Source: a virus
Strand: one strand, 5' to 3'
Length of the DNA stretch: 64,000 nucleotides
IMG/VR virus record: IMGVR_UViG_3300029267_002158
Coordinates: 9,812-73,811 of that record
Part shown: positions 1-64,000 of the stretch, piece by piece
How the letters are laid out: every line of letters begins with the position of its first letter
How positions within the stretch are numbered: position 1 is the first letter of the stretch
Program-made: the position numbers and the translations under genes
Notes under the pieces: generated by a model
What the model was told of the DNA's origin: nothing
Database searches by the model: none
Seen by the model: the letters and a program-made list of their open reading frames with translations, nothing else

Positions 1-236
1 CTTGTAAAAAGGATAGCGTTATTTACGGTCACTGCCACAAGGGCAATCACTACAGCGATAAGGTGCTGAATGCTTTTCTTAAATAGCGCCCTGAATGCAA
101 TCCATGCCATTAACGCCAAGCCAACCATGTATAGAGATGTGTTCGCCCACGACGATGCTATGTTGTTCCTCAGAATGGCTCCGGCGATAATGTACGCCGG
201 AGCCATTGCACTCGCTACGTAACCAATGTAGGTCAT
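1..236 (-). CDS. Membrane protein, partial (runs off window)
   Basis: ATG at 236 overlaps upstream TGA (ATGA); open frame MTYIGYVASAMAPAYIIAGAIL... with about 3 hydrophobic segments. Confidence 0.65.
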   Translation of the reverse strand, partial: MTYIGYVASAMAPAYIIAGAILRNNIASSWANTSLYMVGLALMAWIAFRALFKKSIQHLIAVVIALVAVTVNNAILFT

Positions 237-847
237 TTCACTGTCTCCAGGAGCCACTTTCTAGTTACCGTCTTGGCGACATCTTCGTCAACTATATCTC
301 TGTCCACCCAAGAAGCAACAGCCCCCTGGACAAACTGCTTACCCGTAGCGTCGTCAGGAACCTCAGGAGCTTTGACCTGAACCTTATTTATTGCTACTAA
401 CAGCTCTTTCGGAACAAGCCTGCCCTCGATATAGCTATGAGTAGCGGTCCGGATCTGGACTCGCGCAAACCCAAGCCGCCGGCCAAGCCACGTCGAGGTG
501 TCCTCAAGACCAGCATTGATGTGTCCTATCTGATCACGGGTCGTCTTGATTACGAACAGCCCGTGACGCTTGAAGAAAACACCATTCCCATTCGTGTCCC
601 GACACACAGCAAACCATTCGTGATTCCACTTTATCAGCTCGATGATTACGTGTGCGAGCGGATACATATTTAGGAGCAACAGTGCTATCAGGCGAGGGTA
701 GGAGAATTTGTCGATAAGCGCAAAAGTAGTTACTGTGATTATCGTCCCCCACCAGATACCGTCACTTACCTCAGGCAGTATTTCATACCAGTGGCGACGG
801 GTGGCGTATACAGTTTTGTATCCCAGTGGCGACGGGAATCTTTTCAT
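233..847 (-). CDS. Membrane protein with bacterial PH-like domain
   Basis: Two N-terminal TM segments, then RHGLF...WLGRRLGFARVQIRTA, which resembles bPH_2 domains. Confidence 0.55.
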   Translation of the reverse strand: MKRFPSPLGYKTVYATRRHWYEILPEVSDGIWWGTIITVTTFALIDKFSYPRLIALLLLNMYPLAHVIIELIKWNHEWFAVCRDTNGNGVFFKRHGLFVIKTTRDQIGHINAGLEDTSTWLGRRLGFARVQIRTATHSYIEGRLVPKELLVAINKVQVKAPEVPDDATGKQFVQGAVASWVDRDIVDEDVAKTVTRKWLLETVK

Positions 848-863
848 GCTTGCTTTGCCTTTT

Positions 864-1187
864 CTAAAACGCCGTTAAATAAAAAAGCACATCACTGCTC
901 AAAGTCATCGGTGATAACCATGTTGCGCCGGGTATCAAAATCTTCCCGGCGTCGTTCAACCTTATCAGCCCTTCTTGCTCCAAAATCCTGATGTGGTACT
1001 GAACGGTCGATAAGCTGCTGACACCTATAATTCCTGCCAGCACCCGGCGTGGTGGCGAATTTCCATCATTCATTTTCTTGTACCTGATGATTTCCGCCAG
1101 CACCCTTTGCGTCTTTTCTCCGATGCCTCGACTACCTGTCTTTTGGCACGTGCCATTTGACACCAATTGGCCTTTTTGAAAGTCCAT
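864..1187 (-). CDS. LexA-type winged-HTH DNA-binding protein (no peptidase domain)
   Basis: QRVLAEIIRY...GNSPPRRVLAGIIGVSSLSTVQYHIRILEQEGLI matches the LexA N-terminal domain pattern. Confidence 0.75.
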   Translation of the reverse strand: MDFQKGQLVSNGTCQKTGSRGIGEKTQRVLAEIIRYKKMNDGNSPPRRVLAGIIGVSSLSTVQYHIRILEQEGLIRLNDAGKILIPGATWLSPMTLSSDVLFYLTAF

Positions 1188-1467
1188 GATACCCCCTAGC
1201 TAATTTTGTTATCATACCAACCCTCCATAAATTGGTCAAATTACTGATGAGAGAACTTGGGCCAAATTTGTTCCTCTTGAAGCTACTTCTCTTTATCAGC
1301 TCCGTAAGCTCGTCAATGGTGTACGGCCTGTCCTCAGTGACGGCGCGCAGCCACTCAAACATTAACTGCGAGCGTCTGGTTAACTGAAAGTTTGGTAAAG
1401 TGTCGTAATAATCCTCTGGGTAAACGACGAAGAGATCTACATCTTCGTCATCTCTAGTTTCTTCCAT
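1132..1467 (-). CDS. Hypothetical, probable winged-helix protein
   Basis: PYTIDELTELI...LISNLTNLWRVGMITKLARGYH; coupled to neighbouring genes. Confidence 0.55.
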   Translation of the reverse strand: MEETRDDEDVDLFVVYPEDYYDTLPNFQLTRRSQLMFEWLRAVTEDRPYTIDELTELIKRSSFKRNKFGPSSLISNLTNLWRVGMITKLARGYHGLSKRPIGVKWHVPKDR

Positions 1468-1943
1468 ATCGCCCTCGTTGCTAGCGCCACTCCGATAGCA
1501 TCAGCAGCGTGCTCTCCAGGACATCCAGGTGCAAGCCGCAGCGCCCATTCAAACATTGTGATTTTTCCAGCCATTCTATCATTAGTCAGAGCAACCTTCG
1601 CCTGTGCTGGAGCAACCTCTACGACCTGCAATCCCTCATCCCATACAGCGGAGTAGATTATACCGCACACTTTTGCTAACTTGATCGCCGTCTGTGGATT
1701 CCTGCCTGACCACGGCATTTCTATCCCGACCAAAACCTCATCATCAAGCGCCCTGGTGCGGGCTGCAAAATCCCTCGCCCAAATACCGATTTTCTCCATA
1801 CGATACAATAGACTCTCCGCAGCGCTTAACTTCTTTGGAATGCCTCTGGTAAAATCGACCTGGTTACAGGTGATGATTTCATGATCACTTAAGGCGGCGT
1901 ACCCGATGTGAAATGTACCTGTGTCAATGCCTGCAAAAATCAT
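1437..1943 (-). CDS. ruvC: RuvC-family Holliday junction resolvase
   Basis: GIDTG, VGIE, PAQAKVALT and EHAADAIGVA catalytic motifs. Confidence 0.9.
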   Translation of the reverse strand: MIFAGIDTGTFHIGYAALSDHEIITCNQVDFTRGIPKKLSAAESLLYRMEKIGIWARDFAARTRALDDEVLVGIEMPWSGRNPQTAIKLAKVCGIIYSAVWDEGLQVVEVAPAQAKVALTNDRMAGKITMFEWALRLAPGCPGEHAADAIGVALATRAIWKKLEMTKM

Positions 1944-1948
1944 CTCGC

Positions 1949-2152
1949 CTACTTTTCGTATGCAGGCAAGCTAGCAACGGAGTTTACCGAAAGGTGGTAG
2001 CGTTTGTAATTCTCCGCGATCTTTTCCCGATACTCAGATGCGGAAACAGTCTTTATCTTTGCGTCCTCTGCGTTCCATGCGATGATGCTTCGATGAACCT
2101 CGATCACTTCAGGACCATCCAAATCCACAACGTATACATTGTAAATGTACAT
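1949..2152 (-). CDS. Hypothetical protein (frame is open further upstream, beyond 2275)
   Basis: Strong RBS GAGGAGG before ATG at 2152. Confidence 0.55.
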   Translation of the reverse strand: MYIYNVYVVDLDGPEVIEVHRSIIAWNAEDAKIKTVSASEYREKIAENYKRYHLSVNSVASLPAYEK

Positions 2153-2371
2153 GCAGACCTCCTCTTTTTTCTTTTTCACTTCTTCAGTCGTGTTGCTATA
2201 ATAGCTGCAACTTGAAAAGTCATAAAATTTTCTGTCGCTATATGCCTTAAGACGAAGCAATTTACTATCCTCCAACGTTTCAGATATTAAGGCTTTGCCG
2301 CGATGCCTCCTTTCAGAATCTTCTATGCAAACTAATGATCAGTAGAAAATACTTTCTGTGCTCATGCTAGT

Positions 2372-2400
2372 ATTATACATCAGTCGAACGTTCTTGTCAA
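2372..2400 (-). promoter_or_regulatory. sigma70-type promoter (leftward)
   Basis: TTGACA-N17-TATAAT perfect consensus. Confidence 0.85.
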
Positions 2401-2450
2401 TAGCAATTTTCCTTCCAACCTTAAAATTTTGTGCAAATTCGCATTTTTAC

Positions 2451-2479
2451 TTGACGCCATGCGCGATCTGTGGTAGAAT
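2451..2479 (+). promoter_or_regulatory. sigma70-type promoter (rightward, drives structured RNA)
   Basis: TTGACG-N17-TAGAAT with extended -10 TG. Confidence 0.75.
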
Positions 2480-2485
2480 ATTGTC

Positions 2486-2894
2486 ACATCAGACATCCGG
2501 GATAGCGGCCTGGAAGAAAAAGTAAGTGAAATACAATTGGCAATAATGCTGGGGTGAAAATGTTAAGGCGGGATTCTAAGAAAAAATGATTGAAAAAACT
2601 TTTCCACAGCGAGCTCTGCACAAAAATCAAATTCGTCGTAGTATTCAATTGCGCCCATTACGACGAGCCGTATCAGGATCATTTTTTCTGCTTTTTCCGC
2701 TTTCTGCGTTTTTGCCTAACATTGCTGCTGTGCGGATTGTATTTCACGTAGTGCTTCTGTCCGATGTGCGTCGCGTAGCGCGTATCCTGCCAGCTAGCAG
2801 TGATGCTATGCGACACGCAGGGCTCGCGGTGGAAGAGTTTTTTCAATCTGGAAGCCCGTCCTTGCTTTCTTCGCAAGGGCGGGTTTTTTGTTTT
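2486..2894 (+). ncRNA. Candidate structured ncRNA or attenuator leader
   Basis: Long imperfect inverted repeats 2526-2591/2677-2747 and 2588-2619/2817-2848 with G-U-type differences; bounded by promoter and terminator. Confidence 0.6.
2852..2894 (+). terminator. Intrinsic terminator
   Basis: AAGCCCGTCCTTGC-loop-GCAAGGGCGGGTT followed by T-rich run. Confidence 0.8.
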
Positions 2895-3243
2895 CCTGAG
2901 GTAACTTCATAGCACTAATGCCCAGCCTCGTCGCTGGCCTCAGAGCGACAGGCACTAGATGGCCCGAAGGGAAGTCGCCAATAAATACCGTTGCCATCTA
3001 CCCGACCCCTCTTTGCGCGGGGCAAATGCAATACCAGGCGTTCCGAGAACCGCTGCTGATTCAAGTGGAAAGCGGTGGCGATGTGCAGATATAATCGGGA
3101 AACCGAGTGGTTATATAGGAACCGGGGCCATGTTTGCGAAACTGCATGTGAGTAGGATAACCCCATGCTGTCAGCAAGTTGTCCTTACTAGTGGCGGATA
3201 AAGGTCTAAATTGACTTTGGCCTTATGGTATTTTTGCGCCTAT

Positions 3244-3272
3244 TTGACAAAACTATCAATGAATGTTATAAT
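3244..3272 (+). promoter_or_regulatory. sigma70-type promoter
   Basis: TTGACA-N17-TATAAT with extended TG, then RBS AAGGAGG. Confidence 0.85.
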
Positions 3273-3289
3273 AATAGAAAGGAGGTTCT

Positions 3290-3523
3290 ATGGAAACTAA
3301 ACGCAATTTACTGAAAGAAACCGTTGAGTTAGTGGCGGCATTGAAAGACGACAAAACACCGGTAGGCATTCCTTACCTCATTGAGGTGTTCAGGTTGCTG
3401 GCCGCCAGAATTGTTGTTTTTGAGATGTACTTGTTGCGGATGAGCATTGAGATAGACATCGGCAACGAGAAGGAGTTCAAAGAAGTAGCACTTGAAATGT
3501 GCAGTAAAATGAAAGGGGTATGA
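3290..3523 (+). CDS. Hypothetical protein
   Basis: Strong RBS, first gene after promoter. Confidence 0.75.
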   Translation: METKRNLLKETVELVAALKDDKTPVGIPYLIEVFRLLAARIVVFEMYLLRMSIEIDIGNEKEFKEVALEMCSKMKGV

Positions 3524-3718
3524 ATGACATTGAATGCGGTAACTGACTTGAAAAAGGTAAAACCAGAATCGCGTGAAACTTGCGCGACGTGCAGATGGTT
3601 CAGAGACAAGCCTGGATACTTATCGGTGTGGTGTTTAAGACCTGGTGGCCCTGGCTGGTTAAAAAAGGAGAAGGAGGAGTTTCAACACGTGTGCAGTAAT
3701 TACAGGAGGAGGAAATGA
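3524..3718 (+). CDS. Small Cys-rich hypothetical protein
   Basis: CxxC...C...C pattern; coupled to neighbours. Confidence 0.65.
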   Translation: MTLNAVTDLKKVKPESRETCATCRWFRDKPGYLSVWCLRPGGPGWLKKEKEEFQHVCSNYRRRK

Positions 3719-4113
3719 TTGCAGAAGTGACTGTCAAGGCGGGGCTCAATACCCTTAACGGATTTACAGTTAAGGGAAATTTCTCAAAGATGGTGTCAAT
3801 GAACGAGCACATGAGTTCTCAAATAATCTGGCGCGCCGGCTCTGCGCCGGCAACAGTCTTTGTTGGCGGGCTGACCATAAAGGCAAATAGCGTCATCTTT
3901 TTTCGTGACGTCACAAGCAAGAAAGGGCAAATAATTGTTGATGCAAAAAGTACAAGGGGGCACTTTAACCATAGTGAGAATGTGATGTACAAGGTGTCCT
4001 TTCCTGGATCTAGGATATGGATTGAAGGGGAAGCTGAGCCTACTATCCAGACGACATCTGGAACTGATGCGATTGTTACGTGCAGAACGGCGAATCTGGG
4101 AGGCGCGCTTTGA
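3715..4113 (+). CDS. Hypothetical protein
   Basis: RBS AGGAGGAGG, ATGA overlap. Confidence 0.7.
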   Translation: MIAEVTVKAGLNTLNGFTVKGNFSKMVSMNEHMSSQIIWRAGSAPATVFVGGLTIKANSVIFFRDVTSKKGQIIVDAKSTRGHFNHSENVMYKVSFPGSRIWIEGEAEPTIQTTSGTDAIVTCRTANLGGAL

Positions 4114-4589
4114 AAGTATACATAGCAGGCCCGTACACCGGTGATTCTGAACAAGAGACACTTGAGAATGTAGAGTTAGCAATTTTCATTGCAGAAAGAC
4201 TTCTCTTGTTAGGGCACCAACCATTCATCCCCCACCTGTACCATTACTGGCACGAAGTCTATCATCATTCTTATAGGCAATGGATGCAGTTGCGCCTTTC
4301 GTGGCTGAAAGAATGCGACGCAATGGTTTGCCCTCCAGGGGATTCACGCGAGGTCGATGAAGAGATCCAATTCGCAAAGAAGAATGACATCAATATCATA
4401 CGGGATATGAAATTTGCACTAGATCTAGATGTTGACGCCAAGACATTTGAGGAGTCCAGGCCGACGGAGTCCAGTTCTGGACAAGCCGCAGTGAATGACT
4501 TTCTTGATTTCCTCGACAAGTACCGTCACGGGTATTTTACACCGCTATTTTACGAAGAGGTTGAAAAGCTAAGGAGTTCAGTATGCTGA
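4110..4589 (+). CDS. Nucleoside 2-deoxyribosyltransferase-like protein (DUF4406/DUF1937-type)
   Basis: KVYIAGPYTG...GHQPFIPH...WLKECDAM...S..V..EI..A; TTG start at 4110 with GGGAGG. Confidence 0.75.
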   Translation: MKVYIAGPYTGDSEQETLENVELAIFIAERLLLLGHQPFIPHLYHYWHEVYHHSYRQWMQLRLSWLKECDAMVCPPGDSREVDEEIQFAKKNDINIIRDMKFALDLDVDAKTFEESRPTESSSGQAAVNDFLDFLDKYRHGYFTPLFYEEVEKLRSSVC

Positions 4590-4975
4590 AGAGCTTAATC
4601 CTAATCGGAGCCGCGACATTCTACATTGGTTCATCAAGCGCGCCGTTGTATTGCGACCAATTTTTCCCCAAAGAAACGCTGACCTATGGCTCTGTGGAAG
4701 AGCCGTGGATTGCGTTAGATGTTGGCATGTATGAGGAAGGCAGCGTGCTTCCAGGAGACGAGATTCTTGTCTCGTTCAACGACAGTGGCAAGCAGGAGGT
4801 GTTCAAGGCCCTTGATGCCGGCCTGTTGTCCGGAAACAAGGTGGACCTCGATATGGATGGCAAGAGGGACACGCCAATAGTTATAGACATCCCAGAAAGA
4901 TTCAAACCAGATGAAAATATGAGCTGGGGTGTTGTAGTCGTCAACCTCTCAGCCTTGAAGAGGATGTTTGAGTGA
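4583..4975 (+). CDS. 3D / double-psi beta-barrel-like protein, possible cell-wall enzyme
   Basis: ATFY...WIALD...GDEILV...ALDAG...VIDIP (three spaced Asp motifs); hydrophobic N-terminus. Confidence 0.45.
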   Translation: MLKSLILIGAATFYIGSSSAPLYCDQFFPKETLTYGSVEEPWIALDVGMYEEGSVLPGDEILVSFNDSGKQEVFKALDAGLLSGNKVDLDMDGKRDTPIVIDIPERFKPDENMSWGVVVVNLSALKRMFE

Positions 4976-5373
4976 AAAGAGTAGACCCAACACCATTCAA
5001 AAAAGAAGGGTTAATGATGCCGGATATGAAGGTTGATTTCCACGAGTGGCGCATGGGGCTAAAGCGCCACTTGATGAGAAGGGACAAGGTGTGCAGGTCG
5101 TGCGGCGGGCCGTTCGGCAACGGTATACATATGCACGAGGGGATATTCTCTCGCGTACAAGTTGTTGGCTGGCCCAGGAAATGGAGAGTGCTCATTCACT
5201 GCGAGCTAAATTGCGTTCTCCTGCACCCAAATTGCAATCTTGGGCGGCATGGAATGTCTCCTCCGCCCAGGGAGCAAGTATGGAATGAGCACTGTGAGAT
5301 GTACGGCAGTGATGTCATGATGTCGTGGGTATCGTCTTTGCCGTTCAAGTATTTTCCAGCATGGATACGATAG
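4972..5373 (+). CDS. HNH-like endonuclease
   Basis: RDKVCRSCG...HMHE...NCVLLHPNCN; immediately upstream of terminase genes. Confidence 0.6.
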   Translation: MKRVDPTPFKKEGLMMPDMKVDFHEWRMGLKRHLMRRDKVCRSCGGPFGNGIHMHEGIFSRVQVVGWPRKWRVLIHCELNCVLLHPNCNLGRHGMSPPPREQVWNEHCEMYGSDVMMSWVSSLPFKYFPAWIR

Positions 5374-5413
5374 AATGAATGTTGGAGCAAAGAGTTTGCA
5401 TTGTGCGCGAGCG

Positions 5414-5443
5414 TTGACAATTTGCTAATAATTGTGATATAAT
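5414..5443 (+). promoter_or_regulatory. sigma70-type promoter, probably leaderless transcript
   Basis: TTGACA-N18-TATAAT with extended TG; ATG begins 7 nt after the -10 box, no RBS. Confidence 0.75.
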
Positions 5444-5449
5444 TTGTTC

Positions 5450-5992
5450 ATGAGCAAGCTGTCAGAACAATGCAAGAAAACTTACGTCGAATTTTGCGCC
5501 AGAGAGAACCGCCTGGTACCCCTAGTGACTTTTGTCGATGCGAGCCTAAACCTAATTGGTCGGCAGCTCGAATACGACAGAGTCAAGCACTGGTCTCTTG
5601 AAGAGGGGTGGAAAGATGCGGCCTCCCTGGCGCTTCATGGTTCTGAGGAACGCAAGGAGATCCGTTACATTTTGAACCTGGCGTTCTCGTCAGCCATGAA
5701 CGCTGATGACGCAAAGGAGCTGATACAGTACGGCAAAGCGTACCAATACACCCTAGATGAGCTTGTAGATTCAGAGCTTGTTGATGAAATAGAAAGAATG
5801 GAGGGTCTGCGTAGGCACATCAAGTCATTCATAATGGCTAGCGGGAGTGAAATGGGAGGGAATAACCTGGCCGGACTGACAAGGCTCAGCGCCATATTGC
5901 ACAAGCGGTTGATGCCGCTTATTACTATGGAGGGTGAGGGCACCGTTGATCCGGACGCCTTCATTTTAGGCATTGAAGAGACGTATAACTAA
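5450..5992 (+). CDS. Probable terminase small subunit
   Basis: Position directly upstream of TerL; VKHWSLEEGW HTH-like motif. Confidence 0.55.
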   Translation: MSKLSEQCKKTYVEFCARENRLVPLVTFVDASLNLIGRQLEYDRVKHWSLEEGWKDAASLALHGSEERKEIRYILNLAFSSAMNADDAKELIQYGKAYQYTLDELVDSELVDEIERMEGLRRHIKSFIMASGSEMGGNNLAGLTRLSAILHKRLMPLITMEGEGTVDPDAFILGIEETYN

Positions 5993-7619
5993 GAGTCAGC
6001 TAGAAGAACTTAAAAGGTGCAAGGCTGATGTGGTCTATATGGTCAAGAAATATGGATGGCTTCAGCATACGTCACGCGGAGAGATACGCTGGGAGCCATA
6101 CGACTACCAGATTGAGATGCTAGAGTCTCTTCAGAATGGCGACAATATCATAACCCTTAAATCGAGGCAGATAGGTTGCTCATGGACAACCGCAGCATAC
6201 TTAATCTGGCTCATTATTTTCAACCCATCCATAAACTGCATTGTTCTTTCACAGAAAGAGCTTTATGCGGTCAAATTCTTGGAAAAGGCAAAATTCTTTT
6301 TCAATCGCCTTCCAAGATTCTTAAAGCCTAACGTTGTCTCTGATTCAAAGACGCAATTTACCGTGCAGTTTAGAGCAAAAAGACCAGATGGCGATTACAA
6401 GATCGCCAATTCATCTGTTGATTCACTTACCACAACAACAGATACGGGTCGTAGTTTTTCTGCGCGGCTGGTCATTATGGACGAAGCCGCGTTTTTGCCA
6501 AATGGCGAAGACACGTGGAAGGCCGTTAAGCCAACAACGACACACGGCGGCCAGATAGCTGTAATCTCGACACCGAACCGTATAAACTGGTTTCATACAC
6601 TGTGGGCAAAGGCCGAGGCTGGAGAATCACTTACCTTTAAGCCCATCATCGCCTATTACAGAGATTGCGGCTTTGACGACGAATGGTTGGCAAAAGTCAC
6701 TGATGGAATGTCAGTGACAGACATTCTCCAGGAATACGAATTGCAGTTCCTGACAAGTGGCAATCCATTCTTTGATCTGAACAAACTCGCCCTTTGCTAC
6801 TACGATACTGACGAGTTGGGTAAGATTGTTGACGCAGATGGCAAAAGCCTTAATGTCAAGACGTATATCAACTTCACGGGCGTGGACCCGTCAGAGGGGG
6901 CAGGAGACTATCATTCAATTGTATCTCTTAACCAGCACGGGGTGCAATTAGACGCTTGGCATTCTAAAGATACAAGCCTTGAAGATTTCTCCGGCTACAC
7001 AATGACACTGCCTGATGGCAGTCGTGTGGAAGTGGAGGGAAGGACCTCTAAATGGCACAGGATGTATCCTGGATATATGGTCATCGAGCAAAATAACTCC
7101 GGTCAGACGGTGTACTCTCGTCATATAACGCCAGACGATGATAGAAGCATCACCATTTCCAGAAAAACAACCGGCGGCACAGCGGGGGCAGGTTCCAAGA
7201 TGAGGATTTTAAACCTTCTGAAGTTGGCCGTTGCTGGAAGGCAGATCTACATCACCGACCTATTCACATACCGGTGTATGCAATCATTCGAGAGCAAACA
7301 AGGCGGTCAAAAGGCCGAGGCTGCTGACGGGGCGTATGACGATCCGGTTATGGCGCTTGCTCATTCGTATGCGGAGCTATATAAGTATGGCGGCTACGTC
7401 ATAGAGATGCCAGAGAGGACAGTTGGCGGGCAGAGAATGGTGGCTTTGCGGAAAGAGGACGATTTATCCATAGATGAGCTAGCATCAGCGATACACGTTG
7501 ATGGTGGCGTCATAGATGGACCTATATTAGATGAAAGCCCAGGTGGTAGGAGATTTGTTGATGAGCGAGATAGGCGTTTGCGCCCGCCCAGGGTGTCAGA
7601 ACGAATTGAAAACTGGTAG
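5973..7619 (+). CDS. terL: Terminase large subunit
   Basis: PYDYQ, LKSRQIGCS (Walker A), VIMDEAAF (Walker B), ISTPN, GVDP, DDPVMA. Confidence 0.95.
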   Translation: MKRRITKSQLEELKRCKADVVYMVKKYGWLQHTSRGEIRWEPYDYQIEMLESLQNGDNIITLKSRQIGCSWTTAAYLIWLIIFNPSINCIVLSQKELYAVKFLEKAKFFFNRLPRFLKPNVVSDSKTQFTVQFRAKRPDGDYKIANSSVDSLTTTTDTGRSFSARLVIMDEAAFLPNGEDTWKAVKPTTTHGGQIAVISTPNRINWFHTLWAKAEAGESLTFKPIIAYYRDCGFDDEWLAKVTDGMSVTDILQEYELQFLTSGNPFFDLNKLALCYYDTDELGKIVDADGKSLNVKTYINFTGVDPSEGAGDYHSIVSLNQHGVQLDAWHSKDTSLEDFSGYTMTLPDGSRVEVEGRTSKWHRMYPGYMVIEQNNSGQTVYSRHITPDDDRSITISRKTTGGTAGAGSKMRILNLLKLAVAGRQIYITDLFTYRCMQSFESKQGGQKAEAADGAYDDPVMALAHSYAELYKYGGYVIEMPERTVGGQRMVALRKEDDLSIDELASAIHVDGGVIDGPILDESPGGRRFVDERDRRLRPPRVSERIENW

Positions 7620-10600
7620 CACATATTGTTCCAGAAAATGCGCGGCTGCTGACAGGGCAAGGGTTAAGTCTTTGCGCCAGAAGTTGTCGCGTGACGCGAT
7701 GAAGCTTATACCTGGAGATATTACGACTACAATGGTTGACGCCTTGGGAAACGGAGCTTACCGTGTATTGGAGGAATGGGCTACAACTCTTGCCGAGAGC
7801 AAGGAATTAGCACCTCCGTTGTTGTCATACACGAGTGAGTCAGGCGATTACTCTAATCGTTACGGCTCCATTCAAACAGATCACGCTTTGTACAGGGCGA
7901 CGGATCAGTTAGGGTATGACACGATAGATGATATGATGCGTAACGGTCAGGTTGCATTTGGCGTAGAGATGAAACGCTCTTGGTTGCTGAGCGTGTTCAG
8001 GAACTCGCGTTCTTGGGACATAGAGTGCCAAGACGAGGATACAAAGAACATTGTGCGCGCCATGATGAAGCGTGTACTCACCCGCCATGCCGGAGAGTTT
8101 ATGGAAGCCATTCCATACGGCAGTTACTTTGGCGAGAAAATATGGGACTTCAAGGAGGCCAGCTATTGGGGAATAGATGGTGTCCAGGATGATGAAAAAT
8201 ATTACGGACTAAAATCGATAGAGGCCATTCACCCAAGGTCCATAAACCGCATTGTGTTTGATGATTCCGGACATCACTTTGACGGCTTCGTGCAGAACCA
8301 GGCGTTCGGTGAACAGAAGATTCCTGTTGCCCAGTCACTTATTTTGACGTACAACAAGCATTTCCGCAATTTGTGGGGTACACCAGCGCTAGATCCGGTG
8401 TATCCTTTTTGGTTTTGGTACGAGGTGTGCATGCGCTCCTTCGTGCGATATATGGAGCGCATGGGCACGCCAGTGACAGTGTGTCGCGCCCCGTCGAGAG
8501 GCCAGATTCGCGTCCCTGATGGAGCGCTGATGAAGTCCATGAAGTACGCTTTTCTCGTGGCGGGCAATGTCGCAGAGTCAAATGCAGTTGCCTTGCCCAG
8601 TGATGTCGATCCTGACACTGGACAGAAGCTTTGGGAGCTTGAATACCTCGCTGACGACAAGCGCGGCACGCAGTTCAAGGACGCGCTAGAACTTCTTGGC
8701 ACGCTTATTATCAGATCGTTAGTAATAAGCGACAGAGCTATTACCCAGGGCCCAACAGGGAGCTATGCTGCTGCGGCGAAACACTTCGCCGTGACAATGT
8801 TGCACAACGAACATGTTTTGACACAATTCATCAATCAGCTAAATTCATATGTCATACCACAGATTGTCGAGTACAACATCGGGGCGAATGCTAAGCCGGC
8901 TACTCTTGTCACAGAAGGATTGGACCCGGAGGAGAAAGAGAGGTTATTCAAACTCCTCTCGACGATGGGCAATCAGGCCGGCCAGACCACAATGAACTGG
9001 ATAGACTGGAAGAAGATCTTTGCTGTAGAAAACATTCCAGTTCTTAACCAGGAAGACTACGACGCCCTCAAAGAGGAGAAACAGGCTGCCGCCGACGAAG
9101 CTATGGAGCGGCAACGGAAAACAGGTGGGCAGTTCCCAGAGAACGGAGAGGAAGAAGAGCCGGAAGAAAAGGACGAGTCAATTAGCGAGAAGGTAGAGCA
9201 ATCTGCCGACTGGGCTCTAATGCACATCGCAAGCGGAGCTAGATTTCCGGTTGTGTTAACAGCCGAGGGGGCGAATGCTATTTTTGACAGGCTTGGAAAG
9301 AGAAAATTCCAACTCGCTAATCCGTATCATGATCCATTTGGCAGATTCACATCAAAGGCCGGCTCGTCTGTGGCTTCTGGCGCGCAAGCGATTGCCGATA
9401 ACACATTCAGGGATCCAAATTGGGTTGCTGCCGCCGCTGTTGTTCATAGCGGCAAGGCCAGAGAGATCATGCGTAGCCCTGAAGAGAAGGCAAGGATAGA
9501 AAAGGAGACGAAGCTCGCCCTTGATGCAGTTCCAGAAGAATTGCGACGCAAGGATCTGCGTGTGAGGCACCACGCAGGCATAGGCACGTATGTGAGCGAG
9601 GCGGCAAGCATAGAGTCGATGGGCAATACAAACCCGATGGTCGCAATGTCTGCGGGGTACGTAAAACGAACCGGGGATCGCACGATTCATCTCTCACCAT
9701 CGGTTGTGAGGGAGCTCTCCAGTGACAACGAGGTTCAACGCGCCTTTGCCCGCCACGCTATTATTCACGAATCGCTCCATGCTCGCAAGAGAGAATTTGG
9801 CGCAGAGCAAATATTGAAGCGCATCCCGATCGTATCTGGTGTTTATGGCAATCTCTCCACGCCGATTGAGGAGGGATTGACAGACCTAATGGCAAGTCAG
9901 ATTAGCGGCGTGGCTGGTGCGGGGCCATACTCCAAGTACCGTGACAGAATGGCAAAGATTGCTATGTCCGTCTCTGGTAACAACAAAGAGAGGGCTAATC
10001 AATGGATAAAAGATTCACACAAACGGGCAACAGGCCCGATGGATTTGACACGCCAGTTAAACATGGCGGGTTACAAGACAAACCTCGTAGAGACCATAAA
10101 ATATCTTAGCGGAGGCAAGGGGTCTCTTGTAGATCAGATTGGTACCGCTAAGGGGTACGGAAACACGTTTACCCGCCCCACCAGGAAATACAAGGGGCAA
10201 TGGGAAACAGACACAAACCTTAAAAGGTTGGCGACTGGTGCAGCCGAGGCGCTGTCAGCCTCGTATTATAGAAAGGGGATTGCAACTGGTATTGGCGAAG
10301 CGCTAAAGGAGGCGATGAAGACGTGGCGGGAGATGGAAGGTGTGGATTTGGAGTATGAGGAATTTGCCCCTGAGGAGTGGGACTGGGATTTGTCTGTCAT
10401 TGCCTCAGCAGCCGGCAGCGAGATGAGTGACATCATTGCCGATGTGCCAGACGAGTACAAAGACGCGATAGTTACATACTTTGGCCTCGGCTACGATTTC
10501 GTACCTCGTATGCTTGGCGATTTCCCGAAGCAACAAGAGAAGTTGCTTGAGGCGCATTACCTGTTCAACCCATACCATGATAAAGATGGCGAGTTTACGT

Positions 10601-12327
10601 CAAAGAAGGATGCAACTGTAGTTACAAGAACCACGACGAAGCAGACGGCAAAGAAAACAAGCAAGAAGAATGGTAAGGAAGGATTCTTTCAAAAAGCTTA
10701 TTCAGCCATGAGTGCGGGGGCGCAAAAAGCATTACTAGCCCCCGCTGAATATATGTCTAGGAAGAGCGGTCTTGGCCCCAGGCTTGCTAAAATGGGCGTC
10801 GAGATAGGGTCTGATATGCTCATAGAGAAACTTGTTGGCGCTGCCGTCCTTGCCAAGGCGTCGGTGGCCGGCGCTGCTTTGACGCAGATAGCCGCAACGG
10901 CAATCATGGGAGCCGCAATGCCCGCTGCGCTGCCCGCTGTTGGTGGTGTACTGCTTGGCATTGGGGCGTCGTGGGCGATCACGACAGGGATTGACTACCT
11001 CCAGACAAGGAGTTTGAACGCCTATGTGAACAGATACTCACCAAAGGACGATCAGCACGTTACGCTGACCATGCCCAAGATGGGAAAGTTCAAGAAGGCG
11101 AGAATGCTATTCTCGTTTGCCCCAAAAGCAATTGTCGGGACAGGAAACATAATGGATATGATTAACGGTGGCGAGCTTGCATCAGGCATGGGGATGGAGG
11201 AATGGGATGCGGTAGTCCTCGAAAGTGACGACAAGCCGCCTAGTGAAACGCAAAAGTTTGTTGCCTCCATATGGCCGCTCGTCAGCCTCGTGCTTAGTGA
11301 TGAGAAAACTGACGGTATGAGGTTGCCATACCTGGAAACACTAGACGGGTTTCCAGGCTTTGAGAAGAGCGGGGAATACCTCGTGATGAACAAGGCAGGC
11401 GCGGAGAAATTCGCAGAGCATTACTCGGAAGCAGATTTCCCTGAGATAGAAAAGGTCTCGTTTGGAAACCCTGATGGCATGTGGAAGACATTGGAAGAAG
11501 AAGGGGCGCTGACACCAAAGGGATCAGAAAAGAAACTGGAAGCCTACCAGTTATTTAATCCGTTTCACGACAAAAAGGGACAGTTTGCCTCCAAGGGATC
11601 TAAGGCTATCAGCAAGGTTGGCACAAGATTGTCAAACATGCCTGATAATCTGGATATTGTATCTCATGATAGCAACAAGAGTGTGGAAAAGGCGCTTGGT
11701 GATTTCAGCAAAAATGGCTTGGCCGCCTACGATAACGGAAAGATTCACGTAACCCCCAGGGGAGTAGAGGTATTTGCCAAGAATACAAAGCTGAGGGATC
11801 ACGTGTACACTCACGAGGCTGTTCATGGCCGGCTGCGGGCCAATGGCAAGCCAATGGTCGCTAGAAACGTGAAACAAGCGCAGTTCGAGGAGGGGGCAAC
11901 GGACTTGATGGCTGCGGCTATCAACGGTTCTCCAAACCTCATAGCGTACAAGGGGTATGCGGCCTCCATCGCCACGATGGCAAGGGAATCATCCAAAAAT
12001 CAGGACGGCGCGTGGCGGTTTGTATCGGAGTCTCATTACAAGAATAGCGATCCTGGCTTCGCCCCTAGTCTGAAGCCTGGAAAATGGGAGGATGTGGAAT
12101 GGTTGATGTCAAGTGCGCCACAGAAGCTAGAGGACGTGTCAACGGAGGGTCTTGATGAGTGGAAAAAATCAGAAGAGGCAAAGTGGAGACACATCTACAA
12201 TATTACTGAGGGGGGTCCGGATTCCGAAGAGAGTAATAGAGGAAATGGAGATGGAGCACGGAAAGCTGGTAACGGACACCGGGCTAACGATGTGGTTGGA
12301 AAGAGTTCTGGCGATAAAGAAAGCTGA
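7561..12327 (+). CDS. Portal protein (DUF935/Mu gp29-like) fused to a ~1000-aa extension with two HExxH peptidase modules and a hydrophobic module
   Basis: Follows TerL; AIPYGSYFGEKIW, NLWGTPALDPVYPFW, YMERMGTP, GSYAAA; RBS AGGAG before ATG 7561; HESLH and HEAVH motifs. Confidence 0.85.
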   Translation: MSEIGVCARPGCQNELKTGSTYCSRKCAAADRARVKSLRQKLSRDAMKLIPGDITTTMVDALGNGAYRVLEEWATTLAESKELAPPLLSYTSESGDYSNRYGSIQTDHALYRATDQLGYDTIDDMMRNGQVAFGVEMKRSWLLSVFRNSRSWDIECQDEDTKNIVRAMMKRVLTRHAGEFMEAIPYGSYFGEKIWDFKEASYWGIDGVQDDEKYYGLKSIEAIHPRSINRIVFDDSGHHFDGFVQNQAFGEQKIPVAQSLILTYNKHFRNLWGTPALDPVYPFWFWYEVCMRSFVRYMERMGTPVTVCRAPSRGQIRVPDGALMKSMKYAFLVAGNVAESNAVALPSDVDPDTGQKLWELEYLADDKRGTQFKDALELLGTLIIRSLVISDRAITQGPTGSYAAAAKHFAVTMLHNEHVLTQFINQLNSYVIPQIVEYNIGANAKPATLVTEGLDPEEKERLFKLLSTMGNQAGQTTMNWIDWKKIFAVENIPVLNQEDYDALKEEKQAAADEAMERQRKTGGQFPENGEEEEPEEKDESISEKVEQSADWALMHIASGARFPVVLTAEGANAIFDRLGKRKFQLANPYHDPFGRFTSKAGSSVASGAQAIADNTFRDPNWVAAAAVVHSGKAREIMRSPEEKARIEKETKLALDAVPEELRRKDLRVRHHAGIGTYVSEAASIESMGNTNPMVAMSAGYVKRTGDRTIHLSPSVVRELSSDNEVQRAFARHAIIHESLHARKREFGAEQILKRIPIVSGVYGNLSTPIEEGLTDLMASQISGVAGAGPYSKYRDRMAKIAMSVSGNNKERANQWIKDSHKRATGPMDLTRQLNMAGYKTNLVETIKYLSGGKGSLVDQIGTAKGYGNTFTRPTRKYKGQWETDTNLKRLATGAAEALSASYYRKGIATGIGEALKEAMKTWREMEGVDLEYEEFAPEEWDWDLSVIASAAGSEMSDIIADVPDEYKDAIVTYFGLGYDFVPRMLGDFPKQQEKLLEAHYLFNPYHDKDGEFTSKKDATVVTRTTTKQTAKKTSKKNGKEGFFQKAYSAMSAGAQKALLAPAEYMSRKSGLGPRLAKMGVEIGSDMLIEKLVGAAVLAKASVAGAALTQIAATAIMGAAMPAALPAVGGVLLGIGASWAITTGIDYLQTRSLNAYVNRYSPKDDQHVTLTMPKMGKFKKARMLFSFAPKAIVGTGNIMDMINGGELASGMGMEEWDAVVLESDDKPPSETQKFVASIWPLVSLVLSDEKTDGMRLPYLETLDGFPGFEKSGEYLVMNKAGAEKFAEHYSEADFPEIEKVSFGNPDGMWKTLEEEGALTPKGSEKKLEAYQLFNPFHDKKGQFASKGSKAISKVGTRLSNMPDNLDIVSHDSNKSVEKALGDFSKNGLAAYDNGKIHVTPRGVEVFAKNTKLRDHVYTHEAVHGRLRANGKPMVARNVKQAQFEEGATDLMAAAINGSPNLIAYKGYAASIATMARESSKNQDGAWRFVSESHYKNSDPGFAPSLKPGKWEDVEWLMSSAPQKLEDVSTEGLDEWKKSEEAKWRHIYNITEGGPDSEESNRGNGDGARKAGNGHRANDVVGKSSGDKES

Positions 12328-12478
12328 GAATCCCAGTCTCAGGATCAAATTGCTTCGCCATCCGCTCATTGCTGGGGTTGAATTTATCCCGGCGGAGATC
12401 AAGGTGGGCAACTTTCTTGGAATGAAGGACATCAAGACAGGGTTTCACATATTCTTTAAAAGAAAGAGGGTGTACTAG
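12245..12478 (+). CDS. Hypothetical protein, or true C-terminus of the portal via a frameshift at G6 (12210-12215)
   Basis: Overlaps portal end; stop abuts the next ATG. Confidence 0.45.
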   Translation: MEMEHGKLVTDTGLTMWLERVLAIKKAENPSLRIKLLRHPLIAGVEFIPAEIKVGNFLGMKDIKTGFHIFFKRKRVY

Positions 12479-13066
12479 ATGAACAAAGAGGGATTTACAA
12501 AGGTTCCAGTTGGCTTACGATTAAGCGATGGGCGGACCGAGTATAAACACAGAAGATTTAAAGATGTCCTTGCGTTTCTTCATGACAGATACGGCGACAA
12601 GTATTTAAAGCTAGAACTTGGGCCGGGCAGGAAACAATCTTTGTTGACGCACCCGTCAATAGGATTGAATCCATCGGCTGACCCGGTGGCTGATATATTC
12701 TGGGATCTTAATAATGGCATTCCGCTACCCGGCGATTGTATCGACGAGATCTACTCGAATCAGACATTGGAGCATATCAAGCGAGAGAATTTTATCTTCT
12801 TGATGAATGAAATGTGGAGCGTAATGAAGGTTGGCGGTGTCATGGAGCACTGTGTACCGGAGTACACCTCCTCCGCCGCAGTCGGGGACCCGACGCACTA
12901 CAATATGTTTTCACGCGATTCTTTCAGATATTTTTGCATCCGCAACGACGGCACGATGTTTACTGACCGATTTTCTGACTACGGGATAACGTGCAGATTC
13001 ATGATGGAGTCTCAGGAGGTCAGGCCGGGACTTGACATCACTGTCAGAATGGTGAAGCTCAAGTGA
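12479..13066 (+). CDS. Class I SAM-dependent methyltransferase
   Basis: LELGPG, WDLNNGIPLP, QTLEHI, EMWSVMKVGG, DPTH. Confidence 0.8.
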   Translation: MNKEGFTKVPVGLRLSDGRTEYKHRRFKDVLAFLHDRYGDKYLKLELGPGRKQSLLTHPSIGLNPSADPVADIFWDLNNGIPLPGDCIDEIYSNQTLEHIKRENFIFLMNEMWSVMKVGGVMEHCVPEYTSSAAVGDPTHYNMFSRDSFRYFCIRNDGTMFTDRFSDYGITCRFMMESQEVRPGLDITVRMVKLK

Positions 13067-13596
13067 GAAAATATTGGAAATGCTTCCTCTCAACACTAAA
13101 GCACAAGTTCTATGTCTTGATTGCTGGCATGTGGCTTGGCGTTCCGCTGTGGCAATTGTTGGCACACGACATTAGCAAGTTTTCCGTTGCCGAGTTTCCG
13201 AGGTATGCAAGATATTATTTTGGGCAAGAAAAGGACAGAGGGGAATGGGCAAAGGCTTGGCACCATCACCAGCGGTTGAATGCACATCACCCAGAGTATT
13301 GGCTGCTGTCCTGGCGGTTCTGTGGAGGGGTGGGGCAGCCTGTTGCTGATAATGTTGTCGTCCTCCCTATGCCAGAGATGTATGTTCGCGAGATGGTTGC
13401 TGACTGGTTTGCGGCGTCCAAGATTTATACTGGCAGGTGGGACATAGCGACGTGGCTGAACAAGAATGGCCCAAAGATGATAATGCACAAGGGCACCGTG
13501 CGGCTCGTTGGGGATATTATGGTCGAGATGGGATACTACCTTACTGATAACTGCTCCTGGTCATGGATGGCGGGCGAAAGGTTTTTGAGAAAATGA
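13063..13596 (+). CDS. DUF5662-like His-rich (HD-like) protein
   Basis: HK..V, HDISKFS..EF, AWHHHQRLNAHHPEYW, MP..YVREMVADW. Confidence 0.7.
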   Translation: MRKYWKCFLSTLKHKFYVLIAGMWLGVPLWQLLAHDISKFSVAEFPRYARYYFGQEKDRGEWAKAWHHHQRLNAHHPEYWLLSWRFCGGVGQPVADNVVVLPMPEMYVREMVADWFAASKIYTGRWDIATWLNKNGPKMIMHKGTVRLVGDIMVEMGYYLTDNCSWSWMAGERFLRK

Positions 13597-14192
13597 ATTA
13601 TCTTATCGAGGAGTTGGTAAGAAGGCAAAACCTTACGGTGAGGGGGCAAGACTGGGATACAAACCACGAGCGTCTTACAAAAAATGTGGTTGATCAATTT
13701 GCTCCTCTTATTCCAAAGGGGAAGGTAGTTGATGTTGGTTGCGGGAAAGGACTTGCGAGGAAGCACTGGGTGCGTCACGGCTTTGATTGGGTTGGTGTGA
13801 CAATTGGCCCTGACTGGGAGTATATGAAGCACAAAGAGTGCGTGCGGGGTGATATGCACATCCTGTCAAGAATCGTTGACGCTGATGTTGTATACGCAAG
13901 GCATGTGCTAGAACATTCACCAATGCCGGTTGTGGCTCTGCGTCGGTGGATGGATATATCGACGCGCATTATTGTCGTTGTTCCAAAACCAACACCTCGC
14001 GCCATAGATGACACAGCGCACTTAAGCGTGTTGCCCAGAGTAAACTGGATTAAGTATTTCAACTTTCTTGGGTTGAGAATTGCGCTACAATCAGAAGTGG
14101 AGTACAGTAACCCAGCGCCGTGGCCGCAAACCGGTGGCGAGTTCAGATTTCTTCTATCACACAATCAAAAAAAGCTATTTTGCAGGAGGTAA
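13593..14192 (+). CDS. Class I SAM-dependent methyltransferase
   Basis: VVDVGCGKG, GDMH, YARHVLEHSPMP. Confidence 0.85.
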   Translation: MNYLIEELVRRQNLTVRGQDWDTNHERLTKNVVDQFAPLIPKGKVVDVGCGKGLARKHWVRHGFDWVGVTIGPDWEYMKHKECVRGDMHILSRIVDADVVYARHVLEHSPMPVVALRRWMDISTRIIVVVPKPTPRAIDDTAHLSVLPRVNWIKYFNFLGLRIALQSEVEYSNPAPWPQTGGEFRFLLSHNQKKLFCRR

Positions 14193-14195
14193 GGG

Positions 14196-14984
14196 GTGAG
14201 GCCCATTTTCTTTATTGGAAACAAGCGATCAGGCACGTCGCACGTGGTAAGACTACTCAATGCTCATCCGAATGTCCATGTGTGTTACGAGCAAGACTTA
14301 GCATGGATTCTATATCAGTGCGAAAAGGGATGGTGGCCTGATTTGGTGGGGTATAAATATGACACGCCTTATGGAATGTGGGGCGCTTTGTGGCGATGCA
14401 AGAACTATAATCACTTTGGAGGAATAAATATTGCGAATGACAAGCACGAAGCCATCAGGAATGCTTACTTTAAAGCATCCCTGGCATTGATGGAGGATTC
14501 TCCTTCTGGCAAGTTTCGTGACGCAATAAAGTGGATAGGCGATAAAAAGCCTGTCCAAAACGCAGATCCGGAGGTATTCGATTTCATACGAAGGCATTTC
14601 CCCGATGCAAAGTTTATACATCTCATTCGCCATGTGGCAGACTTCGCTGAGAGCACCAATTCCAGGATTGCGTGCTACAAGCACGGTCCAAAATTCTGGT
14701 ATTATGAAAGAGATCACCTATTCAGAATGTGGGCAATAATTGAGGGGTGGGTCCTGAGAGACAAGGAGCAAGCGCCGGATTGCATAATTGATGTACGATA
14801 CGAGGATTTGTGCAGCTCTCCCGTCGAGGAAATGGAAAGGGTGTTCAGTTTTCTCGATCTGGAGATGGATTCGCGCGTTGAAAGGATAGTCAGCGAGACC
14901 ACTACCCCCATCCCCAAGTACGATAGATCTGTTTCTGATTTCGGATCTGCGAGAGAGATAATGAGGGCGTACTCCTATGCGTAA
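14196..14984 (+). CDS. PAPS-dependent sulfotransferase
   Basis: IGNKRSGTS (5'-PSB loop), LLNAHP, GDKKP, FPDAKFIHLIR, VRYEDL. Confidence 0.9.
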   Translation: MRPIFFIGNKRSGTSHVVRLLNAHPNVHVCYEQDLAWILYQCEKGWWPDLVGYKYDTPYGMWGALWRCKNYNHFGGINIANDKHEAIRNAYFKASLALMEDSPSGKFRDAIKWIGDKKPVQNADPEVFDFIRRHFPDAKFIHLIRHVADFAESTNSRIACYKHGPKFWYYERDHLFRMWAIIEGWVLRDKEQAPDCIIDVRYEDLCSSPVEEMERVFSFLDLEMDSRVERIVSETTTPIPKYDRSVSDFGSAREIMRAYSYA

Positions 14985-15486
14985 GGCGTCATTTTTATTT
15001 TGCAGGGTCTTGTTTACTAAATTCGGCGTTGACCCGGCGGCGGGCAGGGCAATTGATGTTGGCGGGGCGGACAGGATTGTATATCTCAAAAAGAAGATGC
15101 CAAACCCCCTACTGGAGTGCAGTCCAGATCTGGACTTCTTCGACAATGGATTTCTTGGTTCTGATAATCGCGATTTCCTGAATGAGGATGACGTTGCTCC
15201 CCTGGAGGGCAAATACAACATTGTTTACAGCTTCGACACCTTGGAGCACGTCAAGGACCCGTGGTTGTTTTACAAAAACATGGTTCGTGTTTCAAAGAAG
15301 GGAGGGCATATATTTATAGCAGCGCCATTCAGGCGGCCTTACCATCCGTCCCCTGGTGATTATTGGAGGTTTACGCCGGAGGGGCTTAAGTTGCTTTTCG
15401 AGAAGATGGACAACGTCAAGGTTCTGGCCGCTGAGTGGGACATTGATCTTGTCGGTTCCGTTTTATTAGTCAGGAGGACAGAATGA
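14977..15486 (+). CDS. Class I SAM-dependent methyltransferase
   Basis: IDVGG, TLEHVKDPW, KKGG, PYHPSPGDYWRFTPEGL. Confidence 0.85.
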   Translation: MRKASFLFCRVLFTKFGVDPAAGRAIDVGGADRIVYLKKKMPNPLLECSPDLDFFDNGFLGSDNRDFLNEDDVAPLEGKYNIVYSFDTLEHVKDPWLFYKNMVRVSKKGGHIFIAAPFRRPYHPSPGDYWRFTPEGLKLLFEKMDNVKVLAAEWDIDLVGSVLLVRRTE

Positions 15487-16523
15487 AAAGAAATATCTTA
15501 CTGGTGATCATTGATTGCTTGCGTTTCGACAAAGTCAATGAGGATCTCATGCCGTTTACACGGCGATGGGGAATGGAGAATGTGTGGTTTAGCAATCACC
15601 GGGTTGTTAGCCATTGCACCGACCCATCTATCACAATGATGCTAAGCGGCGTTCATCCTGATGTAATTGGATTGTACTCAATGATGTACGAACACCGAGA
15701 TTACACTATTCCCAATGACATTAAAATGATCTCGGAGGTCGCTCGTGGGTATGGATACTTCACCGGCCTGGTATCTAACCTTGCGAGGTGGTATAGGCGG
15801 GGGCAGAATGTGTACCTTGATTGTCGCGGGTGGGCCGGAAGCAAAATCTTTGACGAATCTGTGCGGCTTGTCAAGAGTTTCAATCTTCCATGGTTCCTCA
15901 TTGTTCACGACGATTCCTGTCACCGTGAATACGAACGCGGCAGCTATGATAACGCTTGCCGCGCAGTGGATACCTATATCAAAAAGCTGCTCGATTCTGT
16001 TGACCAAGAAAACACAGACATCATTATCACGGCGGACCATGGCGAGGGACTGGGGCAGGAGAGCGTGACAGGGAGAAAGATTATCCAGCACGGATTTGGC
16101 CTCGATCCGTTTCTCACACACGTCCCTTTGCTGGTGAAGAGGGGGGCGGGCGATATGTTTCCCAAGAAATGTGTAATAGACCAGGTGACGGACAATATGT
16201 ATATTTACCAGGCGCTTAGATATAGAATTTGCGGCGCGAATGCCATTCCGGCGTTTGGCAGGCCGGTGTTTCAGGCTGGCGATACCCCGCCAAACATTCG
16301 ACATAGGGGCATTGTCCTCCCCGACCAGAAACAGTTCATTATCGAATCGCAGGGCGGAAAGGTGAATGGAAGGTATTATATAGGCCAATTCACAGAAGGG
16401 GAAAAGCGCAGCGCCGAGGAGATGTTGGCCGGCCACTGTTCCAGACATGGCATTGATTACTGGGCGGAGAGTATGGAGCCGGAGGCGGAATCAAGGCTAA
16501 GGGGGTTAGGATACTTTGGATAG
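15483..16523 (+). CDS. Sulfatase-like hydrolase/transferase (alkaline phosphatase superfamily)
   Basis: NILLVIIDCLRFD, CTDPS, IITADHGE, HG..L...HVPL. Confidence 0.85.
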   Translation: MKRNILLVIIDCLRFDKVNEDLMPFTRRWGMENVWFSNHRVVSHCTDPSITMMLSGVHPDVIGLYSMMYEHRDYTIPNDIKMISEVARGYGYFTGLVSNLARWYRRGQNVYLDCRGWAGSKIFDESVRLVKSFNLPWFLIVHDDSCHREYERGSYDNACRAVDTYIKKLLDSVDQENTDIIITADHGEGLGQESVTGRKIIQHGFGLDPFLTHVPLLVKRGAGDMFPKKCVIDQVTDNMYIYQALRYRICGANAIPAFGRPVFQAGDTPPNIRHRGIVLPDQKQFIIESQGGKVNGRYYIGQFTEGEKRSAEEMLAGHCSRHGIDYWAESMEPEAESRLRGLGYFG

Positions 16524-17126
16524 GATAAACGAGGACAGATTTAGTCTAATTCAAAGCAAGGAACTTGGTTACTGGAAGAACACGCATTGCGATCCTAGGG
16601 GCCGTGGTATCATTACGACAGAAGGTTCATCAGTCACATGAGGAGGTTTGATACTGTTGTTGATGTCGGGAGTGGCCCTGTCCCGTATTTCTGCAATCAC
16701 AACGTAAGGTTCGGGCGAGCGGTTGCCGTAGATCCCCTTGCTGTACCTTATTCCAAGATAGACAAATACCAACCATTCGTCAGCAAGTGCGAGTACTCGA
16801 CGGCGAGCGGAACCGTCGAGTTATTAAGCGGCTTTGCTGATGCTGTGTTTTGCATGAATACATTGGACCACTGCCAAGATCCAGCGTTTGTTCTGGGTGA
16901 GCTGAAGAGGATTGCAAGGCCAGTAAGTAAATTGTTTTTTCAGTGCGATGTTGGCAAGAAGCCAGACCACCTGCACCCGCACACCATTGATGCAGACTGG
17001 GTATCAAGTGTGCTTTTGAAATGGTTTTCTCCTATTGTGAATTATACCTCAAAGAGTTGGAAATTTGATTGCGATGTCTTATGGTTTGTGGGAGATATGA
17101 AAAATGAAAATAGTCCACGTCAGTAA
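16516..17126 (+). CDS. SAM-dependent methyltransferase, apparently split by a 1-nt frameshift at 16598-16601
   Basis: VVDVGSGP, AVDPL, CMNTLDHCQDP; N-terminal piece MDRINEDRFSLIQSKELGYW starts at TTG 16516 in another frame. Confidence 0.75.
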
Positions 17127-18054
17127 ACGAAAGAAGCATGACAAAGACGGTTTGCACCTTGGTGGAGTCGAGGCGTTTTCAAGCTACCTGAAGGAGGTGA
17201 TTCCTGAAATGGAATTGTTCTCCTGGCTCGATTTCAATGATTGGCTCGCGACCCCGGACATACCAGACTTCGAGAGGGCCTCGATGCTAAACACTTACCT
17301 CTTGGAAGTTGGCGGGATTGACGAAGAAACAATTGTCATAGTCGATGGGTACTGGGGGCTCGGCCTAGAGGGGAAGGTAGCGCGATTAATATCCGTTTGT
17401 CACGGCAGCTTGTATGGCCGGTTTATTCAGTCCCAGATTTATCCTTGGGGCGGAGTGGTCGATATGGAAGAGGTTGAGGCTCAGCTATACATGTTTAAAA
17501 ACTCAGAGGTAGTAAGTGTATCGTCCGAGTCTCATTTAGAGTTGCTCAAAGCCGGCGTACCAGGGTCAACTGTTATTCGTCACGGCGTACCGCTAGACAA
17601 GTTCATGCCGTATCAAAAGAAGAGAGATGTGTGGATGCACGCTGCAACATCAGCGCGCAAGGGCGCGGATCTCTTGCATCATATTGCAGCCGAGGTCGGA
17701 GAGGGGTTCAGCATCGAAGCCATGAATGAGCGCAGTGGCATACCAAAGAAAAAGTCTATGAGACTGTCCCAAGCCAAGGCTCTTATTGCTCCTACAAGGC
17801 ACGAGGGAAATTCCTATTTGCTCCTCGAAGCACTTGCTAGCGGAACACCGTTGCTGACATATCAAACGGGTCTCGCTTGTGAGATGGATGAGAGATGTGG
17901 TATTATCACAGACGATTTATCTCCAGCGAACTTTGGGAGGCATATCAGGCATTGGGATGAATACACCTTTGCCCCACGAGAATGGGCAGAAGAGAATTTC
18001 TGTTTTGCAGATTTCGAGAGAGATTGGAGAGATTACCTTGACTATCCTGATTGA
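17104..18054 (+). CDS. GT-B (GT4-like) glycosyltransferase
   Basis: GGVE, IRHGVPLDKF, RKG, PTRHEGNSYLLLEALASGTP. Confidence 0.9.
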   Translation: MKIVHVSKRKKHDKDGLHLGGVEAFSSYLKEVIPEMELFSWLDFNDWLATPDIPDFERASMLNTYLLEVGGIDEETIVIVDGYWGLGLEGKVARLISVCHGSLYGRFIQSQIYPWGGVVDMEEVEAQLYMFKNSEVVSVSSESHLELLKAGVPGSTVIRHGVPLDKFMPYQKKRDVWMHAATSARKGADLLHHIAAEVGEGFSIEAMNERSGIPKKKSMRLSQAKALIAPTRHEGNSYLLLEALASGTPLLTYQTGLACEMDERCGIITDDLSPANFGRHIRHWDEYTFAPREWAEENFCFADFERDWRDYLDYPD

Positions 18055-21000
18055 GATACCAACAAAGGGCAGGGATTCAACACTGGGTCGTTGCCTTGCG
18101 GCCCTGTACAATCAGTCGTGTCAGGGCTTCGATGTGCTAATTCTGAATGATGGCTACCATCCCGTCGGTGATACAAAGACAACGGAGTTTATCATTTCAG
18201 AGATGGCGAGGCACCATGACATCTCTGTCCGGGATGGCTCACGCATCAGTCAAGCGCACAATCACAACATGCCGCTTTATGATCGTGAGCTTCTGGATTA
18301 CGAGTACATTCTTCGCCTCGACGACGACATTCTACTTGATCGTACAGCACTGGCAAGGATGGTTGCTTTTATGGACAAGCACCCCAATGTCGGCGCTGTC
18401 TCCGGTTTGTGGTTTGAGATGGAGTGGAAGGACAAAGAGTGGCATGACCGCGCAGAGATGAGCTTTAGCCCTGAAACTAAGCAAGAGACAAGCGGCGACG
18501 TCGGGGCTGTCAACTCTAATTGGCAGCAGAGGATGTACCATCCGTCCAACGAGCCACAGGCTGTAAACCACCTTTATGGGCCGTGCATGTATCGAGCCGG
18601 CGCAATGCGTCATGCGGGCGGCTGGCCGGAGGTATACAGCAAGGGGGTGGCTCACGGCGAGGAAACAGATGGTACCTTTCGTCTGTGTATAGACGGGTTC
18701 GATCTTTTTGTGCTACCTGACGTCACTGGGCAACATCTAAAGACCAGCGGTGGTATTAGGGCCGACAAGGACGTTGGAAAGAAGCAGTTTACCGACTGTA
18801 TAAAATGGAGAAACAGGCTTCCGCTGATAGAGGGTATAAATTTCAACCCCACTGTCGCAGTGTGGTGCCAGCATTCATTTGGAGTCGGCGGTGCCCAGAG
18901 ACAGTTTTATCAAACAGTTAGCTTGTTGCAATCCAAGTCTGGGCTCAGAGTAGATCCCGTCTTTACGTCCCAGTATATGCAGCCCGAAGAGTGCGAAGAA
19001 GTCTTCGGCGTCTCCTACGAGGAGCGCGATCCACTGGATGAATACGATGTGTGCATTGTCATGGGGCATGAGCCATTTGTGCCCGTGAAAGCGAAGCACT
19101 ACATTTTGTACGTCTTCTTTCCCGAACCAAAGGCGGTGTTGCAAAGTAATTTTGACAGCAGAATAAGAGCGATAGTGGGCAACAGCAAGTATACCGCTCA
19201 ATGGATAGAGAACAGGTGGCGTTACAAAGCAAGTCACATATATCCCGCAGTGGACATGATAGGCGTGGACGATGCAGAGAAAGATGACCTTATCCTCTGT
19301 GTCAGCCGAGGAGATCCGCACAAAGCGCCTATGTGGCTGATGGAGAGATTCAAGGAAATTGATCTCCCTGGCTGGGAATTTCATCTAGTTATGGCTACCA
19401 CTGGCGGCGTCTACACGTCATACGAGGAACAACTGCGGGAATTTGCAAGCAAGAACGACGATATTTTCATTCATGAGAATGTCAGCGATGACGACCTGGT
19501 TAAAATGTATCGCAGGTCAAAGATTCTCTGGTCCGCAAATGGCATTCACGGTTCTGAGAACCCGCAAAACGCAGAGCATTTTGGGTTGACACCAATTGAA
19601 TCGTGGTCTGCAAAGTGTCTGCCGATTGTGTTTGACTGGGGCGGGCACAAGGAAACGGTGGACAAGTGCTTCAGGTGGAGCGACGCAGATTCTCTAAAGA
19701 AGCTGACCGTCAAGGTTGCGCAAGAGGGGTACGGAGTGTTTGGTTGTGGCGAGCCAGTGGCTCTTTCTCTGTACAACGAGGGGGATTATGCCTGGGAATT
19801 TGAGCAACTTATCAGGAGGGTAAACGCCCTGGCTTTGAATGTCGAGAGAGTGGAAGTAACAGAGGTGAAAGCGCCAAAGATTCGTGTTGGAGCCTGGACG
19901 GATTCCCCAAGACTGACAACCGGCTTTGGGACTGTTGCGAGCCAGATTTACAACCTTCTGGGGAAGCAAAATGATATTGAGCTTTGCGTCTTCGGCATGA
20001 TGGATTCTATGCACGCTAGGCCAGATGAGGAGATGCCATTCCATTTTATGCCATCGCCATTGTCAGATCCGGAGGGCTGCGGAAACAAAACAATGCCCCA
20101 CTTTTTCAACTGGGCTAGGCCAGACGTAATGTTTTGGCTTTACGATCCGGGAGGTATGAACTCTCAAATATCCACTGCGAAAATCACCGGCTGGTCAGGG
20201 CCGAACGTCGCTTATTTTCCCATTGAGGGATTGCCCGCCCCAAGGCCTGTTGGTCAGCTTGTGTCAAATATTGAATATCCCGTGACCTATTGCAAGTCAG
20301 CAGCGGAGCACATCAAGCTGCTGACTGGCACAGATGTTGATTTTGCGTATCACGGTATAGATCATGCCCCGTTTGAACCGCTGAATGATAGAGACAGGAA
20401 TCAGATTAGAAATTTAGTTGGGTGGGGCGATAAGTTTGTGATCATTAACGTGGGCACAAACAAGAGGGTAAAGCAACAGCCCTATCTCATAGAAATGATG
20501 AGGCACATTCTTAAGATGGGGCATGACGACATCTATCTGTATATGCACACCAAGGCATTTGACAATCACGTCCTGCAAGGATGGGTTTTGGACTATATCA
20601 GGGACCTGTACTCTGCGATTGACGGCAGCGATTTAAAGAAGCATATTCTGTTTCCGAGAGATCATGCAAAGTGGGCAGGCCCGCCATACAAATTCCATGA
20701 AGATATACCGGTGTGGAAAATGACAAAGCCTCCCCTTCCAAGCATGAGGGGTGCAATATTCGAGGCACTGGACTTGATAACAAGGTACCAGATTGCCGAC
20801 CTGTACGTTGATACGTCATCCGTAGAGGGATGGGGATTGCCCACTCTTGAATCTGTGGCTTGCGGCACACCAGCAATAACCGTTGACGACGGGCATGTCA
20901 GGAGCGAGGTTCATTCAAAATATTGCTACACCGTAAGTCCAAAGCACTGGACAACATGGCATACTGGCGCAAGGTTGCAGCTTATTGATCCTGAAGAGAT

Positions 21001-21151
21001 GGCGCAGAAGGTTATCGACGTTCGCAAATTCTGTCGATTCGAGGCGGAATACAAGTCAAAGATGGTGCGTGACGATCTCCCTTGGGAGCCAACGTGTGAA
21101 AAGTTCCTGGGGCTTATAAGGACCGCCTATGGAAAACTCGAAAGGCAATAA
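18038..21151 (+). CDS. Tri-domain glycosyltransferase (GT2 + GT4 + GT4)
   Basis: IPTKGR, ILNDG, RLDDD, GEETD; GGAQRQ...EHFGLTPIE; TGFG...EGWGLPTLESVACGTP; TTG 18038 with RBS GGAGAG. Confidence 0.9.
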   Translation: MTILIEIPTKGRDSTLGRCLAALYNQSCQGFDVLILNDGYHPVGDTKTTEFIISEMARHHDISVRDGSRISQAHNHNMPLYDRELLDYEYILRLDDDILLDRTALARMVAFMDKHPNVGAVSGLWFEMEWKDKEWHDRAEMSFSPETKQETSGDVGAVNSNWQQRMYHPSNEPQAVNHLYGPCMYRAGAMRHAGGWPEVYSKGVAHGEETDGTFRLCIDGFDLFVLPDVTGQHLKTSGGIRADKDVGKKQFTDCIKWRNRLPLIEGINFNPTVAVWCQHSFGVGGAQRQFYQTVSLLQSKSGLRVDPVFTSQYMQPEECEEVFGVSYEERDPLDEYDVCIVMGHEPFVPVKAKHYILYVFFPEPKAVLQSNFDSRIRAIVGNSKYTAQWIENRWRYKASHIYPAVDMIGVDDAEKDDLILCVSRGDPHKAPMWLMERFKEIDLPGWEFHLVMATTGGVYTSYEEQLREFASKNDDIFIHENVSDDDLVKMYRRSKILWSANGIHGSENPQNAEHFGLTPIESWSAKCLPIVFDWGGHKETVDKCFRWSDADSLKKLTVKVAQEGYGVFGCGEPVALSLYNEGDYAWEFEQLIRRVNALALNVERVEVTEVKAPKIRVGAWTDSPRLTTGFGTVASQIYNLLGKQNDIELCVFGMMDSMHARPDEEMPFHFMPSPLSDPEGCGNKTMPHFFNWARPDVMFWLYDPGGMNSQISTAKITGWSGPNVAYFPIEGLPAPRPVGQLVSNIEYPVTYCKSAAEHIKLLTGTDVDFAYHGIDHAPFEPLNDRDRNQIRNLVGWGDKFVIINVGTNKRVKQQPYLIEMMRHILKMGHDDIYLYMHTKAFDNHVLQGWVLDYIRDLYSAIDGSDLKKHILFPRDHAKWAGPPYKFHEDIPVWKMTKPPLPSMRGAIFEALDLITRYQIADLYVDTSSVEGWGLPTLESVACGTPAITVDDGHVRSEVHSKYCYTVSPKHWTTWHTGARLQLIDPEEMAQKVIDVRKFCRFEAEYKSKMVRDDLPWEPTCEKFLGLIRTAYGKLERQ

Positions 21152-21338
21152 CTACGACTACACCATAGCAGTTGATTATCAAGGCGACTGGGTGCGCTGC
21201 AATTGTGGCAGGGCCTTGTTTTGGGTTAGCATAGCATACGGCGTAGTGAATATCAAATGCCCCTCTTGTGGCAAGGTTGTTCGCGTTGTTCTAGGAGTGA
21301 TGATAAAGGAACGACTTGACAATGTAGAGCAAACGTGA
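21129..21338 (+). CDS. Com-like zinc-finger regulator
   Basis: VRCNCGRALF...IKCPSCGK matches the Mu Com family pattern. Confidence 0.7.
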   Translation: MENSKGNNYDYTIAVDYQGDWVRCNCGRALFWVSIAYGVVNIKCPSCGKVVRVVLGVMIKERLDNVEQT

Positions 21339-21344
21339 TATAAT
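21316..21344 (+). promoter_or_regulatory. sigma70-type promoter of head/tail operon
   Basis: TTGACA-N17-TATAAT with extended TG. Confidence 0.85.
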
Positions 21345-21385
21345 AACAGATAATTACGTAATTGAGCCCATCAGACCGTTGAGTC

Positions 21386-21424
21386 AACAGGGCCGCGTGA
21401 AACTTGCGCGGCCCTGTTTTTTTT
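21386..21424 (+). terminator. Intrinsic terminator inside the head-operon leader
   Basis: AACAGGGCCGCG/CGCGGCCCTGTT stem ending in a T8 run. Confidence 0.85.
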
Positions 21425-21434
21425 GGAGGTTCTT

Positions 21435-22589
21435 ATGCCAGCAGCGTTAGATAGTTGCGTGGAATCACTTTTGACAAAATGGGACAAGGACCCGTCCAGC
21501 AGGCCAACTCCAAAGAAGGACGAGGAAGGGAAGCCACAGGACGCAAAGTCTCAGGCAACCGCCATTTGCCAGTCTTCGCAAAAGAAAGATGAGCCGAAGA
21601 AGGAAACCCCGCCGTCCACTTCAAAGAAAGAAGAGCTGGAGTGGAACAACCCCACTATCACCGGAATGGCTCTGACAAACAGGCCGCATATCAAGGGGCT
21701 AGATCCTATTTCCTGGATTCAGGAGGGTGGCAAGAAGCTGTTAAAGGTCCCGTTGCTCATTCTGGGGAAGTGGTCTCACCCAACAGGCGTGTTGAATTTC
21801 AGCAAAGAAACCATTGATAGAATGGTAGCCAACTTCAAGGACAGGCTCGTCGGTCACGACATATCAATTGACGCTAAGCATCTGCCAGAGATTGGGGCAG
21901 TCGGGTGGACGGAGAGGTTTGATTCCGAGGTCCGCGCCGACGGAAAAACGCAATTCTTTGCCGTAGCCGAAGCAACCGCCGCCGGAGCAAAGATTGTTGA
22001 CGAGAAGCGATACCGTTACGCCTCTCTGGAGTTCCACACGAATTGGGAACACCCTCTTCGGGCAGCTTTGTCAACAGATGAGTTAGCACCGTTTACAGAG
22101 GAGGCTATTATGCCTAACGAGAACGTCATCAGTCTTGAAGCTCAGTTGGATGAGGCTAACAAGTCTCAGCGCGATCTTCAAGAGGCTTTGAGGCTGGAGG
22201 AGGAAAAGCGCAGCAAGCTGGAGGAGCGGCTTGTCGTGCTGGAGAAGCAGAATTATCGCCAGAGCGTCGATAGCATCTTGCTTAAAGCTGAGGCGTATCG
22301 AGACGAGAAAAACAGGGGGCACAGCAAGACCATTCTTGACTGGGCTCGCGATGTTTTTCTTGAGGAGTCTATTGGCGAGGACGACACAGCAATAGAGCTG
22401 GAAGACAGGATGGATACTGGGCAAGTACGCTCCTATTATCGTCGCGCAATTGCACGCTTGCTGGAAATACTACCTGGCGCGGTTCCGATGAGCGCCGGGG
22501 TCAGCGACCCGGACAAAAAGCGTTTTCTCTCTGATGACATTGATGAGGAATCCATGGCCGACGCTGTGAAGCAGATGTGGGAAGCATAA
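21435..22589 (+). CDS. Mu gpI-like prohead protease plus scaffold
   Basis: ALTNRP, GKWSHP, IDAKH...AVGW, YRYASLEF; C-terminal coiled coil; RBS GGAGGT. Confidence 0.85.
   Translation: MPAALDSCVESLLTKWDKDPSSRPTPKKDEEGKPQDAKSQATAICQSSQKKDEPKKETPPSTSKKEELEWNNPTITGMALTNRPHIKGLDPISWIQEGGKKLLKVPLLILGKWSHPTGVLNFSKETIDRMVANFKDRLVGHDISIDAKHLPEIGAVGWTERFDSEVRADGKTQFFAVAEATAAGAKIVDEKRYRYASLEFHTNWEHPLRAALSTDELAPFTEEAIMPNENVISLEAQLDEANKSQRDLQEALRLEEEKRSKLEERLVVLEKQNYRQSVDSILLKAEAYRDEKNRGHSKTILDWARDVFLEESIGEDDTAIELEDRMDTGQVRSYYRRAIARLLEILPGAVPMSAGVSDPDKKRFLSDDIDEESMADAVKQMWEA
22110..22589 (+). CDS. Scaffolding protein from internal in-frame start (Mu gpZ analogue)
   Basis: GAGGAGG upstream of in-frame ATG at 22110, just before the coiled coil. 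Confidence 0.65.
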   Translation: MPNENVISLEAQLDEANKSQRDLQEALRLEEEKRSKLEERLVVLEKQNYRQSVDSILLKAEAYRDEKNRGHSKTILDWARDVFLEESIGEDDTAIELEDRMDTGQVRSYYRRAIARLLEILPGAVPMSAGVSDPDKKRFLSDDIDEESMADAVKQMWEA

Positions 22590-22599
22590 GGAGGACAAC

Positions 22600-22989
22600 A
22601 TGCCTTTCCGAACAGAGCGCACGCACCGTCAGGTGTACGATGTCCTCCGGGACAATCATTTTAGCGTCCACAAGTCACGGGTGTTCGATAGCTCGTACAT
22701 CGCCGCTGACACTTATCAGAATAAGTACTTGTACCCTGGCATGATCCTTGCCAAGGACAGCTCGACGAACAAGTACGTTCCATACAATGCCGCTGCCAGC
22801 TACGGAACCGGCTCCAATACGGCTGTAGGCGTCCTTGTTGATTTTTGGGATATGACCTACGGCGACAAAATCGTCGCGCCGGTTTGGCACGCTGCCGTCA
22901 GGGAGGATTACTGCTTCGTTTACGGTGGAGCGCTTGGCACTGTGCCCGCTGCGGTAAAAACGGCCCTTGACGATATTGAGTGGGTCTAA
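22600..22989 (+). CDS. Head decoration protein (lambda gpD-like)
   Basis: LYPGMILAK...KYVPY...AVGVL; between protease and capsid genes. Confidence 0.8.
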   Translation: MPFRTERTHRQVYDVLRDNHFSVHKSRVFDSSYIAADTYQNKYLYPGMILAKDSSTNKYVPYNAAASYGTGSNTAVGVLVDFWDMTYGDKIVAPVWHAAVREDYCFVYGGALGTVPAAVKTALDDIEWV

Positions 22990-23004
22990 GGAGGCAATTG
23001 AGAG

Positions 23005-24159
23005 ATGGCAACTTATCCTAATCCGCTTACAACCACGTTTATGGACAAAGCGATCAAAGAACGGCCCACCAAAGAGGCTATCAAGCAGAGTTACATCGGG
23101 CTTAGTATTCTACCAATGAAAGATGTCCCGGACTACGAATTGACCTGGGATATTATCAAGCACCAGAACCATCTTGCCGGCGTGTATTCTCACACCGGTG
23201 TTCCGATTCCTGGTGATGACCCAGACTTCAAGCAAGTAATGGCTGATGTGATCAATATCATGGCCGCGAGGGTTATGGACGATCAGTCAGTCATGGTGTT
23301 GAGGGACCCTGGTGAGCCGTCGCTCCGCAGCAACATCGTAAATTCAGCGAAGCAAAAGGCGATGAAGCAATTAGCCAATAAGATTGCCAGCGCTGACGAT
23401 GAGGTAGAGGCCGTTATCGAATACCTCATTATGCAGTCATTGCAGGGTAGCATTACCTGGCCGCCAAAGGACGACGACGGTAACGCGATTGCCAATACGC
23501 CGGCTTATTGGGGCGACGTGTCATTTACGCTCTCGCTTGGGTTTCGCTCTGCGTACACCCAGAATATCTCCACGCTGGCCGGATGGGATGGCAGATCTGG
23601 TGGAGGGTACAACTGGAAGCACGCCAACGCCGATCCGATGCTTGACCTTGAGGTTTTGGACGGGTTATTCACAAAGACCTCCGGCCTGAGTATGGACGGA
23701 GCAAAGATAATTATGTCCCGGTCGGTGTTGAGCTATATGGCGACCCGCCCGAACGTGATTAACTGGTTCAAGGGAACTGATTCCGGAATCAAGTATATTC
23801 CCGTTCACGAGCTAAAGGACTACATCAAGCTCAAAACCGGCTTCAACATCCAGACATACGATGCTAGGTGGACGTATGCTACTCCCACCAAGAGCGCTTC
23901 TGGTCAGACGGAGAACCTTGTACACTTTCTAAAGGAAGGAAAGATGCTGGTTATCCCGAAAGGCGCACTTGGTCGTGACATCGCGTACTTTGCCACTGCC
24001 CCAACGAGTGGCGCGGACGATAGTTACAAGCCTGGCAAGTACACTTGGGCCGAGAAGCTGAAAAAGCCCCCCTGGAAATGGGAGGTTGGTGTCGGGATCA
24101 AGGGTTTCCCGATTCTGAAGTCAGTTCGGGAAATTGGCGTCTTTGATGTTTTCAACTAG
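23005..24159 (+). CDS. Major capsid protein (gpE-like)
   Basis: Synteny; 384 aa; EYLIMQSLQGSI and W...ADPMLDL gpE-type motifs. Confidence 0.9.
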   Translation: MATYPNPLTTTFMDKAIKERPTKEAIKQSYIGLSILPMKDVPDYELTWDIIKHQNHLAGVYSHTGVPIPGDDPDFKQVMADVINIMAARVMDDQSVMVLRDPGEPSLRSNIVNSAKQKAMKQLANKIASADDEVEAVIEYLIMQSLQGSITWPPKDDDGNAIANTPAYWGDVSFTLSLGFRSAYTQNISTLAGWDGRSGGGYNWKHANADPMLDLEVLDGLFTKTSGLSMDGAKIIMSRSVLSYMATRPNVINWFKGTDSGIKYIPVHELKDYIKLKTGFNIQTYDARWTYATPTKSASGQTENLVHFLKEGKMLVIPKGALGRDIAYFATAPTSGADDSYKPGKYTWAEKLKKPPWKWEVGVGIKGFPILKSVREIGVFDVFN

Positions 24160-24759
24160 ATGACAGCGCCTACAAGGCCGTATTCGACACCGTCGCAGGT
24201 TTCATATCTGCTACAAAACAGGTTCTACGGGCAGTCTCCGTCCGCACTGACTGTCCCGTCAAGCACCGTTATAACGCAGTTGATCGTATGGGCCGACGGC
24301 GTGATTGAGATGGAATTTCACGCCGTTGGTTACAAGATGCCGTTCGCTGAGATCTCAGGCGAGACGTGGCCTACGCCGCAAACGACGCTACTCTCTTACA
24401 TGAGTGCAATCGGTGCTGCCGCGATGGCTGGCGGACACATCTTGAAGCCTGCACCCGCTATGTCTCCTGGAAACAAAGGTAGTCAGGGAAGTGTATATGG
24501 AAAGGCGTTCGAGGCGATGCAGGCGCACATAAAAGAGGACGGGTATCGTTTCAGGTCGCAGTACTACTCTGCCTCGAAGGCTGAGAAATGGATTGCGGAG
24601 TCGTATGGACCAAGGATGGACTTCCTGGAGGACTATTACGATCCGACCCGGTATATGCTACTCAAGGAGTATACCGAGGAGATGCAAGGTGTTTTCCAGG
24701 ACATAACAGAGTTTAACATCGACTGGGATTATTTGTACAGGCTCAGGAGTGCAAACTAG
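24160..24759 (+). CDS. Head-tail adaptor (probable)
   Basis: YSTPSQV...A...IE...GYKMP; directly after capsid gene. Confidence 0.6.
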   Translation: MTAPTRPYSTPSQVSYLLQNRFYGQSPSALTVPSSTVITQLIVWADGVIEMEFHAVGYKMPFAEISGETWPTPQTTLLSYMSAIGAAAMAGGHILKPAPAMSPGNKGSQGSVYGKAFEAMQAHIKEDGYRFRSQYYSASKAEKWIAESYGPRMDFLEDYYDPTRYMLLKEYTEEMQGVFQDITEFNIDWDYLYRLRSAN

Positions 24760-25372
24760 CGTGCCAGTAATAAGGAATCTGTTTGGAAAACTTAAACACG
24801 CAGCGCGAGATGCGGGCAAAGATCGCGGGCAACTGGCTGAAGGCGCAGCCAAGAAGGTGAACAAAATCTTCTTCGCAGCCGTTGTTGATAAGCAGCCGGT
24901 GGCCGAGGCTGACAGTTGGGATCAATCAACTACATCTAGCGAGCGTCAGGGGCACGTTGAAATAAGACGTGGGTGGGGAGAGGGGCCGATAGTCATTTAC
25001 AAGAGCATAGGTGACGTATCAATATCCCTGAGAAACGTTTCTGAACACACAAAGTACCTTGTGTGGAGTATTGGCGGAATAGTGAATCCCAAACTCGGCA
25101 CAAGGAAGCACGATATTCCTCCGAGCGGCACGGCAAAGACGGTTTACGGACACCCGCTTGCATTCTGGTGGAAAAAAGAGATACGGCCAGAAGTCAGGTG
25201 GAGTATGGTTGGTCATCCTGGCACGGAGGGCACGCTAGCGGATCGCCACGAAGGAATGGACTTTGTTCAGGCCGCTTGGTCAGATGTCAAGGATGAAGCA
25301 GAAGCAATTATTTACAACGAGATCGAGAAGGCTGCCTTTGGCTGGCTGCGCCGCTTCGGTGATTCGTTGTGA
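24749..25372 (+). CDS. HK97 gp10-like neck/tail completion protein
   Basis: GTRKHDI...LAFWW...V.HPGT...FVQAA. Confidence 0.65.
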   Translation: MQTSVPVIRNLFGKLKHAARDAGKDRGQLAEGAAKKVNKIFFAAVVDKQPVAEADSWDQSTTSSERQGHVEIRRGWGEGPIVIYKSIGDVSISLRNVSEHTKYLVWSIGGIVNPKLGTRKHDIPPSGTAKTVYGHPLAFWWKKEIRPEVRWSMVGHPGTEGTLADRHEGMDFVQAAWSDVKDEAEAIIYNEIEKAAFGWLRRFGDSL

Positions 25373-25923
25373 ATGAGCGCGCAGCCGTACAGGCGGTTTA
25401 CACAGTCCTGGATAGCGCCAGAGCGTCACTTGTCACGGGCATTACGCACAATGGTGTCGCCAGAACAATAAAGCATCTATCAACTACAAACCTTGCTGCC
25501 CCTGTTGAGTACTACGCGGTGAGTGTGGAATGCACAAGCTGCAAGGAGTTCTCGATGCAGGGTGCAAACTCGGTAGCCGGTGTTCCATGGGCTGTATATG
25601 AGATGGTCATTCAGCTTGGCGACGTGGCGAACATTCAGCCGTCAAGTGACACGAACCCGTACGAAACAGCGCACGCAGACTTCAGAAAGTTAAGAGACAG
25701 AGTGGTTAAGCTGATTAGGGAAACGGTGAAGTGGATGCCGGCCTCTTCGGCTAATCCAAGGTTCAGGCTGGCGGTTGGCAACGGCGAGTACGACCGGCCT
25801 GTCAGTGTGGAGAATCAGAATTTTACCTTTTCTGACATAGAGGACGTGGAGTACGCAATGCTTTTTAGTAGAATTTCTTTCAGTTTGCAAGATCATTGTT
25901 CTGATAGCTCGTTGCTTTATTAG
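25369..25923 (+). CDS. Probable tail terminator protein
   Basis: Synteny and size. Confidence 0.5.
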   Translation: MNERAAVQAVYTVLDSARASLVTGITHNGVARTIKHLSTTNLAAPVEYYAVSVECTSCKEFSMQGANSVAGVPWAVYEMVIQLGDVANIQPSSDTNPYETAHADFRKLRDRVVKLIRETVKWMPASSANPRFRLAVGNGEYDRPVSVENQNFTFSDIEDVEYAMLFSRISFSLQDHCSDSSLLY

Positions 25924-25932
25924 GAGTAAATT

Positions 25933-26640
25933 ATGCTGCCTAGCGCTGCGATAAAAGAGTACTCTATGATGTGGGGGCGGAGCCTGGCCGCAGAAGAGCA
26001 AGAGAAGTTTATCGCCCTTGGAGAAGCATTGAATAGCGGTGATTACAGCAATGCAGTCACGCTGTTCAACCCGGACCACGAATCTTCATCCGGGCGGTTT
26101 GCGACGAGCAAAGGAGGCAGTTCGTCTTCTAGCTCAAAGTCTTCAGATAATAGGTCTGAACAGGATAAAATTGACGACGAGTATTCCGCCAAACTGGATA
26201 AAGATCCTGATTTTCAGCGCAGCGTAAAGGCTGCAAAAAGGACCGCGCGCGCCGGCGCTGCAATCGGATTACTTTATGGAATTAGCGCGTGGAAGCCTTT
26301 GTCTGGCGAGAGCTTTGCAACTGGCGTGGTTAAAGCTGCTGGTAGCGCTGCCGTCGGCTACGGGGTAGGATGGGTATCAGGTGCGATTGTCTCAAACGCC
26401 AAGGCCGGCACGCTGGAAGAATATTGCTTTGCAGACGATGGGGCTAAAAAGTGGGCAACAAATCTCCGTAAGTTTTTGGAGATTATGGTAGAAAACGGCA
26501 AGAGCGATCCGGTAGAAATCGGTCCAACTAATGTCGATATGAAAAAGCTAGGCTTCTCAAAATCGGGGAAAAAGGGATGGTCCATTTCCCAGAAGCGCGC
26601 AGGCACGCTCGTCAAAATTCTCATAAAGGCCGGCTTTTAG
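25933..26640 (+). CDS. Putative internal virion/ejected membrane protein; paralog of portal extension module 2
   Basis: LFNPDHESSSGRFATSK motif, Gly/Ala hydrophobic hairpin, KSD...GFSKSG domain. Confidence 0.65.
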   Translation: MLPSAAIKEYSMMWGRSLAAEEQEKFIALGEALNSGDYSNAVTLFNPDHESSSGRFATSKGGSSSSSSKSSDNRSEQDKIDDEYSAKLDKDPDFQRSVKAAKRTARAGAAIGLLYGISAWKPLSGESFATGVVKAAGSAAVGYGVGWVSGAIVSNAKAGTLEEYCFADDGAKKWATNLRKFLEIMVENGKSDPVEIGPTNVDMKKLGFSKSGKKGWSISQKRAGTLVKILIKAGF

Positions 26641-26754
26641 CAAGGCTGGGCCGGGAAAGATAGTATTTTGTAGGAAATACAACACGGGATTAGATGGCTT
26701 CACGCCCATGACGTAAGCCTTTATCCCAGTCCATTTCTGGACAGGAGGTTTAGC

Positions 26755-27396
26755 ATGGCAGGGACTTATTACACGGTTTCCGCGCCTACGGTAACGGCTG
26801 GTTTCTTTGTGAAGCCGGAGTCTCAAATGCGGATTGGAACAACGAGCTTGTACGGCTCGTTAGACGTTACCTCGTGGGCCTATAGCACTTATGAGGCTTC
26901 CATTGGATTGCAGGCCGGAACAAGTTTCGACGTTGGTCAGGTCGCGGATCTCTCCTGGTCTCACAAGCCGGACTTTGCTGCTGTCGAGGGCTTCAACGTG
27001 GGCGACGACAGCATTTGGGAAGTCCAGGGTGAAGAGACTATGTGCAGCGTCGAGATACAGCAGCTTGATCCACGCTTGTTTGAACTGGCTGTTGGAACGG
27101 GTAGTTATTACTCGCTTGGCCTTGAGAGGTTGATCACGTTTGGTGGCGGTTGCCAGATGAAGAACCGCCCCCTCTCCATCGAGTGGGTCAACGATTCGTG
27201 CAACGCGCCTTCGTCACAGGACGCAAGTTCTGGTATCTCTGGCGGCGTCGTGACGCTTTATGACTGCTTTATCTCTAGCGGCTTAGAGTGGAGCATGAAC
27301 GCTAAAGAGAACAACACTATTTCTCTTGAGTTCCAGGCTAGGCCGGTGCTGGCGAGGTCTCGTGGGAATCGGCTTGGGTCTTATTACATCTATTAG
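26755..27396 (+). CDS. Major tail tube protein
   Basis: Synteny, strong RBS, beta-rich with C-terminal ISLEFQA. Confidence 0.75.
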   Translation: MAGTYYTVSAPTVTAGFFVKPESQMRIGTTSLYGSLDVTSWAYSTYEASIGLQAGTSFDVGQVADLSWSHKPDFAAVEGFNVGDDSIWEVQGEETMCSVEIQQLDPRLFELAVGTGSYYSLGLERLITFGGGCQMKNRPLSIEWVNDSCNAPSSQDASSGISGGVVTLYDCFISSGLEWSMNAKENNTISLEFQARPVLARSRGNRLGSYYIY

Positions 27397-27405
27397 GAGA
27401 TAATT

Positions 27406-27852
27406 ATGCCCAAGAAATGTGAAGTGGAAGTTGGTGGCCGCAGGTGGGAGATCATTCCTCTGAGGGGACTCAAGTCCATCAAGCTCATGCCAAAGGTCAT
27501 CTCTATTGGTAGCGAGCTTTTGTGGGCAGCCAACAATGCAGGTTTCCCACTTGCTGAACTGTTCACCGAGGAACAAGATCTTACCGCTTCTTTTGGTGAT
27601 GTTATCAAGGCGGTCAAGTTTGTTTCCGACACGCTAGGTACGCGGTTCGATGAAATACGCATCGAGATCATTCCGTTTCTCCTGCAACAGGAAACGCAAT
27701 GGTTGCAAGATAACGGGACGCCAAGAGAGATCTTTCTGTCTTTGTGGAAGGCTATCAAGTTTCATGCAGAGACCTCGTTTGGCGAAGAGGTTGTAGAAGC
27801 TCTAAAAAAATCTCTAGCCGCCGAGGAGGGGGAGTCCGAGGCGGAGGACTAG
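27406..27852 (+). CDS. Tail assembly chaperone (G-like)
   Basis: Between tube and tape measure; contains slippery site. Confidence 0.75.
   Translation: MPKKCEVEVGGRRWEIIPLRGLKSIKLMPKVISIGSELLWAANNAGFPLAELFTEEQDLTASFGDVIKAVKFVSDTLGTRFDEIRIEIIPFLLQQETQWLQDNGTPREIFLSLWKAIKFHAETSFGEEVVEALKKSLAAEEGESEAED
27804..27810 (+). other. Programmed -1 frameshift site
   Basis: A AAA AAA heptamer in correct phase; -1 frame open to 28325 (lambda G/GT arrangement). Confidence 0.7.
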
Positions 27853-28325
27853 GGACAGAGCGAAGCATAGCCCTTGTATGTAAGCACTTCAACATGTCAG
27901 CGGCTTACATAGAGAACGAGCTTCCTTGGTCACGTTGGTTGCCATACCTGGTAACAGCCCTTGATTTGGAAGAGCTGTCGAACTACAGGGATTGGTGGAT
28001 GGCGGGCCAGGACCCAAAGAAGTTTACGTGGTTGTCTGATGATAAAGCTGGCACGACATCAAGTAGCGTTAATCACCTTGAGCGCAAGATTATGAAATTT
28101 GCTGCGGAGAAGTTAAAAGCTGCTCCGATAAAGGGTGACATATGGACGCTTGCTAAGCAAAAAGGAATGACGCCAGTATATCGCGTCGAGGATGGAGGCA
28201 AGGTGTTCTATGTCGATGAAACTGGCAAAGAGATTGCGCCCTCGAAGGGTAGCGGATTTATTGGTTCGGCGTCGCTGAAAGAGGCGCACAAAAACAAAGG
28301 TTTCTATATCAGGAAGAGCGGCTAG
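27804..28325 (+). CDS. Tail chaperone frameshift extension (GT-like)
   Basis: -1 frame ORF without a convincing own start. Confidence 0.65.
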   Translation, partial: KKISSRRGGGVRGGGLGTERSIALVCKHFNMSAAYIENELPWSRWLPYLVTALDLEELSNYRDWWMAGQDPKKFTWLSDDKAGTTSSSVNHLERKIMKFAAEKLKAAPIKGDIWTLAKQKGMTPVYRVEDGGKVFYVDETGKEIAPSKGSGFIGSASLKEAHKNKGFYIRKSG

Positions 28326-28330
28326 CTCTT

Positions 28331-28404
28331 CCTCTTTCTTATCTCGCTCTCAACGGGATGTAAGATCCTGGGCGCGTCTCTGCGAGGGCGAGATAAGAAA
28401 AAGG
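28331..28404 (+). promoter_or_regulatory. 21-bp hairpin overlapping the tape-measure RBS
   Basis: CCTCTTTCTTATCTCGCTCTC / GAGGGCGAGATAAGAAAAAGG, one mismatch and one G-U. Confidence 0.6.
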
Positions 28405-28411
28405 GATCTCA

Positions 28412-31400
28412 ATGGCTGAATCGAATGAGGTTTTTCGTTATTCAATTAAGGGTGATGTTGAAGGTGCTGACAAGACTGTTAACACCCTAAACTATGTTGA
28501 GCAAGAAGCAATTGGCTCTGCACAAAACATAGATGAAGGGTTTAGCCGTATTGGTGGCACCTTTGATCGGTTGGATGCAAAGAGTCGAAAAGTGTTGAGC
28601 GGCACACTTGTTGCCAGTTTGAGAAAGGTTAGCAAGAGCGTCGCCGACGTTGTTCTTGGGACGAAAAATTTCAGCACTGAGGTAGAGACGTTCGCTGACG
28701 CCGCAGATCTAATGATGGAGCGCCCTAAGCGCGGCATTATTGATTTTCTGTCAATATTCAGGGTTGGGATGGAGGAGATCAAGACCGAGGGCGGTAACGC
28801 AGCCGGGGCAATCAAGGTCATGGCCTCCGCTGCAAGTGACACTATCGGGCAGATCGACAGACTAAAGGGCGTGGCCTCTGTCTTTGACAAGGTTTCAAGT
28901 TTTGCGAATATCTTTTCTGGTGCATTTGGTCGTATGTCTGGTAGTGCGAATCAGCTTGGGCAGGACCTTAATCGCCTCGTAAGGGTCAATATCCAACTGA
29001 CACAGACCTTTAACCGGCAAGCCGCTGGCTGGAGAATGACGCGACAGGTTGAAAGGCAGGCTATTAGCGGCGCACTGAGAGACATAGAAGAGCTTGGGGA
29101 AGCTGCGGATCTCAAGGACGTGATAGCCGTCTTTGGCAAAATTCCAGAGGCGATCAGGCCAAGTGTAGATGGAATAAGGAATGTAGATGAGGCTATCAAG
29201 CGGGTAAGAACGCAAATTGGTCTGCTTGGCGCGCAGGACAAGCAAATTTCACGCATCACGCAGAAGATGAACACATTTGCCCATTCAGTTGCAGAGACCA
29301 GCACGACCTTGCAATCAACTGGGAAATGGTCTGACAGGCTCGCAGAGAGAAGCCGGCGACACGCAAGGGCAATTGAGGCCGAGTTTAGGGCTGTTCAAAA
29401 GATGGGGGTTCAGATACCTCCTGAGTTGGCAAAGACTTTTGAACAGGTGAGGGATCAATTCGCCCTGGCAGAAAGCAAAGCTAAGAGACTTGGAGTAGAA
29501 GGCAAAAAGACAGGCAACATATTGAAGGATGCTGGAGAAAAAGGGGCTCGCGGATTCAAGGGTCTGAATAAGGTCGTTGATACGACATCGAGTAAGGTGA
29601 AAAACTACTCGCAGTCTACGAGTCAGGCTGCGGACGCCAACAGGATGCTGATGCAGTACGTTCAGCCGCAAGGCATGATGAACACTGGGCTGCAAAGAGT
29701 TGGCTCGAATGTCACAAAAACCTCATCCGCCGCGACTAACCTGTCAGTGTCATTCGGGTCCCTTGTTGGCATGGCGGGTATGCTTGGCGGGACACTGGGG
29801 CAAATGAACCCCGCCTTCTCCGCTGTACTGGTCGGTGTTTCACAGATGGCTGACCAGTTTGTCCGCTCTTTCACCGCTATGATGTCTATCTCCGGCACCG
29901 GCGCGCAAAAAGTCAAAGCGGCTATGGGCGTCATCTCCAGTTCCTTTATGGGTTTTGGAATGATGGCAATGGGCGCTATGGTCAAGATGGGGATGGCCGG
30001 CGCTGAGGTGAAAACACTTGAGATCACGCTCAGGCAGATAGCAAAGAACCTAGGTAAGGAAGCCGGCGTGAACATAGACAAGTTCTCGGATCATGTAATG
30101 GGTTTGCGTGACGAGATTGTCGCCACTGGTATTACAACGCGAGAGGCAACAAACGCTCTCTCGCAATTCTTGCGCGCCAAGTTGCCCATTGGCCGCGTCA
30201 GCGAGCTCGCTGACGCGGCAAAGAACTTGGGCGTGACTGTTGCCAACATGAGTTCTTCTGAGGTTTTTGGTCGATTTATTCAGTTTATTCAGACTGGAAA
30301 CTCCGCGCTACTTGACGCCATTGGTGTTGCCAAAAACGCATCAGTTATGATGCGAGAGTATGGCAAGGAGATTGGCAAGGGTGCAAACCAACTAACAACA
30401 ATGGAGAAACAGCAAGCGCTTATCAATGGCATTATTGCAGAGACGGCCACAGTGCAGGGTGTTTACAACGAGTCGATGAAAACAGCCGGCAAGCAATTGT
30501 CGTCTATGAAGCGTCTGTTCGAGGAGTCTATTCTGACACTTGGCCGGCGATTCGAGCCCACGCTGGCCTTGATTATCACGGCGATGAACAAGGTGCTCAA
30601 AGCGTTTACTAACCTCGCCCCGGAGGTTCATGACAGCATCGCTAATTTCATAAAGTGGACTGCCGTTGTCGGTATCAGCACCGGAGCCGCACTGAAGCTG
30701 GTGCCCGCACTGAAGTCATTGATGACGCTTTTCGTAAAGATGGGCACAAAGATGCTAACGGCGTCGCCGCAAATATTAGCAATCGCCCTGGCGATAGGGG
30801 CAATCGTCGCTGTTGTCAAGGGGTTTAAAACGCTCTGGGATCAGAACTTTGGCGGCATAAAAGATTCCGTAATGGAGTTGGTTAATGTCGTCAAGCTAGG
30901 GCTTGGTCCTATTATTGCCGATATTCGTTATTGGATTGGTCAGATAGGCGATAGGTTCAAGATTATCGTGCGCGAGATCACGGATGGTCTCAAGGTTGTC
31001 GTGGGGTTCATAGCCGGAGCCCTGGACGGAACAAAGTCCAAGTTCGGGAGCGTATTTAGCAACATACGCGACCTCGTGAATGGATTCATGAGGGTAGTTC
31101 ACGGCGCTGTCACTATTATCACGCAGCTTCTCCAGGGCGACGCTGACGCAGCGTTTCGCACCCTGGAAAGAGTTGTCTCTGACGTCTTAACACAGGTAGG
31201 CTTCTTTTTTGAGAACTTTGTTGCCAAAGCTGCTACCTGGGGATGGAATCTAATCGTAGGCTTTGCAAACAACATGCAAAGGGCGGCAAGCTCAGTTGTT
31301 GCAAAGGTTATGAGTTATATCGGCAGTCTCATTGGCCGATTCATCAAGCCTGGCTCGCCGCCAAAGGAAGGCCCTCTTTCGCACATTGCGGAATGGGGAC

Positions 31401-33304
31401 AGGGTGTTATGGACACCTATTTGCGAGCATTTGGAACGGCAGACTTTGGCATGCTACGCGATATTATGGCTCCCATTCAAAAATCTCTACAGGACGCCTT
31501 TGCCGCCGGCACAATTGGAGAAAAAGAAATTGTGCCTCGCGTCAAGGCTGTGCGCGAGAACGTGGCAGCTCTTCTTGCAGATCTTCGCAAGACGGGAGAG
31601 CTGAACGAGGGAATCATGGATTCCATCTCCGAGAAGCTTGGGGTCGGCGGCAAGGACATTGTAGAGTATATTCGTCGCCTGGGTGCTCACCAGAGGGCGA
31701 TGAAAAACCTAAGTGAGGCACAAGGCGAATATGCCGAGGCCGAGGCCACAGGCTTTGTGACGAAAGAGGTAAAGGACAGGTTAGCGGCTGCTGAGGAAGA
31801 GGTAGACGCGACAAAGGACGCTGTGAGTTGGCAAAAAGAATACATGGCCGCCCAGCAAGACACGATGGATCTGCAAGTCAAGCAGCTCAAACTCTTAGAG
31901 CGCATGGCAAAGGCCCTGGAGAGCGCTGCTAAAGCGGCTGCTGACGGGCTTGTACCAGAGACGGAATACGAGCTTGACTTCGAGGAGAAGGGGGAGGAGG
32001 AAAAGAAGAGCCTCTTTGATGACCTGGTTGGTGAAAAAGAGGTGCTGGGCGGAGTATCAAAAGAGTGGTCTGATATGAAGGCCAAAGTTGATGACGCCAT
32101 CGCCTCGGTGAAAGAGTGGTTTGAGCTCCCCTGGAGGGATAAGCTAATATCCATTTCCGGCTGGATCAAGGACATCACCGGCATAGATCTTGAACAGTGG
32201 TGGAAAGACAACAAGCAGGCAGTCGAGGATTTTATTGAAGCCAATTTCGTGCAGTGGTGGGAAGATTTTAAGGATCAGATTAACGAGTCTTGGGAGAACG
32301 TTAAGCCGTCTTTCGACAAAATGAAGGAAATGTTTGAGGAGATTAAGAAAGCGTTTGGCGACGCTACGGGCAGAGGAATTGACTTCAAGGCTATACTTGA
32401 TGTAGTATTCAAGGCTGTAAACACCGTCTTTATGGTCATATGGAAAGTCATAAGCGGCATTTTGATGGGTGTCGCCAAAGCTTTTGACAATGTGATTGCC
32501 GCAATTGCCAACATCTGGACAGTATTTCAGAGCGGTATTCAGATGATAATTCTCCTGTTCCAGGGAGACATGGACGGAGCAAGGGAAAAAGCAGAAGAAG
32601 TCTTGACGGCTCTTAAAGACTACTTCGTGAATATGTTTACTGCAATAGCGGACCTGATCACAGGGTTCCTGGATGAGACGTTCCCCGGATTAACGGATGC
32701 TATCTCGCAATTTTTCGTCGATCTCGTAATATGGTGGAACGATACAAAGGAGACTGTCACTGAAGCATGGGTTCTGTTTTGGGACGAGTTGATTACAAAG
32801 GCGGTCACGACAGTGACTTCCATTGTCGATACTGTGACAGGCGTCACGGACACATTGACTGAGTGGGTCGGTGGTCTAGTTGACGTTGGAACCGCGATTG
32901 TAGACAACATATGGAAGGGTGTTACCGATGCTTGGGAAGGATTCAAGTCCAACCTCTCTGGCAAATGGGAAGAGGTCAAGGCTATGCTTCCTTTCTCTGA
33001 GCCACACGATAAGTCTTCACCCCTGTACGGTCTTGGCAAGTCCGGTGCCGCTATCTTGCAGAATATCATGGACGGCATGGGTGATGTTGACTTAACCGGC
33101 CAGTTCTCTGCTCAGTTAGAGAGCATGAGAGCGCAGATTGCAGGTTCGTCCATCACGAACACTTACGGAAGAACGATGAATTTCAATAACGGTGCGTTTT
33201 CTGGCGCATTCCCAAATGTAACACAGCAGCAAGACGCGGCAGGGTTAATGGAAACGTTTCGTTCGTATATTGATGACGCAGATACAATGAGGAGAGGGCG
33301 TTAA
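28412..33304 (+). CDS. Tape measure protein
   Basis: 1630 aa, helical, periodic aromatic repeats, follows chaperones. Confidence 0.95.
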   Translation: MAESNEVFRYSIKGDVEGADKTVNTLNYVEQEAIGSAQNIDEGFSRIGGTFDRLDAKSRKVLSGTLVASLRKVSKSVADVVLGTKNFSTEVETFADAADLMMERPKRGIIDFLSIFRVGMEEIKTEGGNAAGAIKVMASAASDTIGQIDRLKGVASVFDKVSSFANIFSGAFGRMSGSANQLGQDLNRLVRVNIQLTQTFNRQAAGWRMTRQVERQAISGALRDIEELGEAADLKDVIAVFGKIPEAIRPSVDGIRNVDEAIKRVRTQIGLLGAQDKQISRITQKMNTFAHSVAETSTTLQSTGKWSDRLAERSRRHARAIEAEFRAVQKMGVQIPPELAKTFEQVRDQFALAESKAKRLGVEGKKTGNILKDAGEKGARGFKGLNKVVDTTSSKVKNYSQSTSQAADANRMLMQYVQPQGMMNTGLQRVGSNVTKTSSAATNLSVSFGSLVGMAGMLGGTLGQMNPAFSAVLVGVSQMADQFVRSFTAMMSISGTGAQKVKAAMGVISSSFMGFGMMAMGAMVKMGMAGAEVKTLEITLRQIAKNLGKEAGVNIDKFSDHVMGLRDEIVATGITTREATNALSQFLRAKLPIGRVSELADAAKNLGVTVANMSSSEVFGRFIQFIQTGNSALLDAIGVAKNASVMMREYGKEIGKGANQLTTMEKQQALINGIIAETATVQGVYNESMKTAGKQLSSMKRLFEESILTLGRRFEPTLALIITAMNKVLKAFTNLAPEVHDSIANFIKWTAVVGISTGAALKLVPALKSLMTLFVKMGTKMLTASPQILAIALAIGAIVAVVKGFKTLWDQNFGGIKDSVMELVNVVKLGLGPIIADIRYWIGQIGDRFKIIVREITDGLKVVVGFIAGALDGTKSKFGSVFSNIRDLVNGFMRVVHGAVTIITQLLQGDADAAFRTLERVVSDVLTQVGFFFENFVAKAATWGWNLIVGFANNMQRAASSVVAKVMSYIGSLIGRFIKPGSPPKEGPLSHIAEWGQGVMDTYLRAFGTADFGMLRDIMAPIQKSLQDAFAAGTIGEKEIVPRVKAVRENVAALLADLRKTGELNEGIMDSISEKLGVGGKDIVEYIRRLGAHQRAMKNLSEAQGEYAEAEATGFVTKEVKDRLAAAEEEVDATKDAVSWQKEYMAAQQDTMDLQVKQLKLLERMAKALESAAKAAADGLVPETEYELDFEEKGEEEKKSLFDDLVGEKEVLGGVSKEWSDMKAKVDDAIASVKEWFELPWRDKLISISGWIKDITGIDLEQWWKDNKQAVEDFIEANFVQWWEDFKDQINESWENVKPSFDKMKEMFEEIKKAFGDATGRGIDFKAILDVVFKAVNTVFMVIWKVISGILMGVAKAFDNVIAAIANIWTVFQSGIQMIILLFQGDMDGAREKAEEVLTALKDYFVNMFTAIADLITGFLDETFPGLTDAISQFFVDLVIWWNDTKETVTEAWVLFWDELITKAVTTVTSIVDTVTGVTDTLTEWVGGLVDVGTAIVDNIWKGVTDAWEGFKSNLSGKWEEVKAMLPFSEPHDKSSPLYGLGKSGAAILQNIMDGMGDVDLTGQFSAQLESMRAQIAGSSITNTYGRTMNFNNGAFSGAFPNVTQQQDAAGLMETFRSYIDDADTMRRGR

Positions 33305-35799
33305 TGGCTACAACGTTTGAGCTTCAACCGGACGATTACGCGAATATAACTTTCTACGCAATCACGCCGGAGGGGCCGGAGAGCACATCTCTGAATAACT
33401 ACGAGTACTCTCTGGCGTCCTTGACGTTTAACGAGGAACAGCGTGTTCAGGTTGAATACGCTCAGTATCAATATCGAGAGGGCGGGGAAGCCAAGAGGCT
33501 TCGCTATCCCCTCGTTCCTGTTACGTTTACCGGTCGCGTCATCGGTCTTGGCGCAACTGCTGAATTGCGACACCAGGATCTTCTCGCTAAAAGCAGCGCC
33601 TTGATGCGAGCGGTGTACAATTCAGACGGCTACATCAGATATAAGCCTGACGGCCTGGCGGCTGGTGTTCGGGACACGTACTATCACTACATTCAATCAA
33701 GTCCGCCAAAACCAGCGCCGGGGGAGTATTGGTGCCGCCCAAAGGCTTCGTTCTCATCCACAAGCTATATTGATGGCATTCCAACCAGGTCGTTCAGTAT
33801 CTCTCTGATGACTAAGCCGATTGCTACGTCAGATCCCACCTCTCCCATTCAGGTCTTGTCAGCGACAACACTGGACAACATCAATGACGGGACAGGTGAT
33901 TACGTGACGATAACAAACGCGACAATCGATGGTGATATGCCCGCCCTGACGCGCATTGTGGCGCAGCCTCTGACCTCTGATATTGGCAAGCTGTGGTTGG
34001 CAAAAAGAACAAGCGGGCTGGCAAATTTTACTGCAACGTACCTCACATCCGCAGCGCAATCGCCCAGTGCTGTGTGGGGCACTGAGGTTGACGCCGGCAG
34101 GTGTGGCGGATCTTATTACCGTTGCACGCCAATACTTAACAATGTGATGTATGCTCGTCGATACACCATATCTAATTGGCAAGACCACAAAGGTCGCGCC
34201 GCAGTTATGGTTATCGCAAGAAGCAATGAGGCTCAGGCTGGTGATTTTTATGTATACTACCGGTGGCCGATTGCCAACTATCCATTAACTGGCGAGGCGA
34301 AACAACTTACCCAGGAGAATGCTTGGGAGCCCCTTATACTAGGCGAGATCGATCTCCCTGAAACGGAAATATCTAGTCAAGAAGACCTTGATCTGTACAT
34401 TGACATTTGCGTGGAGAGAAAGGCTGGTTCTGGAACTCTGGATTTGGATTGCATGAAGCTGTTGTTTACCGACGAGGCTGCTATTCAAGTTAGTGTTCCA
34501 GGGACGGACGGGGCAGAGACAACGCATGAGTTTTTCCTTGAGAACTTTAACGAAGAGATAGCGCATATCAACACCCACGCAGACGACAAGTTGGCATATA
34601 TCGGCAATGCGTATGGTGATTTTTTGACCCTTGAACCTGATTCTGACAATCGTATTGACGTAGTCTGGCAGAGGTCGTACACGTATTTCTACGACGACTT
34701 CACAGGGCACGGGGATTATTGGGAAGGGATAGCGGCGTGCGAGAGCGACGAGGCGTGGACAGGTGATGTGTCTTTTGGTTCAGGGTATCAGGTCATGGAG
34801 GGGGACCACAATCTTGAGATAGGCACAGCGACGTCGTCGTTAACATTCGCCTCCGCTTTGGACCTGTCCAGATTCTCAACGGGTGATTTTCTAAGATTCT
34901 ACACATCATACTTTGGAGCAGGGACAATACGGCTGTACTCATCTGACGCTAATTATTATGAGCACTCTTGGAATGATGGCGACGATGATTCAAGATATAG
35001 ATATGTCAAAATAAGCGATATGTCCGCAGTTGGCTCTCCGAGTCTAGGAGGTATAACGAAGGTTGAGGTTGTTGGCGACGGGATCTCAGCAACAATAGAC
35101 GACATACGAATTGTGTCTACCGACCCAAATGCTGCCACAAAGCCAAATGGCACAGGTGGTGCGTGGAGATACTTTGACGCGATGTGGGCCGTCCTGGACC
35201 AGGGCGCCGTAGCGAAGAGGTTCAGGGCTGAAGTAAAAAATGATGGTGTTGCCTTGATAAACCAGTCTCTAGGAACGGATGTGCAAGTAAAGGTCAAGGT
35301 GAGCGGCCTTGGAGTGTCACGGTCAAAGGTGGGTATTGTTTTCAGGTCGCGGTTTGTTGCGACACAGGATGAAGCCGATTACTATTTGTTCTCAACGGAT
35401 CAATTTGCTGGTTCGGGGAACCACGGGCAATATGCCCTGACGGCATATGCTCTTGGAGTACCTGATGTAAGGGCTACACTGGATAGAACAAGGGACATTT
35501 CAGGTGATTTGTGGATGGGTGTAAAGACGTCCGGAACAAACATTCAGTGCTTTGCAAGTGCTGAAGAAACAAGTTTGTGGGAAGAGGCTAATAGGATTTT
35601 TAACGCAACTAATCTAACGCACTTGGTTGGAACAAGGGTGGGGCTGTATAATAGGGTTTATCATACCGCAAGGACGAATGACGAGGCATTTGATTCCATC
35701 GAAGTGATTGGCAACTCAGATCTTCATGTTCCGACTGATGAGATTCAGTTATCAGCATACGCATTATTCCGCACAATCTATCCATTCCACGAGGCTTAA
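33304..35799 (+). CDS. Distal tail (Dit-like) protein with inserted beta-sandwich domains
   Basis: Directly after TMP; TKPIA and IDGDMPA motifs; acidic aromatic-rich inserts. Confidence 0.7.
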   Translation: MATTFELQPDDYANITFYAITPEGPESTSLNNYEYSLASLTFNEEQRVQVEYAQYQYREGGEAKRLRYPLVPVTFTGRVIGLGATAELRHQDLLAKSSALMRAVYNSDGYIRYKPDGLAAGVRDTYYHYIQSSPPKPAPGEYWCRPKASFSSTSYIDGIPTRSFSISLMTKPIATSDPTSPIQVLSATTLDNINDGTGDYVTITNATIDGDMPALTRIVAQPLTSDIGKLWLAKRTSGLANFTATYLTSAAQSPSAVWGTEVDAGRCGGSYYRCTPILNNVMYARRYTISNWQDHKGRAAVMVIARSNEAQAGDFYVYYRWPIANYPLTGEAKQLTQENAWEPLILGEIDLPETEISSQEDLDLYIDICVERKAGSGTLDLDCMKLLFTDEAAIQVSVPGTDGAETTHEFFLENFNEEIAHINTHADDKLAYIGNAYGDFLTLEPDSDNRIDVVWQRSYTYFYDDFTGHGDYWEGIAACESDEAWTGDVSFGSGYQVMEGDHNLEIGTATSSLTFASALDLSRFSTGDFLRFYTSYFGAGTIRLYSSDANYYEHSWNDGDDDSRYRYVKISDMSAVGSPSLGGITKVEVVGDGISATIDDIRIVSTDPNAATKPNGTGGAWRYFDAMWAVLDQGAVAKRFRAEVKNDGVALINQSLGTDVQVKVKVSGLGVSRSKVGIVFRSRFVATQDEADYYLFSTDQFAGSGNHGQYALTAYALGVPDVRATLDRTRDISGDLWMGVKTSGTNIQCFASAEETSLWEEANRIFNATNLTHLVGTRVGLYNRVYHTARTNDEAFDSIEVIGNSDLHVPTDEIQLSAYALFRTIYPFHEA

Positions 35800-35800
35800 A

Positions 35801-36073
35801 ATGGGAAAACCAGAAGACAACCAACGTAGGATCTCAGAGCTTGAAGCCGAGATGCAGCGCCTTCGCAAGCGTATAGAACAAATGCTGTCTCGCAAAGGCG
35901 GGCGCGTAGAAGGCCAGGTTCACCTGGAGGGATGGCTTCAATTCGAGTCGCAGAGCCAGGCGACAGATCCGTCTGGCGGCTCTGTCAGGTTACAGGTTAT
36001 TACCACTGGCAGCAAGTTACAGCTTGTTGCTATTTACCCGTCCGGTTTAACAGAAATAATCAGTCAAGGATGA
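35801..36073 (+). CDS. Small tail-associated hypothetical protein
   Basis: Coiled coil followed by beta segment; ATG 2 nt after upstream stop. Confidence 0.6.
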   Translation: MGKPEDNQRRISELEAEMQRLRKRIEQMLSRKGGRVEGQVHLEGWLQFESQSQATDPSGGSVRLQVITTGSKLQLVAIYPSGLTEIISQG

Positions 36074-36076
36074 TTT

Positions 36077-36616
36077 ATGGAAATCATAATGGAGCTTGCT
36101 GATAAATACGGATGGATCATTGCAACATCCATATTTATTATTTACTCACAGAGGGAAAGAGTTGGGTTTGCGATAGAGAGGTGGTTTGGCATTAGCATTA
36201 AGGCCAAAGAGTCAGAAGATAGGTTTGAAAACGCATTGCGCGAGAAGGCTCTGCAAAACGGGGATTACAGCAAGGAGCTAGTTAGGAAGCTGTTCGCCAA
36301 AGCCGAAGACGAGACCGCTGAGAGGCGGACAAAAGACAAAATGCTATATGACCAAACACGAAGCACGGAGGTCCTTGCGTCGAAGGCCATAGAAGTGATG
36401 CAGGACTTCGCCAGCGTTGCCAGGAGCCAGGCGGACAGAAACGCATTACAATGGAAAGAGGTGTCAAGTGCAATATCAAAATTAAATAGCACGATGGAGG
36501 GAATTGGATTCCTTCTTGCCCAGGACAGTATCATGAAAAAGCAAGGACTTAACTTTGATGTAGTGAGTCAAGCCATCGGAAAAGGAGCCCAAGATGGAGA
36601 TATACATACTGACTGA
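36077..36616 (+). CDS. Single-TM coiled-coil protein, possible holin-like
   Basis: KYGWIIATSIFIIY TM followed by coiled coil. Confidence 0.45.
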   Translation: MEIIMELADKYGWIIATSIFIIYSQRERVGFAIERWFGISIKAKESEDRFENALREKALQNGDYSKELVRKLFAKAEDETAERRTKDKMLYDQTRSTEVLASKAIEVMQDFASVARSQADRNALQWKEVSSAISKLNSTMEGIGFLLAQDSIMKKQGLNFDVVSQAIGKGAQDGDIHTD

Positions 36617-37838
36617 CTTTTATTCTCTAGACGAGGCGTACTCGTTATGCGGCGTCGTGTCGGAGCAATTATCAATGCTTCGAGAGTACAATCCCATTCT
36701 CATTGTGGACGAGGCATTCCCCAAAAGCGGAACCCCGTGGCATGAATTTAAAATGCAAAAAATTCCCGGTATACCTAGGAGTAATTCGTTCAAGCCGCCC
36801 GTAGAAAAGGACGTGGAACGGATGCGCGCCGCGATGAGCGACATACTAAAAAGTGGCGTTGTTATAACCCACGATATGATATACCAGCCCAGTATGGTCG
36901 GACACCACGCCGCCGCCAGAAAGGTGGCGGCGGAAAACCCCAATTTGAGATGGCTGCACTGGATTCATTCCGCTACTCCGTGCTTTGCCAGGCAACACTC
37001 TCAATATTTCAAGGGAGTGTTTCCGAACTCAAAGATTGTGTTTCCCAATGAATACGATCAGTCAAGGGTGGCGGCAAACTACAATGTTCCAGAAAGCGAT
37101 GTTGTCTTTGTACCTCATTCTACAGACCCGGTAGAGTTTCTAATGCAGCACGAGTTATCAAAGCAACTGGCAAGAGAAATTAATTTGCTGGAGGCTGATG
37201 TCATAGGGTGCTACCCCGCTAGACTGGACAGGGGAAAGCAAGTTGAAATTGGTATAGAGATTTTTGCTGGCATAAAGAATACCGGTAAGTCGGTGCGGTA
37301 TATCATATTTGACTTTCATTCAACAGGCGGAGACAAAGTAAGCTATCGAAGAAGTCTTGAAAGCAAGTGCGCCGAGCTTGGCTTGGCGGTTGGTCGCGAG
37401 GTCGTGTTCGTTTCAGAATGGCGCAAAGAGACAAAGTATTCGTCCCCCAGACAAATGGTCAAGGATTTTATGACGGTAGGGGATCTATTGATCCTCCCTA
37501 GTCGCTCAGAGACTTATTCTTTAGTCGCGCAAGAAGCGGCCTTGTGCAAGAACTTATTGGTGTTGAACTTTGATTTTCCTCCTATGCGGTCGATATATGG
37601 ACGCGACGCTTTGTATGAAAAGTTTTCATCGGACATAGACGCTCTATCAGGAGCGAATGGTAGAACGGAAACAAAATACGAAAATCGACAAGACTACATG
37701 AACAGGGTAGCGCTGCGAGCAGTGAGTTATCTCGAAGAATCAATGACGCTTCGACAATTCAGGCTTTTAAGAAAGACGCGCAACCCGAAAGCTGTGTTGA
37801 GAGATTACTTGGAGCCGCTCATCTGGAGGGGATCATGA
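36594..37838 (+). CDS. GT-B (GT4-like) glycosyltransferase
   Basis: YPARLDRGKQ, LILPSRSETYSLVAQEA. Confidence 0.85.
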   Translation: MEIYILTDFYSLDEAYSLCGVVSEQLSMLREYNPILIVDEAFPKSGTPWHEFKMQKIPGIPRSNSFKPPVEKDVERMRAAMSDILKSGVVITHDMIYQPSMVGHHAAARKVAAENPNLRWLHWIHSATPCFARQHSQYFKGVFPNSKIVFPNEYDQSRVAANYNVPESDVVFVPHSTDPVEFLMQHELSKQLAREINLLEADVIGCYPARLDRGKQVEIGIEIFAGIKNTGKSVRYIIFDFHSTGGDKVSYRRSLESKCAELGLAVGREVVFVSEWRKETKYSSPRQMVKDFMTVGDLLILPSRSETYSLVAQEAALCKNLLVLNFDFPPMRSIYGRDALYEKFSSDIDALSGANGRTETKYENRQDYMNRVALRAVSYLEESMTLRQFRLLRKTRNPKAVLRDYLEPLIWRGS

Positions 37839-38551
37839 CAAAGTTCTCAATAATCATACCTGTGAGAAACAGACTGGGTGAGCTGTGCAGGGCACTAAAG
37901 AGCGTGGACTCCCAAACATTCCAGGATTTTGAATGCGTCGTGGTTGATGATGAATCAAGATTACCGATAGGGCCGGTTGTCTTTCAGAATTACGGGCCGT
38001 GGTTCACCGGTATTCGCCTTGACGATCGCAGCGAGCGCGTCGTGGCGTGGACAAAAGGTATTGAGGCGACCAGTGGAGAGTGGCTTTGCCGACTGGACAG
38101 CGACGATGAGTTTGCGTCGCATTATCTAGAGGCAGTCAACGGCGCTATCTTACAACACCCTGAAGCAAGGTGCTTTAACTTCGGGGCAGTTATCCATCAC
38201 CGAAAACGATCCGACAACGGCCCTGTGTACACTAGAACAAGTATCAGGCCGACGTTCAGGCCGAAGTGGCTCGGTGATAAGCACGTGGAGTTCAAAAGCG
38301 GGAAAATAGGAACGGGACACTTTGTGTTCCATCGAAGCGTGCTCGATGAAATAGAGTGGTTGCCACAAGTCAGGAGCCCGTACAAATTTCATGAGATGGC
38401 AACAGATGTGCATCACCTGTACCCGTTCCCAGGGACTACTTTGGGGAATCCTTGGGGTGATGACTATCTCGCATTCTACCGCATCACAAGAAAGTTTCAA
38501 TCAATCCCTATCGAGCCGGCGCTGTATATTCAACACACGAGGACAGGATGA
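37835..38551 (+). CDS. GT2 glycosyltransferase
   Basis: FSIIIPVRNR, VVVDDES, LDSDD, GDD. Confidence 0.9.
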   Translation: MTKFSIIIPVRNRLGELCRALKSVDSQTFQDFECVVVDDESRLPIGPVVFQNYGPWFTGIRLDDRSERVVAWTKGIEATSGEWLCRLDSDDEFASHYLEAVNGAILQHPEARCFNFGAVIHHRKRSDNGPVYTRTSIRPTFRPKWLGDKHVEFKSGKIGTGHFVFHRSVLDEIEWLPQVRSPYKFHEMATDVHHLYPFPGTTLGNPWGDDYLAFYRITRKFQSIPIEPALYIQHTRTG

Positions 38552-39267
38552 TAGATATTTGCATTGTTACATTCAATAGACTTAACTTTTCAACCGAGTG
38601 CATAGAAAAGATTGCTCTCAGGACAAGAACGCCGCACCGTATTATCGTTGTAGACAACGGCTCGACGGACGGAACGGCTGAGTGGATAGCAGACACAGGG
38701 ATCATTGATAAGAAAATCTTGCTCAGAGAGAACAAGGGCATACACTACGCCTGGAACCTTGCTTTGCTGCATGTCAAGTCAGATTACTTTGTCTGCTGTG
38801 ACAACGACATACTTTGCCCTGATTTGCGACCGGTTGATTGGCTAGGCCAGCTATGGGACTTGATTGAGAATTATCCTCAATACGCTGCTATATCAGCGAG
38901 GCCACAAGTGCTTGTTGGGGAACCTGGTGATATGTTCGATGTTGATAAACCAATTGTTGACAGACCGCACGTCGGCGCATCTTTGAGGATTATGCGCGCC
39001 GACGCTGTCCGTAGGGCTGGTGGGTGGGAGAAGACCACCAGGCCAGAGAGGAATCACGAAGAGAGGTGGATTTGCTCCCGGCTGAAGAAATTGAATTTCT
39101 CGGTTGGTTACGCAAAAGATATTCGCTGCTGGCATTTGTTCGGAGATAGCAATTGGGGGTACAAGAACGTACCTCACGGCCACAGGGATGTTTGGCCGCC
39201 GGTCGAAGTGTGGGATTCTGAGAATTTCAGAGCAAAATTCGACCCGATGACATTCGAGGAGATGTGA
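38548..39267 (+). CDS. GT2 glycosyltransferase
   Basis: IVTFNR, VVDNGSTDGT, CDND. Confidence 0.9.
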   Translation: MIDICIVTFNRLNFSTECIEKIALRTRTPHRIIVVDNGSTDGTAEWIADTGIIDKKILLRENKGIHYAWNLALLHVKSDYFVCCDNDILCPDLRPVDWLGQLWDLIENYPQYAAISARPQVLVGEPGDMFDVDKPIVDRPHVGASLRIMRADAVRRAGGWEKTTRPERNHEERWICSRLKKLNFSVGYAKDIRCWHLFGDSNWGYKNVPHGHRDVWPPVEVWDSENFRAKFDPMTFEEM

Positions 39268-39950
39268 TAATGGACATGTCATTTTTGGTTACAGGGCACG
39301 GACGTTCAGGAACAAAGTGGTTATCTAGGTTGCTGAACCAAGATCCAAGTGTTTCTGTGCATCACGAGCCGCTGGCGCAGGCTGACAGGGCTGCCTATGC
39401 CAAGATATATTACGGCAAAATGCGTGCTGACGAGTACCTTATGGCGCGCAAAATTGGAATGACAACCATTTGGAACAGAGCTAGCAGCAAGGGATTCGCA
39501 GAGGTAAACTCATACATGCGCTATTGCGCTAATGAATACAGACTTGTCTTTAATGTCCCTGTGGCCGCCATCGTCAGGGACGGACGATGTGTTGTAAGAT
39601 CTATGATGGCGCGTGGGGTGTATCAAAAGCCAGGCTATCCTGAGATACTTGGGCACGGTATGACCCCATTCGAGAAATGCTGCTGGTATTGGGCCGATAC
39701 ATATAGGCGTTTATCCAACATAGAGACTTTTCGCCTTGAGGATCTGAATAGTAATTACGATGAGTTTTGCCGATTGTGCTACATGCTCGATGTAAAAGTC
39801 AGTGCTCGCGTGTGGGAAAAGCACAGACGCACCCTTGTTAATGCAGATGTAGGATTGAGGACACCGCCATACTGGGGGAGGAAGCAGAAACTTGCCTTCG
39901 ACGACGTTGCCGGAGACATATACTATAAATTCTACGGAGGAATATTGTGA
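39264..39950 (+). CDS. Sulfotransferase-family protein
   Basis: VTGHGRSGTKWL, HEP, IVRDGR..V.S, FRLEDL. Confidence 0.85.
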   Translation: MIMDMSFLVTGHGRSGTKWLSRLLNQDPSVSVHHEPLAQADRAAYAKIYYGKMRADEYLMARKIGMTTIWNRASSKGFAEVNSYMRYCANEYRLVFNVPVAAIVRDGRCVVRSMMARGVYQKPGYPEILGHGMTPFEKCCWYWADTYRRLSNIETFRLEDLNSNYDEFCRLCYMLDVKVSARVWEKHRRTLVNADVGLRTPPYWGRKQKLAFDDVAGDIYYKFYGGIL

Positions 39951-40192
39951 GTGATAGTGATATGATGGACAAATTACTTCGCGGATGGATAAGGACCGCG
40001 AGACTTAACATTGCAATGCTAGATGTGGTGAGATCTAATGCAATAGACCTTGTAACCGTGCTGGAAGGCAGAGACATCTTTAAGAATGTTGATGGATACC
40101 CAGGGGAGCTTGACGATCAAGTGAGCGGGATAATCTCAAGTTTAAAAGCTATAGTTCTGGAAACGAGTAAGATCATGGTTAAGCTGAAATGA
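39947..40192 (+). CDS. Hypothetical protein
   Basis: RBS GGAGGA; 4-nt overlaps on both sides. Confidence 0.65.
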   Translation: MSDSDMMDKLLRGWIRTARLNIAMLDVVRSNAIDLVTVLEGRDIFKNVDGYPGELDDQVSGIISSLKAIVLETSKIMVKLK

Positions 40193-41106
40193 GAATAGCT
40201 ATAACAGATACGAACCAGGGAAAATTCACAAGAGATATGATGAGGCATTGGCAGTCGCAGGGCCATCACGTAAAACTCTTTGGCACTTGCCGGCGACCGC
40301 ATATGGAGTGGGCCGACGTGCTCTGGTTCGACTGCGTGGATGGCAATCTTGTAGCCGCCACAAAAAAAGCCCCTGAGTTAACCGAAGGCAAGTTTGTTAT
40401 TGCCAGGGCTATTGATATTGATGTGTGGGCCTGTCATTTCAATGCTGTTAATTGGTCAAGGGTAAACCATATTATATTCATTGCGAAGCACATCAAGGAT
40501 TACATGCTCGAAGAGAAGAACATGCGCCACAAGGTGCATTGCCCTGTTCATCTCATACCGTGCGGGGTCGATACGAATAGATTTACTATGCGAAGAAACC
40601 CCGTGAGAAACAATAATGTCGCTGTAGTGATGAGGTTGTGGCACGGGAAGGGCATAGCCTTGCTGTTACAGCTTATTGCCGATATGCCAGATTATCATTT
40701 CCATATTTGTGGGAAATGGGGGATGTCCGGCATAGAGAAAGGGTGGTTCAAACACTATATCGACGACTACCTGAGCCGGCACGACAACTGGACACATGTC
40801 GCTCAGGTCGATGATATGAATGAGTGGCTGGAGGATAAGGCGTACGCCCTCATTCCGTCGATGAAGGAAGCTTTTAGCTATGCAGCCGCCGAGGCGATGG
40901 CTAAGGGGATCAAGCCCGCCATCCATAATTTCTACGGCGCTAGCACTCTGTGGCCGGAGGAGTACAGGTGGTCCACAATCGGACAAGTGAGAGAAATATT
41001 CAGTGAGGAGTACAAGCCTGAAAGATACAGAGGGTATATCGAGGGGGCCTACCCCTTATCAAAAATGATGAACGCATTTGACAAAATTCTGGAGGAGGCA
41101 TCTTGA
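40189..41106 (+). CDS. GT-B (GT4-like) glycosyltransferase
   Basis: IPCGVDTNRF, KG, SMKEAFSYAAAEAMAKGIKP. Confidence 0.9.
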   Translation: MRIAITDTNQGKFTRDMMRHWQSQGHHVKLFGTCRRPHMEWADVLWFDCVDGNLVAATKKAPELTEGKFVIARAIDIDVWACHFNAVNWSRVNHIIFIAKHIKDYMLEEKNMRHKVHCPVHLIPCGVDTNRFTMRRNPVRNNNVAVVMRLWHGKGIALLLQLIADMPDYHFHICGKWGMSGIEKGWFKHYIDDYLSRHDNWTHVAQVDDMNEWLEDKAYALIPSMKEAFSYAAAEAMAKGIKPAIHNFYGASTLWPEEYRWSTIGQVREIFSEEYKPERYRGYIEGAYPLSKMMNAFDKILEEAS

Positions 41107-41912
41107 ATACCATTGTTTTTCCGGTTGTCCGCACAGACTTGATTAAACATGCTCTTGGGTCATTTTGGCAACACAATGACAGAGAGCTGCACAGGGTTAT
41201 CGTCATCGATCAGTCCAGAACTGGACTTGACGACCTGGTTAACGCCGGCTTGGCGCACGCCCACCTTCGAGTACACAGGAATCTAGGATTTGCCGGCGCA
41301 TCCAATAGAGGGATACGCCTTGCTGACACCAGATACGTTACCGTGTCAAATGACGACGTGATCTGGTTTGATCCTCGGTGGTGGGAAGGTGTAATGAAAA
41401 TATTTAACCGTGATGAGAAAATGGTCGCGGTTAACCCCTCTTGCCCCAAGCTGCCAGGATGGAGCTTCGGAGACAAGGTTGATAGGTACATCGCTGGTGC
41501 CGATTCTCCAGAGAAATGCGACTGGGATACGCTGAAGAAGGAGACCCCATTGCGCGGCCTCGTGCACGGAATCTGTATGTGGTGTACGACGTTTGATATG
41601 AGTAGGCTCAGCGACATTGGCGTCATTGGTGATAGGGGGCACTTGTTCGACGAGCGGTTCTACCCCGGAGGATCTGAGGATTACGATCTGAACGCCAGGA
41701 TATTCAGGGCCGGCGGGCTGGCGGTAGGAACTCATGAGAGCTGGTTGTGGCATTATTGGGGGAAATCAAAGGATGAAAAGGGGCATGATGGCATGGCTCC
41801 GATAGCGGAGAAGCCAGCGTGGAACAGAATGGGTGATTTGTGGGAAAAGGGATTCACTGTGCAAGGTGGGTCCGCCAGAAAGACAGATGAGGTCTACACA
41901 GATTCTCTCTAG
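41103..41912 (+). CDS. GT2 glycosyltransferase
   Basis: VIDQS, NLGFAGASNRG, NDD, FDERFYPGGSEDYD. Confidence 0.9.
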   Translation: MNTIVFPVVRTDLIKHALGSFWQHNDRELHRVIVIDQSRTGLDDLVNAGLAHAHLRVHRNLGFAGASNRGIRLADTRYVTVSNDDVIWFDPRWWEGVMKIFNRDEKMVAVNPSCPKLPGWSFGDKVDRYIAGADSPEKCDWDTLKKETPLRGLVHGICMWCTTFDMSRLSDIGVIGDRGHLFDERFYPGGSEDYDLNARIFRAGGLAVGTHESWLWHYWGKSKDEKGHDGMAPIAEKPAWNRMGDLWEKGFTVQGGSARKTDEVYTDSL

Positions 41913-41922
41913 GTGGTGAATT

Positions 41923-44900
41923 ATGGCCGAAGTCTTTAACATTACGCATGATGCAGGAAACTTAAACGAATATGATTCGTTGCAAACCGGTGACGATCTC
42001 GCAGCGACAGAGGCAGCAGCACTTGGGAATACGAGCTATGGGCTTGCTGTAACCATAGACTCCACGACAAGCAGATGGGGAGCGATAGGCTTTGCAGAGC
42101 TATCTAATGGCGGCTATCGCTATAGATTCTATGTTGATCCAAACGGCCTGACGATGGACGGCGGCGACGAGTTTCGCCTCTTTGAGGTAAACGATGGCGG
42201 CCAAATTCGCCAATTCGTAGATATGGAATACTCCAGCAGCGCTTACCATATTCGCGCCCAGATAAGAGATGACGGCGGTAGTTGGTATTCAACAAGTAGC
42301 TCAACAACAATCACTGACGCAGAGCACTACATCGAGGTATGTGTCGAGTATGCTGCAACTAGCAGTTCAGAGGACGGTATTCTCACGCTGTGGATCGACG
42401 GTGTCCAGGAAGACACCATCGAGGATCTTGATTTGCACAGCCTTGGCGAACCAGACGGTGCAAGAGTTGGTGCTACAAATGGCCTTGAATCCGGCACGTC
42501 TGGAACCCTGTATCTCGACGAGATTGTTTTGCGTGATGACGATACCGAGATAGGCCCTGTTACCAGCGCCTCCACCTCAACCTCGACTACTACATCAACC
42601 ACCACTACAACCACCACATCAACGTCAACCTCGACAACCTCCACTAGTACAAGTACCACAACCACATCAACGTCAACATCAACTACAACAACTCTTTGGA
42701 CAGATGTTGACGTTGACCACGAAAGCTGCGCCTTCAACGAGTATGACAGGCTTGTAAACAGCAGCGATCTCGCAATAACACAAGCCGCAGGGCTCGCTGA
42801 CACAAACTGCGGTTTGGCAGTAACTATTGATTCAACATCACCAGCGTATGGCGAGATTGATCTCGGTGTCTTATCGGACCATACTTACAGCTTCAGATTC
42901 TATGTTGATCCAAACGGCCTGACGATGGACGGCGGCGACGAGTTCAGGCTTGTTGAGATGGTAGATAGTGTAGTTGGTGTACTCTCCTTTGTGGACATAG
43001 AGTATTCTAGTAGCGCTTACCATATTCGCGCCCAAGCAAGGGACAAAAATGGAGATTGGTCTTCGTCTGGCAATTACACAATAGATGATGACGAGCACTG
43101 CATAGAAGTTAATGCGCTTACTGACATTGCCGGCGAAACTCATAGCGCAACTTTCACTTTAAGGATAGACGGTGAGCAGAAAACCAGCGTAGGCTCCCTT
43201 GATGTTACTGGCCTGAGCGTACCAGACTCGATCCGTATTGGAGCCACAGCAGGTATTGAATCCGGCACATCAGGTACATTTTATCTTGACGAGCTTATAG
43301 CCACAGACTCGTCGAGTGAAATCGGGACGAAGCTCGGTCCGTACTTTATGCAGCCCAATGGAGACAGAACGTCCAACTGGTCAGCCGGCGGCTCCGGCTC
43401 AGGGCACTGGGATAGAGTTGCAAAAGACAGGCAAGCCAGCGATGTGCCTGACAAAACGAGCTATATCTACACAAGCAGCGAATCGCCTATAATAGACAGT
43501 TTCACTATGACCAACGTTGACATCGCGGGCGGCAATGCTGAAGATATAGCGGTGTGGTTATATTGCGAGGTTGAGAACGTAGGAAGCTCAGCGTATGTCG
43601 ATGTAAGTCTCTGGAATAGCGACGAGACAGCCCAATATGGTGCTACAAAACAGATAACTCCAATTTCTACCCCGTCATGGCCGTCGGTAAAATTCGAGAA
43701 TAGAAATCTCTCGCAAGCACAAATGAACGATCTTGTGGTGAGAATTTCATACGTCAACGATCCTGATCCACCAGAGGAAATAAAGGTCTATGCGCTTTAC
43801 GCTGAGGTAACTAGACTCTCTGGCACTACCTCGACAAGCACAAGTACTACAAGTACGACGTCCACCTCGACCTCCACAACCTCGACATCGACATCGACAA
43901 GTACTACGTCAACAAGTACTTCAAGCACAACCTCGACATCGACATCGACATCGACATCGACTACTTCAACAAGCACCAGTACTAGCACCAGTACCAGCAC
44001 GACCTCGACCTCGACAAGTACAACTTCCACAAGTACATCGACAACCTCAACCACCTCCTCTACTTCAACGGGTACGACTACGACGCTTGCTTGCGACACG
44101 TGGTCGTGTGACGCGGTTGTTGGAGATCATGGATCGAGCGATAACATTGGTGATATGCTCATCTTGCAACGTGTCCGTGCCCTTGCCAGCGGACACGTGA
44201 CTAGCGTAAGGTTCTACGCCAATTCTGTTACAATGGACGCGAACGTTCACGCAGCTTTGTACACAGATAATAGTGGCCTGCCAGACAGCAGACTAGCTAA
44301 CGGCGAGGCGACTGTTACCTCGACCGGTCACTTTAGTGTTAACTTGACGGTTAATCCTGCCGTTTCCGCAGGCAGCTATTACTGGATCGCAATTTTCTAC
44401 CTGCAAGGCACGGGACTTACTGTCACTGTTGATGACACAGCGCCATACGTGGCCGACGAAGCAAGGTATACTGATTATGTTAGTGTGTCATATCCGTTCC
44501 CGTCAAAGATCACAGAGAGTTACGAGGCAAGCGAGTGTGTATATACCTGCATGTACATTGCTTGCAGCGCGACAACTACTTCCACCTCGACCACGACAAG
44601 CACCACTACTTCCACCTCGACCACCAGTACCAGTACCAGTACGACCTCAACCAGTACCAGTACCTCTACCTCGACAACCTTAACAAGTACATCGACTAGT
44701 ACAACATCGACTAGTACCAGTACCTCTACAACATCGACAAGTACAAGTACCTCGACCTCTACCTCGACAACCTTAACAAGTACAAGCACATCTACCTCCA
44801 CCTCCACCTCCACCACGACGACTGCGACCTCCACTTCTACCTCGACAACAACACTGGCCTTCTCTACTTACAGGAAGCGCAAGCCTGTCAAGCCGCATAT

Positions 44901-46437
44901 CGAGATCAAGACTGGCGAGAGAGTATATCGGCCAAAGGCGACCGCTATGAAATGGGGAGCGGTGTACTCTCCGTCCGGCAGCGGCTTTGGCTATTTGTCC
45001 TTCACCGTGCTTCGTGACGCGGGAAAAGACTACCCGGATATTGGGTACGGAATGGAAGTTACATTAAGAAAAGGACTGACGAAGATCCTGTTTCACGGCG
45101 TCATCACAAAGATTCAAGAAGAGAGAGGTGACGCCAGCAAAATCTCTGTTGGCTGTACGGGGTGGAAGGTGGTGTTTGAAAACGACCGACTTAACAGAAT
45201 ATATACTGATTCAAGAACGGAAAGCGGGGCGTGGATCGTGGATGAGGAGCCAAGTGGATTGTTTCAGCCAAGCAAGTTCGACATCCGCCTTGGTTCAGAG
45301 ATAGAGGTGCGCCCAAGGGAGCGGATCGACTTCACCGCCGATGAATATAGCGAGGCGGTGTACTCTATGCCTAGTGGGCAAAATGTAAAATGGGTCGAGT
45401 TCTCTTGGGCGACTGTATTCCCTAGCGGGTACCCATTCAAATTCGAGATCCTGAGCAATGACAATACTTTGTTGACAACCACGACAACCGGCGAGCAATC
45501 CGGCAGTTCCAGGGCCGTTATCTCTGGTGACGCAACCACTGTGTCAATCCGCCTTACCATCACAGACGCGGGAGAGAGCACGGCTGCGGATGATGCTGCA
45601 TATGCCAAGATCACGGCTGTCTCAATATCAGCCAAGGACACGTACCCTGTTGATATGGCGGTGGTGTTAAAGGACATTGTGGACTATCTTTATGACGCAG
45701 GGCACGGAATTTCTAACGATAAGACTAAGATAGAATCAACAAACCGCACCTTACATCCAGCATATTTCCTCTCTGACCAAACACCAAGGGAGATTCTGGA
45801 ATGGTGCGCCAACAGAGGGAATAGTAACGGCAAGCCTGTGTGTTGGGGAATGGAGCTGAATGATAGGAGGAGGGTCTTTCTAAAAGAGCAAGACCTGGAG
45901 ACCGTTGGTTATTACTTGCCACACGACGAGGCAAAAACAAACGTGACTGGCGACGCACAAAACTCTCATCAAAAACTGTATGCCACGTACAAGGGGATTG
46001 ACGGAGAGGAATATCGCACAGCCGATACCACTGATCAGGATACCATAGACGATATGAATGGTTATTTCAGAAGGGACGTGATGGGACTTGACGGGGAAAT
46101 GAGTAGTGGCCTGGCGAACTTCGCAGTGGCCTTGAATCTGTCAGAAAACAAGAAGCCCACGACCTCATCTAGTTGGGAGGTCAAGGGCTCCATTCTTAGC
46201 AACACGGGCAAGCGCGTCCCTTTTGACGAGATCCTGCCTGGCGTGATGGTAACAGATCGGAATTTCAAGTCCCGTGAAGCGATCTTGCAAGGAGGAGATG
46301 ACTTTAGAGACAGGGCCACCACATTCTTTCTTATAGGAACGGAGATTGATTATGACTCAGGTGTCTGTCAGTTGATAAACGGGAGGGACGACAAGACCCT
46401 AAGTCGATATATGATGGCTATTGCAGATATGCCCTAG
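41923..46437 (+). CDS. Large tail-tip protein: beta-sandwich domains, three Ser/Thr mucin-like tracts and a C-terminal hub (Tal-like) region
   Basis: Duplicated N-terminal domain; TS tracts; C-terminal GFGYLSF...VTL...LFHGVI...ISVGCTGW typical of hub proteins. Confidence 0.75.
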   Translation: MAEVFNITHDAGNLNEYDSLQTGDDLAATEAAALGNTSYGLAVTIDSTTSRWGAIGFAELSNGGYRYRFYVDPNGLTMDGGDEFRLFEVNDGGQIRQFVDMEYSSSAYHIRAQIRDDGGSWYSTSSSTTITDAEHYIEVCVEYAATSSSEDGILTLWIDGVQEDTIEDLDLHSLGEPDGARVGATNGLESGTSGTLYLDEIVLRDDDTEIGPVTSASTSTSTTTSTTTTTTTSTSTSTTSTSTSTTTTSTSTSTTTTLWTDVDVDHESCAFNEYDRLVNSSDLAITQAAGLADTNCGLAVTIDSTSPAYGEIDLGVLSDHTYSFRFYVDPNGLTMDGGDEFRLVEMVDSVVGVLSFVDIEYSSSAYHIRAQARDKNGDWSSSGNYTIDDDEHCIEVNALTDIAGETHSATFTLRIDGEQKTSVGSLDVTGLSVPDSIRIGATAGIESGTSGTFYLDELIATDSSSEIGTKLGPYFMQPNGDRTSNWSAGGSGSGHWDRVAKDRQASDVPDKTSYIYTSSESPIIDSFTMTNVDIAGGNAEDIAVWLYCEVENVGSSAYVDVSLWNSDETAQYGATKQITPISTPSWPSVKFENRNLSQAQMNDLVVRISYVNDPDPPEEIKVYALYAEVTRLSGTTSTSTSTTSTTSTSTSTTSTSTSTSTTSTSTSSTTSTSTSTSTSTTSTSTSTSTSTSTTSTSTSTTSTSTSTTSTTSSTSTGTTTTLACDTWSCDAVVGDHGSSDNIGDMLILQRVRALASGHVTSVRFYANSVTMDANVHAALYTDNSGLPDSRLANGEATVTSTGHFSVNLTVNPAVSAGSYYWIAIFYLQGTGLTVTVDDTAPYVADEARYTDYVSVSYPFPSKITESYEASECVYTCMYIACSATTTSTSTTTSTTTSTSTTSTSTSTTSTSTSTSTSTTLTSTSTSTTSTSTSTSTTSTSTSTSTSTSTTLTSTSTSTSTSTSTTTTATSTSTSTTTLAFSTYRKRKPVKPHIEIKTGERVYRPKATAMKWGAVYSPSGSGFGYLSFTVLRDAGKDYPDIGYGMEVTLRKGLTKILFHGVITKIQEERGDASKISVGCTGWKVVFENDRLNRIYTDSRTESGAWIVDEEPSGLFQPSKFDIRLGSEIEVRPRERIDFTADEYSEAVYSMPSGQNVKWVEFSWATVFPSGYPFKFEILSNDNTLLTTTTTGEQSGSSRAVISGDATTVSIRLTITDAGESTAADDAAYAKITAVSISAKDTYPVDMAVVLKDIVDYLYDAGHGISNDKTKIESTNRTLHPAYFLSDQTPREILEWCANRGNSNGKPVCWGMELNDRRRVFLKEQDLETVGYYLPHDEAKTNVTGDAQNSHQKLYATYKGIDGEEYRTADTTDQDTIDDMNGYFRRDVMGLDGEMSSGLANFAVALNLSENKKPTTSSSWEVKGSILSNTGKRVPFDEILPGVMVTDRNFKSREAILQGGDDFRDRATTFFLIGTEIDYDSGVCQLINGRDDKTLSRYMMAIADMP
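42124..42944 (+). repeat. Exact 50-bp direct repeat (42124-42173 and 42895-42944)
   Basis: AGATTCTATGTTGATCCAAACGGCCTGACGATGGACGGCGGCGACGAGTT in both copies of the duplicated domain. Confidence 0.95.
42562..42693 (+). repeat. Ser/Thr low-complexity tract 1 (~44 aa)
   Basis: Almost pure T/S codons. Confidence 0.95.
43825..44085 (+). repeat. Ser/Thr low-complexity tract 2 (~87 aa)
   Basis: Almost pure T/S codons. Confidence 0.95.
44572..44853 (+). repeat. Ser/Thr low-complexity tract 3 (~94 aa)
   Basis: Almost pure T/S codons. Confidence 0.95.
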
Positions 46438-46841
46438 CGGGCGATTGTGAAAACCGCCTTGCCGCCTGGCAATATTGCCCACAAGATGCGCCCTACCAGG
46501 CGCATATGCGTGGACAAATAGGGGACGCCGCGATTTTTGGCACAATCTTCGCACAGGTACTCAGGGCCTAGGACGTCGTTAACAATGTAGGTAGCACACG
46601 ACCCGCACTCGTCGCACGCCAAATTGTGCCATTCGCCCTCTCCCGTGTTATCTGACAGGTACAGGCACTCCTTGCACAACCGGAGACCCCTGGTTTCGTA
46701 ATCTTCCGCCGGACCAATGGATGAATCTTGCCAGCTAAACGGTGCCCCGCAAAGCGTCTTTCTCAAATGCGGGGCACTGTTGTGATTTTCAGCGTGCGTA
46801 AGATGGTATACAAGAGAATTATTGAACAATACTCCCTTCAT
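46434..46841 (-). CDS. Cys-rich hypothetical protein
   Basis: Several CxxC pairs; strong RBS; stop codon overlaps that of the convergent tail gene. Confidence 0.65.
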   Translation of the reverse strand: MKGVLFNNSLVYHLTHAENHNSAPHLRKTLCGAPFSWQDSSIGPAEDYETRGLRLCKECLYLSDNTGEGEWHNLACDECGSCATYIVNDVLGPEYLCEDCAKNRGVPYLSTHMRLVGRILWAILPGGKAVFTIAR

Positions 46842-46855
46842 GGTGCCTCCTTCTT

Positions 46856-47668
46856 TTAAAACATATTCTTTTGTCTAGATTTAATTGCCTGCCACGCACG
46901 GGGAGAGATCCATAACACCTCTGTCTTTCTCGATCCTTTGTTGGCGAATGTCTCCCTTTTCTCCACGTGCCAGCCGGCGTACAACTCATTGTACAATGAG
47001 CATTCGTACCCACTGACAATTACATGACTCTCGCAATCCCTCAAAGCGACGGCGGCGCTCTTGTGAAATTCCGTGTCGGCGTCCACACTGTACCTGCTAC
47101 TCGATCTCTTTTCATGGACATATGGCGGGTCGAAGTAGATCAATGTGTGCGGGGCATCGTATCTCTTGATGACGCTAATGGCGTCATCATTCTCTATTTG
47201 CACCTGTTTGAATCTTCGCGCCACAGCGTACAGGTACGACATATCACTGTATACTCTACACGCTGCCTTGTACGGAATCGTTTTTCCGGTGAAGTTTATA
47301 CCACTGCTGGTATATGGCAAGTTTGATATTGACATAGCGCATCCCGTCCAAAATCTACGGGCATTCTCCACTGGGTCTTCCGTTCTCTCGTAATGAGAGT
47401 AGTACTCCTCCCTACTCCAAGGCGTGAGCTGTAACGCTCTCTCTAGTGCTTCGGTGTTGTCCCGAAGCACCTTGAAAAAATTCACAATGTCGCTGTTTAG
47501 ATCGTTTATCGTCTCCACCTCTGACGGCTCCTTGGTCAGGAGTACAGAGGCCGCACCGCAGCATGGCTCAACATACATGCGGTGCGGTGGGAAAAAGCTT
47601 ATTATCCAGGGAGCGAGCACGAACTTTCCCCCGTAGTACTTGAACGCTGGCCTCATTAGCGGCTTCAA
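46856..47668 (-). CDS. DNA adenine methyltransferase (D12/Dam class)
   Basis: YYGGK, YVEPCCG, ETINDL, DPPY. Confidence 0.95.
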   Translation of the reverse strand: MKPLMRPAFKYYGGKFVLAPWIISFFPPHRMYVEPCCGAASVLLTKEPSEVETINDLNSDIVNFFKVLRDNTEALERALQLTPWSREEYYSHYERTEDPVENARRFWTGCAMSISNLPYTSSGINFTGKTIPYKAACRVYSDMSYLYAVARRFKQVQIENDDAISVIKRYDAPHTLIYFDPPYVHEKRSSSRYSVDADTEFHKSAAVALRDCESHVIVSGYECSLYNELYAGWHVEKRETFANKGSRKTEVLWISPRAWQAIKSRQKNMF

Positions 47669-47850
47669 AACATCACCTCCTGCTGACGGGCTATCCGCTC
47701 AATGACTGCCCACAAGTCTCGTCTTGCACCATCGGCGGTCGCTTTTGTATTATACGTGGCGACGAGCAACCCCTTTTCTTCATCGCGCCACGCAACGAGG
47801 TGGAAGCCGCTTTTATCAGCGGCCTCCACAATAGAGAGGTATTTATTCAT
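47665..47850 (-). CDS. Hypothetical protein
   Basis: ATGA coupling on both sides. Confidence 0.6.
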   Translation of the reverse strand: MNKYLSIVEAADKSGFHLVAWRDEEKGLLVATYNTKATADGARRDLWAVIERIARQQEVMF

Positions 47851-48113
47851 TCTAGATGTCCAACGAAAAAATGGTTGAGTAATGTATGAGTATCCCTCAC
47901 TACTTTTACCCTGCCATTGGCAACATCAATGGTAAAATCTTCCTCGCACGCACTGGGATGCACGTAGCAGTGCGTGGGCGGCTTTTTGTACCTGTGAATA
48001 AGTTTAACGTACTTATCAATCGCCCTCTTAACTTTTACTTCTATGTCGTCTTTGGATGTGTCGCACCACATCCATCCCTCCGTCATCACTTTTGTTTTTC
48101 TTTTTTTACTCAT
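47847..48113 (-). CDS. Hypothetical phage protein
   Basis: W...D...KVKRA..Y...P..C.VHP pattern; coupled. Confidence 0.65.
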   Translation of the reverse strand: MSKKRKTKVMTEGWMWCDTSKDDIEVKVKRAIDKYVKLIHRYKKPPTHCYVHPSACEEDFTIDVANGRVKVVRDTHTLLNHFFVGHLE

Positions 48114-48747
48114 CTCTCACGACCTTTACGATTCTTGCATTGTCTCCCAGTGCCTTTTTCAAGGCCCTTGCTCTCCCTGGAATATTTTCTGCATCGTCAA
48201 TTACCAGGTCAAAGTGAGTTGGCTTAAAGACCGTGAACACTCCCTGTTCTTGCACGAAGGCGTTCTCAGCCACCTCCCTTCTGACCGCCTGGAGGTGGGC
48301 CAGGTACACATAGTGTTTTCCAACCTCAAAGCCGCGAGGTACACTAGCCATTCTTTTTGATATGCCCATCTCCAGGGCCTCGGCTACAAAATTACTTGTG
48401 GTATAATTGTTCTGACCAACCCATAGCAAGCCGGCCTTGTCCCCTGCCACCTCTCTGGGGTTACACATCGGACAGCCCTGATGGTTGTGCCCCGGATACC
48501 CAGGGTCACAGGCTGGCTCATTATCCGGATGAAACATTTCGGACGGGTCGATCCATGTCCATCCTCTAGAGAACTTTATCCCGTGTCCGCAGCATGGGCA
48601 CGCAGCCAACGGGAACGGAAGCCTCTCGCAATAACTCAGTCCGCATTCTGGCCCCATCATGTAGATCCCGACGCCGTCCTTTCCGGATCTTCTATAGCCA
48701 CACCTTCTCTTTTTTTCTCGCAGTGTAACAACTTTTATTTCACCCAT
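48106..48747 (-). CDS. Cys-rich hypothetical phage protein
   Basis: EKKRRCGYR...GIY..., CPCCG, GLLWVG. Confidence 0.7.
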   Translation of the reverse strand: MGEIKVVTLREKKRRCGYRRSGKDGVGIYMMGPECGLSYCERLPFPLAACPCCGHGIKFSRGWTWIDPSEMFHPDNEPACDPGYPGHNHQGCPMCNPREVAGDKAGLLWVGQNNYTTSNFVAEALEMGISKRMASVPRGFEVGKHYVYLAHLQAVRREVAENAFVQEQGVFTVFKPTHFDLVIDDAENIPGRARALKKALGDNARIVKVVRDE

Positions 48748-49445
48748 CACATTATTATCCTTCCTTGCCGAGATAGCCGTAGCGCTACGTGCTCTGGCAT
48801 TTCCCTGATGCTGTACCCTTCCTCCGATTTTCCGTTTGGATAAATCACCCACCAGCGAATGTTGACTTTGTGTCCCTCGCTGTTGTACACCCATCCAAAT
48901 CCGTATTCAGCCTCGGTTGGCAACTCCGCCTTTAGCAAGTTTTTTACCGTTGCGGATGACTCATCGCTGGCAATCCGCTTCCTTACAAAGCTTGCCAGCT
49001 TCTCTCCCGGCTCGTCCCCGCCATTTAGCTTTTCCTCAACACCGGGCACCAACTGTCTAATCTCTCCAGTGACACGGTTATAATCCTGGACAAGATTCGT
49101 CACAGGCTTAATCGCGTCTATCCCATAGTTGAGCAACTCTTGAGGGGACAATCCCATTCCGCCCATCGCCAGGCGGGCGACCTTGAGATATTCATATGCC
49201 CAGGAGCGAGACAGTCCATATTGGTCGAGGAAGTCCCTGAGGTACGAGCCCCAGTCATCGTACCCGTTGTAACTGTATAGAGAATGCTCTCTGATTGCGT
49301 CCAGGCACAGAATACTCCTGGTCAACGCCTCAGAACTCACTCTTATATGAGACACGGCGTGCCTCTCCAAATCAAGGAGGAGGGACTGGCCCTCCTCCTC
49401 GCTCTTGATCACTGATGGAATACTTGGTATCATAAGGTCATTCAC
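48747..49445 (-). CDS. Hypothetical protein with HTH-like segment
   Basis: LY...GYDDW..YL...GLSRSWAYEYL. Confidence 0.65.
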   Translation of the reverse strand: MNDLMIPSIPSVIKSEEEGQSLLLDLERHAVSHIRVSSEALTRSILCLDAIREHSLYSYNGYDDWGSYLRDFLDQYGLSRSWAYEYLKVARLAMGGMGLSPQELLNYGIDAIKPVTNLVQDYNRVTGEIRQLVPGVEEKLNGGDEPGEKLASFVRKRIASDESSATVKNLLKAELPTEAEYGFGWVYNSEGHKVNIRWWVIYPNGKSEEGYSIREMPEHVALRLSRQGRIIM

Positions 49446-50725
49446 AGGCTCATCTCCAATTGTATGCACTCATCAGATCTCGCGGGCAACCTCTTCTCAC
49501 TGCGGCACTTGATCACTACATCTCTCAAGTGCTCCCTGGACTTGTTCACCTCTGACCTTGGAGTGTCAGCTTTCCATTCCTTAACGTGGTCGAGGAAGTA
49601 CGCAATCAAGGCGGCTTCTCCGTCAGCGATATTGCCAAACTTGATCGCGTCGTCTTTGAACAACCACTTGGTAAAGCCCTCCGCGTCGGCGTACCCCAGT
49701 TCCTTGGCGTACTTAATGATCTCAATTTTTCTTTCCAGGGAGGCAAGCTCGCTAAAGCCATTGTCCGCCACACTGGCATCTACCACACTGGCATCTACCA
49801 CGTCATTAACATCGCTGACCGTGAACGGGTCTTCGTTCGTGTCAAATAACTCGTTCATCGCCTCGTCCGGGGTGACAGAGGACGGGTCGAGAATCTTGCG
49901 CCCAATGTCTGCCATCTCGTCTTCGCCAGATGGCGAAGACAGCAAGCCGGCAACCTCTTTGCCAGTCAATCCGAGGGCCTTGATCGCCATGGCCGCCTCG
50001 ATCTTTTTGGTCTGGTCCTCGCCCAGGTATTCTCGCATTGCTTTGCGGTCAATTCTAGACCGCATGACGATAAAGTCTTCTTCTAACTCCTTCATGGTAT
50101 ACGTTCTTATGTGAAAGAATGCGCGGAGGGCTCGGAGGATTGCGCCAGTCTGCGCCTTCTCCCTGCCAAATTTAGAGGCTTGATCTACAAACCTTGTGGC
50201 CGCCATTCTCGCCAACCGGTCGAACTTAGCCTCCACTGCCTCCGGAAGCTCCACTCTATACAAGTCAAGGTGTTCTGACTTCAGCCATTCCCCGTCACAC
50301 TTTACACCTCGGCCAACTCTCTGGAATGTTCCATCTTTCAAGGCGCTCTTTTTCAAGAGGTTGTCCATTGCCACACCGTATCTCTCCGTCCATCGCGTGC
50401 CGCCAACACGGAGATCTATTTCTTTTTCCCCGCTTAGATTCACACAGGTTCCATCAACTTGTGTGAACTTCCCATCCCATTCCCCATGCCAGAGCCTTGA
50501 CTCCAGCAGCGACGTCTTTGAGGAAATTTCTTCAATGCCAGCAGCAAGCATCAGTCGCATCAATGCCGGCTTAGCCAGAGCGTATCGCTTTGCATCGCCA
50601 TAGCCGGAGACGTAATAGATGTCCCCCTTTTCAATGTCGTTCGAGACGCTGACACGAACCTCACTGATTGAATGAAACATGCTTGCTGAAATTGGAGCTG
50701 TAGTTGCTGATATTCTGTGCGTCAT
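49442..50725 (-). CDS. Hypothetical protein, possible single-strand annealing/recombination protein
   Basis: ALAKPALMRLMLAAGI and KAQTGAILRALR motifs plus acidic linker; located in replication module. Confidence 0.45.
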   Translation of the reverse strand: MTHRISATTAPISASMFHSISEVRVSVSNDIEKGDIYYVSGYGDAKRYALAKPALMRLMLAAGIEEISSKTSLLESRLWHGEWDGKFTQVDGTCVNLSGEKEIDLRVGGTRWTERYGVAMDNLLKKSALKDGTFQRVGRGVKCDGEWLKSEHLDLYRVELPEAVEAKFDRLARMAATRFVDQASKFGREKAQTGAILRALRAFFHIRTYTMKELEEDFIVMRSRIDRKAMREYLGEDQTKKIEAAMAIKALGLTGKEVAGLLSSPSGEDEMADIGRKILDPSSVTPDEAMNELFDTNEDPFTVSDVNDVVDASVVDASVADNGFSELASLERKIEIIKYAKELGYADAEGFTKWLFKDDAIKFGNIADGEAALIAYFLDHVKEWKADTPRSEVNKSREHLRDVVIKCRSEKRLPARSDECIQLEMSL

Positions 50726-50994
50726 TATACCCCCCCTCTACTTCTTGCATCTTTTACTGCCTTAAATAGAGCGGCTAGGCCACCAAGCCAAGGTGAAACA
50801 TTCTCCTTTTTTGTGTCACACAGCCCCATCCCGCTCAGCATTTTGCCGCTGGCGTCCAGTCCCGCCCACGTGGCGGCCCACTTGGAATAGCTTTGTGTTA
50901 TTGACGAGCCAATACTTTCGAGGTCATGCTTGTCGATGTATTCCTTGATTGCCATTTCAAGGCTTTCACTACAAACCTTTTCAGAATAAATCAT
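50725..50994 (-). CDS. Hypothetical protein
   Basis: Coupled ORF. Confidence 0.6.
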   Translation of the reverse strand: MIYSEKVCSESLEMAIKEYIDKHDLESIGSSITQSYSKWAATWAGLDASGKMLSGMGLCDTKKENVSPWLGGLAALFKAVKDARSRGGV

Positions 50995-51388
50995 TGCCAG
51001 CCTCCCGTGCCGCTATCTCTTGTGCGCCCGTGAACGCACGGGCGCTGTGCTCTGACCGTCGGTGAAGCTCCTCAGCCGTGCGGGCGTAAATTTCATGCCT
51101 GTACTCAGTGAAAGCATCATGGTTCTTTTCCATCTCCGCCTTCAAGATCTCTAGCTTGTCTCTGTATCCATTGACAAGCCGGCGCAGGCTTAGCCATTCC
51201 TCGTTCTGCCTGAGCGCATTCTGGAATTTTGCCTCTCGGATCTCATTGTTCGATCCGAGGGCTTTGTAATCTGTCTCTGCCTTGAGGAGATAGTTCAAGT
51301 CCTCAAACTCTTCCTCTGCCCCCCGCAGGTCGAGCTTTACCCTGATGTACTCGTCCCTCGCGTCGGCAATCAACTTTGCGTAGCCCAT
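50981..51388 (-). CDS. Coiled-coil hypothetical protein
   Basis: RBS GGAGGT; GSNNEIREA motif. Confidence 0.7.
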   Translation of the reverse strand: MGYAKLIADARDEYIRVKLDLRGAEEEFEDLNYLLKAETDYKALGSNNEIREAKFQNALRQNEEWLSLRRLVNGYRDKLEILKAEMEKNHDAFTEYRHEIYARTAEELHRRSEHSARAFTGAQEIAAREAGNDLF

Positions 51389-52462
51389 TTATTTACCTCC
51401 CATCTTTCCTTGTGGGGACACAAAGTGGAAAGTATCCCCATTGTGAATCCTAGCATGAAGCACGCCTCCGTGCTCATACATCTCGACTTTAATTCTCTCT
51501 GCGACGTGCTTTACTGCATCTCGCCAAAATTCAGCATTGGCGGTAAAGCTAAAATCGCCGTCTGATATAATGTCAATCTCGGCTGTATGTGAACCAGCGG
51601 CCACGCCATCTGAGGATAGCGTTAGTACGTTGTCCTTGGCTGAGAATCCAGTTCTGTGCCCATCCCCGGAGAGGCGGATGCACAGATCCAGTTCTGTCAT
51701 CAAATCGTATTCCACCCTTGGTCGCCAGTTTATAACCGTCGGAATAGACAGCCATTCCTCAAGGATCTCAGCTGGCACACTCGCGCCAGCTTCCAACGGG
51801 ATAACAATTTTTCTATCGTCGCCATCCATCACTGCTGTCGTCGAGAGGAGTGTTATTGGCACCGCCCAATCAACAACCCGTCGGGCGAGAGTAAGATGCT
51901 TATCCCTGATTATGTACTGCCCTTTGAACGGCAGAACTCTAGCTATTGTTAACCTGCCGGCGCCTCGCGGAAGGGCAGCAATATGCCCATCCACAAAGTG
52001 GATACTTCTGAACCAGTGGACTGGCCCGCTGTCGTCCAGGGCCAATGACACGCCCTGTGATATGTCTTTGGGAACAAGGACGCTTTCCGCATCCTCGCCT
52101 ACCTCTAATCGCGGGATCGGGAAGTTTTGCGGGTCGGCAGTGGACATATTCCCCTTCAATTTCCTTCCATCCACCAGAAGGGAGCCCTTCTTAGTTCTTA
52201 GCTTGACATTTCCGCTCCGCTTACTCACAACGTGCTTAAGAAAAGGATCGACAAGCACCTCCCCTTGTTCTTGTACCTCTGCCTGACAGGTGGCAATTGA
52301 GAAAAACCCACTACCGTCGCACCCCGTAACAGTCAGTCCGTCTTCGTCTGCACGAAGCAGAACCTTCGCTACGGCTGAAATGGTGGCGTGGTTCTTTGGC
52401 GTCGCCACGCTTGCATCTTCTATGGCGCAACCCAGATCTCTTTGATTAACAGTCAGCCTCAT
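51389..52462 (-). CDS. dnaN: DNA polymerase III beta sliding clamp homolog (divergent)
   Basis: MRLTVNQRDL...VLLRA...LTVTGCD...GEVLV...NFP; 357 aa. Confidence 0.8.
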   Translation of the reverse strand: MRLTVNQRDLGCAIEDASVATPKNHATISAVAKVLLRADEDGLTVTGCDGSGFFSIATCQAEVQEQGEVLVDPFLKHVVSKRSGNVKLRTKKGSLLVDGRKLKGNMSTADPQNFPIPRLEVGEDAESVLVPKDISQGVSLALDDSGPVHWFRSIHFVDGHIAALPRGAGRLTIARVLPFKGQYIIRDKHLTLARRVVDWAVPITLLSTTAVMDGDDRKIVIPLEAGASVPAEILEEWLSIPTVINWRPRVEYDLMTELDLCIRLSGDGHRTGFSAKDNVLTLSSDGVAAGSHTAEIDIISDGDFSFTANAEFWRDAVKHVAERIKVEMYEHGGVLHARIHNGDTFHFVSPQGKMGGK

Positions 52463-52496
52463 GTTATCCTCCTTAGCAATGACACTACTAGGAGTG

Positions 52497-52874
52497 TCAA
52501 GCTTTCTTCAAGAAGTCCTTCAATGGATGACCTTTTGCCCATTGAGACATTGCTGCGCCGTTTTCTTTTTCTAATACTGCGGCGCATATTCTTAACCACA
52601 ACGACACAGGACAAAGTGTTTCCTTTACCTCGCCGTCCCGATCTACCAAGGCAACCATTTTGTGATCCCCTCCGCATACGCATTGCCCTTCAACATATCT
52701 GATTTTTGATGTCCACACCATCCCTATCCGATCAAGCCACGCAGAGCGGCTCTGTCCCTTCCTGGTGCGATAGAAGCCTTTGTCAAGATCTTCGGGTCGA
52801 GGCGACAAGTTTCTTACCTCTTTGTAGATGTGCCTTAGGCCATCTACAATTTTATCGCTCCCGTTCATTACCAC
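52497..52874 (-). CDS. Hypothetical protein
   Basis: RBS GGAGAG; between helicase and clamp genes. Confidence 0.6.
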   Translation of the reverse strand: MVMNGSDKIVDGLRHIYKEVRNLSPRPEDLDKGFYRTRKGQSRSAWLDRIGMVWTSKIRYVEGQCVCGGDHKMVALVDRDGEVKETLCPVSLWLRICAAVLEKENGAAMSQWAKGHPLKDFLKKA

Positions 52875-53872
52875 TCTCCTTCAGCCAGCCTAGCCGGCCT
52901 CAGAAACACCCCACTGTTTGGCTCTATTTCCTGCACAACAGCCGGAGGTGGCCGCCGGCGCGTTTCCGTAACCTCGATAGTTACCTCGTGCGGGGCGGCA
53001 ACTCTATCGTAACGTGTTGTGAACAGCACATTGCATTCCGCCCCAAGTTTGTCTCCGCCTTTGGCCGTCATTTTGCCAAAGCCTTGACGAGCCTCACGCG
53101 CTGATGTGAGACTTACTTGCGAGATTGCAATCACGATTGTCCCTGGATGAGACGTAACGAACTCACTATATACGTTAACCACCTCTTCCAGCTTTTTGTA
53201 GTCGCTCTCTCCCGGATATTGCTGGAGGTGGTCAGCCGTGAACAGTCTGACCAGGCACCCTTTTGCCTGAGGGTGATCCCCATTGTACAACATGTCCCAC
53301 CTTTGCATGGACAATTTAAGGTTCCTTGCTTTGCCTTGCGTGGGGCTTGCTCCAAACAAAAGGATGGGCAACTTGGATAAATTTGTTTTGGCCCACTCAA
53401 TGGCGTCGTGCTGACGACGTGTCCGTTTGTTATACAGTAAAAACTCTTTGGAGATCCCTATCTCGTTCTCGATGTCTGGATGATTAACAAGATCGTGGTA
53501 GGGCGGCCAGTTCTTTCTGTCTTTGCCAAAGACATCTGCAATGAGCTTGCGAGTGGCGCTCATTGCTATCATTACATCCCGGTATGCTTCTGGTGGCATA
53601 CCAGATTCCATTGTGTCGGCGCAGAGCCACACTCCCCTTTTCCTAAATTGTAAAGCCACGTTGTAAAGGATGTTTATTGCACACGTGGTTTTCCTATTCT
53701 TCTTCATAGCCTGAATTGCAATTATCTCGCCCCTCCTTGTATTCATCCCGTAGAGGGCATTGTCTATGCGAGGTATTCCGTAATAAACAATTCCCTTTTG
53801 GTTTTCCTCTGGGTCTCCCCACTCCTCGTCCGTCGAGGCTACTAGATCAGAAATACGAGGGCTATATCCCAA
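52868..53872 (-). CDS. DnaB-like helicase C-terminal domain (degenerate P-loop)
   Basis: YGIPRID, AMKKNRKTT, TME, ADHLQ, ISQ. Confidence 0.7.
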   Translation of the reverse strand: MGYSPRISDLVASTDEEWGDPEENQKGIVYYGIPRIDNALYGMNTRRGEIIAIQAMKKNRKTTCAINILYNVALQFRKRGVWLCADTMESGMPPEAYRDVMIAMSATRKLIADVFGKDRKNWPPYHDLVNHPDIENEIGISKEFLLYNKRTRRQHDAIEWAKTNLSKLPILLFGASPTQGKARNLKLSMQRWDMLYNGDHPQAKGCLVRLFTADHLQQYPGESDYKKLEEVVNVYSEFVTSHPGTIVIAISQVSLTSAREARQGFGKMTAKGGDKLGAECNVLFTTRYDRVAAPHEVTIEVTETRRRPPPAVVQEIEPNSGVFLRPARLAEGEW

Positions 53873-54347
53873 GGTACACCTCCAGGGGATTCATCGAGGA
53901 ATTAGCCATACGGCGCTGCGATTCTCTCTCTTTGTCCTCCTCTTCAATTGTGTGCTTGGCGATTGCAAGCGCCATGTCGAATTGCTTGCCTATCACTCCA
54001 AACATGTTTCTTGGAGGGTACAATTTTTGAGACCCGTCACAGTATGTACTGATCACCTCTTCAGCCAATCCTTGGTCCCACTCGCAACGACGCAGAAGCG
54101 TCGTTGCCGCGCCTGCTTGCGCCATGCGGGGCTTGCTGCCCGCCGGACCAAAGGTGAAATGCCGCAGGCCTGGTCGCCGGATGATGTACTCTTCCAGTTT
54201 GTCTACCAGGGCCATTGCCGACGTTTTCTCGGCAACCCAATGCGTGACGTTCTTGTCACGCACCAGGTGGACCATCCCGCCGCATTTGGGGCACGCGCCG
54301 GCCTTGCGCCGGCCAGATTCCTGACCGCAGTGTGGGCATCTTGGCAT
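53862..54347 (-). CDS. Zn-ribbon protein, possible replication factor
   Basis: CPHCG...CPKCG; directly upstream of helicase. Confidence 0.55.
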   Translation of the reverse strand: MPRCPHCGQESGRRKAGACPKCGGMVHLVRDKNVTHWVAEKTSAMALVDKLEEYIIRRPGLRHFTFGPAGSKPRMAQAGAATTLLRRCEWDQGLAEEVISTYCDGSQKLYPPRNMFGVIGKQFDMALAIAKHTIEEEDKERESQRRMANSSMNPLEVYLGI

Positions 54348-54349
54348 GA

Positions 54350-54784
54350 CTACCTCCCTATTGTTTTTATCATGCGGGCAATGTCCTCCCGCCTTAATGG
54401 TGTTATTTTAGTTATCTCTATCTCGTCGCTCCCTGAATCATATTTGTACTCTACGATTGCAGGGAAGCCCTCGTATGCCCCCTCTGGAATATGAGGGGAC
54501 GATTCCAAAACCATCTCTAAGTTTTCTTCCGTGAAGATGTTTTGCTGACCAAGTTTTACTAACATCTCGGCTATGGGGGAATTGTGGCGGTAGAACTCGT
54601 CCAGGATCTTCTTTGCGAATACACCACTCCCTTCTTGGTCAACAAACAGATCTGACAAAACAGAATCAACCATTTCCTCGCCGTGATAAAACCACACATT
54701 TGCCATGACATCGCAAGTGACGAATTTCAATCCGTCAGGCTGTCGCCATAGCCATATTTGCGCGAGGTCCGCGTATTCCTTCAT
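54350..54784 (-). CDS. Hypothetical protein
   Basis: RBS AAGGAG; acidic. Confidence 0.7.
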   Translation of the reverse strand: MKEYADLAQIWLWRQPDGLKFVTCDVMANVWFYHGEEMVDSVLSDLFVDQEGSGVFAKKILDEFYRHNSPIAEMLVKLGQQNIFTEENLEMVLESSPHIPEGAYEGFPAIVEYKYDSGSDEIEITKITPLRREDIARMIKTIGR

Positions 54785-54786
54785 TA

Positions 54787-55296
54787 TTACTCCTTACTTT
54801 TTCGTGATAAAGATGGCCGGCAAGAGGCGTGTCCATCCCTCACCCTTTCTGCCTCTATGCGAGCAGCAGTGTCAACCAATTCGTTGTACACATCTCCGCT
54901 GTGACCCTTTACCCACTTCCACCTTATATCGTGGCTGGAAGCGGCGAGCAACAGAGTTGCCCACAGCTCTTTATTCTTAACCTGCCGCCCATTAGACCCC
55001 TTCCACCCTTTGACCACCCACTTCTTGACCCACTTTGTAGCCCCTTCACAGACATACTTGCTATCAGTCCAGATCTGGACTTGACAGGATCTTTTCAGAG
55101 CCTCCAGGGCTTTAATGCAGGCTAGAAGCTCCATAGCGTTATTCGTTGTGTTCAAGTGCCCACCAGATAACTGTTTCGCTGGCTTTTCCTTGGCAGTTGA
55201 TGACTCGAAGATTAGTATGCACGCCCACCCACCAGGGCCAGGATTGCCCAGACAGGAGCCGTCAGCGTATATTGTGACCCTTGGCAATTTTCTCAT
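54787..55296 (-). CDS. rnhA: Ribonuclease HI
   Basis: DGSCLGNPGPGGW, TTNNAMEL, TDSKY, WVKGHSG..YNE.VD. Confidence 0.97.
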   Translation of the reverse strand: MRKLPRVTIYADGSCLGNPGPGGWACILIFESSTAKEKPAKQLSGGHLNTTNNAMELLACIKALEALKRSCQVQIWTDSKYVCEGATKWVKKWVVKGWKGSNGRQVKNKELWATLLLAASSHDIRWKWVKGHSGDVYNELVDTAARIEAERVRDGHASCRPSLSRKSKE

Positions 55297-55511
55297 TTCT
55301 TAATCCTTGAGGAGACAAACGCGATATTAACCATGTTGTCGGGCAGATCTGGTGAAACCTCTATCTCCTTTACCTTTTTGTAGCCATCAAATACCCATTC
55401 GTCCCCCTTTGTGAAAATTAGGACGTAATGGAAACTGTACGGCCCATCTTGTTTGAACAAAATTCCTTTCATCGTAGCACCTCGATCATTGCTTCTCCAT
55501 TCTGCTCGCAA
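55293..55511 (-). CDS. Hypothetical protein (start probably at the internal MKGILF)
   Basis: ATGA coupling. Confidence 0.55.
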   Translation of the reverse strand: MRAEWRSNDRGATMKGILFKQDGPYSFHYVLIFTKGDEWVFDGYKKVKEIEVSPDLPDNMVNIAFVSSRIKK

Positions 55512-55906
55512 GCCTCAAGATAGTTGCGGGTGAAATTTACAAGCCCCTCGTAAGACCCCCACCCATTTGTGGGATTGTATTGCCTGTATGCGTCTGGCGA
55601 TGATTCTAGCTTGCTCAGTCCGTCAGTTAGCGGCTGAATAAGCTGCCTCGCCACTTTTATTCCTACCTCGCCCGGTCTCCATAATGGATAATACAGGTCG
55701 GCCTTGGCCGCCATTACGCCAAGATTGTGCGTGATGTTGCTCATGTACACACACTCTCCGACGCGCTCCGTAATCCAGATTAAGTCTTTGTCGGCGTGCT
55801 CGCCGGCAACAATCTTTCGCTGCACCCCGTTCTCCCGCACGTATGTAACTTTCTCATCACGACCGGGTCTCTCCTTGCTTCCTATCAACAAAACTGTTAA
55901 AGACAT
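55469..55906 (-). CDS. Hypothetical phage protein
   Basis: NITHNL..MA...LY..LW and Y...NP.NGWGSYEGL motifs; RBS present. Confidence 0.75.
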   Translation of the reverse strand: MSLTVLLIGSKERPGRDEKVTYVRENGVQRKIVAGEHADKDLIWITERVGECVYMSNITHNLGVMAAKADLYYPLWRPGEVGIKVARQLIQPLTDGLSKLESSPDAYRQYNPTNGWGSYEGLVNFTRNYLEACEQNGEAMIEVLR

Positions 55907-55942
55907 TTTATCCCCCTTGTATGCTCACAAAGTGACTTGTTG

Positions 55943-56034
55943 GTCGCCAGTCCCGCACCCTGTCCCGGCCTTCTGCGTGCGGGCCGTGTCCGCCTTCTTG
56001 GTTAGCCTCTGTCGAGTAACTCTCCCCTGGCGAC
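55943..56034 (-). ncRNA. Candidate structured leader RNA
   Basis: GTCGCCAG/CTGGCGAC closing stem beginning at the predicted +1; inner CCCGCAC/GTGCGGG stem. Confidence 0.45.
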
Positions 56035-56040
56035 GTAAAT

Positions 56041-56069
56041 ATTATACCATATCCTTTCCTATTTTGCAA
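56041..56069 (-). promoter_or_regulatory. sigma70-type promoter of replication operon
   Basis: TTGCAA-N17-TATAAT with extended TG. Confidence 0.75.
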
Positions 56070-56283
56070 GAGCGTTCGATAATCTGGCTGAATCTTTAAG
56101 GTTTACCAAGGCCCACATTCCATCGTATCGCGCAATGACGTTACGGGCATCCGATAACGCCTCCAGGATGCACCTTGTTATAGGTAATGGCATTCCCGTG
56201 GCTTCAGCCAATTGCAGGTCGCTTGCCGGCCCCTCATCATCCAGCAACGTCATTATCTTTATCTCGTCTTGTGGTCGCCACAT
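56059..56283 (-). CDS. Small winged-HTH protein (IclR/TrmB-like)
   Basis: GPASDLQLAEATGMPLPITRCILEAL. Confidence 0.7.
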   Translation of the reverse strand: MWRPQDEIKIMTLLDDEGPASDLQLAEATGMPLPITRCILEALSDARNVIARYDGMWALVNLKDSARLSNALAK

Positions 56284-56684
56284 TATTTACATTCCCACTT
56301 ATAAATATTTATTTTTTGCAGCACCTCATGCTCCCCGGCCTTCACCCTGTGGCACGTGCTTTGAGTGGAACGGGGATTCATATAAATTACCACTATTTCA
56401 TCATATTCGTCGCCCAGACTTCGCCACTGTTCCGGCGAATCACAGGCCGTGTTCAGTTCAATAGAGCAAAGATCACTGAATATGCTTCTTACCACCTTGT
56501 ACTTATCCATATCATACGGGATATGAACATTTAAAACACCGTTGTATTCGCTGATGTGATAAGCTATTCTCTCCAGGGTTTCTTTTTGCTCTTTGGTCAG
56601 ATATTCCAGTATATTTACTATCCTTTCGACGGAATATCTTTTCTCTTTGCAATCTTTAATTACTTGGTCAATCTTTTTCATCAT
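56283..56684 (-). CDS. Hypothetical protein
   Basis: Coupled ORF with RBS. Confidence 0.65.
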   Translation of the reverse strand: MMKKIDQVIKDCKEKRYSVERIVNILEYLTKEQKETLERIAYHISEYNGVLNVHIPYDMDKYKVVRSIFSDLCSIELNTACDSPEQWRSLGDEYDEIVVIYMNPRSTQSTCHRVKAGEHEVLQKINIYKWECK

Positions 56685-57103
56685 TGCACTCCTCTATCTA
56701 GCCATGCCTGATACATTTTTTCCCATTCGCCGGTGCTTTGTGGGCGAATGGGCCACCCGCGCGCCTCAGCCCATTCCTTGGCCACTTGGGGAAGTGACCG
56801 ATTCGTTCCAAGGTATTTCTCGCAATACATTACATACATTTCCTTCTGCCATTCGTCAAACCCATCGATGCACAGCGTCGGGCTTGGCTTGAAATTTTCA
56901 AGCAGCTTTGACAAAACCTCGTATAGCCGACCGCCGTCATGGCAGCCGACAAGCGCCATGTATTGCGCCTCCAAGATCCCGATTATGTCATATGCCTCAA
57001 CCTCGCACAAGGGACACATTGCAAAATACCCCTCGTCGTGATCCGGTTGATAAACGTGAACGAACTCCTGTTGGCAAATAGGGCATGCCCATTCTATTTT
57101 CAC
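56681..57103 (-). CDS. Zn-finger hypothetical protein
   Basis: CPIC...CPLC. Confidence 0.65.
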   Translation of the reverse strand: MKIEWACPICQQEFVHVYQPDHDEGYFAMCPLCEVEAYDIIGILEAQYMALVGCHDGGRLYEVLSKLLENFKPSPTLCIDGFDEWQKEMYVMYCEKYLGTNRSLPQVAKEWAEARGWPIRPQSTGEWEKMYQAWLDRGVQ

Positions 57104-57358
57104 CTAGAAATCCTCCATTCCGTACTCTCTCAGGTTCGGGATATTGGGGAGCAGTGCTTCTTTCCATACTCCCCACGCACCATCAGCCCTATTTATAAAG
57201 CGACCGTTGGCAATGTATGTCGAGTACCCAGTTGAATCCGTGTATACCCCTGCCAGGGTCATCTCTGGGGGGCCCTTTTGATTCTCCTGCATCCATCCGT
57301 AAAACCAATACATCCCCGTTTTTACAGGCCATATCGTAGTCCACTTTACAGCGGCCAT
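57104..57358 (-). CDS. Hypothetical protein
   Basis: W...P...G.YWFYG motif; RBS present. Confidence 0.65.
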   Translation of the reverse strand: MAAVKWTTIWPVKTGMYWFYGWMQENQKGPPEMTLAGVYTDSTGYSTYIANGRFINRADGAWGVWKEALLPNIPNLREYGMEDF

Positions 57359-57603
57359 TTTATACCCCTCCTTGCCATGACCCGCAACACTTTTCTATTT
57401 CTTAATTGCTCCTCGACGTCCAGATCGAAACTGGTCATGACAGTGATCATTGCTGCGACAAAGCCGTGTAACCACTCGTCGCTGTGATTAGACCCCATGG
57501 CGGCAATTATGAGGCCGCAGCATATCGCGGCGATCTCTTTGGGATAAAAGACTTGTAATCCCATGCTACTCCCTTTCCCGTTCCTACCAAATTGCGCCGT
57601 CAC
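57346..57603 (-). CDS. Hypothetical protein
   Basis: ORF with RBS before MGLQVFY. Confidence 0.5.
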   Translation of the reverse strand: MTAQFGRNGKGSSMGLQVFYPKEIAAICCGLIIAAMGSNHSDEWLHGFVAAMITVMTSFDLDVEEQLRNRKVLRVMARRGIKWPL

Positions 57604-57854
57604 GATTTATCATTTCTAGATTTTTAACGGCTTTGACACCTTTTGTAGTGCATGTTCCGAAAAACATGCACTTTATACCATCTGCGCCTACGCCTACGCA
57701 GTGAATAGTAAACCTAAACCTTACCCACGAATACTCCTCAGCGGTTAATTCGTGGGTAAGTACAAGGCTGTCTCCAAGTCCGTCCTTCTAACAGATCCCT
57801 AACCGCTGACCCATGTTATTGACGGTTGGGGATCTCCCCCTGTGAAAATCCCCC

Positions 57855-58163
57855 TTATTTTCCACTCAGCCACTCCTGAAAGTCAATCTCCTCTTGGCGG
57901 AGAAGGTATTCTGCGAGGTTGTCGATCTTGTCCACCCACCCGTCGCCACTGGTGTAGGCAGCAGCGCCGGCAAGCGCGCCGGCGCAGTGCCCGATAAACC
58001 TCTCCTCTACTCCATTTTTTTTCCTTGTGACTTCTGTTTTGGTGCCGCTGAAGTGGAACTCAACGTCATGACCACTCCTTGTCCTTCCATTGATCACGAT
58101 CCCGCTTAAGATCCTGAATGCGCTCATATCTTTCTCCTTGACAATTCCATACAGCGCTGTCAT
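57855..58163 (-). CDS. Hypothetical protein
   Basis: ORF on the coding strand; start uncertain. Confidence 0.5.
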   Translation of the reverse strand: MTALYGIVKEKDMSAFRILSGIVINGRTRSGHDVEFHFSGTKTEVTRKKNGVEERFIGHCAGALAGAAAYTSGDGWVDKIDNLAEYLLRQEEIDFQEWLSGK

Positions 58164-58201
58164 GTTCTTTACCCCAATACCATTTCCGTCTCTATTTCCT
58201 C

Positions 58202-58561
58202 CTATGTGAAAACGTAGATCCCGCACCCGTAGGCTCCGTAATGGGCCCACAGCCTTGACTTCTTTGATAGTAGGCCATTGACGCGATCAATGAGATCGTC
58301 GTCCCATTCATCGGGCACTTCGACAACGTTAAGAAATTTAATCATCTCGTCATCGTCGGCATAAGTGGCGCTAATCATTATTCCGCCACCATGCAACCTG
58401 ACCATACTCGCTTCTTTCTCCGCGATCGGGACCGATGGCAAAAGAGCATTGCCGTCGGGCAAGTCGCCATTGTCGTTGTATGCGCCCGCCAGGTCTTCAG
58501 CCAGGTGCTCAAGAGCACCTAGCCTGTCTGCCCATATCAACAGCGTTCTGTGTGTTTTCAA
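58202..58561 (-). CDS. Hypothetical protein
   Basis: TTG start with AGGAGG, overlapping upstream stop. Confidence 0.6.
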   Translation of the reverse strand: MKTHRTLLIWADRLGALEHLAEDLAGAYNDNGDLPDGNALLPSVPIAEKEASMVRLHGGGIMISATYADDDEMIKFLNVVEVPDEWDDDLIDRVNGLLSKKSRLWAHYGAYGCGIYVFT

Positions 58562-58956
58562 TTCTTTTCCTCCTGACTTTCCCACTTCTCTAGCTCGTCT
58601 AGCCACCATGCGGGCCAAACACAACGATTGACGTCTATCTCCCACCCCCATTTCTCAAATAAGACATCACACGCATTCCCAGAGGAAAACGTGTCGCTTA
58701 TTCTTTCGGGGTACAGAATGCTGACCGCCTTGTTAATCTCTTGCCCGATGGCTCGCTGCGCCCTGGAGAGTATCTCGAACGTGAACCAGCCGCACTTTGG
58801 AGAGTATAGGCAGTCGATATTACTGCAATGAGGATGAACCGCCCACTTGTCCTCTTTGCCATCCATCATTATCCCCGTTGTGAAGTTCTCCCCGCATTTG
58901 GGGCAGAACATTTCGACTAGTTTCTCCTCACCGTTTACCTTGTATAGTTTTTTCAT
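58558..58956 (-). CDS. Zn-finger hypothetical protein
   Basis: CPKCG...CSNIDC. Confidence 0.65.
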   Translation of the reverse strand: MKKLYKVNGEEKLVEMFCPKCGENFTTGIMMDGKEDKWAVHPHCSNIDCLYSPKCGWFTFEILSRAQRAIGQEINKAVSILYPERISDTFSSGNACDVLFEKWGWEIDVNRCVWPAWWLDELEKWESQEEKN

Positions 58957-58966
58957 GCGCCCTTAC

Positions 58967-59125
58967 TCACCTTTTGCATCGGGGACAGTACAAGGAATGG
59001 TCCTTGTCTATCCATCCAAACTTTCTCATTTCCTCTGCCACATTTCCCCCTGGAGGGAAGCTCACGTGCGCGCCGCACCGAACGCACTTGGCGTGAAATT
59101 TATTGTCACGACAACTATAATACAC
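58967..59125 (-). CDS. Small Zn-finger protein (not in ORF track)
   Basis: VYYSCRDNKFHAKCVRCG...GW...YCPRC; RBS AAGGA. Confidence 0.55.
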   Translation of the reverse strand: MYYSCRDNKFHAKCVRCGAHVSFPPGGNVAEEMRKFGWIDKDHSLYCPRCKR

Positions 59126-59135
59126 GCTGTTTTCC

Positions 59136-59288
59136 TTAAAAAACCCCCCTCGCCCCCGCCATCAAATCGGCTCTCCAAGACGAGACATCGCAGGGCTCGA
59201 CATCGTACTCCTTGGCAACAGCACGCACGTCGCCAGCTATTATAGCTTTTATGACTACCGTTGCCTTGAATCTTGCCGTGTGAAACAT
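59136..59288 (-). CDS. 50-aa IS3 OrfA-like HTH protein (not in ORF track)
   Basis: RBS AAGGAG; FKATVV...VAKEYDVEP..VSSWR..L..GA..VF. Confidence 0.6.
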   Translation of the reverse strand: MFHTARFKATVVIKAIIAGDVRAVAKEYDVEPCDVSSWRADLMAGARGVF

Positions 59289-59301
59289 ATGCTTCTCTCC
59301 T

Positions 59302-59709
59302 TTACCATTCTATCCTTATCCCCAAGCCGTGCTTCACGCACAGCCTGAGAAATTCACGCGCGCTCCACCATGCGCCTTTTATGGCCGCGTTTGGGGGCGT
59401 GAATCCCCAATTGACACTCCGTCCTGCGGCCCGAACCTCGTCCGGTGATAGCACCCTTTCTGCTGCGACGCCATCGTAATCCGTTTCCCCAATGGCGATC
59501 TCCAAGGCGAAGGCCGCCGCATGCGAGTTCAAAGCCCCGAACCTGAGAAAGTAGTCACAATTTCCCATGGCGATGGCCTTTACCCCCTTTGCTGCGAACT
59601 CGAACTCTTTGTCCAGGTCGTCATCCAACAGCCGTACCATGACACCCTTGGTACCCCTTTCTATCGCCAGGGGCTTACCGTTCTTTGTGGCAATGCAGTG
59701 AATGCTCAT
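59302..59709 (-). CDS. Hypothetical protein
   Basis: Coupled ORF; C-terminal AREFLRLCVKHGLGI. Confidence 0.65.
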   Translation of the reverse strand: MSIHCIATKNGKPLAIERGTKGVMVRLLDDDLDKEFEFAAKGVKAIAMGNCDYFLRFGALNSHAAAFALEIAIGETDYDGVAAERVLSPDEVRAAGRSVNWGFTPPNAAIKGAWWSAREFLRLCVKHGLGIRIEW

Positions 59710-59948
59710 TACTCTGCCTCACAGTACCCGCAGCTTGGGCACTGCGGGCCCGGCAAGCCCATGGATTCTTCCATAATCTCGCCGCAGACTGGGCATTCTA
59801 CATCGCTCAGGAACGGAGTGTACCATCCCCAAAGCCCCTTGATGGGGATGTTGCACTTTTCTGCATTTTCTTTTGTGCGGTGCTTTTCGCACAAACAGAA
59901 GCACGGGGATTCGACCCCGCAAACCATACAGTAACCAACCTTTAACAT
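59709..59948 (-). CDS. Cys-rich hypothetical protein
   Basis: Several CxxC motifs. Confidence 0.55.
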   Translation of the reverse strand: MLKVGYCMVCGVESPCFCLCEKHRTKENAEKCNIPIKGLWGWYTPFLSDVECPVCGEIMEESMGLPGPQCPSCGYCEAE

Positions 59949-59949
59949 T

Positions 59950-60237
59950 CTACCCTTCCCTTCTTTGATACGGGCCAAAAAGCCCATAGCTGACTTGCTG
60001 TGCGGCGCACGAACCGCACAGCAAATACGATCCCGATAATTCGCCGCAGGCAATACAAGTCCCTTCCTCGCATTGTTCTATTTTCGTAGGGCACGTGCGG
60101 CACTGCGCTTCCCATGCCCTGTGACATGGTAATGAAACAGGCCTGCAACCCACCTTGCCATCATGTTCTTTTTCGTTGTGGACATCGCACGCTGCGTTAG
60201 CAGCTTGCTTAGTCCTGAATGTTCCGAGAATTTTCAC
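59950..60237 (-). CDS. Cys-rich hypothetical protein
   Basis: ILGTFRTKQAA motif; CxxC pairs. Confidence 0.55.
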   Translation of the reverse strand: MKILGTFRTKQAANAACDVHNEKEHDGKVGCRPVSLPCHRAWEAQCRTCPTKIEQCEEGTCIACGELSGSYLLCGSCAAQQVSYGLFGPYQRREG

Positions 60238-60307
60238 TTTTCTCTTTCTCTCTCTCCTGAACAAACGGGCTTTCCTGCCACTCAAAACCACAGATGTAGG
60301 AATTGGC

Positions 60308-60693
60308 CTACCTTTTTGTATGGTCTACCCATCCCATCAGTTTTTTGTACCGGCGTTCAAAGCTATCGTAATATTCATCGTCGTGGCTTTCTAGTCGGAC
60401 ATCAACCGAATCAAAATTCGAGCTACAGAATAACTCTAACCATGGTTCACCCTCAAGCTCAGGGAAGCGTTTCCAGTCCTCTTTTGATAGTTTGAATGAA
60501 ATTGTCCATTTACCACGTCGTATAATAGCTTTGGGCCTTTTGACCTTTTGTAAAAATGTGGGGTGTAGTAAGGTTCAAGAACAAAAGGACTGTCTTCAAT
60601 TATAAACCCATCCTCGTCAGTTTGGTATTCGCAGTCGTATGTCAAGTTTCCTCCCATCTTGACCATCCTGTCAATTTTTACTTTTTCCGCCAC
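60308..60693 (-). pseudogene. Hypothetical phage gene split by a 1-nt frameshift (or sequencing error)
   Basis: Frame A ...FVLEPYYTPHFY continues best in the -1 frame ...SFKLSKEDWKRFPELEG to TAG at 60308. Confidence 0.5.
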
Positions 60694-60771
60694 CCCCGCC
60701 CGCTGTGACGGTTTGACTGGCCTGCACCAGCCTCCCCCGCGTCCTTATTTAGGCGACGCGGTTGCCTGATA

Positions 60772-60824
60772 AGCGCCCGCCGGACTCGAACCGGCTTTTA
60801 ATTGCCACCTGGAACGGAGGCGCT
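60772..60824 (-). ncRNA. tRNA-like minihelix (acceptor stem + T-arm, no anticodon arm)
   Basis: AGCGCCT/GGGCGCT 7-bp stem; GCCGG-TTCGAGT-CCGGC canonical T-arm; only 22 nt between them. Confidence 0.65.
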
Positions 60825-60826
60825 TT

Positions 60827-60994
60827 TCAAATTCCTAGGGTTAGGGGATCATTCTTGCCCCGCTCAGCGTGAGCTTGCGAGTATTCATAATACGCAGGGT
60901 CATGTTCCTTGATAACCCGCAAGCGTCCTTTTTCCAGTGTCCTTATTTTGGCGTCAATTTCTTCAAGTTGCTTTTCAAGCTCATTTATTTTCAA
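60827..60994 (-). CDS. Small coiled-coil protein (not in ORF track)
   Basis: MKINELEKQLEEIDAKIRTLEK...; fills the gap between genes. Confidence 0.45.
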   Translation of the reverse strand: MKINELEKQLEEIDAKIRTLEKGRLRVIKEHDPAYYEYSQAHAERGKNDPLTLGI

Positions 60995-61325
60995 TCTCCT
61001 TTATGGCCTCACTCAGGGTGATTTCCTTCAAATCACCCCTGGGGCTCATTTCGCATTCACCAGAAGAAAAGCGGATTGTTTGCCTTTTCCACTTTCGCCA
61101 CTCCCGGCAGAATGCTTTAATTTGATTGTCGCTTGCCTCCATATACCAAATGGCGGCAATTCTGTCGGGGTGCTGGCGTGCCATGTCGTCAAGGTGGACA
61201 AGCGCGTCCTCAGCGCTGGTTTCCAAGGGTTCTAATCCTTTGTGGCGAATTACGCCACGGGCGGCCCCGATAGCAATCTGACGCATTTGATGTTTGTTCA
61301 TTTTCTCAACCTTGCGACACGGCAT
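60981..61325 (-). CDS. Hypothetical protein
   Basis: Coupled ORF. Confidence 0.6.
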   Translation of the reverse strand: MPCRKVEKMNKHQMRQIAIGAARGVIRHKGLEPLETSAEDALVHLDDMARQHPDRIAAIWYMEASDNQIKAFCREWRKWKRQTIRFSSGECEMSPRGDLKEITLSEAIKEIENK

Positions 61326-61945
61326 TAGTCATCACCCCCCAACAGGGCCAATCTCCCATTACGGATGGCCTTGTGCCATCCGTCTAACCTGATGGTCTTG
61401 TGCTGAGAATGGGAAATTGACCCGCGCACATACACTACCGTTTTAAGGGCAACAATCTCGCTTGCCCTGTGATCGTCGTCTAGTGGGCAATCGTACTCGA
61501 TCTTGCCCCTCGGTGAGCGGGCAACGGGGACGAAAAACCAATCCCCTTGCCGGCGCACGTCCAGCCCCTCACGCATGGCTCGCTTAACCGCAATTGGAAC
61601 CATCCCTTTTAGCGTATCTGCGACACTCCCAGACGCCTTAGATACATGACAGACAAACAAATGACCATCATCCTCCCCCGTGAGGTATCGCCATACACCA
61701 GCCCCGTAGAGATCCCCATATTTCCTAAACTCAACAAGGGCCATGTTGTCCTGGACGTCCAGGACGTAGAAATTTTGGCCGTGCGTGTGATTTCTACTCC
61801 TGTAACCCAGACCGCAGGGTAGTACAATCTCTCCGCCTGTGATGTACGGAGGAAGGTGCTTGCCCCAGCACCCACAGGTATACTCTGCTACAGTGACAGG
61901 TATTGACACAATGCTTGTTACATCGTTCCTTTTTTCACTCATCAC
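61325..61945 (-). CDS. Hypothetical phage protein (RQGD motif)
   Basis: VRRQGDWFFVP...H.A...YVRG..SH..H. Confidence 0.7.
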   Translation of the reverse strand: MMSEKRNDVTSIVSIPVTVAEYTCGCWGKHLPPYITGGEIVLPCGLGYRSRNHTHGQNFYVLDVQDNMALVEFRKYGDLYGAGVWRYLTGEDDGHLFVCHVSKASGSVADTLKGMVPIAVKRAMREGLDVRRQGDWFFVPVARSPRGKIEYDCPLDDDHRASEIVALKTVVYVRGSISHSQHKTIRLDGWHKAIRNGRLALLGGDD

Positions 61946-61955
61946 ACCCCCCCCT

Positions 61956-62204
61956 TTATTCTAATGGTGCAAGGCTCTCATTCATATGATTGTTGTCGAA
62001 CCATTCTTTTACCTTAGGTGCAACGATAAGGTGTTCGTGCTTATTTATAATGAGGTATTCTTTATCGATAAGTGTTTTTACCATTTTTCTCCAGGCTGTG
62101 GCGGGCCATCTGTTTCCCTTACTATTGCGATATACAAAATCACCACCTAAGTGGTAAGCGAACAGTTGCGCCCGCTGGAATGGTGTCAAGTTGTTAAGCA
62201 TCAT
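61956..62204 (-). CDS. Hypothetical protein
   Basis: ATGA coupling with upstream gene. Confidence 0.55.
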   Translation of the reverse strand: MMLNNLTPFQRAQLFAYHLGGDFVYRNSKGNRWPATAWRKMVKTLIDKEYLIINKHEHLIVAPKVKEWFDNNHMNESLAPLE

Positions 62205-62386
62205 TGGCACGGTTCCCATTCCAGGCCCCAGATCATAGCAGTCACTACCTCCCTGACGGCCCACCTCATAAGCACAGCTATGTTCTCCTCGTCCTCCTCA
62301 GTATACCTTTCTCTTAAGGCTGACTCAACGTAGCCCATTTCATAAGCCCCAAAGGACACGATTGTTTTTATTTGCTTCTCGCTCAT
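62201..62386 (-). CDS. Hypothetical protein
   Basis: RBS GGAGGAGGGG. Confidence 0.65.
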   Translation of the reverse strand: MSEKQIKTIVSFGAYEMGYVESALRERYTEEDEENIAVLMRWAVREVVTAMIWGLEWEPCQ

Positions 62387-62808
62387 TTATGACCCCTCCT
62401 CCAGGGACACCAGCGGCCAAGCTCGCCTTACTTCTTGGCCGACCTCTGTTCTCTCCAGTTGATTGACCCTGACGAACATGCCCTGCCCCTCGCCAGGTAC
62501 GAGATACACAGCGATCCGAGCGTCGGCCATAGCTATGTCCAAAATACCACGTACTGCGGCCTTATCTTCCATGATATATTCTAGCCAAAACCATGGAGTG
62601 TGCATTGATGCGGCCTTTTGGCCCGCCGCATCAATGCGGATCTGGAGGTCGGATCCGCTACTGAATCTACACCCTTCCGAAATATCTTTCAGGAGGGAAT
62701 CCACAAAATACTGGATTGCTTTCTGGCGGAGGACTGGTGATAACTCGTCGAATTTAATCATCCGTGGTGTTCCTACTCGCTTCTCGCTCATTTATGACCC
62801 CTCCTCCA
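62374..62808. repeat. Exact 30-bp direct repeat at two consecutive gene junctions (62374-62403, 62779-62808)
   Basis: GCTTCTCGCTCATTTATGACCCCTCCTCCA occurs twice. Confidence 0.95.
62387..62791 (-). CDS. Hypothetical protein flanked by the 30-bp repeats
   Basis: RBS; FDELSP motif. Confidence 0.7.
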   Translation of the reverse strand: MSEKRVGTPRMIKFDELSPVLRQKAIQYFVDSLLKDISEGCRFSSGSDLQIRIDAAGQKAASMHTPWFWLEYIMEDKAAVRGILDIAMADARIAVYLVPGEGQGMFVRVNQLERTEVGQEVRRAWPLVSLEEGS

Positions 62809-63223
62809 TTGCGCTGTCATACACCTGATCCCTGACGTGATCAAAATACTCATCGAATATTTCCACTAGTAAGGACTTTTCGGGGCCACACAGTTCGATT
62901 TTTGCCCCATCGAACCAGTCAAGGTACCAATACTCGACCTTGTATACAAACCAGCGGCCACCTTGCCCCTTGCTCGCAAAGAAACGGAACTCGTCACCGG
63001 GGCCGCCGGTTGATAGTTGGTAAATGAAATATCCTAAATTCTGATCTGCAAATGTCCCGGCGGGCACATAATCAAACCATAGGAAATGATCTGGAAATGT
63101 ACATTCGTGTTCGGGGTGTATCTCGTCATTGCCCATCAAGTACATCTCCCACAAATCGCGCTCCATTTTCATAGCGATCTCATATGCACTGCCAATTCTT
63201 TCTTTACAAGAAGGCTGTTTCAT
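62792..63223 (-). CDS. Hypothetical phage protein
   Basis: YQLSTGGPGDEFRF...Y.YLDWFDGA. Confidence 0.7.
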   Translation of the reverse strand: MKQPSCKERIGSAYEIAMKMERDLWEMYLMGNDEIHPEHECTFPDHFLWFDYVPAGTFADQNLGYFIYQLSTGGPGDEFRFFASKGQGGRWFVYKVEYWYLDWFDGAKIELCGPEKSLLVEIFDEYFDHVRDQVYDSAMEEGS

Positions 63224-63276
63224 TTCTCGTCTCTTTCCAGAAGAGTTTTGGGTAAAACTCTTCATACCCAATGTTA

Positions 63277-63500
63277 TTACCCCCGATGGCAATCGCGGCA
63301 CAACAAATCAGTATACTCGATGGCGATGCCGCCACGACCACGCATTCCATACAGAACCATATCAACAACATCGCAAAGCGCGCCACATTTTGTGCACTCT
63401 GCAATCAAGAGCACTTCCGGGGCATAGGTTTCTAACCATTAACGTTAGTTGGCCCCTTGTGGACCCCCGCGTGCTTCTTGTGAAATGCCATCTTGTCCAT
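63277..63500 (-). pseudogene. Small Zn-finger gene split by a 1-nt frameshift (or sequencing error)
   Basis: Strong RBS plus MDKMAFHKKHAGVHKGPTNV, continuing in the -1 frame WLETYAPEVLLIAECTKCG...CRDC. Confidence 0.45.
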
Positions 63501-63532
63501 TTATTCTCCTCCTATCTGTTAATCTCTCATTC

Positions 63533-63994
63533 TTACCTATGGCGGAGTCCAGTTCTGGGCTCCGCCAGGCCGGCAAGGAGCGGGTTTTTATCGCTCGTTG
63601 TATTTTTCCCTGTCCCCCAAGGACAACCGATCATGTAATCAAAGGCCGTTGCCCCCAGGGTGTTACATTCCCTGTCCAGCGCAGTAGGGAGAAAGTTTTG
63701 CTGTTTCTCCAGCAAGCGGCTGTATTTCTTTGCCATCCTGAGGAGCCTTCTGTAATTGTTACCCTCCCAGCTTCTCAGCGGAGCCATGGTACCATAAAGA
63801 CTCAATGCTTCCAGGACAGATACCGCGTCATCAAGTGTTGTGTTATCACTGCCGCATACCTTGATAGCTTTAGCTATTGCTTTCTGAGGGACCACGCTGA
63901 GATCGGTGAACTGTACCTCAACCATGTAATTGTCATCCCAGCCCGCGCCGCTGGTGTTGTTCATTTGAATGACAAGGTACTTGCCGCCATTCAA
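63533..63994 (-). CDS. Hypothetical protein (probably 5'-truncated by window edge)
   Basis: Long ORF on the coding strand. Confidence 0.65.
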   Translation of the reverse strand: MNGGKYLVIQMNNTSGAGWDDNYMVEVQFTDLSVVPQKAIAKAIKVCGSDNTTLDDAVSVLEALSLYGTMAPLRSWEGNNYRRLLRMAKKYSRLLEKQQNFLPTALDRECNTLGATAFDYMIGCPWGTGKNTTSDKNPLLAGLAEPRTGLRHR

Positions 63995-64000
63995 ATGGCG

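Follow-up and report, generated by a model that had tools for sequence, protein, structure and literature searches.

The question raised by this locus is what a phage gains from a portal protein that continues, in one polypeptide, into three further modules, each opened by the same short peptide (here called the tag). The choice, loading, and release of head-carried proteins by phages are understood in a few model phages only, and in many uncultured phages this one peptide stands where head-internal anchors give way to very different enzymes. If the tag is a loading or release signal, the sequence alone would suffice to predict injected phage proteins, and delivery of chosen proteins by engineered phages would come within reach. 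The present locus offers a clean case, with the portal itself as anchor, which, judging from portal structure, would fix the copy number at 12. Coordinates refer to the window, i.e., the whole 64,000-nt stretch of DNA that was analyzed.

Portal Gene and Genomic Context

The gene belongs to an uncultured marine phage with a complete genome of 73.8 kb (~74 kb), and consists of a single uninterrupted ORF on the plus strand (7561..12327; 1588 aa plus stop). The frame is open from 7531/7561 to 12327 (+), and the start at 7561 is backed by a ribosome-binding site (AGGAG) located 8 nt before it. Its surroundings are those of a head module, with the large terminase TerL (5973..7619, +; phrog_2, E = 6e-38; PF03237) directly upstream on the 5' side and overlapping the portal start by 59 nt, and with protease/scaffold and capsid genes on the 3' side. 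The latter include the major capsid protein (23005..24159, +; phrog_29, E = 2e-21; PF03864) and a candidate head protease with a coiled-coil scaffold tail (21423..22589, +), which has a weak Mu gpI-type match (PF10123, 22 bits, below the cut-off of 25.2; phrog_328, E = 3e-4) and a syntenic homolog in a relative (L009). The product of this gene could possibly cut the portal chain in trans. No match to MuF (PF04233) was found in the polyprotein modules or anywhere in the complete genome; therefore, the portal extension occupies the usual place of MuF.

The first-pass annotation had described a single giant portal polyprotein and had raised the concern of an assembly artefact. An artefact of assembly or sequencing that merged separate genes has next to no probability, since contigs from four runs of three studies of sediment and seawater (2018 and 2021) each span all 4767 bases, with one synonymous change and no indels, in runs that may include the source sample, and since at least 21 independent extended portals share the layout. 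The identical polyprotein is present on four contigs, and the fusion, as one intact ORF of 1588 aa, holds. No RNA dataset was present among the sequencing runs listed for the ORF.

Domain Organization of the Polyprotein

Portal_Mu was the sole family matched in a Pfam search of the 1588-aa protein (PF06074, Portal_Mu/DUF935; aa 120-480, 7918..9000, +), with a score of 74 bits (cut-off, 23.9), and the portal family phrog_113 was matched at E = 5e-21. Near the N-terminus there is a Cys4 motif (C-x4-C-x10-C-x3-C; 7579..7641, +), read from the sequence and possibly a zinc ribbon, which is kept in the four closest relatives and missing from more distant ones. After the portal domain comes an acidic linker (9073..9195, +), recognized by composition and lying in a wider acidic segment at aa 501-585 (20 D/E in 85 residues), so that the order of a DUF935-type portal and an acidic linker given in the first reading of the sequence was recovered. 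From the linker to the first tag, an alignment of 16 relatives shows a conserved pre-tag element (..ADW..P-hydrophobic run..; 9196..9306, +).

The tag, which in this polyprotein has the consensus [hydrophobic]-x-L-[F/A]-N-P-[YF]-H-D-x-x-G-x-F, opens each of the three modules, exactly where a shared peptide had been reported. The three copies are FQLANPYHDPFGRFTSK (9307..9357, +; N at aa 587), HYLFNPYHDKDGEFTSK (10555..10605, +; N at aa 1003), and YQLFNPFHDKKGQFASK (11545..11595, +; N at aa 1333). From composition, 6e-7 matches are expected, and the whole 73.8-kb genome holds just these three.

Module 1 is composed of a gluzincin-like domain (9358..10095, +), a paralog of module 3 that matches the zincin profile, with HExxH at 9766-9780 (aa 736) and EEG at 9868-9876, and of a C-terminal domain (10096..10554, +) with similarity to protein P0010 alone (47.5% identity over 141 aa). 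The gluzincin-like domain of module 3 (11599..12195, +), recognized from its AlphaFold2 core, structural matches, and invariant ligands, has HExxH at 11812-11826 (aa 1418), EEG at 11887-11895, and K-L-E-D after the core, and is followed by a low-complexity charged C-terminal tail (12196..12324, +), called from sequence and with pLDDT below 50. The two HExxH motifs of the polyprotein compare with 0.05 expected, and the two domains align at E = 3e-9 across HExxH...EEGxTDLMA. In the family alignment (34 sequences), the HExxH and the downstream Glu are invariant (H92, E93, H96, E118; E117 nearly so), which answers the earlier concern over HExxH conservation. The AlphaFold2 model of module 3 has a pLDDT of 80.6 overall and above 90 over the core, and all its top structural matches are zincins, namely M1, LTA4H, thermolysin, M30, and M32 peptidases, with Z of 6.8-8.9 over 140-158 residues (M1 aminopeptidase F3, Z 8.9 over 153 aa; LTA4H, 8.7; thermolysin, 7.5); an ArdC-type zincin gave Z 5.6. 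From alignment and model, modules 1 and 3 are paralogous domains of gluzincin fold and predicted peptidases, in line with the zincin-like paralogs of the first-pass annotation.

The zincin family is rare, with just 67 representatives among 1.84 billion proteins. None of its 34 members reached a Pfam peptidase family (weak SprT-like matches in two), Peptidase_M91 (NleD-like effectors, PF14891) had no match for the polyprotein's modules at E up to 1, and a PDB sequence search with the zincin profile gave no match at E up to 10. Foldseek of the module 3 model against the PDB had a best E of 0.28, and the ESM Atlas returned unnamed clusters only, one with 18% Peptidase_M78 members.

Module 2 (M2; 10606..11544, +), delimited by hydropathy and AlphaFold2, includes a basic linker, a Gly/Ala-rich helical hairpin (10819-11037, +), and a small alpha/beta subdomain (11233-11460, +; pLDDT 74-91). 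The hydrophobic hairpin pointed out before was recovered as a hydrophobic stretch at aa 1087-1159, which forms two long helices of low confidence in a poor model (mean pLDDT 51); the hydropathy suggests a membrane-type module. Structural matches of M2 were generic helical hairpins (Z below 7), and an ESM Atlas search gave no usable match. Homologs of M2 were found in at least 14 proteins, the stand-alone P0070 among them.

Leu-Glu dipeptides near the module borders, which had been listed in the first-pass annotation, are located as described; however, they are not enriched (10 in the polyprotein against 8.5 +/- 2.7 in shuffles, P = 0.33). Upstream of the tags they have no conservation in relatives, and the conserved Leu-Glu context is limited to K-L-E-[DE] after the last zincin. 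By the same count, and with relatives that lack Leu-Glu before their tags, conserved cut sites of the T4 type (L/I-x-E) were not found at the module borders. Leu-Glu as a cut site was dropped, the dipeptide being neither enriched nor conserved before the tags. A literature search on processing of the Mu portal found nothing relevant.

Extended Portals and Distribution of the Tag

Searching with just the portal region recovered 21 Mu-type portals with an extension, 904-1588 aa in length. Every one of them contains HExxH in its extension, against 0.05 expected per protein, together with the tag or a variant of it with a one-residue insertion, and in 13 of the 21 a hydrophobic segment follows the portal. 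The position of the first tag, aa 518-600 in all relatives, coincides with the expected end of an ordinary portal. At least 11 proteins have M2 followed directly by the zincin, and these modules are also found as tagged genes on their own (P0070, P0013, and P0012). Other cargo differs among the relatives and includes a J-domain with HPD, a Peptidase_M91-like module (P0006, 28.7 bits, the sole match to that family), an extra zincin, and a membrane module. Whether cargo varies had been raised as a question in the first reading; it does vary in the J-domain, the M91-like module, and the extra zincin of relatives, but M2 and the terminal zincin are a conserved pair of this phage lineage and no free-varying effectors. 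What is new here is the tag or its variant together with HExxH in 21/21 portals and the hydrophobic segment in 13/21, and the conserved M2-zincin pair, found also as separate genes. Related-locus searches with P0013 and P0012 returned no relative or just a tag match, and none of the cultured phages has the extension, their match being confined to the portal part.

The tag, for which a logo of this lineage was built from 86 tags, is widespread, with at least 119 viral loci; the domains ahead of it are portals of three families, MuF, or head proteases of XkdF type, and it is also present in an archaeal provirus. MuF was found in 11 of 70 tag-bearing ORFs. In other phages the tag precedes ADP-ribosyltransferases, topoisomerase IB, NUDIX, and 2H enzymes, which are the cargo repertoire of polyvalent proteins (PMC5512222). 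Most tags have N-P, and variants have the Pro replaced (N-K/Q/S-x-H-D) or Asn-Pro missing (..E-D-H-P-R-D..G-K-F). The L-type tag is almost absent from 185,579 bacterial species genomes (three matches, none with zincin or M2), and the tag motif strings were in no paper found by literature search.

Stand-alone proteins retain the full tag with leaders of just 2-12 residues, and one portal (L024) terminates just after its own tag; a binding element would account for these sequences more readily than a simple cleavage site. In the AlphaFold2 model of module 3 the tag, with pLDDT of about 50, is undocked from its own zincin. Multi-tag polyproteins of other lineages (L064, with six tags, and L088, with five) are without any HExxH; therefore, the zincin cannot be the general tag reader, and this candidate was excluded. 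Here it is proposed that the tag serves as a portable junction or leader element common to capsid-internal cargo of many phage lineages.

Proposed Role and Alternative Explanations

Portals form 12-mer rings and, to our knowledge, the C-terminus faces the capsid interior in every solved portal. Packaging of the modules inside the head is strongly implied, and with the cargo covalently joined to a 12-mer whose C-terminus faces inward, there would be 12 copies of each module per procapsid, inside the shell. The fixed number per portal ring put forward in the first reading would follow from this fusion. Probably, a set number of each module travels in the phage head and is released when a cell is infected. 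The preferred reading, which is tentative and quite possibly correct, is that of a portal-anchored polyvalent protein of phage type, with modules that are packaged, cut free, and leave with the DNA. The gene product is a Mu-type portal extended at its C-terminus by three tagged cassettes, in the order zincin 1 plus C-terminal domain, membrane-type module, and zincin 2. The chain would be cut at or just before the tags, by one of the two zincins in cis or by the head protease, and the freed modules would exit through the portal and tail channel alongside the DNA. The M2-then-zincin pair would most likely act at the envelope or membrane of the host, as a device for piloting or ejection, and the remaining modules would be variable cargo.

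The extension might instead be packaged and stay uncut, as an internal core or plug on the portal that organizes DNA or gates its exit, in a position like that of the P22 portal barrel or T7 core, the zincins being active in the capsid or not before ejection. Such a plug would suit an obligate fusion that is conserved across the 21 portals, a tag that is undocked in the zincin model, and a portal (L024) that stops just after its tag. However, the modules also exist as separate tagged genes, so that their function needs no covalent attachment, the catalytic residues are invariant, and the J-domain and M91-like modules of relatives have no obvious job in a DNA-filled capsid, which makes this reading unlikely. 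Equally unlikely is a role in the producing cell, where the extension would act during head assembly as a membrane tether, chaperone recruiter, or portal-tethered maturation protease and then be removed and lost like scaffold, uninjected. J-domains of the relatives could recruit host Hsp70 for assembly, the zincin is obligate, another protease might be needed with the Mu gpI-type match below threshold, and tags elsewhere are inside head-protease fusion proteins; yet tagged cargo of other phages includes enzymes with host targets (ADP-ribosyltransferases, topoisomerase IB, NUDIX), the protease/scaffold homolog is syntenic in a relative, and tethering to a membrane would be topologically awkward from a portal face that points into the capsid.

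It is very doubtful that the tag self-cleaves at Asn-Pro, as does the NPTH of FlhB/SctU export-gate proteins, without need of a reader or protease. The resemblance of N-P-[YF]-H to N-P-T-H is in line with this, and self-cleavage would explain a tag kept across differing portals, proteases, and hosts, the archaeal provirus included. Against it, variants replace the Pro or are without Asn-Pro, the FlhB site is in a folded domain whereas the tag precedes a flexible linker in a low-confidence model, and stand-alone proteins would shed merely a few residues. A wider conjecture, improbable to a somewhat lesser degree than the plug or assembly roles, is that tailed viruses, bacterial and archaeal, all share the tag ([IV]-x-[LK]-[FY]-N-P-Y-H-D-x-x-G-R-F) as a universal portable signal, by which proteins would be loaded into capsids or passed on to the exit channel via a virus-intrinsic or tag-to-tag interaction. 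Here, the portal would display the tag and an obligate hydrophobic-segment-plus-zincin pilot device, self-processing and opening the host membrane for the DNA.

Comparison with Known Systems

The internal proteins of T4 have a capsid targeting sequence and are cut by the prohead protease gp21 at L/I-x-E. A short common leader on unrelated capsid-internal, injected proteins is the T4 feature that the tag recalls; however, the module borders show no enrichment or conservation of Leu-Glu sites, and the tag, of ~16 residues, is internal as well as N-terminal and found in many phage lineages instead of one. The T5 tape measure protein Pb2 has hydrophobic segments plus a metallopeptidase motif. A proposed ejection protein is gp47 of phi24B (bioRxiv 10.64898/2026.04.10.717836). 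As in membrane-active ejection or pilot proteins of this type, which leave the virion with the DNA, a hydrophobic segment is combined with a metallopeptidase domain in the portal polyprotein. Those proteins, however, are not fused to a portal, a relation to them in sequence or in specific fold was not found, and an envelope role would be the putative part here. MuF polymorphic toxins of temperate phages (Jamet et al. 2017, PMC5576092) have a head-internal anchor and variable C-terminal enzyme domains, whereas here the anchor is the portal itself in a genome without MuF; 'motif', 'linker', and 'cleav' are all absent from the text of that paper.

The general design, a portal or MuF anchor with zincin-containing multidomain cargo, is already known from polyvalent proteins (Iyer, Burroughs, Anand, de Souza, and Aravind 2017, J Bacteriol, PMC5512222), in which such anchors joined to zincins were described and for which packaging in the capsid, release by autoproteolysis, and delivery upon invasion were proposed. 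Like them, the 1588-aa protein has a virion-internal anchor, Portal_Mu at its N-terminus, at least two distinct globular domains, and zincin-like domains between other modules. A junction motif is unmentioned in the text of PMC5512222 as searched, and the zincin family here differs in being without a sequence match to any Pfam family (0/34 in a peptidase family, two weak SprT-like matches). In contrast to the shuffled cargo of polyvalent proteins, M2 and zincin are a conserved, lineage-wide pair, and the presence in one portal lineage of a zincin always and a hydrophobic segment usually points to a conserved genome-delivery job rather than a shuffled weapon.

Portal Gene and Head Gene Context

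The portal gene is a single ORF on the + strand (7531/7561 to 12327), with the start at 7561 backed by an AGGAG site 8 nt upstream. Its 1588-aa product has only one Pfam match, the Mu-type portal domain (PF06074, aa 120-480, 74 bits), and the PHROGs assignment is concordant with it. The large terminase gene directly precedes the portal gene, and genes for a candidate protease/scaffold protein and the major capsid protein follow downstream. The virus record is complete (73,811 bp, terminal repeats), and no MuF gene was found in this genome; because of this, the long extension behind the portal is considered to sit in the MuF place of Mu-like head modules. Between the portal and head protease genes, a stretch of about 8.7 kb (12479-21151) contains genes for a methyltransferase, DUF5662, a sulfotransferase, a sulfatase-fold protein and a giant glycosyltransferase, and in a related viral locus (L009) the matching position is occupied by some 6 kb. 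The N-terminus of the portal also has a Cys4 motif, C-x4-C-x10-C-x3-C (7579-7641), possibly a zinc ribbon judging from its sequence, which is kept in the four closest relatives and missing from more distant extended portals. A metal-binding knob at this end of a portal would, to our knowledge, be unusual.

An assembly artefact as the origin of the fusion was rejected, as four public sequencing runs (three studies in all; sediment and seawater, 2018 and 2021) each have the whole 4767 bases unbroken in a contig, with one synonymous change (Gly912) and zero indels, and the identical 1588-aa product is present on four contigs in the public protein collection. Since the source sample may be among these runs, independent relatives are the stronger argument: when only the portal region was used as query, 21 Mu-type portals with an extension were recovered, 904-1588 aa in length.

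Modules of the Extension

The extension carries three modules, each opened by a junction peptide (here called the tag, of the form [hydrophobic]-x-L-[F/A]-N-P-[YF]-H-D-x-x-G-x-F). The three copies that the first-pass annotation had reported are present at 9313-9357, 10561-10605 and 11551-11595, against a chance expectation of 6e-7 from composition, and none is found elsewhere in the genome. The two proposed zincin motifs (HExxH at aa 736 and aa 1418) compare with 0.05 expected, the paralogy of modules 1 and 3 is borne out by their mutual alignment (E = 3e-9), and module 2 has the anticipated hydrophobic, Gly/Ala-rich character over a stretch of 70 residues. The idea that Leu-Glu dipeptides mark the module borders did not hold, as there are 10 of them against 8.5 +/- 2.7 in shuffled sequences, and Leu-Glu before the tag is unconserved over the 86 tags of the lineage. 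The only conserved Leu-Glu is part of a K-L-E-[DE] motif right behind the terminal zincin core (12127-12138), kept in most relatives, which may serve in processing or just belong to the domain itself.

Among 1.84 billion proteins, no more than 67 cluster representatives matched a profile of the zincin domain. Alignment of 34 sequences shows that the H, E and H of HExxH, whose conservation in homologs had been a point to check, are invariant, as is the second Glu of E-E-G. The AlphaFold2 model has a mean pLDDT of 80.6, with residues 21-200 above 90, and in a full structural alignment against 48,161 PDB chains every top row was a zincin, including M1 aminopeptidase F3 (Z 8.9, 153 aa, rmsd 3.6), LTA4 hydrolase (8.7), thermolysin (7.5) and ArdC (5.6). 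Foldseek alone and sequence searches gave no significant PDB match, and none of the zincin members scanned reached a Pfam peptidase family. From the invariant residues, the model, the structural matches and the lack of Pfam peptidase hits, modules 1 and 3 are read as members of a rare family of predicted gluzincin fold, for which the scans made here gave no Pfam match.

Module 2 represents a second conserved family (M2), with homologs in at least 14 proteins. Its AlphaFold2 model is poor overall (pLDDT 51); two long helices cover the hydrophobic part, and a small alpha/beta subdomain is modelled with confidence. The structures it matches are helical hairpins of a generic kind, and the label of putative membrane module for M2 therefore rests on hydropathy.

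Extended Mu-Type Portals

HExxH is found in the extension of each of the 21 extended portals, and none of them lacks the tag, whether in its usual form, with one residue inserted or with an H-P-R-D core. In 13 of the 21, the portal is also followed by a hydrophobic segment. The first tag is at aa 518-600 in every relative, which is the end point of an ordinary portal, and the zincin is always the last module, directly after M2 in at least 11 proteins. The minimal layout of portal, tag, Gly-rich linker, hydrophobic segment and zincin is found in several portals (e.g., P0075 and P0080-P0082). Both families also exist as separate tag-initial genes, including tag-M2 (P0070), tag-M2-tag-zincin (P0013) and many stand-alone tag-zincin proteins. 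The cargo varies among relatives, as a comparison suggested by the first-pass annotation made clear: one has a Peptidase_M91-like domain, several share with this protein a second zincin, and four have a J-domain with intact H-P-D (P0002, aa 724-764; P0003, 508-548; P0007, 990-1026; P0018, 1386-1422), through which a phage portal would supply host Hsp70 with a co-chaperone domain. In four close portal relatives (P0005 and P0071-P0073), the form W-x-x-x-x-H-P-R-D-x-x-G-[RKQ]-[FW] replaces N-P-Y-H-D, and this form links the two tag types.

The Tag in Other Viral Lineages

The tag core F-N-P-[YF]-H-D-x-x-G-x-F, searched as a degenerate DNA pattern, matched at least 119 viral contigs, with at least 183 in-frame copies in at least 150 ORFs and up to seven per protein among the matches listed. 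Among these listed matches, Lys precedes Phe in 120/153 copies, Arg precedes the last Phe in 132/153, and a hydrophobic residue lies three places ahead of Phe, all at positions left free in the search pattern; a Gly/Ala/Ser-rich linker follows the tag. The Mu-portal lineage has Leu before [FY] in 81/86 tags. For 70 tag-bearing ORFs among the matches listed, an XkdF-type head protease was found in 15, MuF in 11, and a portal, belonging to any of three Pfam families, in 15; the remaining parts of the chains include ADP-ribosyltransferases, topoisomerase IB, NUDIX, 2H phosphoesterases and others. Giant polyproteins are encoded on the - strand of L064 (2923-10713; 2597 aa, six tags, zero HExxH) and of L071 (1008-9440; 2811 aa, seven tags).

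In the thaumarchaeal provirus Pro-Nvie1 (Nitrososphaera, FR725450.1; L127:3995-4204), the portal carries ..EFNPYHDERGRFASA.., 65 residues ahead of its end, so the tag is not confined to bacterial viruses. A RelA/SpoT-like enzyme gene (4176-4808) overlaps this portal by 29 nt, which could hide a frameshift fusion. A Portal_3-type portal (L024:1738-3216, - strand) ends with ..NFNPYHDARGRFASAPGED-stop, a tag without cargo behind it, and is followed by a separate MuF gene.

Proposed Function of the Extension

In all solved portals known to us, the C-terminus points to the capsid interior, and with the fusion, every procapsid would therefore very probably contain each module 12 times. Here it is tentatively proposed, as the likeliest scheme but one with somewhat less than an even chance of being right, that the tags would be the sites of cleavage, carried out in cis by a zincin or else by the head protease in trans, that the freed pieces would exit together with the DNA, and that the host envelope or membrane would be the site of action of M2 and the zincin, the other modules being variable cargo. 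It is unlikely that the extension stays uncut as an internal core or plug, and an extension that works during assembly and is then removed is likewise rather improbable.

The tests made here constrain what the tag may do. A cut just upstream of it is favored by its position exactly at the end of the portal proper and by the residue before the aromatic, whose identity depends on the lineage (K, L, N, D or G), as would be expected of a protease P1 position. A pure cut site is at odds with stand-alone proteins that retain the full 16-residue element behind leaders of just 2-12 residues, and with the L024 portal, which stops 18 residues past the tag start. The zincin as general reader of the tag is opposed by five- or six-tag polyproteins lacking HExxH in other lineages, by the occurrence of this zincin family at only 3/119 loci among the matches listed, and by the model, in which the tag is left undocked on the zincin; a bacteria-specific host factor in this role is opposed by the thaumarchaeal tag. 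That the tag cleaves itself is very improbable, and variants exist without Pro or without the Asn-Pro pair, which speaks against obligate Asn-Pro self-cleavage.

Comparison with Polyvalent Proteins

No mention of the junction peptide was found in the polyvalent-protein paper (Iyer et al. 2017, PMC5512222), the MuF toxin paper (Jamet et al. 2017, PMC5576092) or the other literature searched. The tag is the first feature for which no description was found, and the second is the obligate zincin on extended Mu-type portals, mostly (13/21) preceded by a putative membrane module or a simpler hydrophobic segment. Portal and MuF fusions have already been described as polyvalent proteins, with zincins as the commonest hub domain and autoproteolytic release proposed (PMC5512222), and the domain repertoire of polyvalent proteins is the same as that of the tag-bearing ORFs. 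The ORF is a real and unusually clear case of this known class, a portal-anchored polyvalent protein.

Follow-up and report, generated by a model that had tools for sequence, protein, structure and literature searches.

A Ser/Thr-tract-associated GT4-like enzyme family and two candidate glycan-modifying clusters in the structural operon of an uncultured phage

Mycobacteriophages such as Che8, Corndog and Myrna glycosylate their own virions; according to Freeman et al. 2023 (Cell Host Microbe 31:1216), as described in PMC11256854, PMC13313380 and PMC12582341, soluble phage glycosyltransferases (GTs) and methyltransferases are thought or shown to act on the phages' own capsid or tail proteins in the cytoplasm. 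Giant viruses use multi-domain GT fusions and separate methyltransferases (PBCV-1 A064R/A061L/A111/114R; mimivirus fibril clusters) to make virus-specific methylated virion glycans without host ER/Golgi enzymes, the chlorovirus A064R being a GT-GT-methyltransferase fusion that makes the capsid glycan (PMC9614988); some mimivirus clusters also contain sulfate-metabolism genes. In Gram-positive bacteria, the serine-rich repeat adhesin systems (GtfA/GtfB, dGT1/GalT1) and SdgA/SdgB comprise cytoplasmic GT-B and GT-A enzymes, encoded beside the acceptor, which O-glycosylate in sequence the very long Ser-rich tracts of stalks.

The locus described here belongs to the complete 73.8-kb genome (49% G+C) of an uncultured phage, and was analysed in a window of 64,000 nucleotides (positions 9,812 to 73,811 of IMG/VR record IMGVR_UViG_3300029267_002158), to which all coordinates refer. 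About 14 kb of its particle-building operon is devoted to enzymes that transfer sugar, methyl and sulfate. The system, as predicted from genomic evidence, is far larger than those of the mycobacteriophages, with 10 GT domains plus sulfotransferases and an alkaline-phosphatase-fold enzyme, and its proposed acceptors are long, pure Ser/Thr (S/T) tracts of a tail-tip protein. Searched by tblastn against 50,697 GenBank phage records, the first enzyme of the second cluster (GT414) had no match and a triple GT fusion matched only a GT of Tetrasphaera phage TJE1 (23% identity); neither has a comparable counterpart there, and homology of the Che8/Corndog type was not found. The giant viruses differ in infecting eukaryotes, in carrying glycans N-linked to the capsid protein or on fibrils, and in that many encode nucleotide-sugar synthesis genes, none of which was recognised in this phage. 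As in the adhesin systems, a long Ser/Thr-rich acceptor is encoded beside cytoplasmic GTs, but the product would be a virus particle and there is no SecA2/Y2 export. No GtfA/GtfB orthologue was detected by specific Pfam, NCBIfam or PDB sequence matches, only generic GT matches being obtained; those to GalT1 (E 2e-5) and SdgA (E 1e-3) span generic nucleotide-binding parts only.

Organization of the enzyme clusters and the tail protein

The structural operon is split by two co-directional, tightly packed clusters, cluster 1 (12479-21151) and cluster 2 (36594-41912), in which most adjoining genes overlap by 4–8 nt (Table 1). The gene list of the initial annotation was reproduced by an ORF map with Pfam and PHROG scans, with one 81-aa ORF added. 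Cluster 1 lies between the portal and prohead-protease genes, a position shared with two related phages, the closer G001 (a complete genome, major capsid protein 59% identical) and the more distant G002. The gene at 33304-35799, earlier called Dit-like, matches no family, and two small ORFs separate it from cluster 2.

Table 1. Features of the two clusters and of the adjoining tail gene
Location	Coordinates	Strand	Product	Length	Main evidence
Cluster 1	12479..13066	+	SAM methyltransferase-like protein	195 aa	PHROG 6636 methyltransferase, only match
Cluster 1	13063..13596	+	DUF5662 protein, function not assigned	177 aa	Pfam PF18907, 5.7e-33
Cluster 1	13563..14192	+	SAM methyltransferase	209 aa	Methyltransf_23/11; 42% identity to G001 methyltransferase
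Cluster 1	14196..14984	+	PAPS-type sulfotransferase	262 aa	Sulfotransfer_3, 8e-24
Cluster 1	14977..15486	+	SAM methyltransferase	169 aa	Methyltransf_23/11; 38% identity to G002 methyltransferase
Cluster 1	15483..16523	+	Soluble alkaline-phosphatase/sulfatase-fold enzyme, Thr nucleophile	346 aa	Pfam Sulfatase, Phosphodiest, Metalloenzyme
Cluster 1	16638..17126	+	SAM methyltransferase	162 aa	Methyltransf_11; 34% identity to G002 methyltransferase
Cluster 1	17104..18054	+	GT-B (GT4-like) glycosyltransferase	316 aa	Weak Glyco_trans_1_4 match; EX7E at 234
Cluster 1	18038..21151	+	Triple glycosyltransferase fusion GT2+GT4+GT4	1037 aa	Pfam GT2 at 60-198, two Glycos_transf_1 stretches
Cluster 2	36594..37838	+	GT414, GT4-like GT-B enzyme, first gene	414 aa	Weak Pfam match; AF2 GT-B fold
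Cluster 2	37835..38551	+	GT2 glycosyltransferase	238 aa	Glycos_transf_2, 1.3e-18; DSD motif
Cluster 2	38548..39267	+	GT2 glycosyltransferase	239 aa	Glycos_transf_2, 4e-19; DND motif
Cluster 2	39264..39950	+	Probable sulfotransferase	228 aa	Sulfotransfer_3 to N-terminal loop only, 1e-5
Cluster 2	39947..40192	+	ORF, function not assigned; missing from the initial annotation	81 aa	4-nt overlap with each neighbour
Cluster 2	40189..41106	+	GT4 glycosyltransferase	305 aa	Glycos_transf_1, 1.8e-8; EX7E at 227
Cluster 2	41103..41912	+	GT2 glycosyltransferase	269 aa	Glycos_transf_2, 2.5e-8
Tail	41923..46437	+	Tail hub-type protein	1504 aa	Translation
Tail	42565-42693		S/T tract 1		Residues ~215-257
Tail	43822-44085		S/T tract 2		Residues ~634-721
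Tail	44566-44853		S/T tract 3		Residues ~882-977

Cluster 1 opens with a protein that shares 54% identity with G001 and G002 methyltransferases recognised by Pfam. BLASTP (E<=1e-3) detects no counterpart of the DUF5662 protein in the ORFs taken from the clusters of these two phages, and the sulfotransferase, which none of the G001 or G002 genes matches, contains both the 5'-PSB loop (KRSGT) and the 3'-PB R..S motif (IRHVADFAES). Among solved structures, a protein-tyrosine sulfotransferase comes closest to this enzyme (E 2e-5), and the sulfate could for this reason go to protein instead of sugar. The enzyme initially listed as having a sulfatase fold retains that assignment by Pfam, but it lacks the C/S-x-P-x-R motif: its T-D-P-S-I aligns with C-A-P-S-R of the arylsulfatase 6hhm, which places a Thr at the nucleophile position and rules out a formylglycine sulfatase. 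Its orthologues in the other two phages are 46% and 40% identical, and the motif SHCTDP(S/A) is invariant in all three. The GT-B enzyme (49% identity in G001, 39% in G002) and the triple fusion (50% and 36%, respectively, over the full length) are also conserved, the fusion containing a DDD and two EX7E motifs; the EX7E and DxD motifs of the enzymes are retained.

In cluster 2, the PDB matches of the 238-aa GT2 enzyme are weak and fall on GT2 enzymes, among them GalT1 of the serine-rich adhesin pathway, and the GT4 enzyme matches an MshA-type enzyme in the PDB (4e-5). Assignment of the 228-aa product as a sulfotransferase is weakly supported, with no PDB sequence match, but it contains both PAPS-binding motifs (GRSGT and VRDGRCVVRS). 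G001 and G002 lack sulfotransferases, which makes this phage the only one of the three to carry them. The 81-aa ORF has no Pfam or PHROG match.

The tail gene starts 10 nt after the end of cluster 2. Its product is built, in order, of a ConA-like jelly roll (A), tract 1, a second jelly roll (A') with domain B, tract 2, domain C, tract 3 and a 495-residue hub domain. The roughly 225 tract residues first reported were confirmed, and these tracts are the only ones in the 73.8-kb genome. Their Ser codons are a mixture of TCN and AGY, and selection therefore acts on the protein. Of the 598 relatives of the hub domain, almost none carries S/T tracts.

A 19-residue hydropathy peak of the kind expected for a membrane helix is missing from all cluster enzymes (no GT reaches 1.6), in agreement with the earlier view that the GTs lack membrane anchors. 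Gene scans of this phage found no flippase, polymerase or DNA-base hydroxymethylase. A Tyr or Ser integrase was likewise found in none of the three phages.

GT414 and its association with Ser/Thr tracts

The AF2 model of GT414 (pLDDT 93, pTM 0.88) has a GT-B fold with two Rossmann-like domains, and Foldseek ranks BshA, MshA and further GT4 enzymes highest (E 1e-12 to 1e-14). The EX7E glutamates of the C-terminal domain, E306 and E314, do not vary across 30 homologues. Fold and motif together are those of a GT4-type retaining GT-B enzyme; the fold is generic for GT4, with no feature pointing specifically to a peptide acceptor. The family is large (>1100 sequence clusters) and phage-restricted, its homologues being seen only on uncultured phage-type contigs.

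The genomic association of GTs with S/T tracts anticipated in the initial annotation exists and is strong for this one cluster-2 enzyme. Counting tracts on the same strand and <=10 kb from the GT414 gene, a tract was found near the homologue in 62 of 80 IMG/VR loci, which are not phylogenetically independent (61 belong to a single cluster at 50% identity), whereas 1 of 120 random loci had one (p=5e-34). The association is seen in 34 of 45 GT414 clusters at 70% identity and in 6 of 8 at 50% identity. The distance in positive loci is usually <2.7 kb; about 12 GT414 loci have no tract nearby. Independent scans, one for the S/T pattern and one for GT414, had three contigs in common (p=6e-9). The candidate acceptors are small TS-tailed proteins encoded directly after the major capsid gene at one locus (L286) and jelly-roll beads on S/T strings at another (L341); the kind of acceptor changes while GT414 stays, which counts in favour of the link between enzyme and tract. 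A point against the link is that, on viral contigs in general, GT2 genes were only modestly enriched with S/T tracts (15/41 versus 6/41 records, p=0.04) and a distance test gave no significance (p=0.10). An HPAT/SGT1-like enzyme (PF23452; GT95/GT96) was rejected as the tract-associated GT here, the associated enzyme being a GT4-like GT-B: in a search that lacked a working positive control, the model had no match in this phage, G001 or G002 at E<=0.1, and among the 35 contigs of the TS-tract set it matched only one, G008.

Comparison of the relatives separates the two clusters. In G002, the hub protein contains poly-Ser tracts and a further 409-aa poly-Ser ORF is present; a GT cluster lies directly upstream of the hub gene and opens with a GT414 orthologue (33% identity), the only cluster-2 enzyme common to the two phages. 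The complete genome of G001 contains neither an S/T tract nor cluster 2; no gene lies between its Dit-like and hub genes, and GT414 has no match among its cluster-1 ORFs. Another seven hub relatives lack S/T tracts, and the upstream sequence available on their mostly short contigs contains no GT; in all, a GT lies upstream in 2/2 phages with tracts versus 0/8 without them (p=0.022). Cluster 1 is kept in all three phages, with or without tracts. The proposal of a system with a mucin-like substrate is thus partly supported: GT414 follows the tracts, but cluster 1 is independent of such a substrate because it is present in the tract-free G001.

Proposed pathways and competing explanations

Judged from gene content, the phage probably encodes its own cytoplasmic machinery for virion-protein glycosylation, with cluster 2 and the tail-tip protein forming one unit and cluster 1 a separate one. 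GT414, as a soluble retaining-type GT4, would act on the S/T tracts that join the jelly-roll domains of the hub protein, most likely attaching the first sugar, taken from a host nucleotide sugar, to Ser/Thr hydroxyls. The four remaining GTs of cluster 2 would extend the chains, and its sulfotransferase would probably cap them with sulfate from host PAPS. The predicted product is a set of stiff, hydrated, protease-resistant, mucin-like stalks, which would keep domains for receptor binding or polysaccharide degradation at a distance from the tail tip. Cluster 1 would be an older module, kept by the phage family in its portal–protease slot, with four methyltransferases, the Thr-nucleophile enzyme, the GT-B and the three-domain GT, and in this phage also the sulfotransferase and DUF5662 protein; it most likely makes a methylated glycan on the head or another virion component, at discrete sites instead of S/T tracts. 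For both pathways, we infer which acceptor and donors are used, in what order the reactions run and that methyl, sulfate or phospho groups are placed on the glycan. Soluble enzymes, together with the lack of flippase, polymerase, integrase and hydroxymethylase genes, fit a cytoplasmic pathway directed at protein.

The tracts might instead be plain flexible linkers. During infection, the GT clusters would then modify glycans of the host envelope (O-antigen, capsule, teichoic acid or S-layer glycan), with blocked superinfection or the release of progeny from debris as examples of a benefit. Most enzymes of these GT2 and GT4 families make cell-surface polysaccharides, the closest NCBIfam models are those of enzymes for EPS, teichuronic acid and LPS, and seroconverting phages carry GT genes adjoining tail genes. 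We nevertheless regard this explanation as improbable, since it leaves the GT414–tract link (62/80 loci, with differing acceptor proteins) unexplained and no membrane-anchored GT, flippase, polymerase or, in the three phages, Tyr/Ser integrase was found. A gtrABC-type seroconversion module of temperate phages was itself rejected on the absence of a GT hydropathy peak >=1.6 and of a Tyr/Ser integrase.

It is also unlikely, if a shade less so, that the product of the clusters is an oligosaccharide, methylated or sulfated and either free or bound to lipid, that stays off the tracts. Such a product would be similar to the cytoplasmic polymethylated polysaccharides of mycobacteria and might be packed in or coat the particle or serve a metabolic or defence-related role. 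This would apply mainly to cluster 1, whose retention in the tract-free G001 and whose pairing of soluble GTs with many methyltransferases speak for it; however, its fixed slot in three phages suggests a head-related role, there is no hint of a lipid or primer acceptor, and cluster 2 is not covered. Sugar hypermodification of the phage's DNA bases, like that of T4 and of recently described phages with glycan-modified 5hmC/5hmU, with methyltransferases and sulfotransferases decorating the sugars, has a documented precedent in phage GTs that make di- and trisaccharides on DNA (bioRxiv 10.1101/2023.12.21.572611; PMC13326640). It appears very improbable here, as the thymidylate-synthase-type hydroxymethylase (PF00303) is absent from the three phages while control genomes gave matches, a Tet/JBP search (PF12851) without a working positive control gave no match, no DNA methyltransferase was seen apart from a Dam-type enzyme, and the genes sit in the late structural operon, with GT414 following S/T tracts.

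Implications for phage virion glycosylation

Beyond the preferred reading of virion-protein glycosylation in this phage, we advance a wider proposal more tentatively and with somewhat more doubt than conviction. GT414 may represent a family of peptidyl Ser/Thr O-glycosyltransferases that is restricted to phages and has not been described before; in many uncultured phages, its members would start the mucin-like glycosylation of tail proteins and of proteins that decorate the capsid. As a viral example of O-glycans with sulfate, methyl and possibly phospho substituents on a bacteriophage particle, this phage may be the first, and it would have a second, conserved head-module pathway.

Glycosylation of phage virions has so far been shown only for some actinobacteriophages, in which it shields the particles from antibodies. 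The present results suggest a far wider phenomenon, with a single GT4-like family, tied to S/T tracts in very different phages, as a handle. Through GT414, phage O-glycosylation would become directly testable, and annotators would have a marker of mucin-like phage appendages. Soluble enzymes of this kind may glycosylate simple TS repeats in the bacterial cytoplasm, with a possible use in glyco-engineering. The question is also raised of what role sulfated and methylated glycan stalks would play in the adsorption, stability and evasion of aquatic and sediment phages.

Gene order and the two enzyme clusters

The source record, an IMG/VR virus of 73,811 bp, is rated complete and has direct terminal repeats of 144 bp; the window covers its bases 9812–73811. 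Its structural genes, placed by an ORF map with Pfam and PHROG matches, lie on the + strand from ~5.4 to 46.4 kb and are interrupted by two enzyme clusters (see the table). Pfam, PHROG and NCBIfam scans reproduced all the enzyme classes named in the initial annotation, and its description of tight gene packing was borne out, with overlaps of 4–8 nt between most neighbours and 10 nt between the end of cluster 2 and the tail gene. The glycosyltransferases had been described as showing no obvious transmembrane anchors, and no membrane-helix-like hydropathy peak was found in any of the enzymes. The ~225 residues of Ser/Thr (S/T) reported for the tail protein fall into three tracts, and the genome has no others.

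Features of the phage genome (window coordinates)
Feature	Coordinates	Strand	Remark
Large terminase	5973–7619	+	
Mu-type portal fusion	7531–12327	+	1598 aa
Enzyme cluster 1	12479–21151	+	between portal fusion and prohead protease
Sulfotransferase 1	14196–14984		cluster 1
Sulfatase-fold protein	15483–16523		cluster 1
GT2+GT4+GT4 fusion	18038–21151		cluster 1
Prohead protease	from 21423	+	
Major capsid protein	from 23005	+	
Neck and tail genes		+	between major capsid protein and tape measure
Neck-region protein	25933–26640		235 aa, linker SSSSSSKSS
Tape measure	28412–33304	+	
831-aa protein	33304–35799	+	without family matches
Two small ORFs		+	between 831-aa protein and cluster 2
Enzyme cluster 2	36594–41912	+	after the two small ORFs
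GT414	36594–37838		first cluster-2 gene
Sulfotransferase 2	39264–39950		cluster 2
81-aa ORF	39947–40192		cluster 2, absent from the initial annotation
Tail protein	41923–46437	+	1504 aa
Tract ends TTTTL/TTTL	42679–42696, 44071–44088, 44842–44856		within tail protein
Dam-type N6-adenine DNA methyltransferase	46856–47668	-	PF02086, 5e-27; just past tail gene, opposite strand
Sliding-clamp-like protein	51389–52462		further downstream
RNase H	54787–55296		further downstream

The EX7E and DxD motifs are intact in the glycosyltransferases (GTs). The first methyltransferase has a PHROG match and is 54% identical to Pfam-positive orthologues; the Pfam match of sulfotransferase 2 is weak, yet both PAPS-binding motifs are present. 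Both sulfotransferases are restricted to this phage (G000) among three related ones, and a literature search on phage sulfotransferases or threonine-rich systems returned nothing relevant. The sole other TS-tract viral record with sulfotransferases, G034 (IMGVR_UViG_3300027881_000007), has three consecutive ones at 55354–58309, ~35 kb from its S/T-tract ORF. The “sulfatase-fold” assignment held for the alkaline-phosphatase (AlkP) superfamily fold, and a formylglycine sulfatase was rejected: T-D-P-S-I stands opposite C-A-P-S-R of an arylsulfatase in the alignment, and the SHCTDP(S/A) motif is invariant across G000 and its relatives G001 and G002. These features argue for a Thr-nucleophile member of the superfamily, predicted to be of the phosphotransferase or phosphodiesterase type.

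No relatives of the phage were found among cultured phages, where its major capsid protein had no match and the triple GT fusion matched only a TJE1 GT at 23% identity. The fusion had no relatives in the genome_contigs collection, and a PDB sequence search with the fusion, GT414 and sulfotransferase 2 gave no match. Promoters and terminators in 33000–47500 showed no excess over shuffled sequence.

A GT4-like family and Ser/Thr tracts

GT414, a 414-aa GT4-like enzyme, is the only cluster-2 enzyme orthologous in G000 and G002 (full-length identity 33%, E 4e-66). Its AF2 model (pLDDT 93) adopts a GT-B fold whose closest matches are retaining GT4 enzymes, and the glutamates of EX7E do not vary among its homologues. 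Scanning IMG/VR with an alignment of the G000 and G002 proteins gave 124 relatives, from which 80 loci were kept, 29–46% identical over the full length. An S/T tract (≥20 aa, ≥80% S/T, in an ORF of ≥100 aa within 10 kb on the same strand) was found near the homologue in 62 of these 80 loci, as against 1 of 120 control loci drawn by random 14-mer (1.03 Mb vs 1.27 Mb of sequence; Fisher p=5e-34). The initial annotation had proposed checking whether GT/sulfotransferase clusters co-occur with S/T-tract tail proteins across viral genomes; for this one cluster-2 enzyme the association with S/T tracts is strong. It persisted after clustering at 70% identity (34/45, p=1.5e-24) and at 50% (6/8, p=4e-8). 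The tract ends <2.7 kb upstream of the homologue in 51 of the 62 positive loci, and among the 18 “negative” loci at least 4 do have tracts, either in ORFs under the length cut-off or a little outside the fetched flank. A search for TS repeats by DNA pattern had independently picked out three of the GT414 contigs (p=6e-9). At 90% identity the family falls into at least 1118 clusters; their members are all 415–455 aa long and come from metagenomes, on contigs mostly of up to ~52 kb; one member is labelled Podoviridae MAG, and 50,697 GenBank phage records contained no match. GT414 defines an S/T-tract-associated phage enzyme family, and this specific link is the strong result.

The wider association of S/T tracts with GTs across viral contigs was upheld in part. 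TS-tract contigs carried GT2 genes at ~5x the density of random contigs (1.9 vs 0.4 per 100 kb), GT2 was present in 15/41 TS-tract vs 6/41 random records of ≥17.5 kb (p=0.04), and at least three GT2 matches occurred in 6/54 TS-tract records vs 0/49 (p=0.03). The permutation test of tract-to-GT2 distance was not significant (p=0.10), and the “short-ORF” control was contaminated by real S/T loci adjoining GT clusters. The general link with GT2 therefore offers modest support only.

Tail protein, related phages and candidate acceptors

Residues 1–213 and 258–472 of the tail protein form a pair of paralogous domains with 51% identity. This domain is also present in G002 and occurs twice in another GT414-bearing locus, L341, where a 1210-aa protein has it strung on S/T tracts. 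It was modelled with moderate confidence (pLDDT 69) as a ConA-like β jelly roll; the closest folds (TM ~0.5) are those of the polysaccharide lyases PL20 and PL7 and of lectin-like jelly rolls. The C-terminal 495 residues form a widespread hub-type domain. The tracts would therefore join the tail tip to heads that are predicted to bind or cleave glycans. Serines in the tracts are encoded by a mixture of TCN and AGY codons; selection for this composition therefore operates on the protein, and the tracts are not a DNA microsatellite.

IMG/VR yielded two relatives. The first, G001, is 77 kb long with terminal repeats, and its major capsid protein has 59% identity to that of G000. It has the cluster-1 core in the same position, with methyltransferases, the AlkP-fold enzyme, a 316-aa-type GT-B and the triple GT fusion at 42–54% identity. 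Its 748-aa hub gene directly follows the Dit-like gene, and no S/T tract was found in the whole genome. A 561-aa Laminin_G_3 protein between its cluster 1 and prohead protease (L002:6413–8098) is a possible head decoration protein and a candidate cluster-1 acceptor. G002 (94 kb; fusion 36% and hub 40% identical to those of G000) also has cluster 1, within which lies a 157-aa sortase-domain ORF (L008:8081–8554; Pfam Sortase, 2.5e-12) that has no G000 counterpart. Between its Dit-like and hub genes lie a 420-aa GT-B, a rhamnosyl-O-methyltransferase-like protein, a β-helix protein, a 499-aa poly-Ser ORF and an 812-aa GT2/GT1 fusion, directly followed by a 1717-aa hub with three large poly-Ser tracts. 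The 499-aa ORF (L011:14387–15886, ~409 residues of nearly pure poly-Ser) could be a second putative acceptor or a low-complexity reading artefact. The G002 scaffold (94,133 bp) is MEWP01000063.1, binned in Zixibacteria MAG RBG_16_53_22, and a contig of an Anaerolineae MAG carries another hub relative; such assignments may point to hosts or reflect mis-binning.

Seven more metagenome or MAG hub relatives had neither an S/T tract nor an upstream GT within their mostly short contigs, giving a contrast of 2/2 vs 0/8 for tracts with an upstream GT (p=0.022) among phages that are not phylogenetically independent. Only one further protein among the best 150 hub homologues (1.84 billion representatives) has S/T tracts. 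Two hub relatives absent from IMG/VR are a 2043-aa protein with S/T tracts (P0009) and a 60% identical hub without the extension (P0005). Broad alignments of the hub proved too divergent to serve for pattern scans.

Acceptor-like proteins differ between GT414-bearing phages. No hub homologue turned up when the other GT414 loci were searched with a hub-domain HMM, which means that their acceptors would be different proteins. L286, which has an SU10/P22-type portal, encodes two small TS-tailed proteins ending in TTTTL directly after the major capsid gene, followed by a GT414 homologue, a UDP-glucose-dehydrogenase-like protein, four GT2, a GT1-like protein and a DegT aminotransferase. In both L286 (8580–9586) and L300 (7834–8490), the major capsid gene is immediately followed by genes for small proteins in which a ~50-aa domain with a YY..(W/L)..YDG..W motif precedes a TS tail of ~50–160 aa. 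Across many podovirus-like contigs, proteins of this kind are candidates for glycosylated capsid fibres. The TTTTL/TTTL ending, shared by the G000 tail protein and the small TS-tailed protein of the unrelated L286 (8580–9011, 9296–9586), may be a conserved tract terminus. In G000, the short Ser-rich linker of the neck-region protein does not reach the tract threshold; it may be a minor acceptor or nothing more than a linker.

Alternative substrates and known systems

The enzymes might instead modify the host surface, as in seroconversion, a reading opposed by the lack of membrane proteins and integrases and by the association of GT414 with S/T tracts. That association also speaks against glycosylation of DNA, as does the position of the genes in the late operon; no hydroxymethylase was found, and a Tet/JBP search, run without a positive control, was likewise negative. 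For cluster 1, a non-protein glycan product is possible because this cluster occurs independently of S/T tracts.

Virion glycosylation in mycobacteriophages, self-glycosylation in giant viruses, where multi-domain GTs occur with methyltransferases (PMC9614988), and glycosylation of bacterial serine-rich adhesins all resemble the present system in function, and none has specific homology with the enzymes described here. A search for an HPAT-like enzyme in G000, G001 and G002, without a working positive control, gave no match. The roles proposed for both clusters are inferred from sequence throughout. Two elements are new: the link of S/T tracts to a large GT4-like family not described before, and the presence of sulfotransferases in a phage structural operon.
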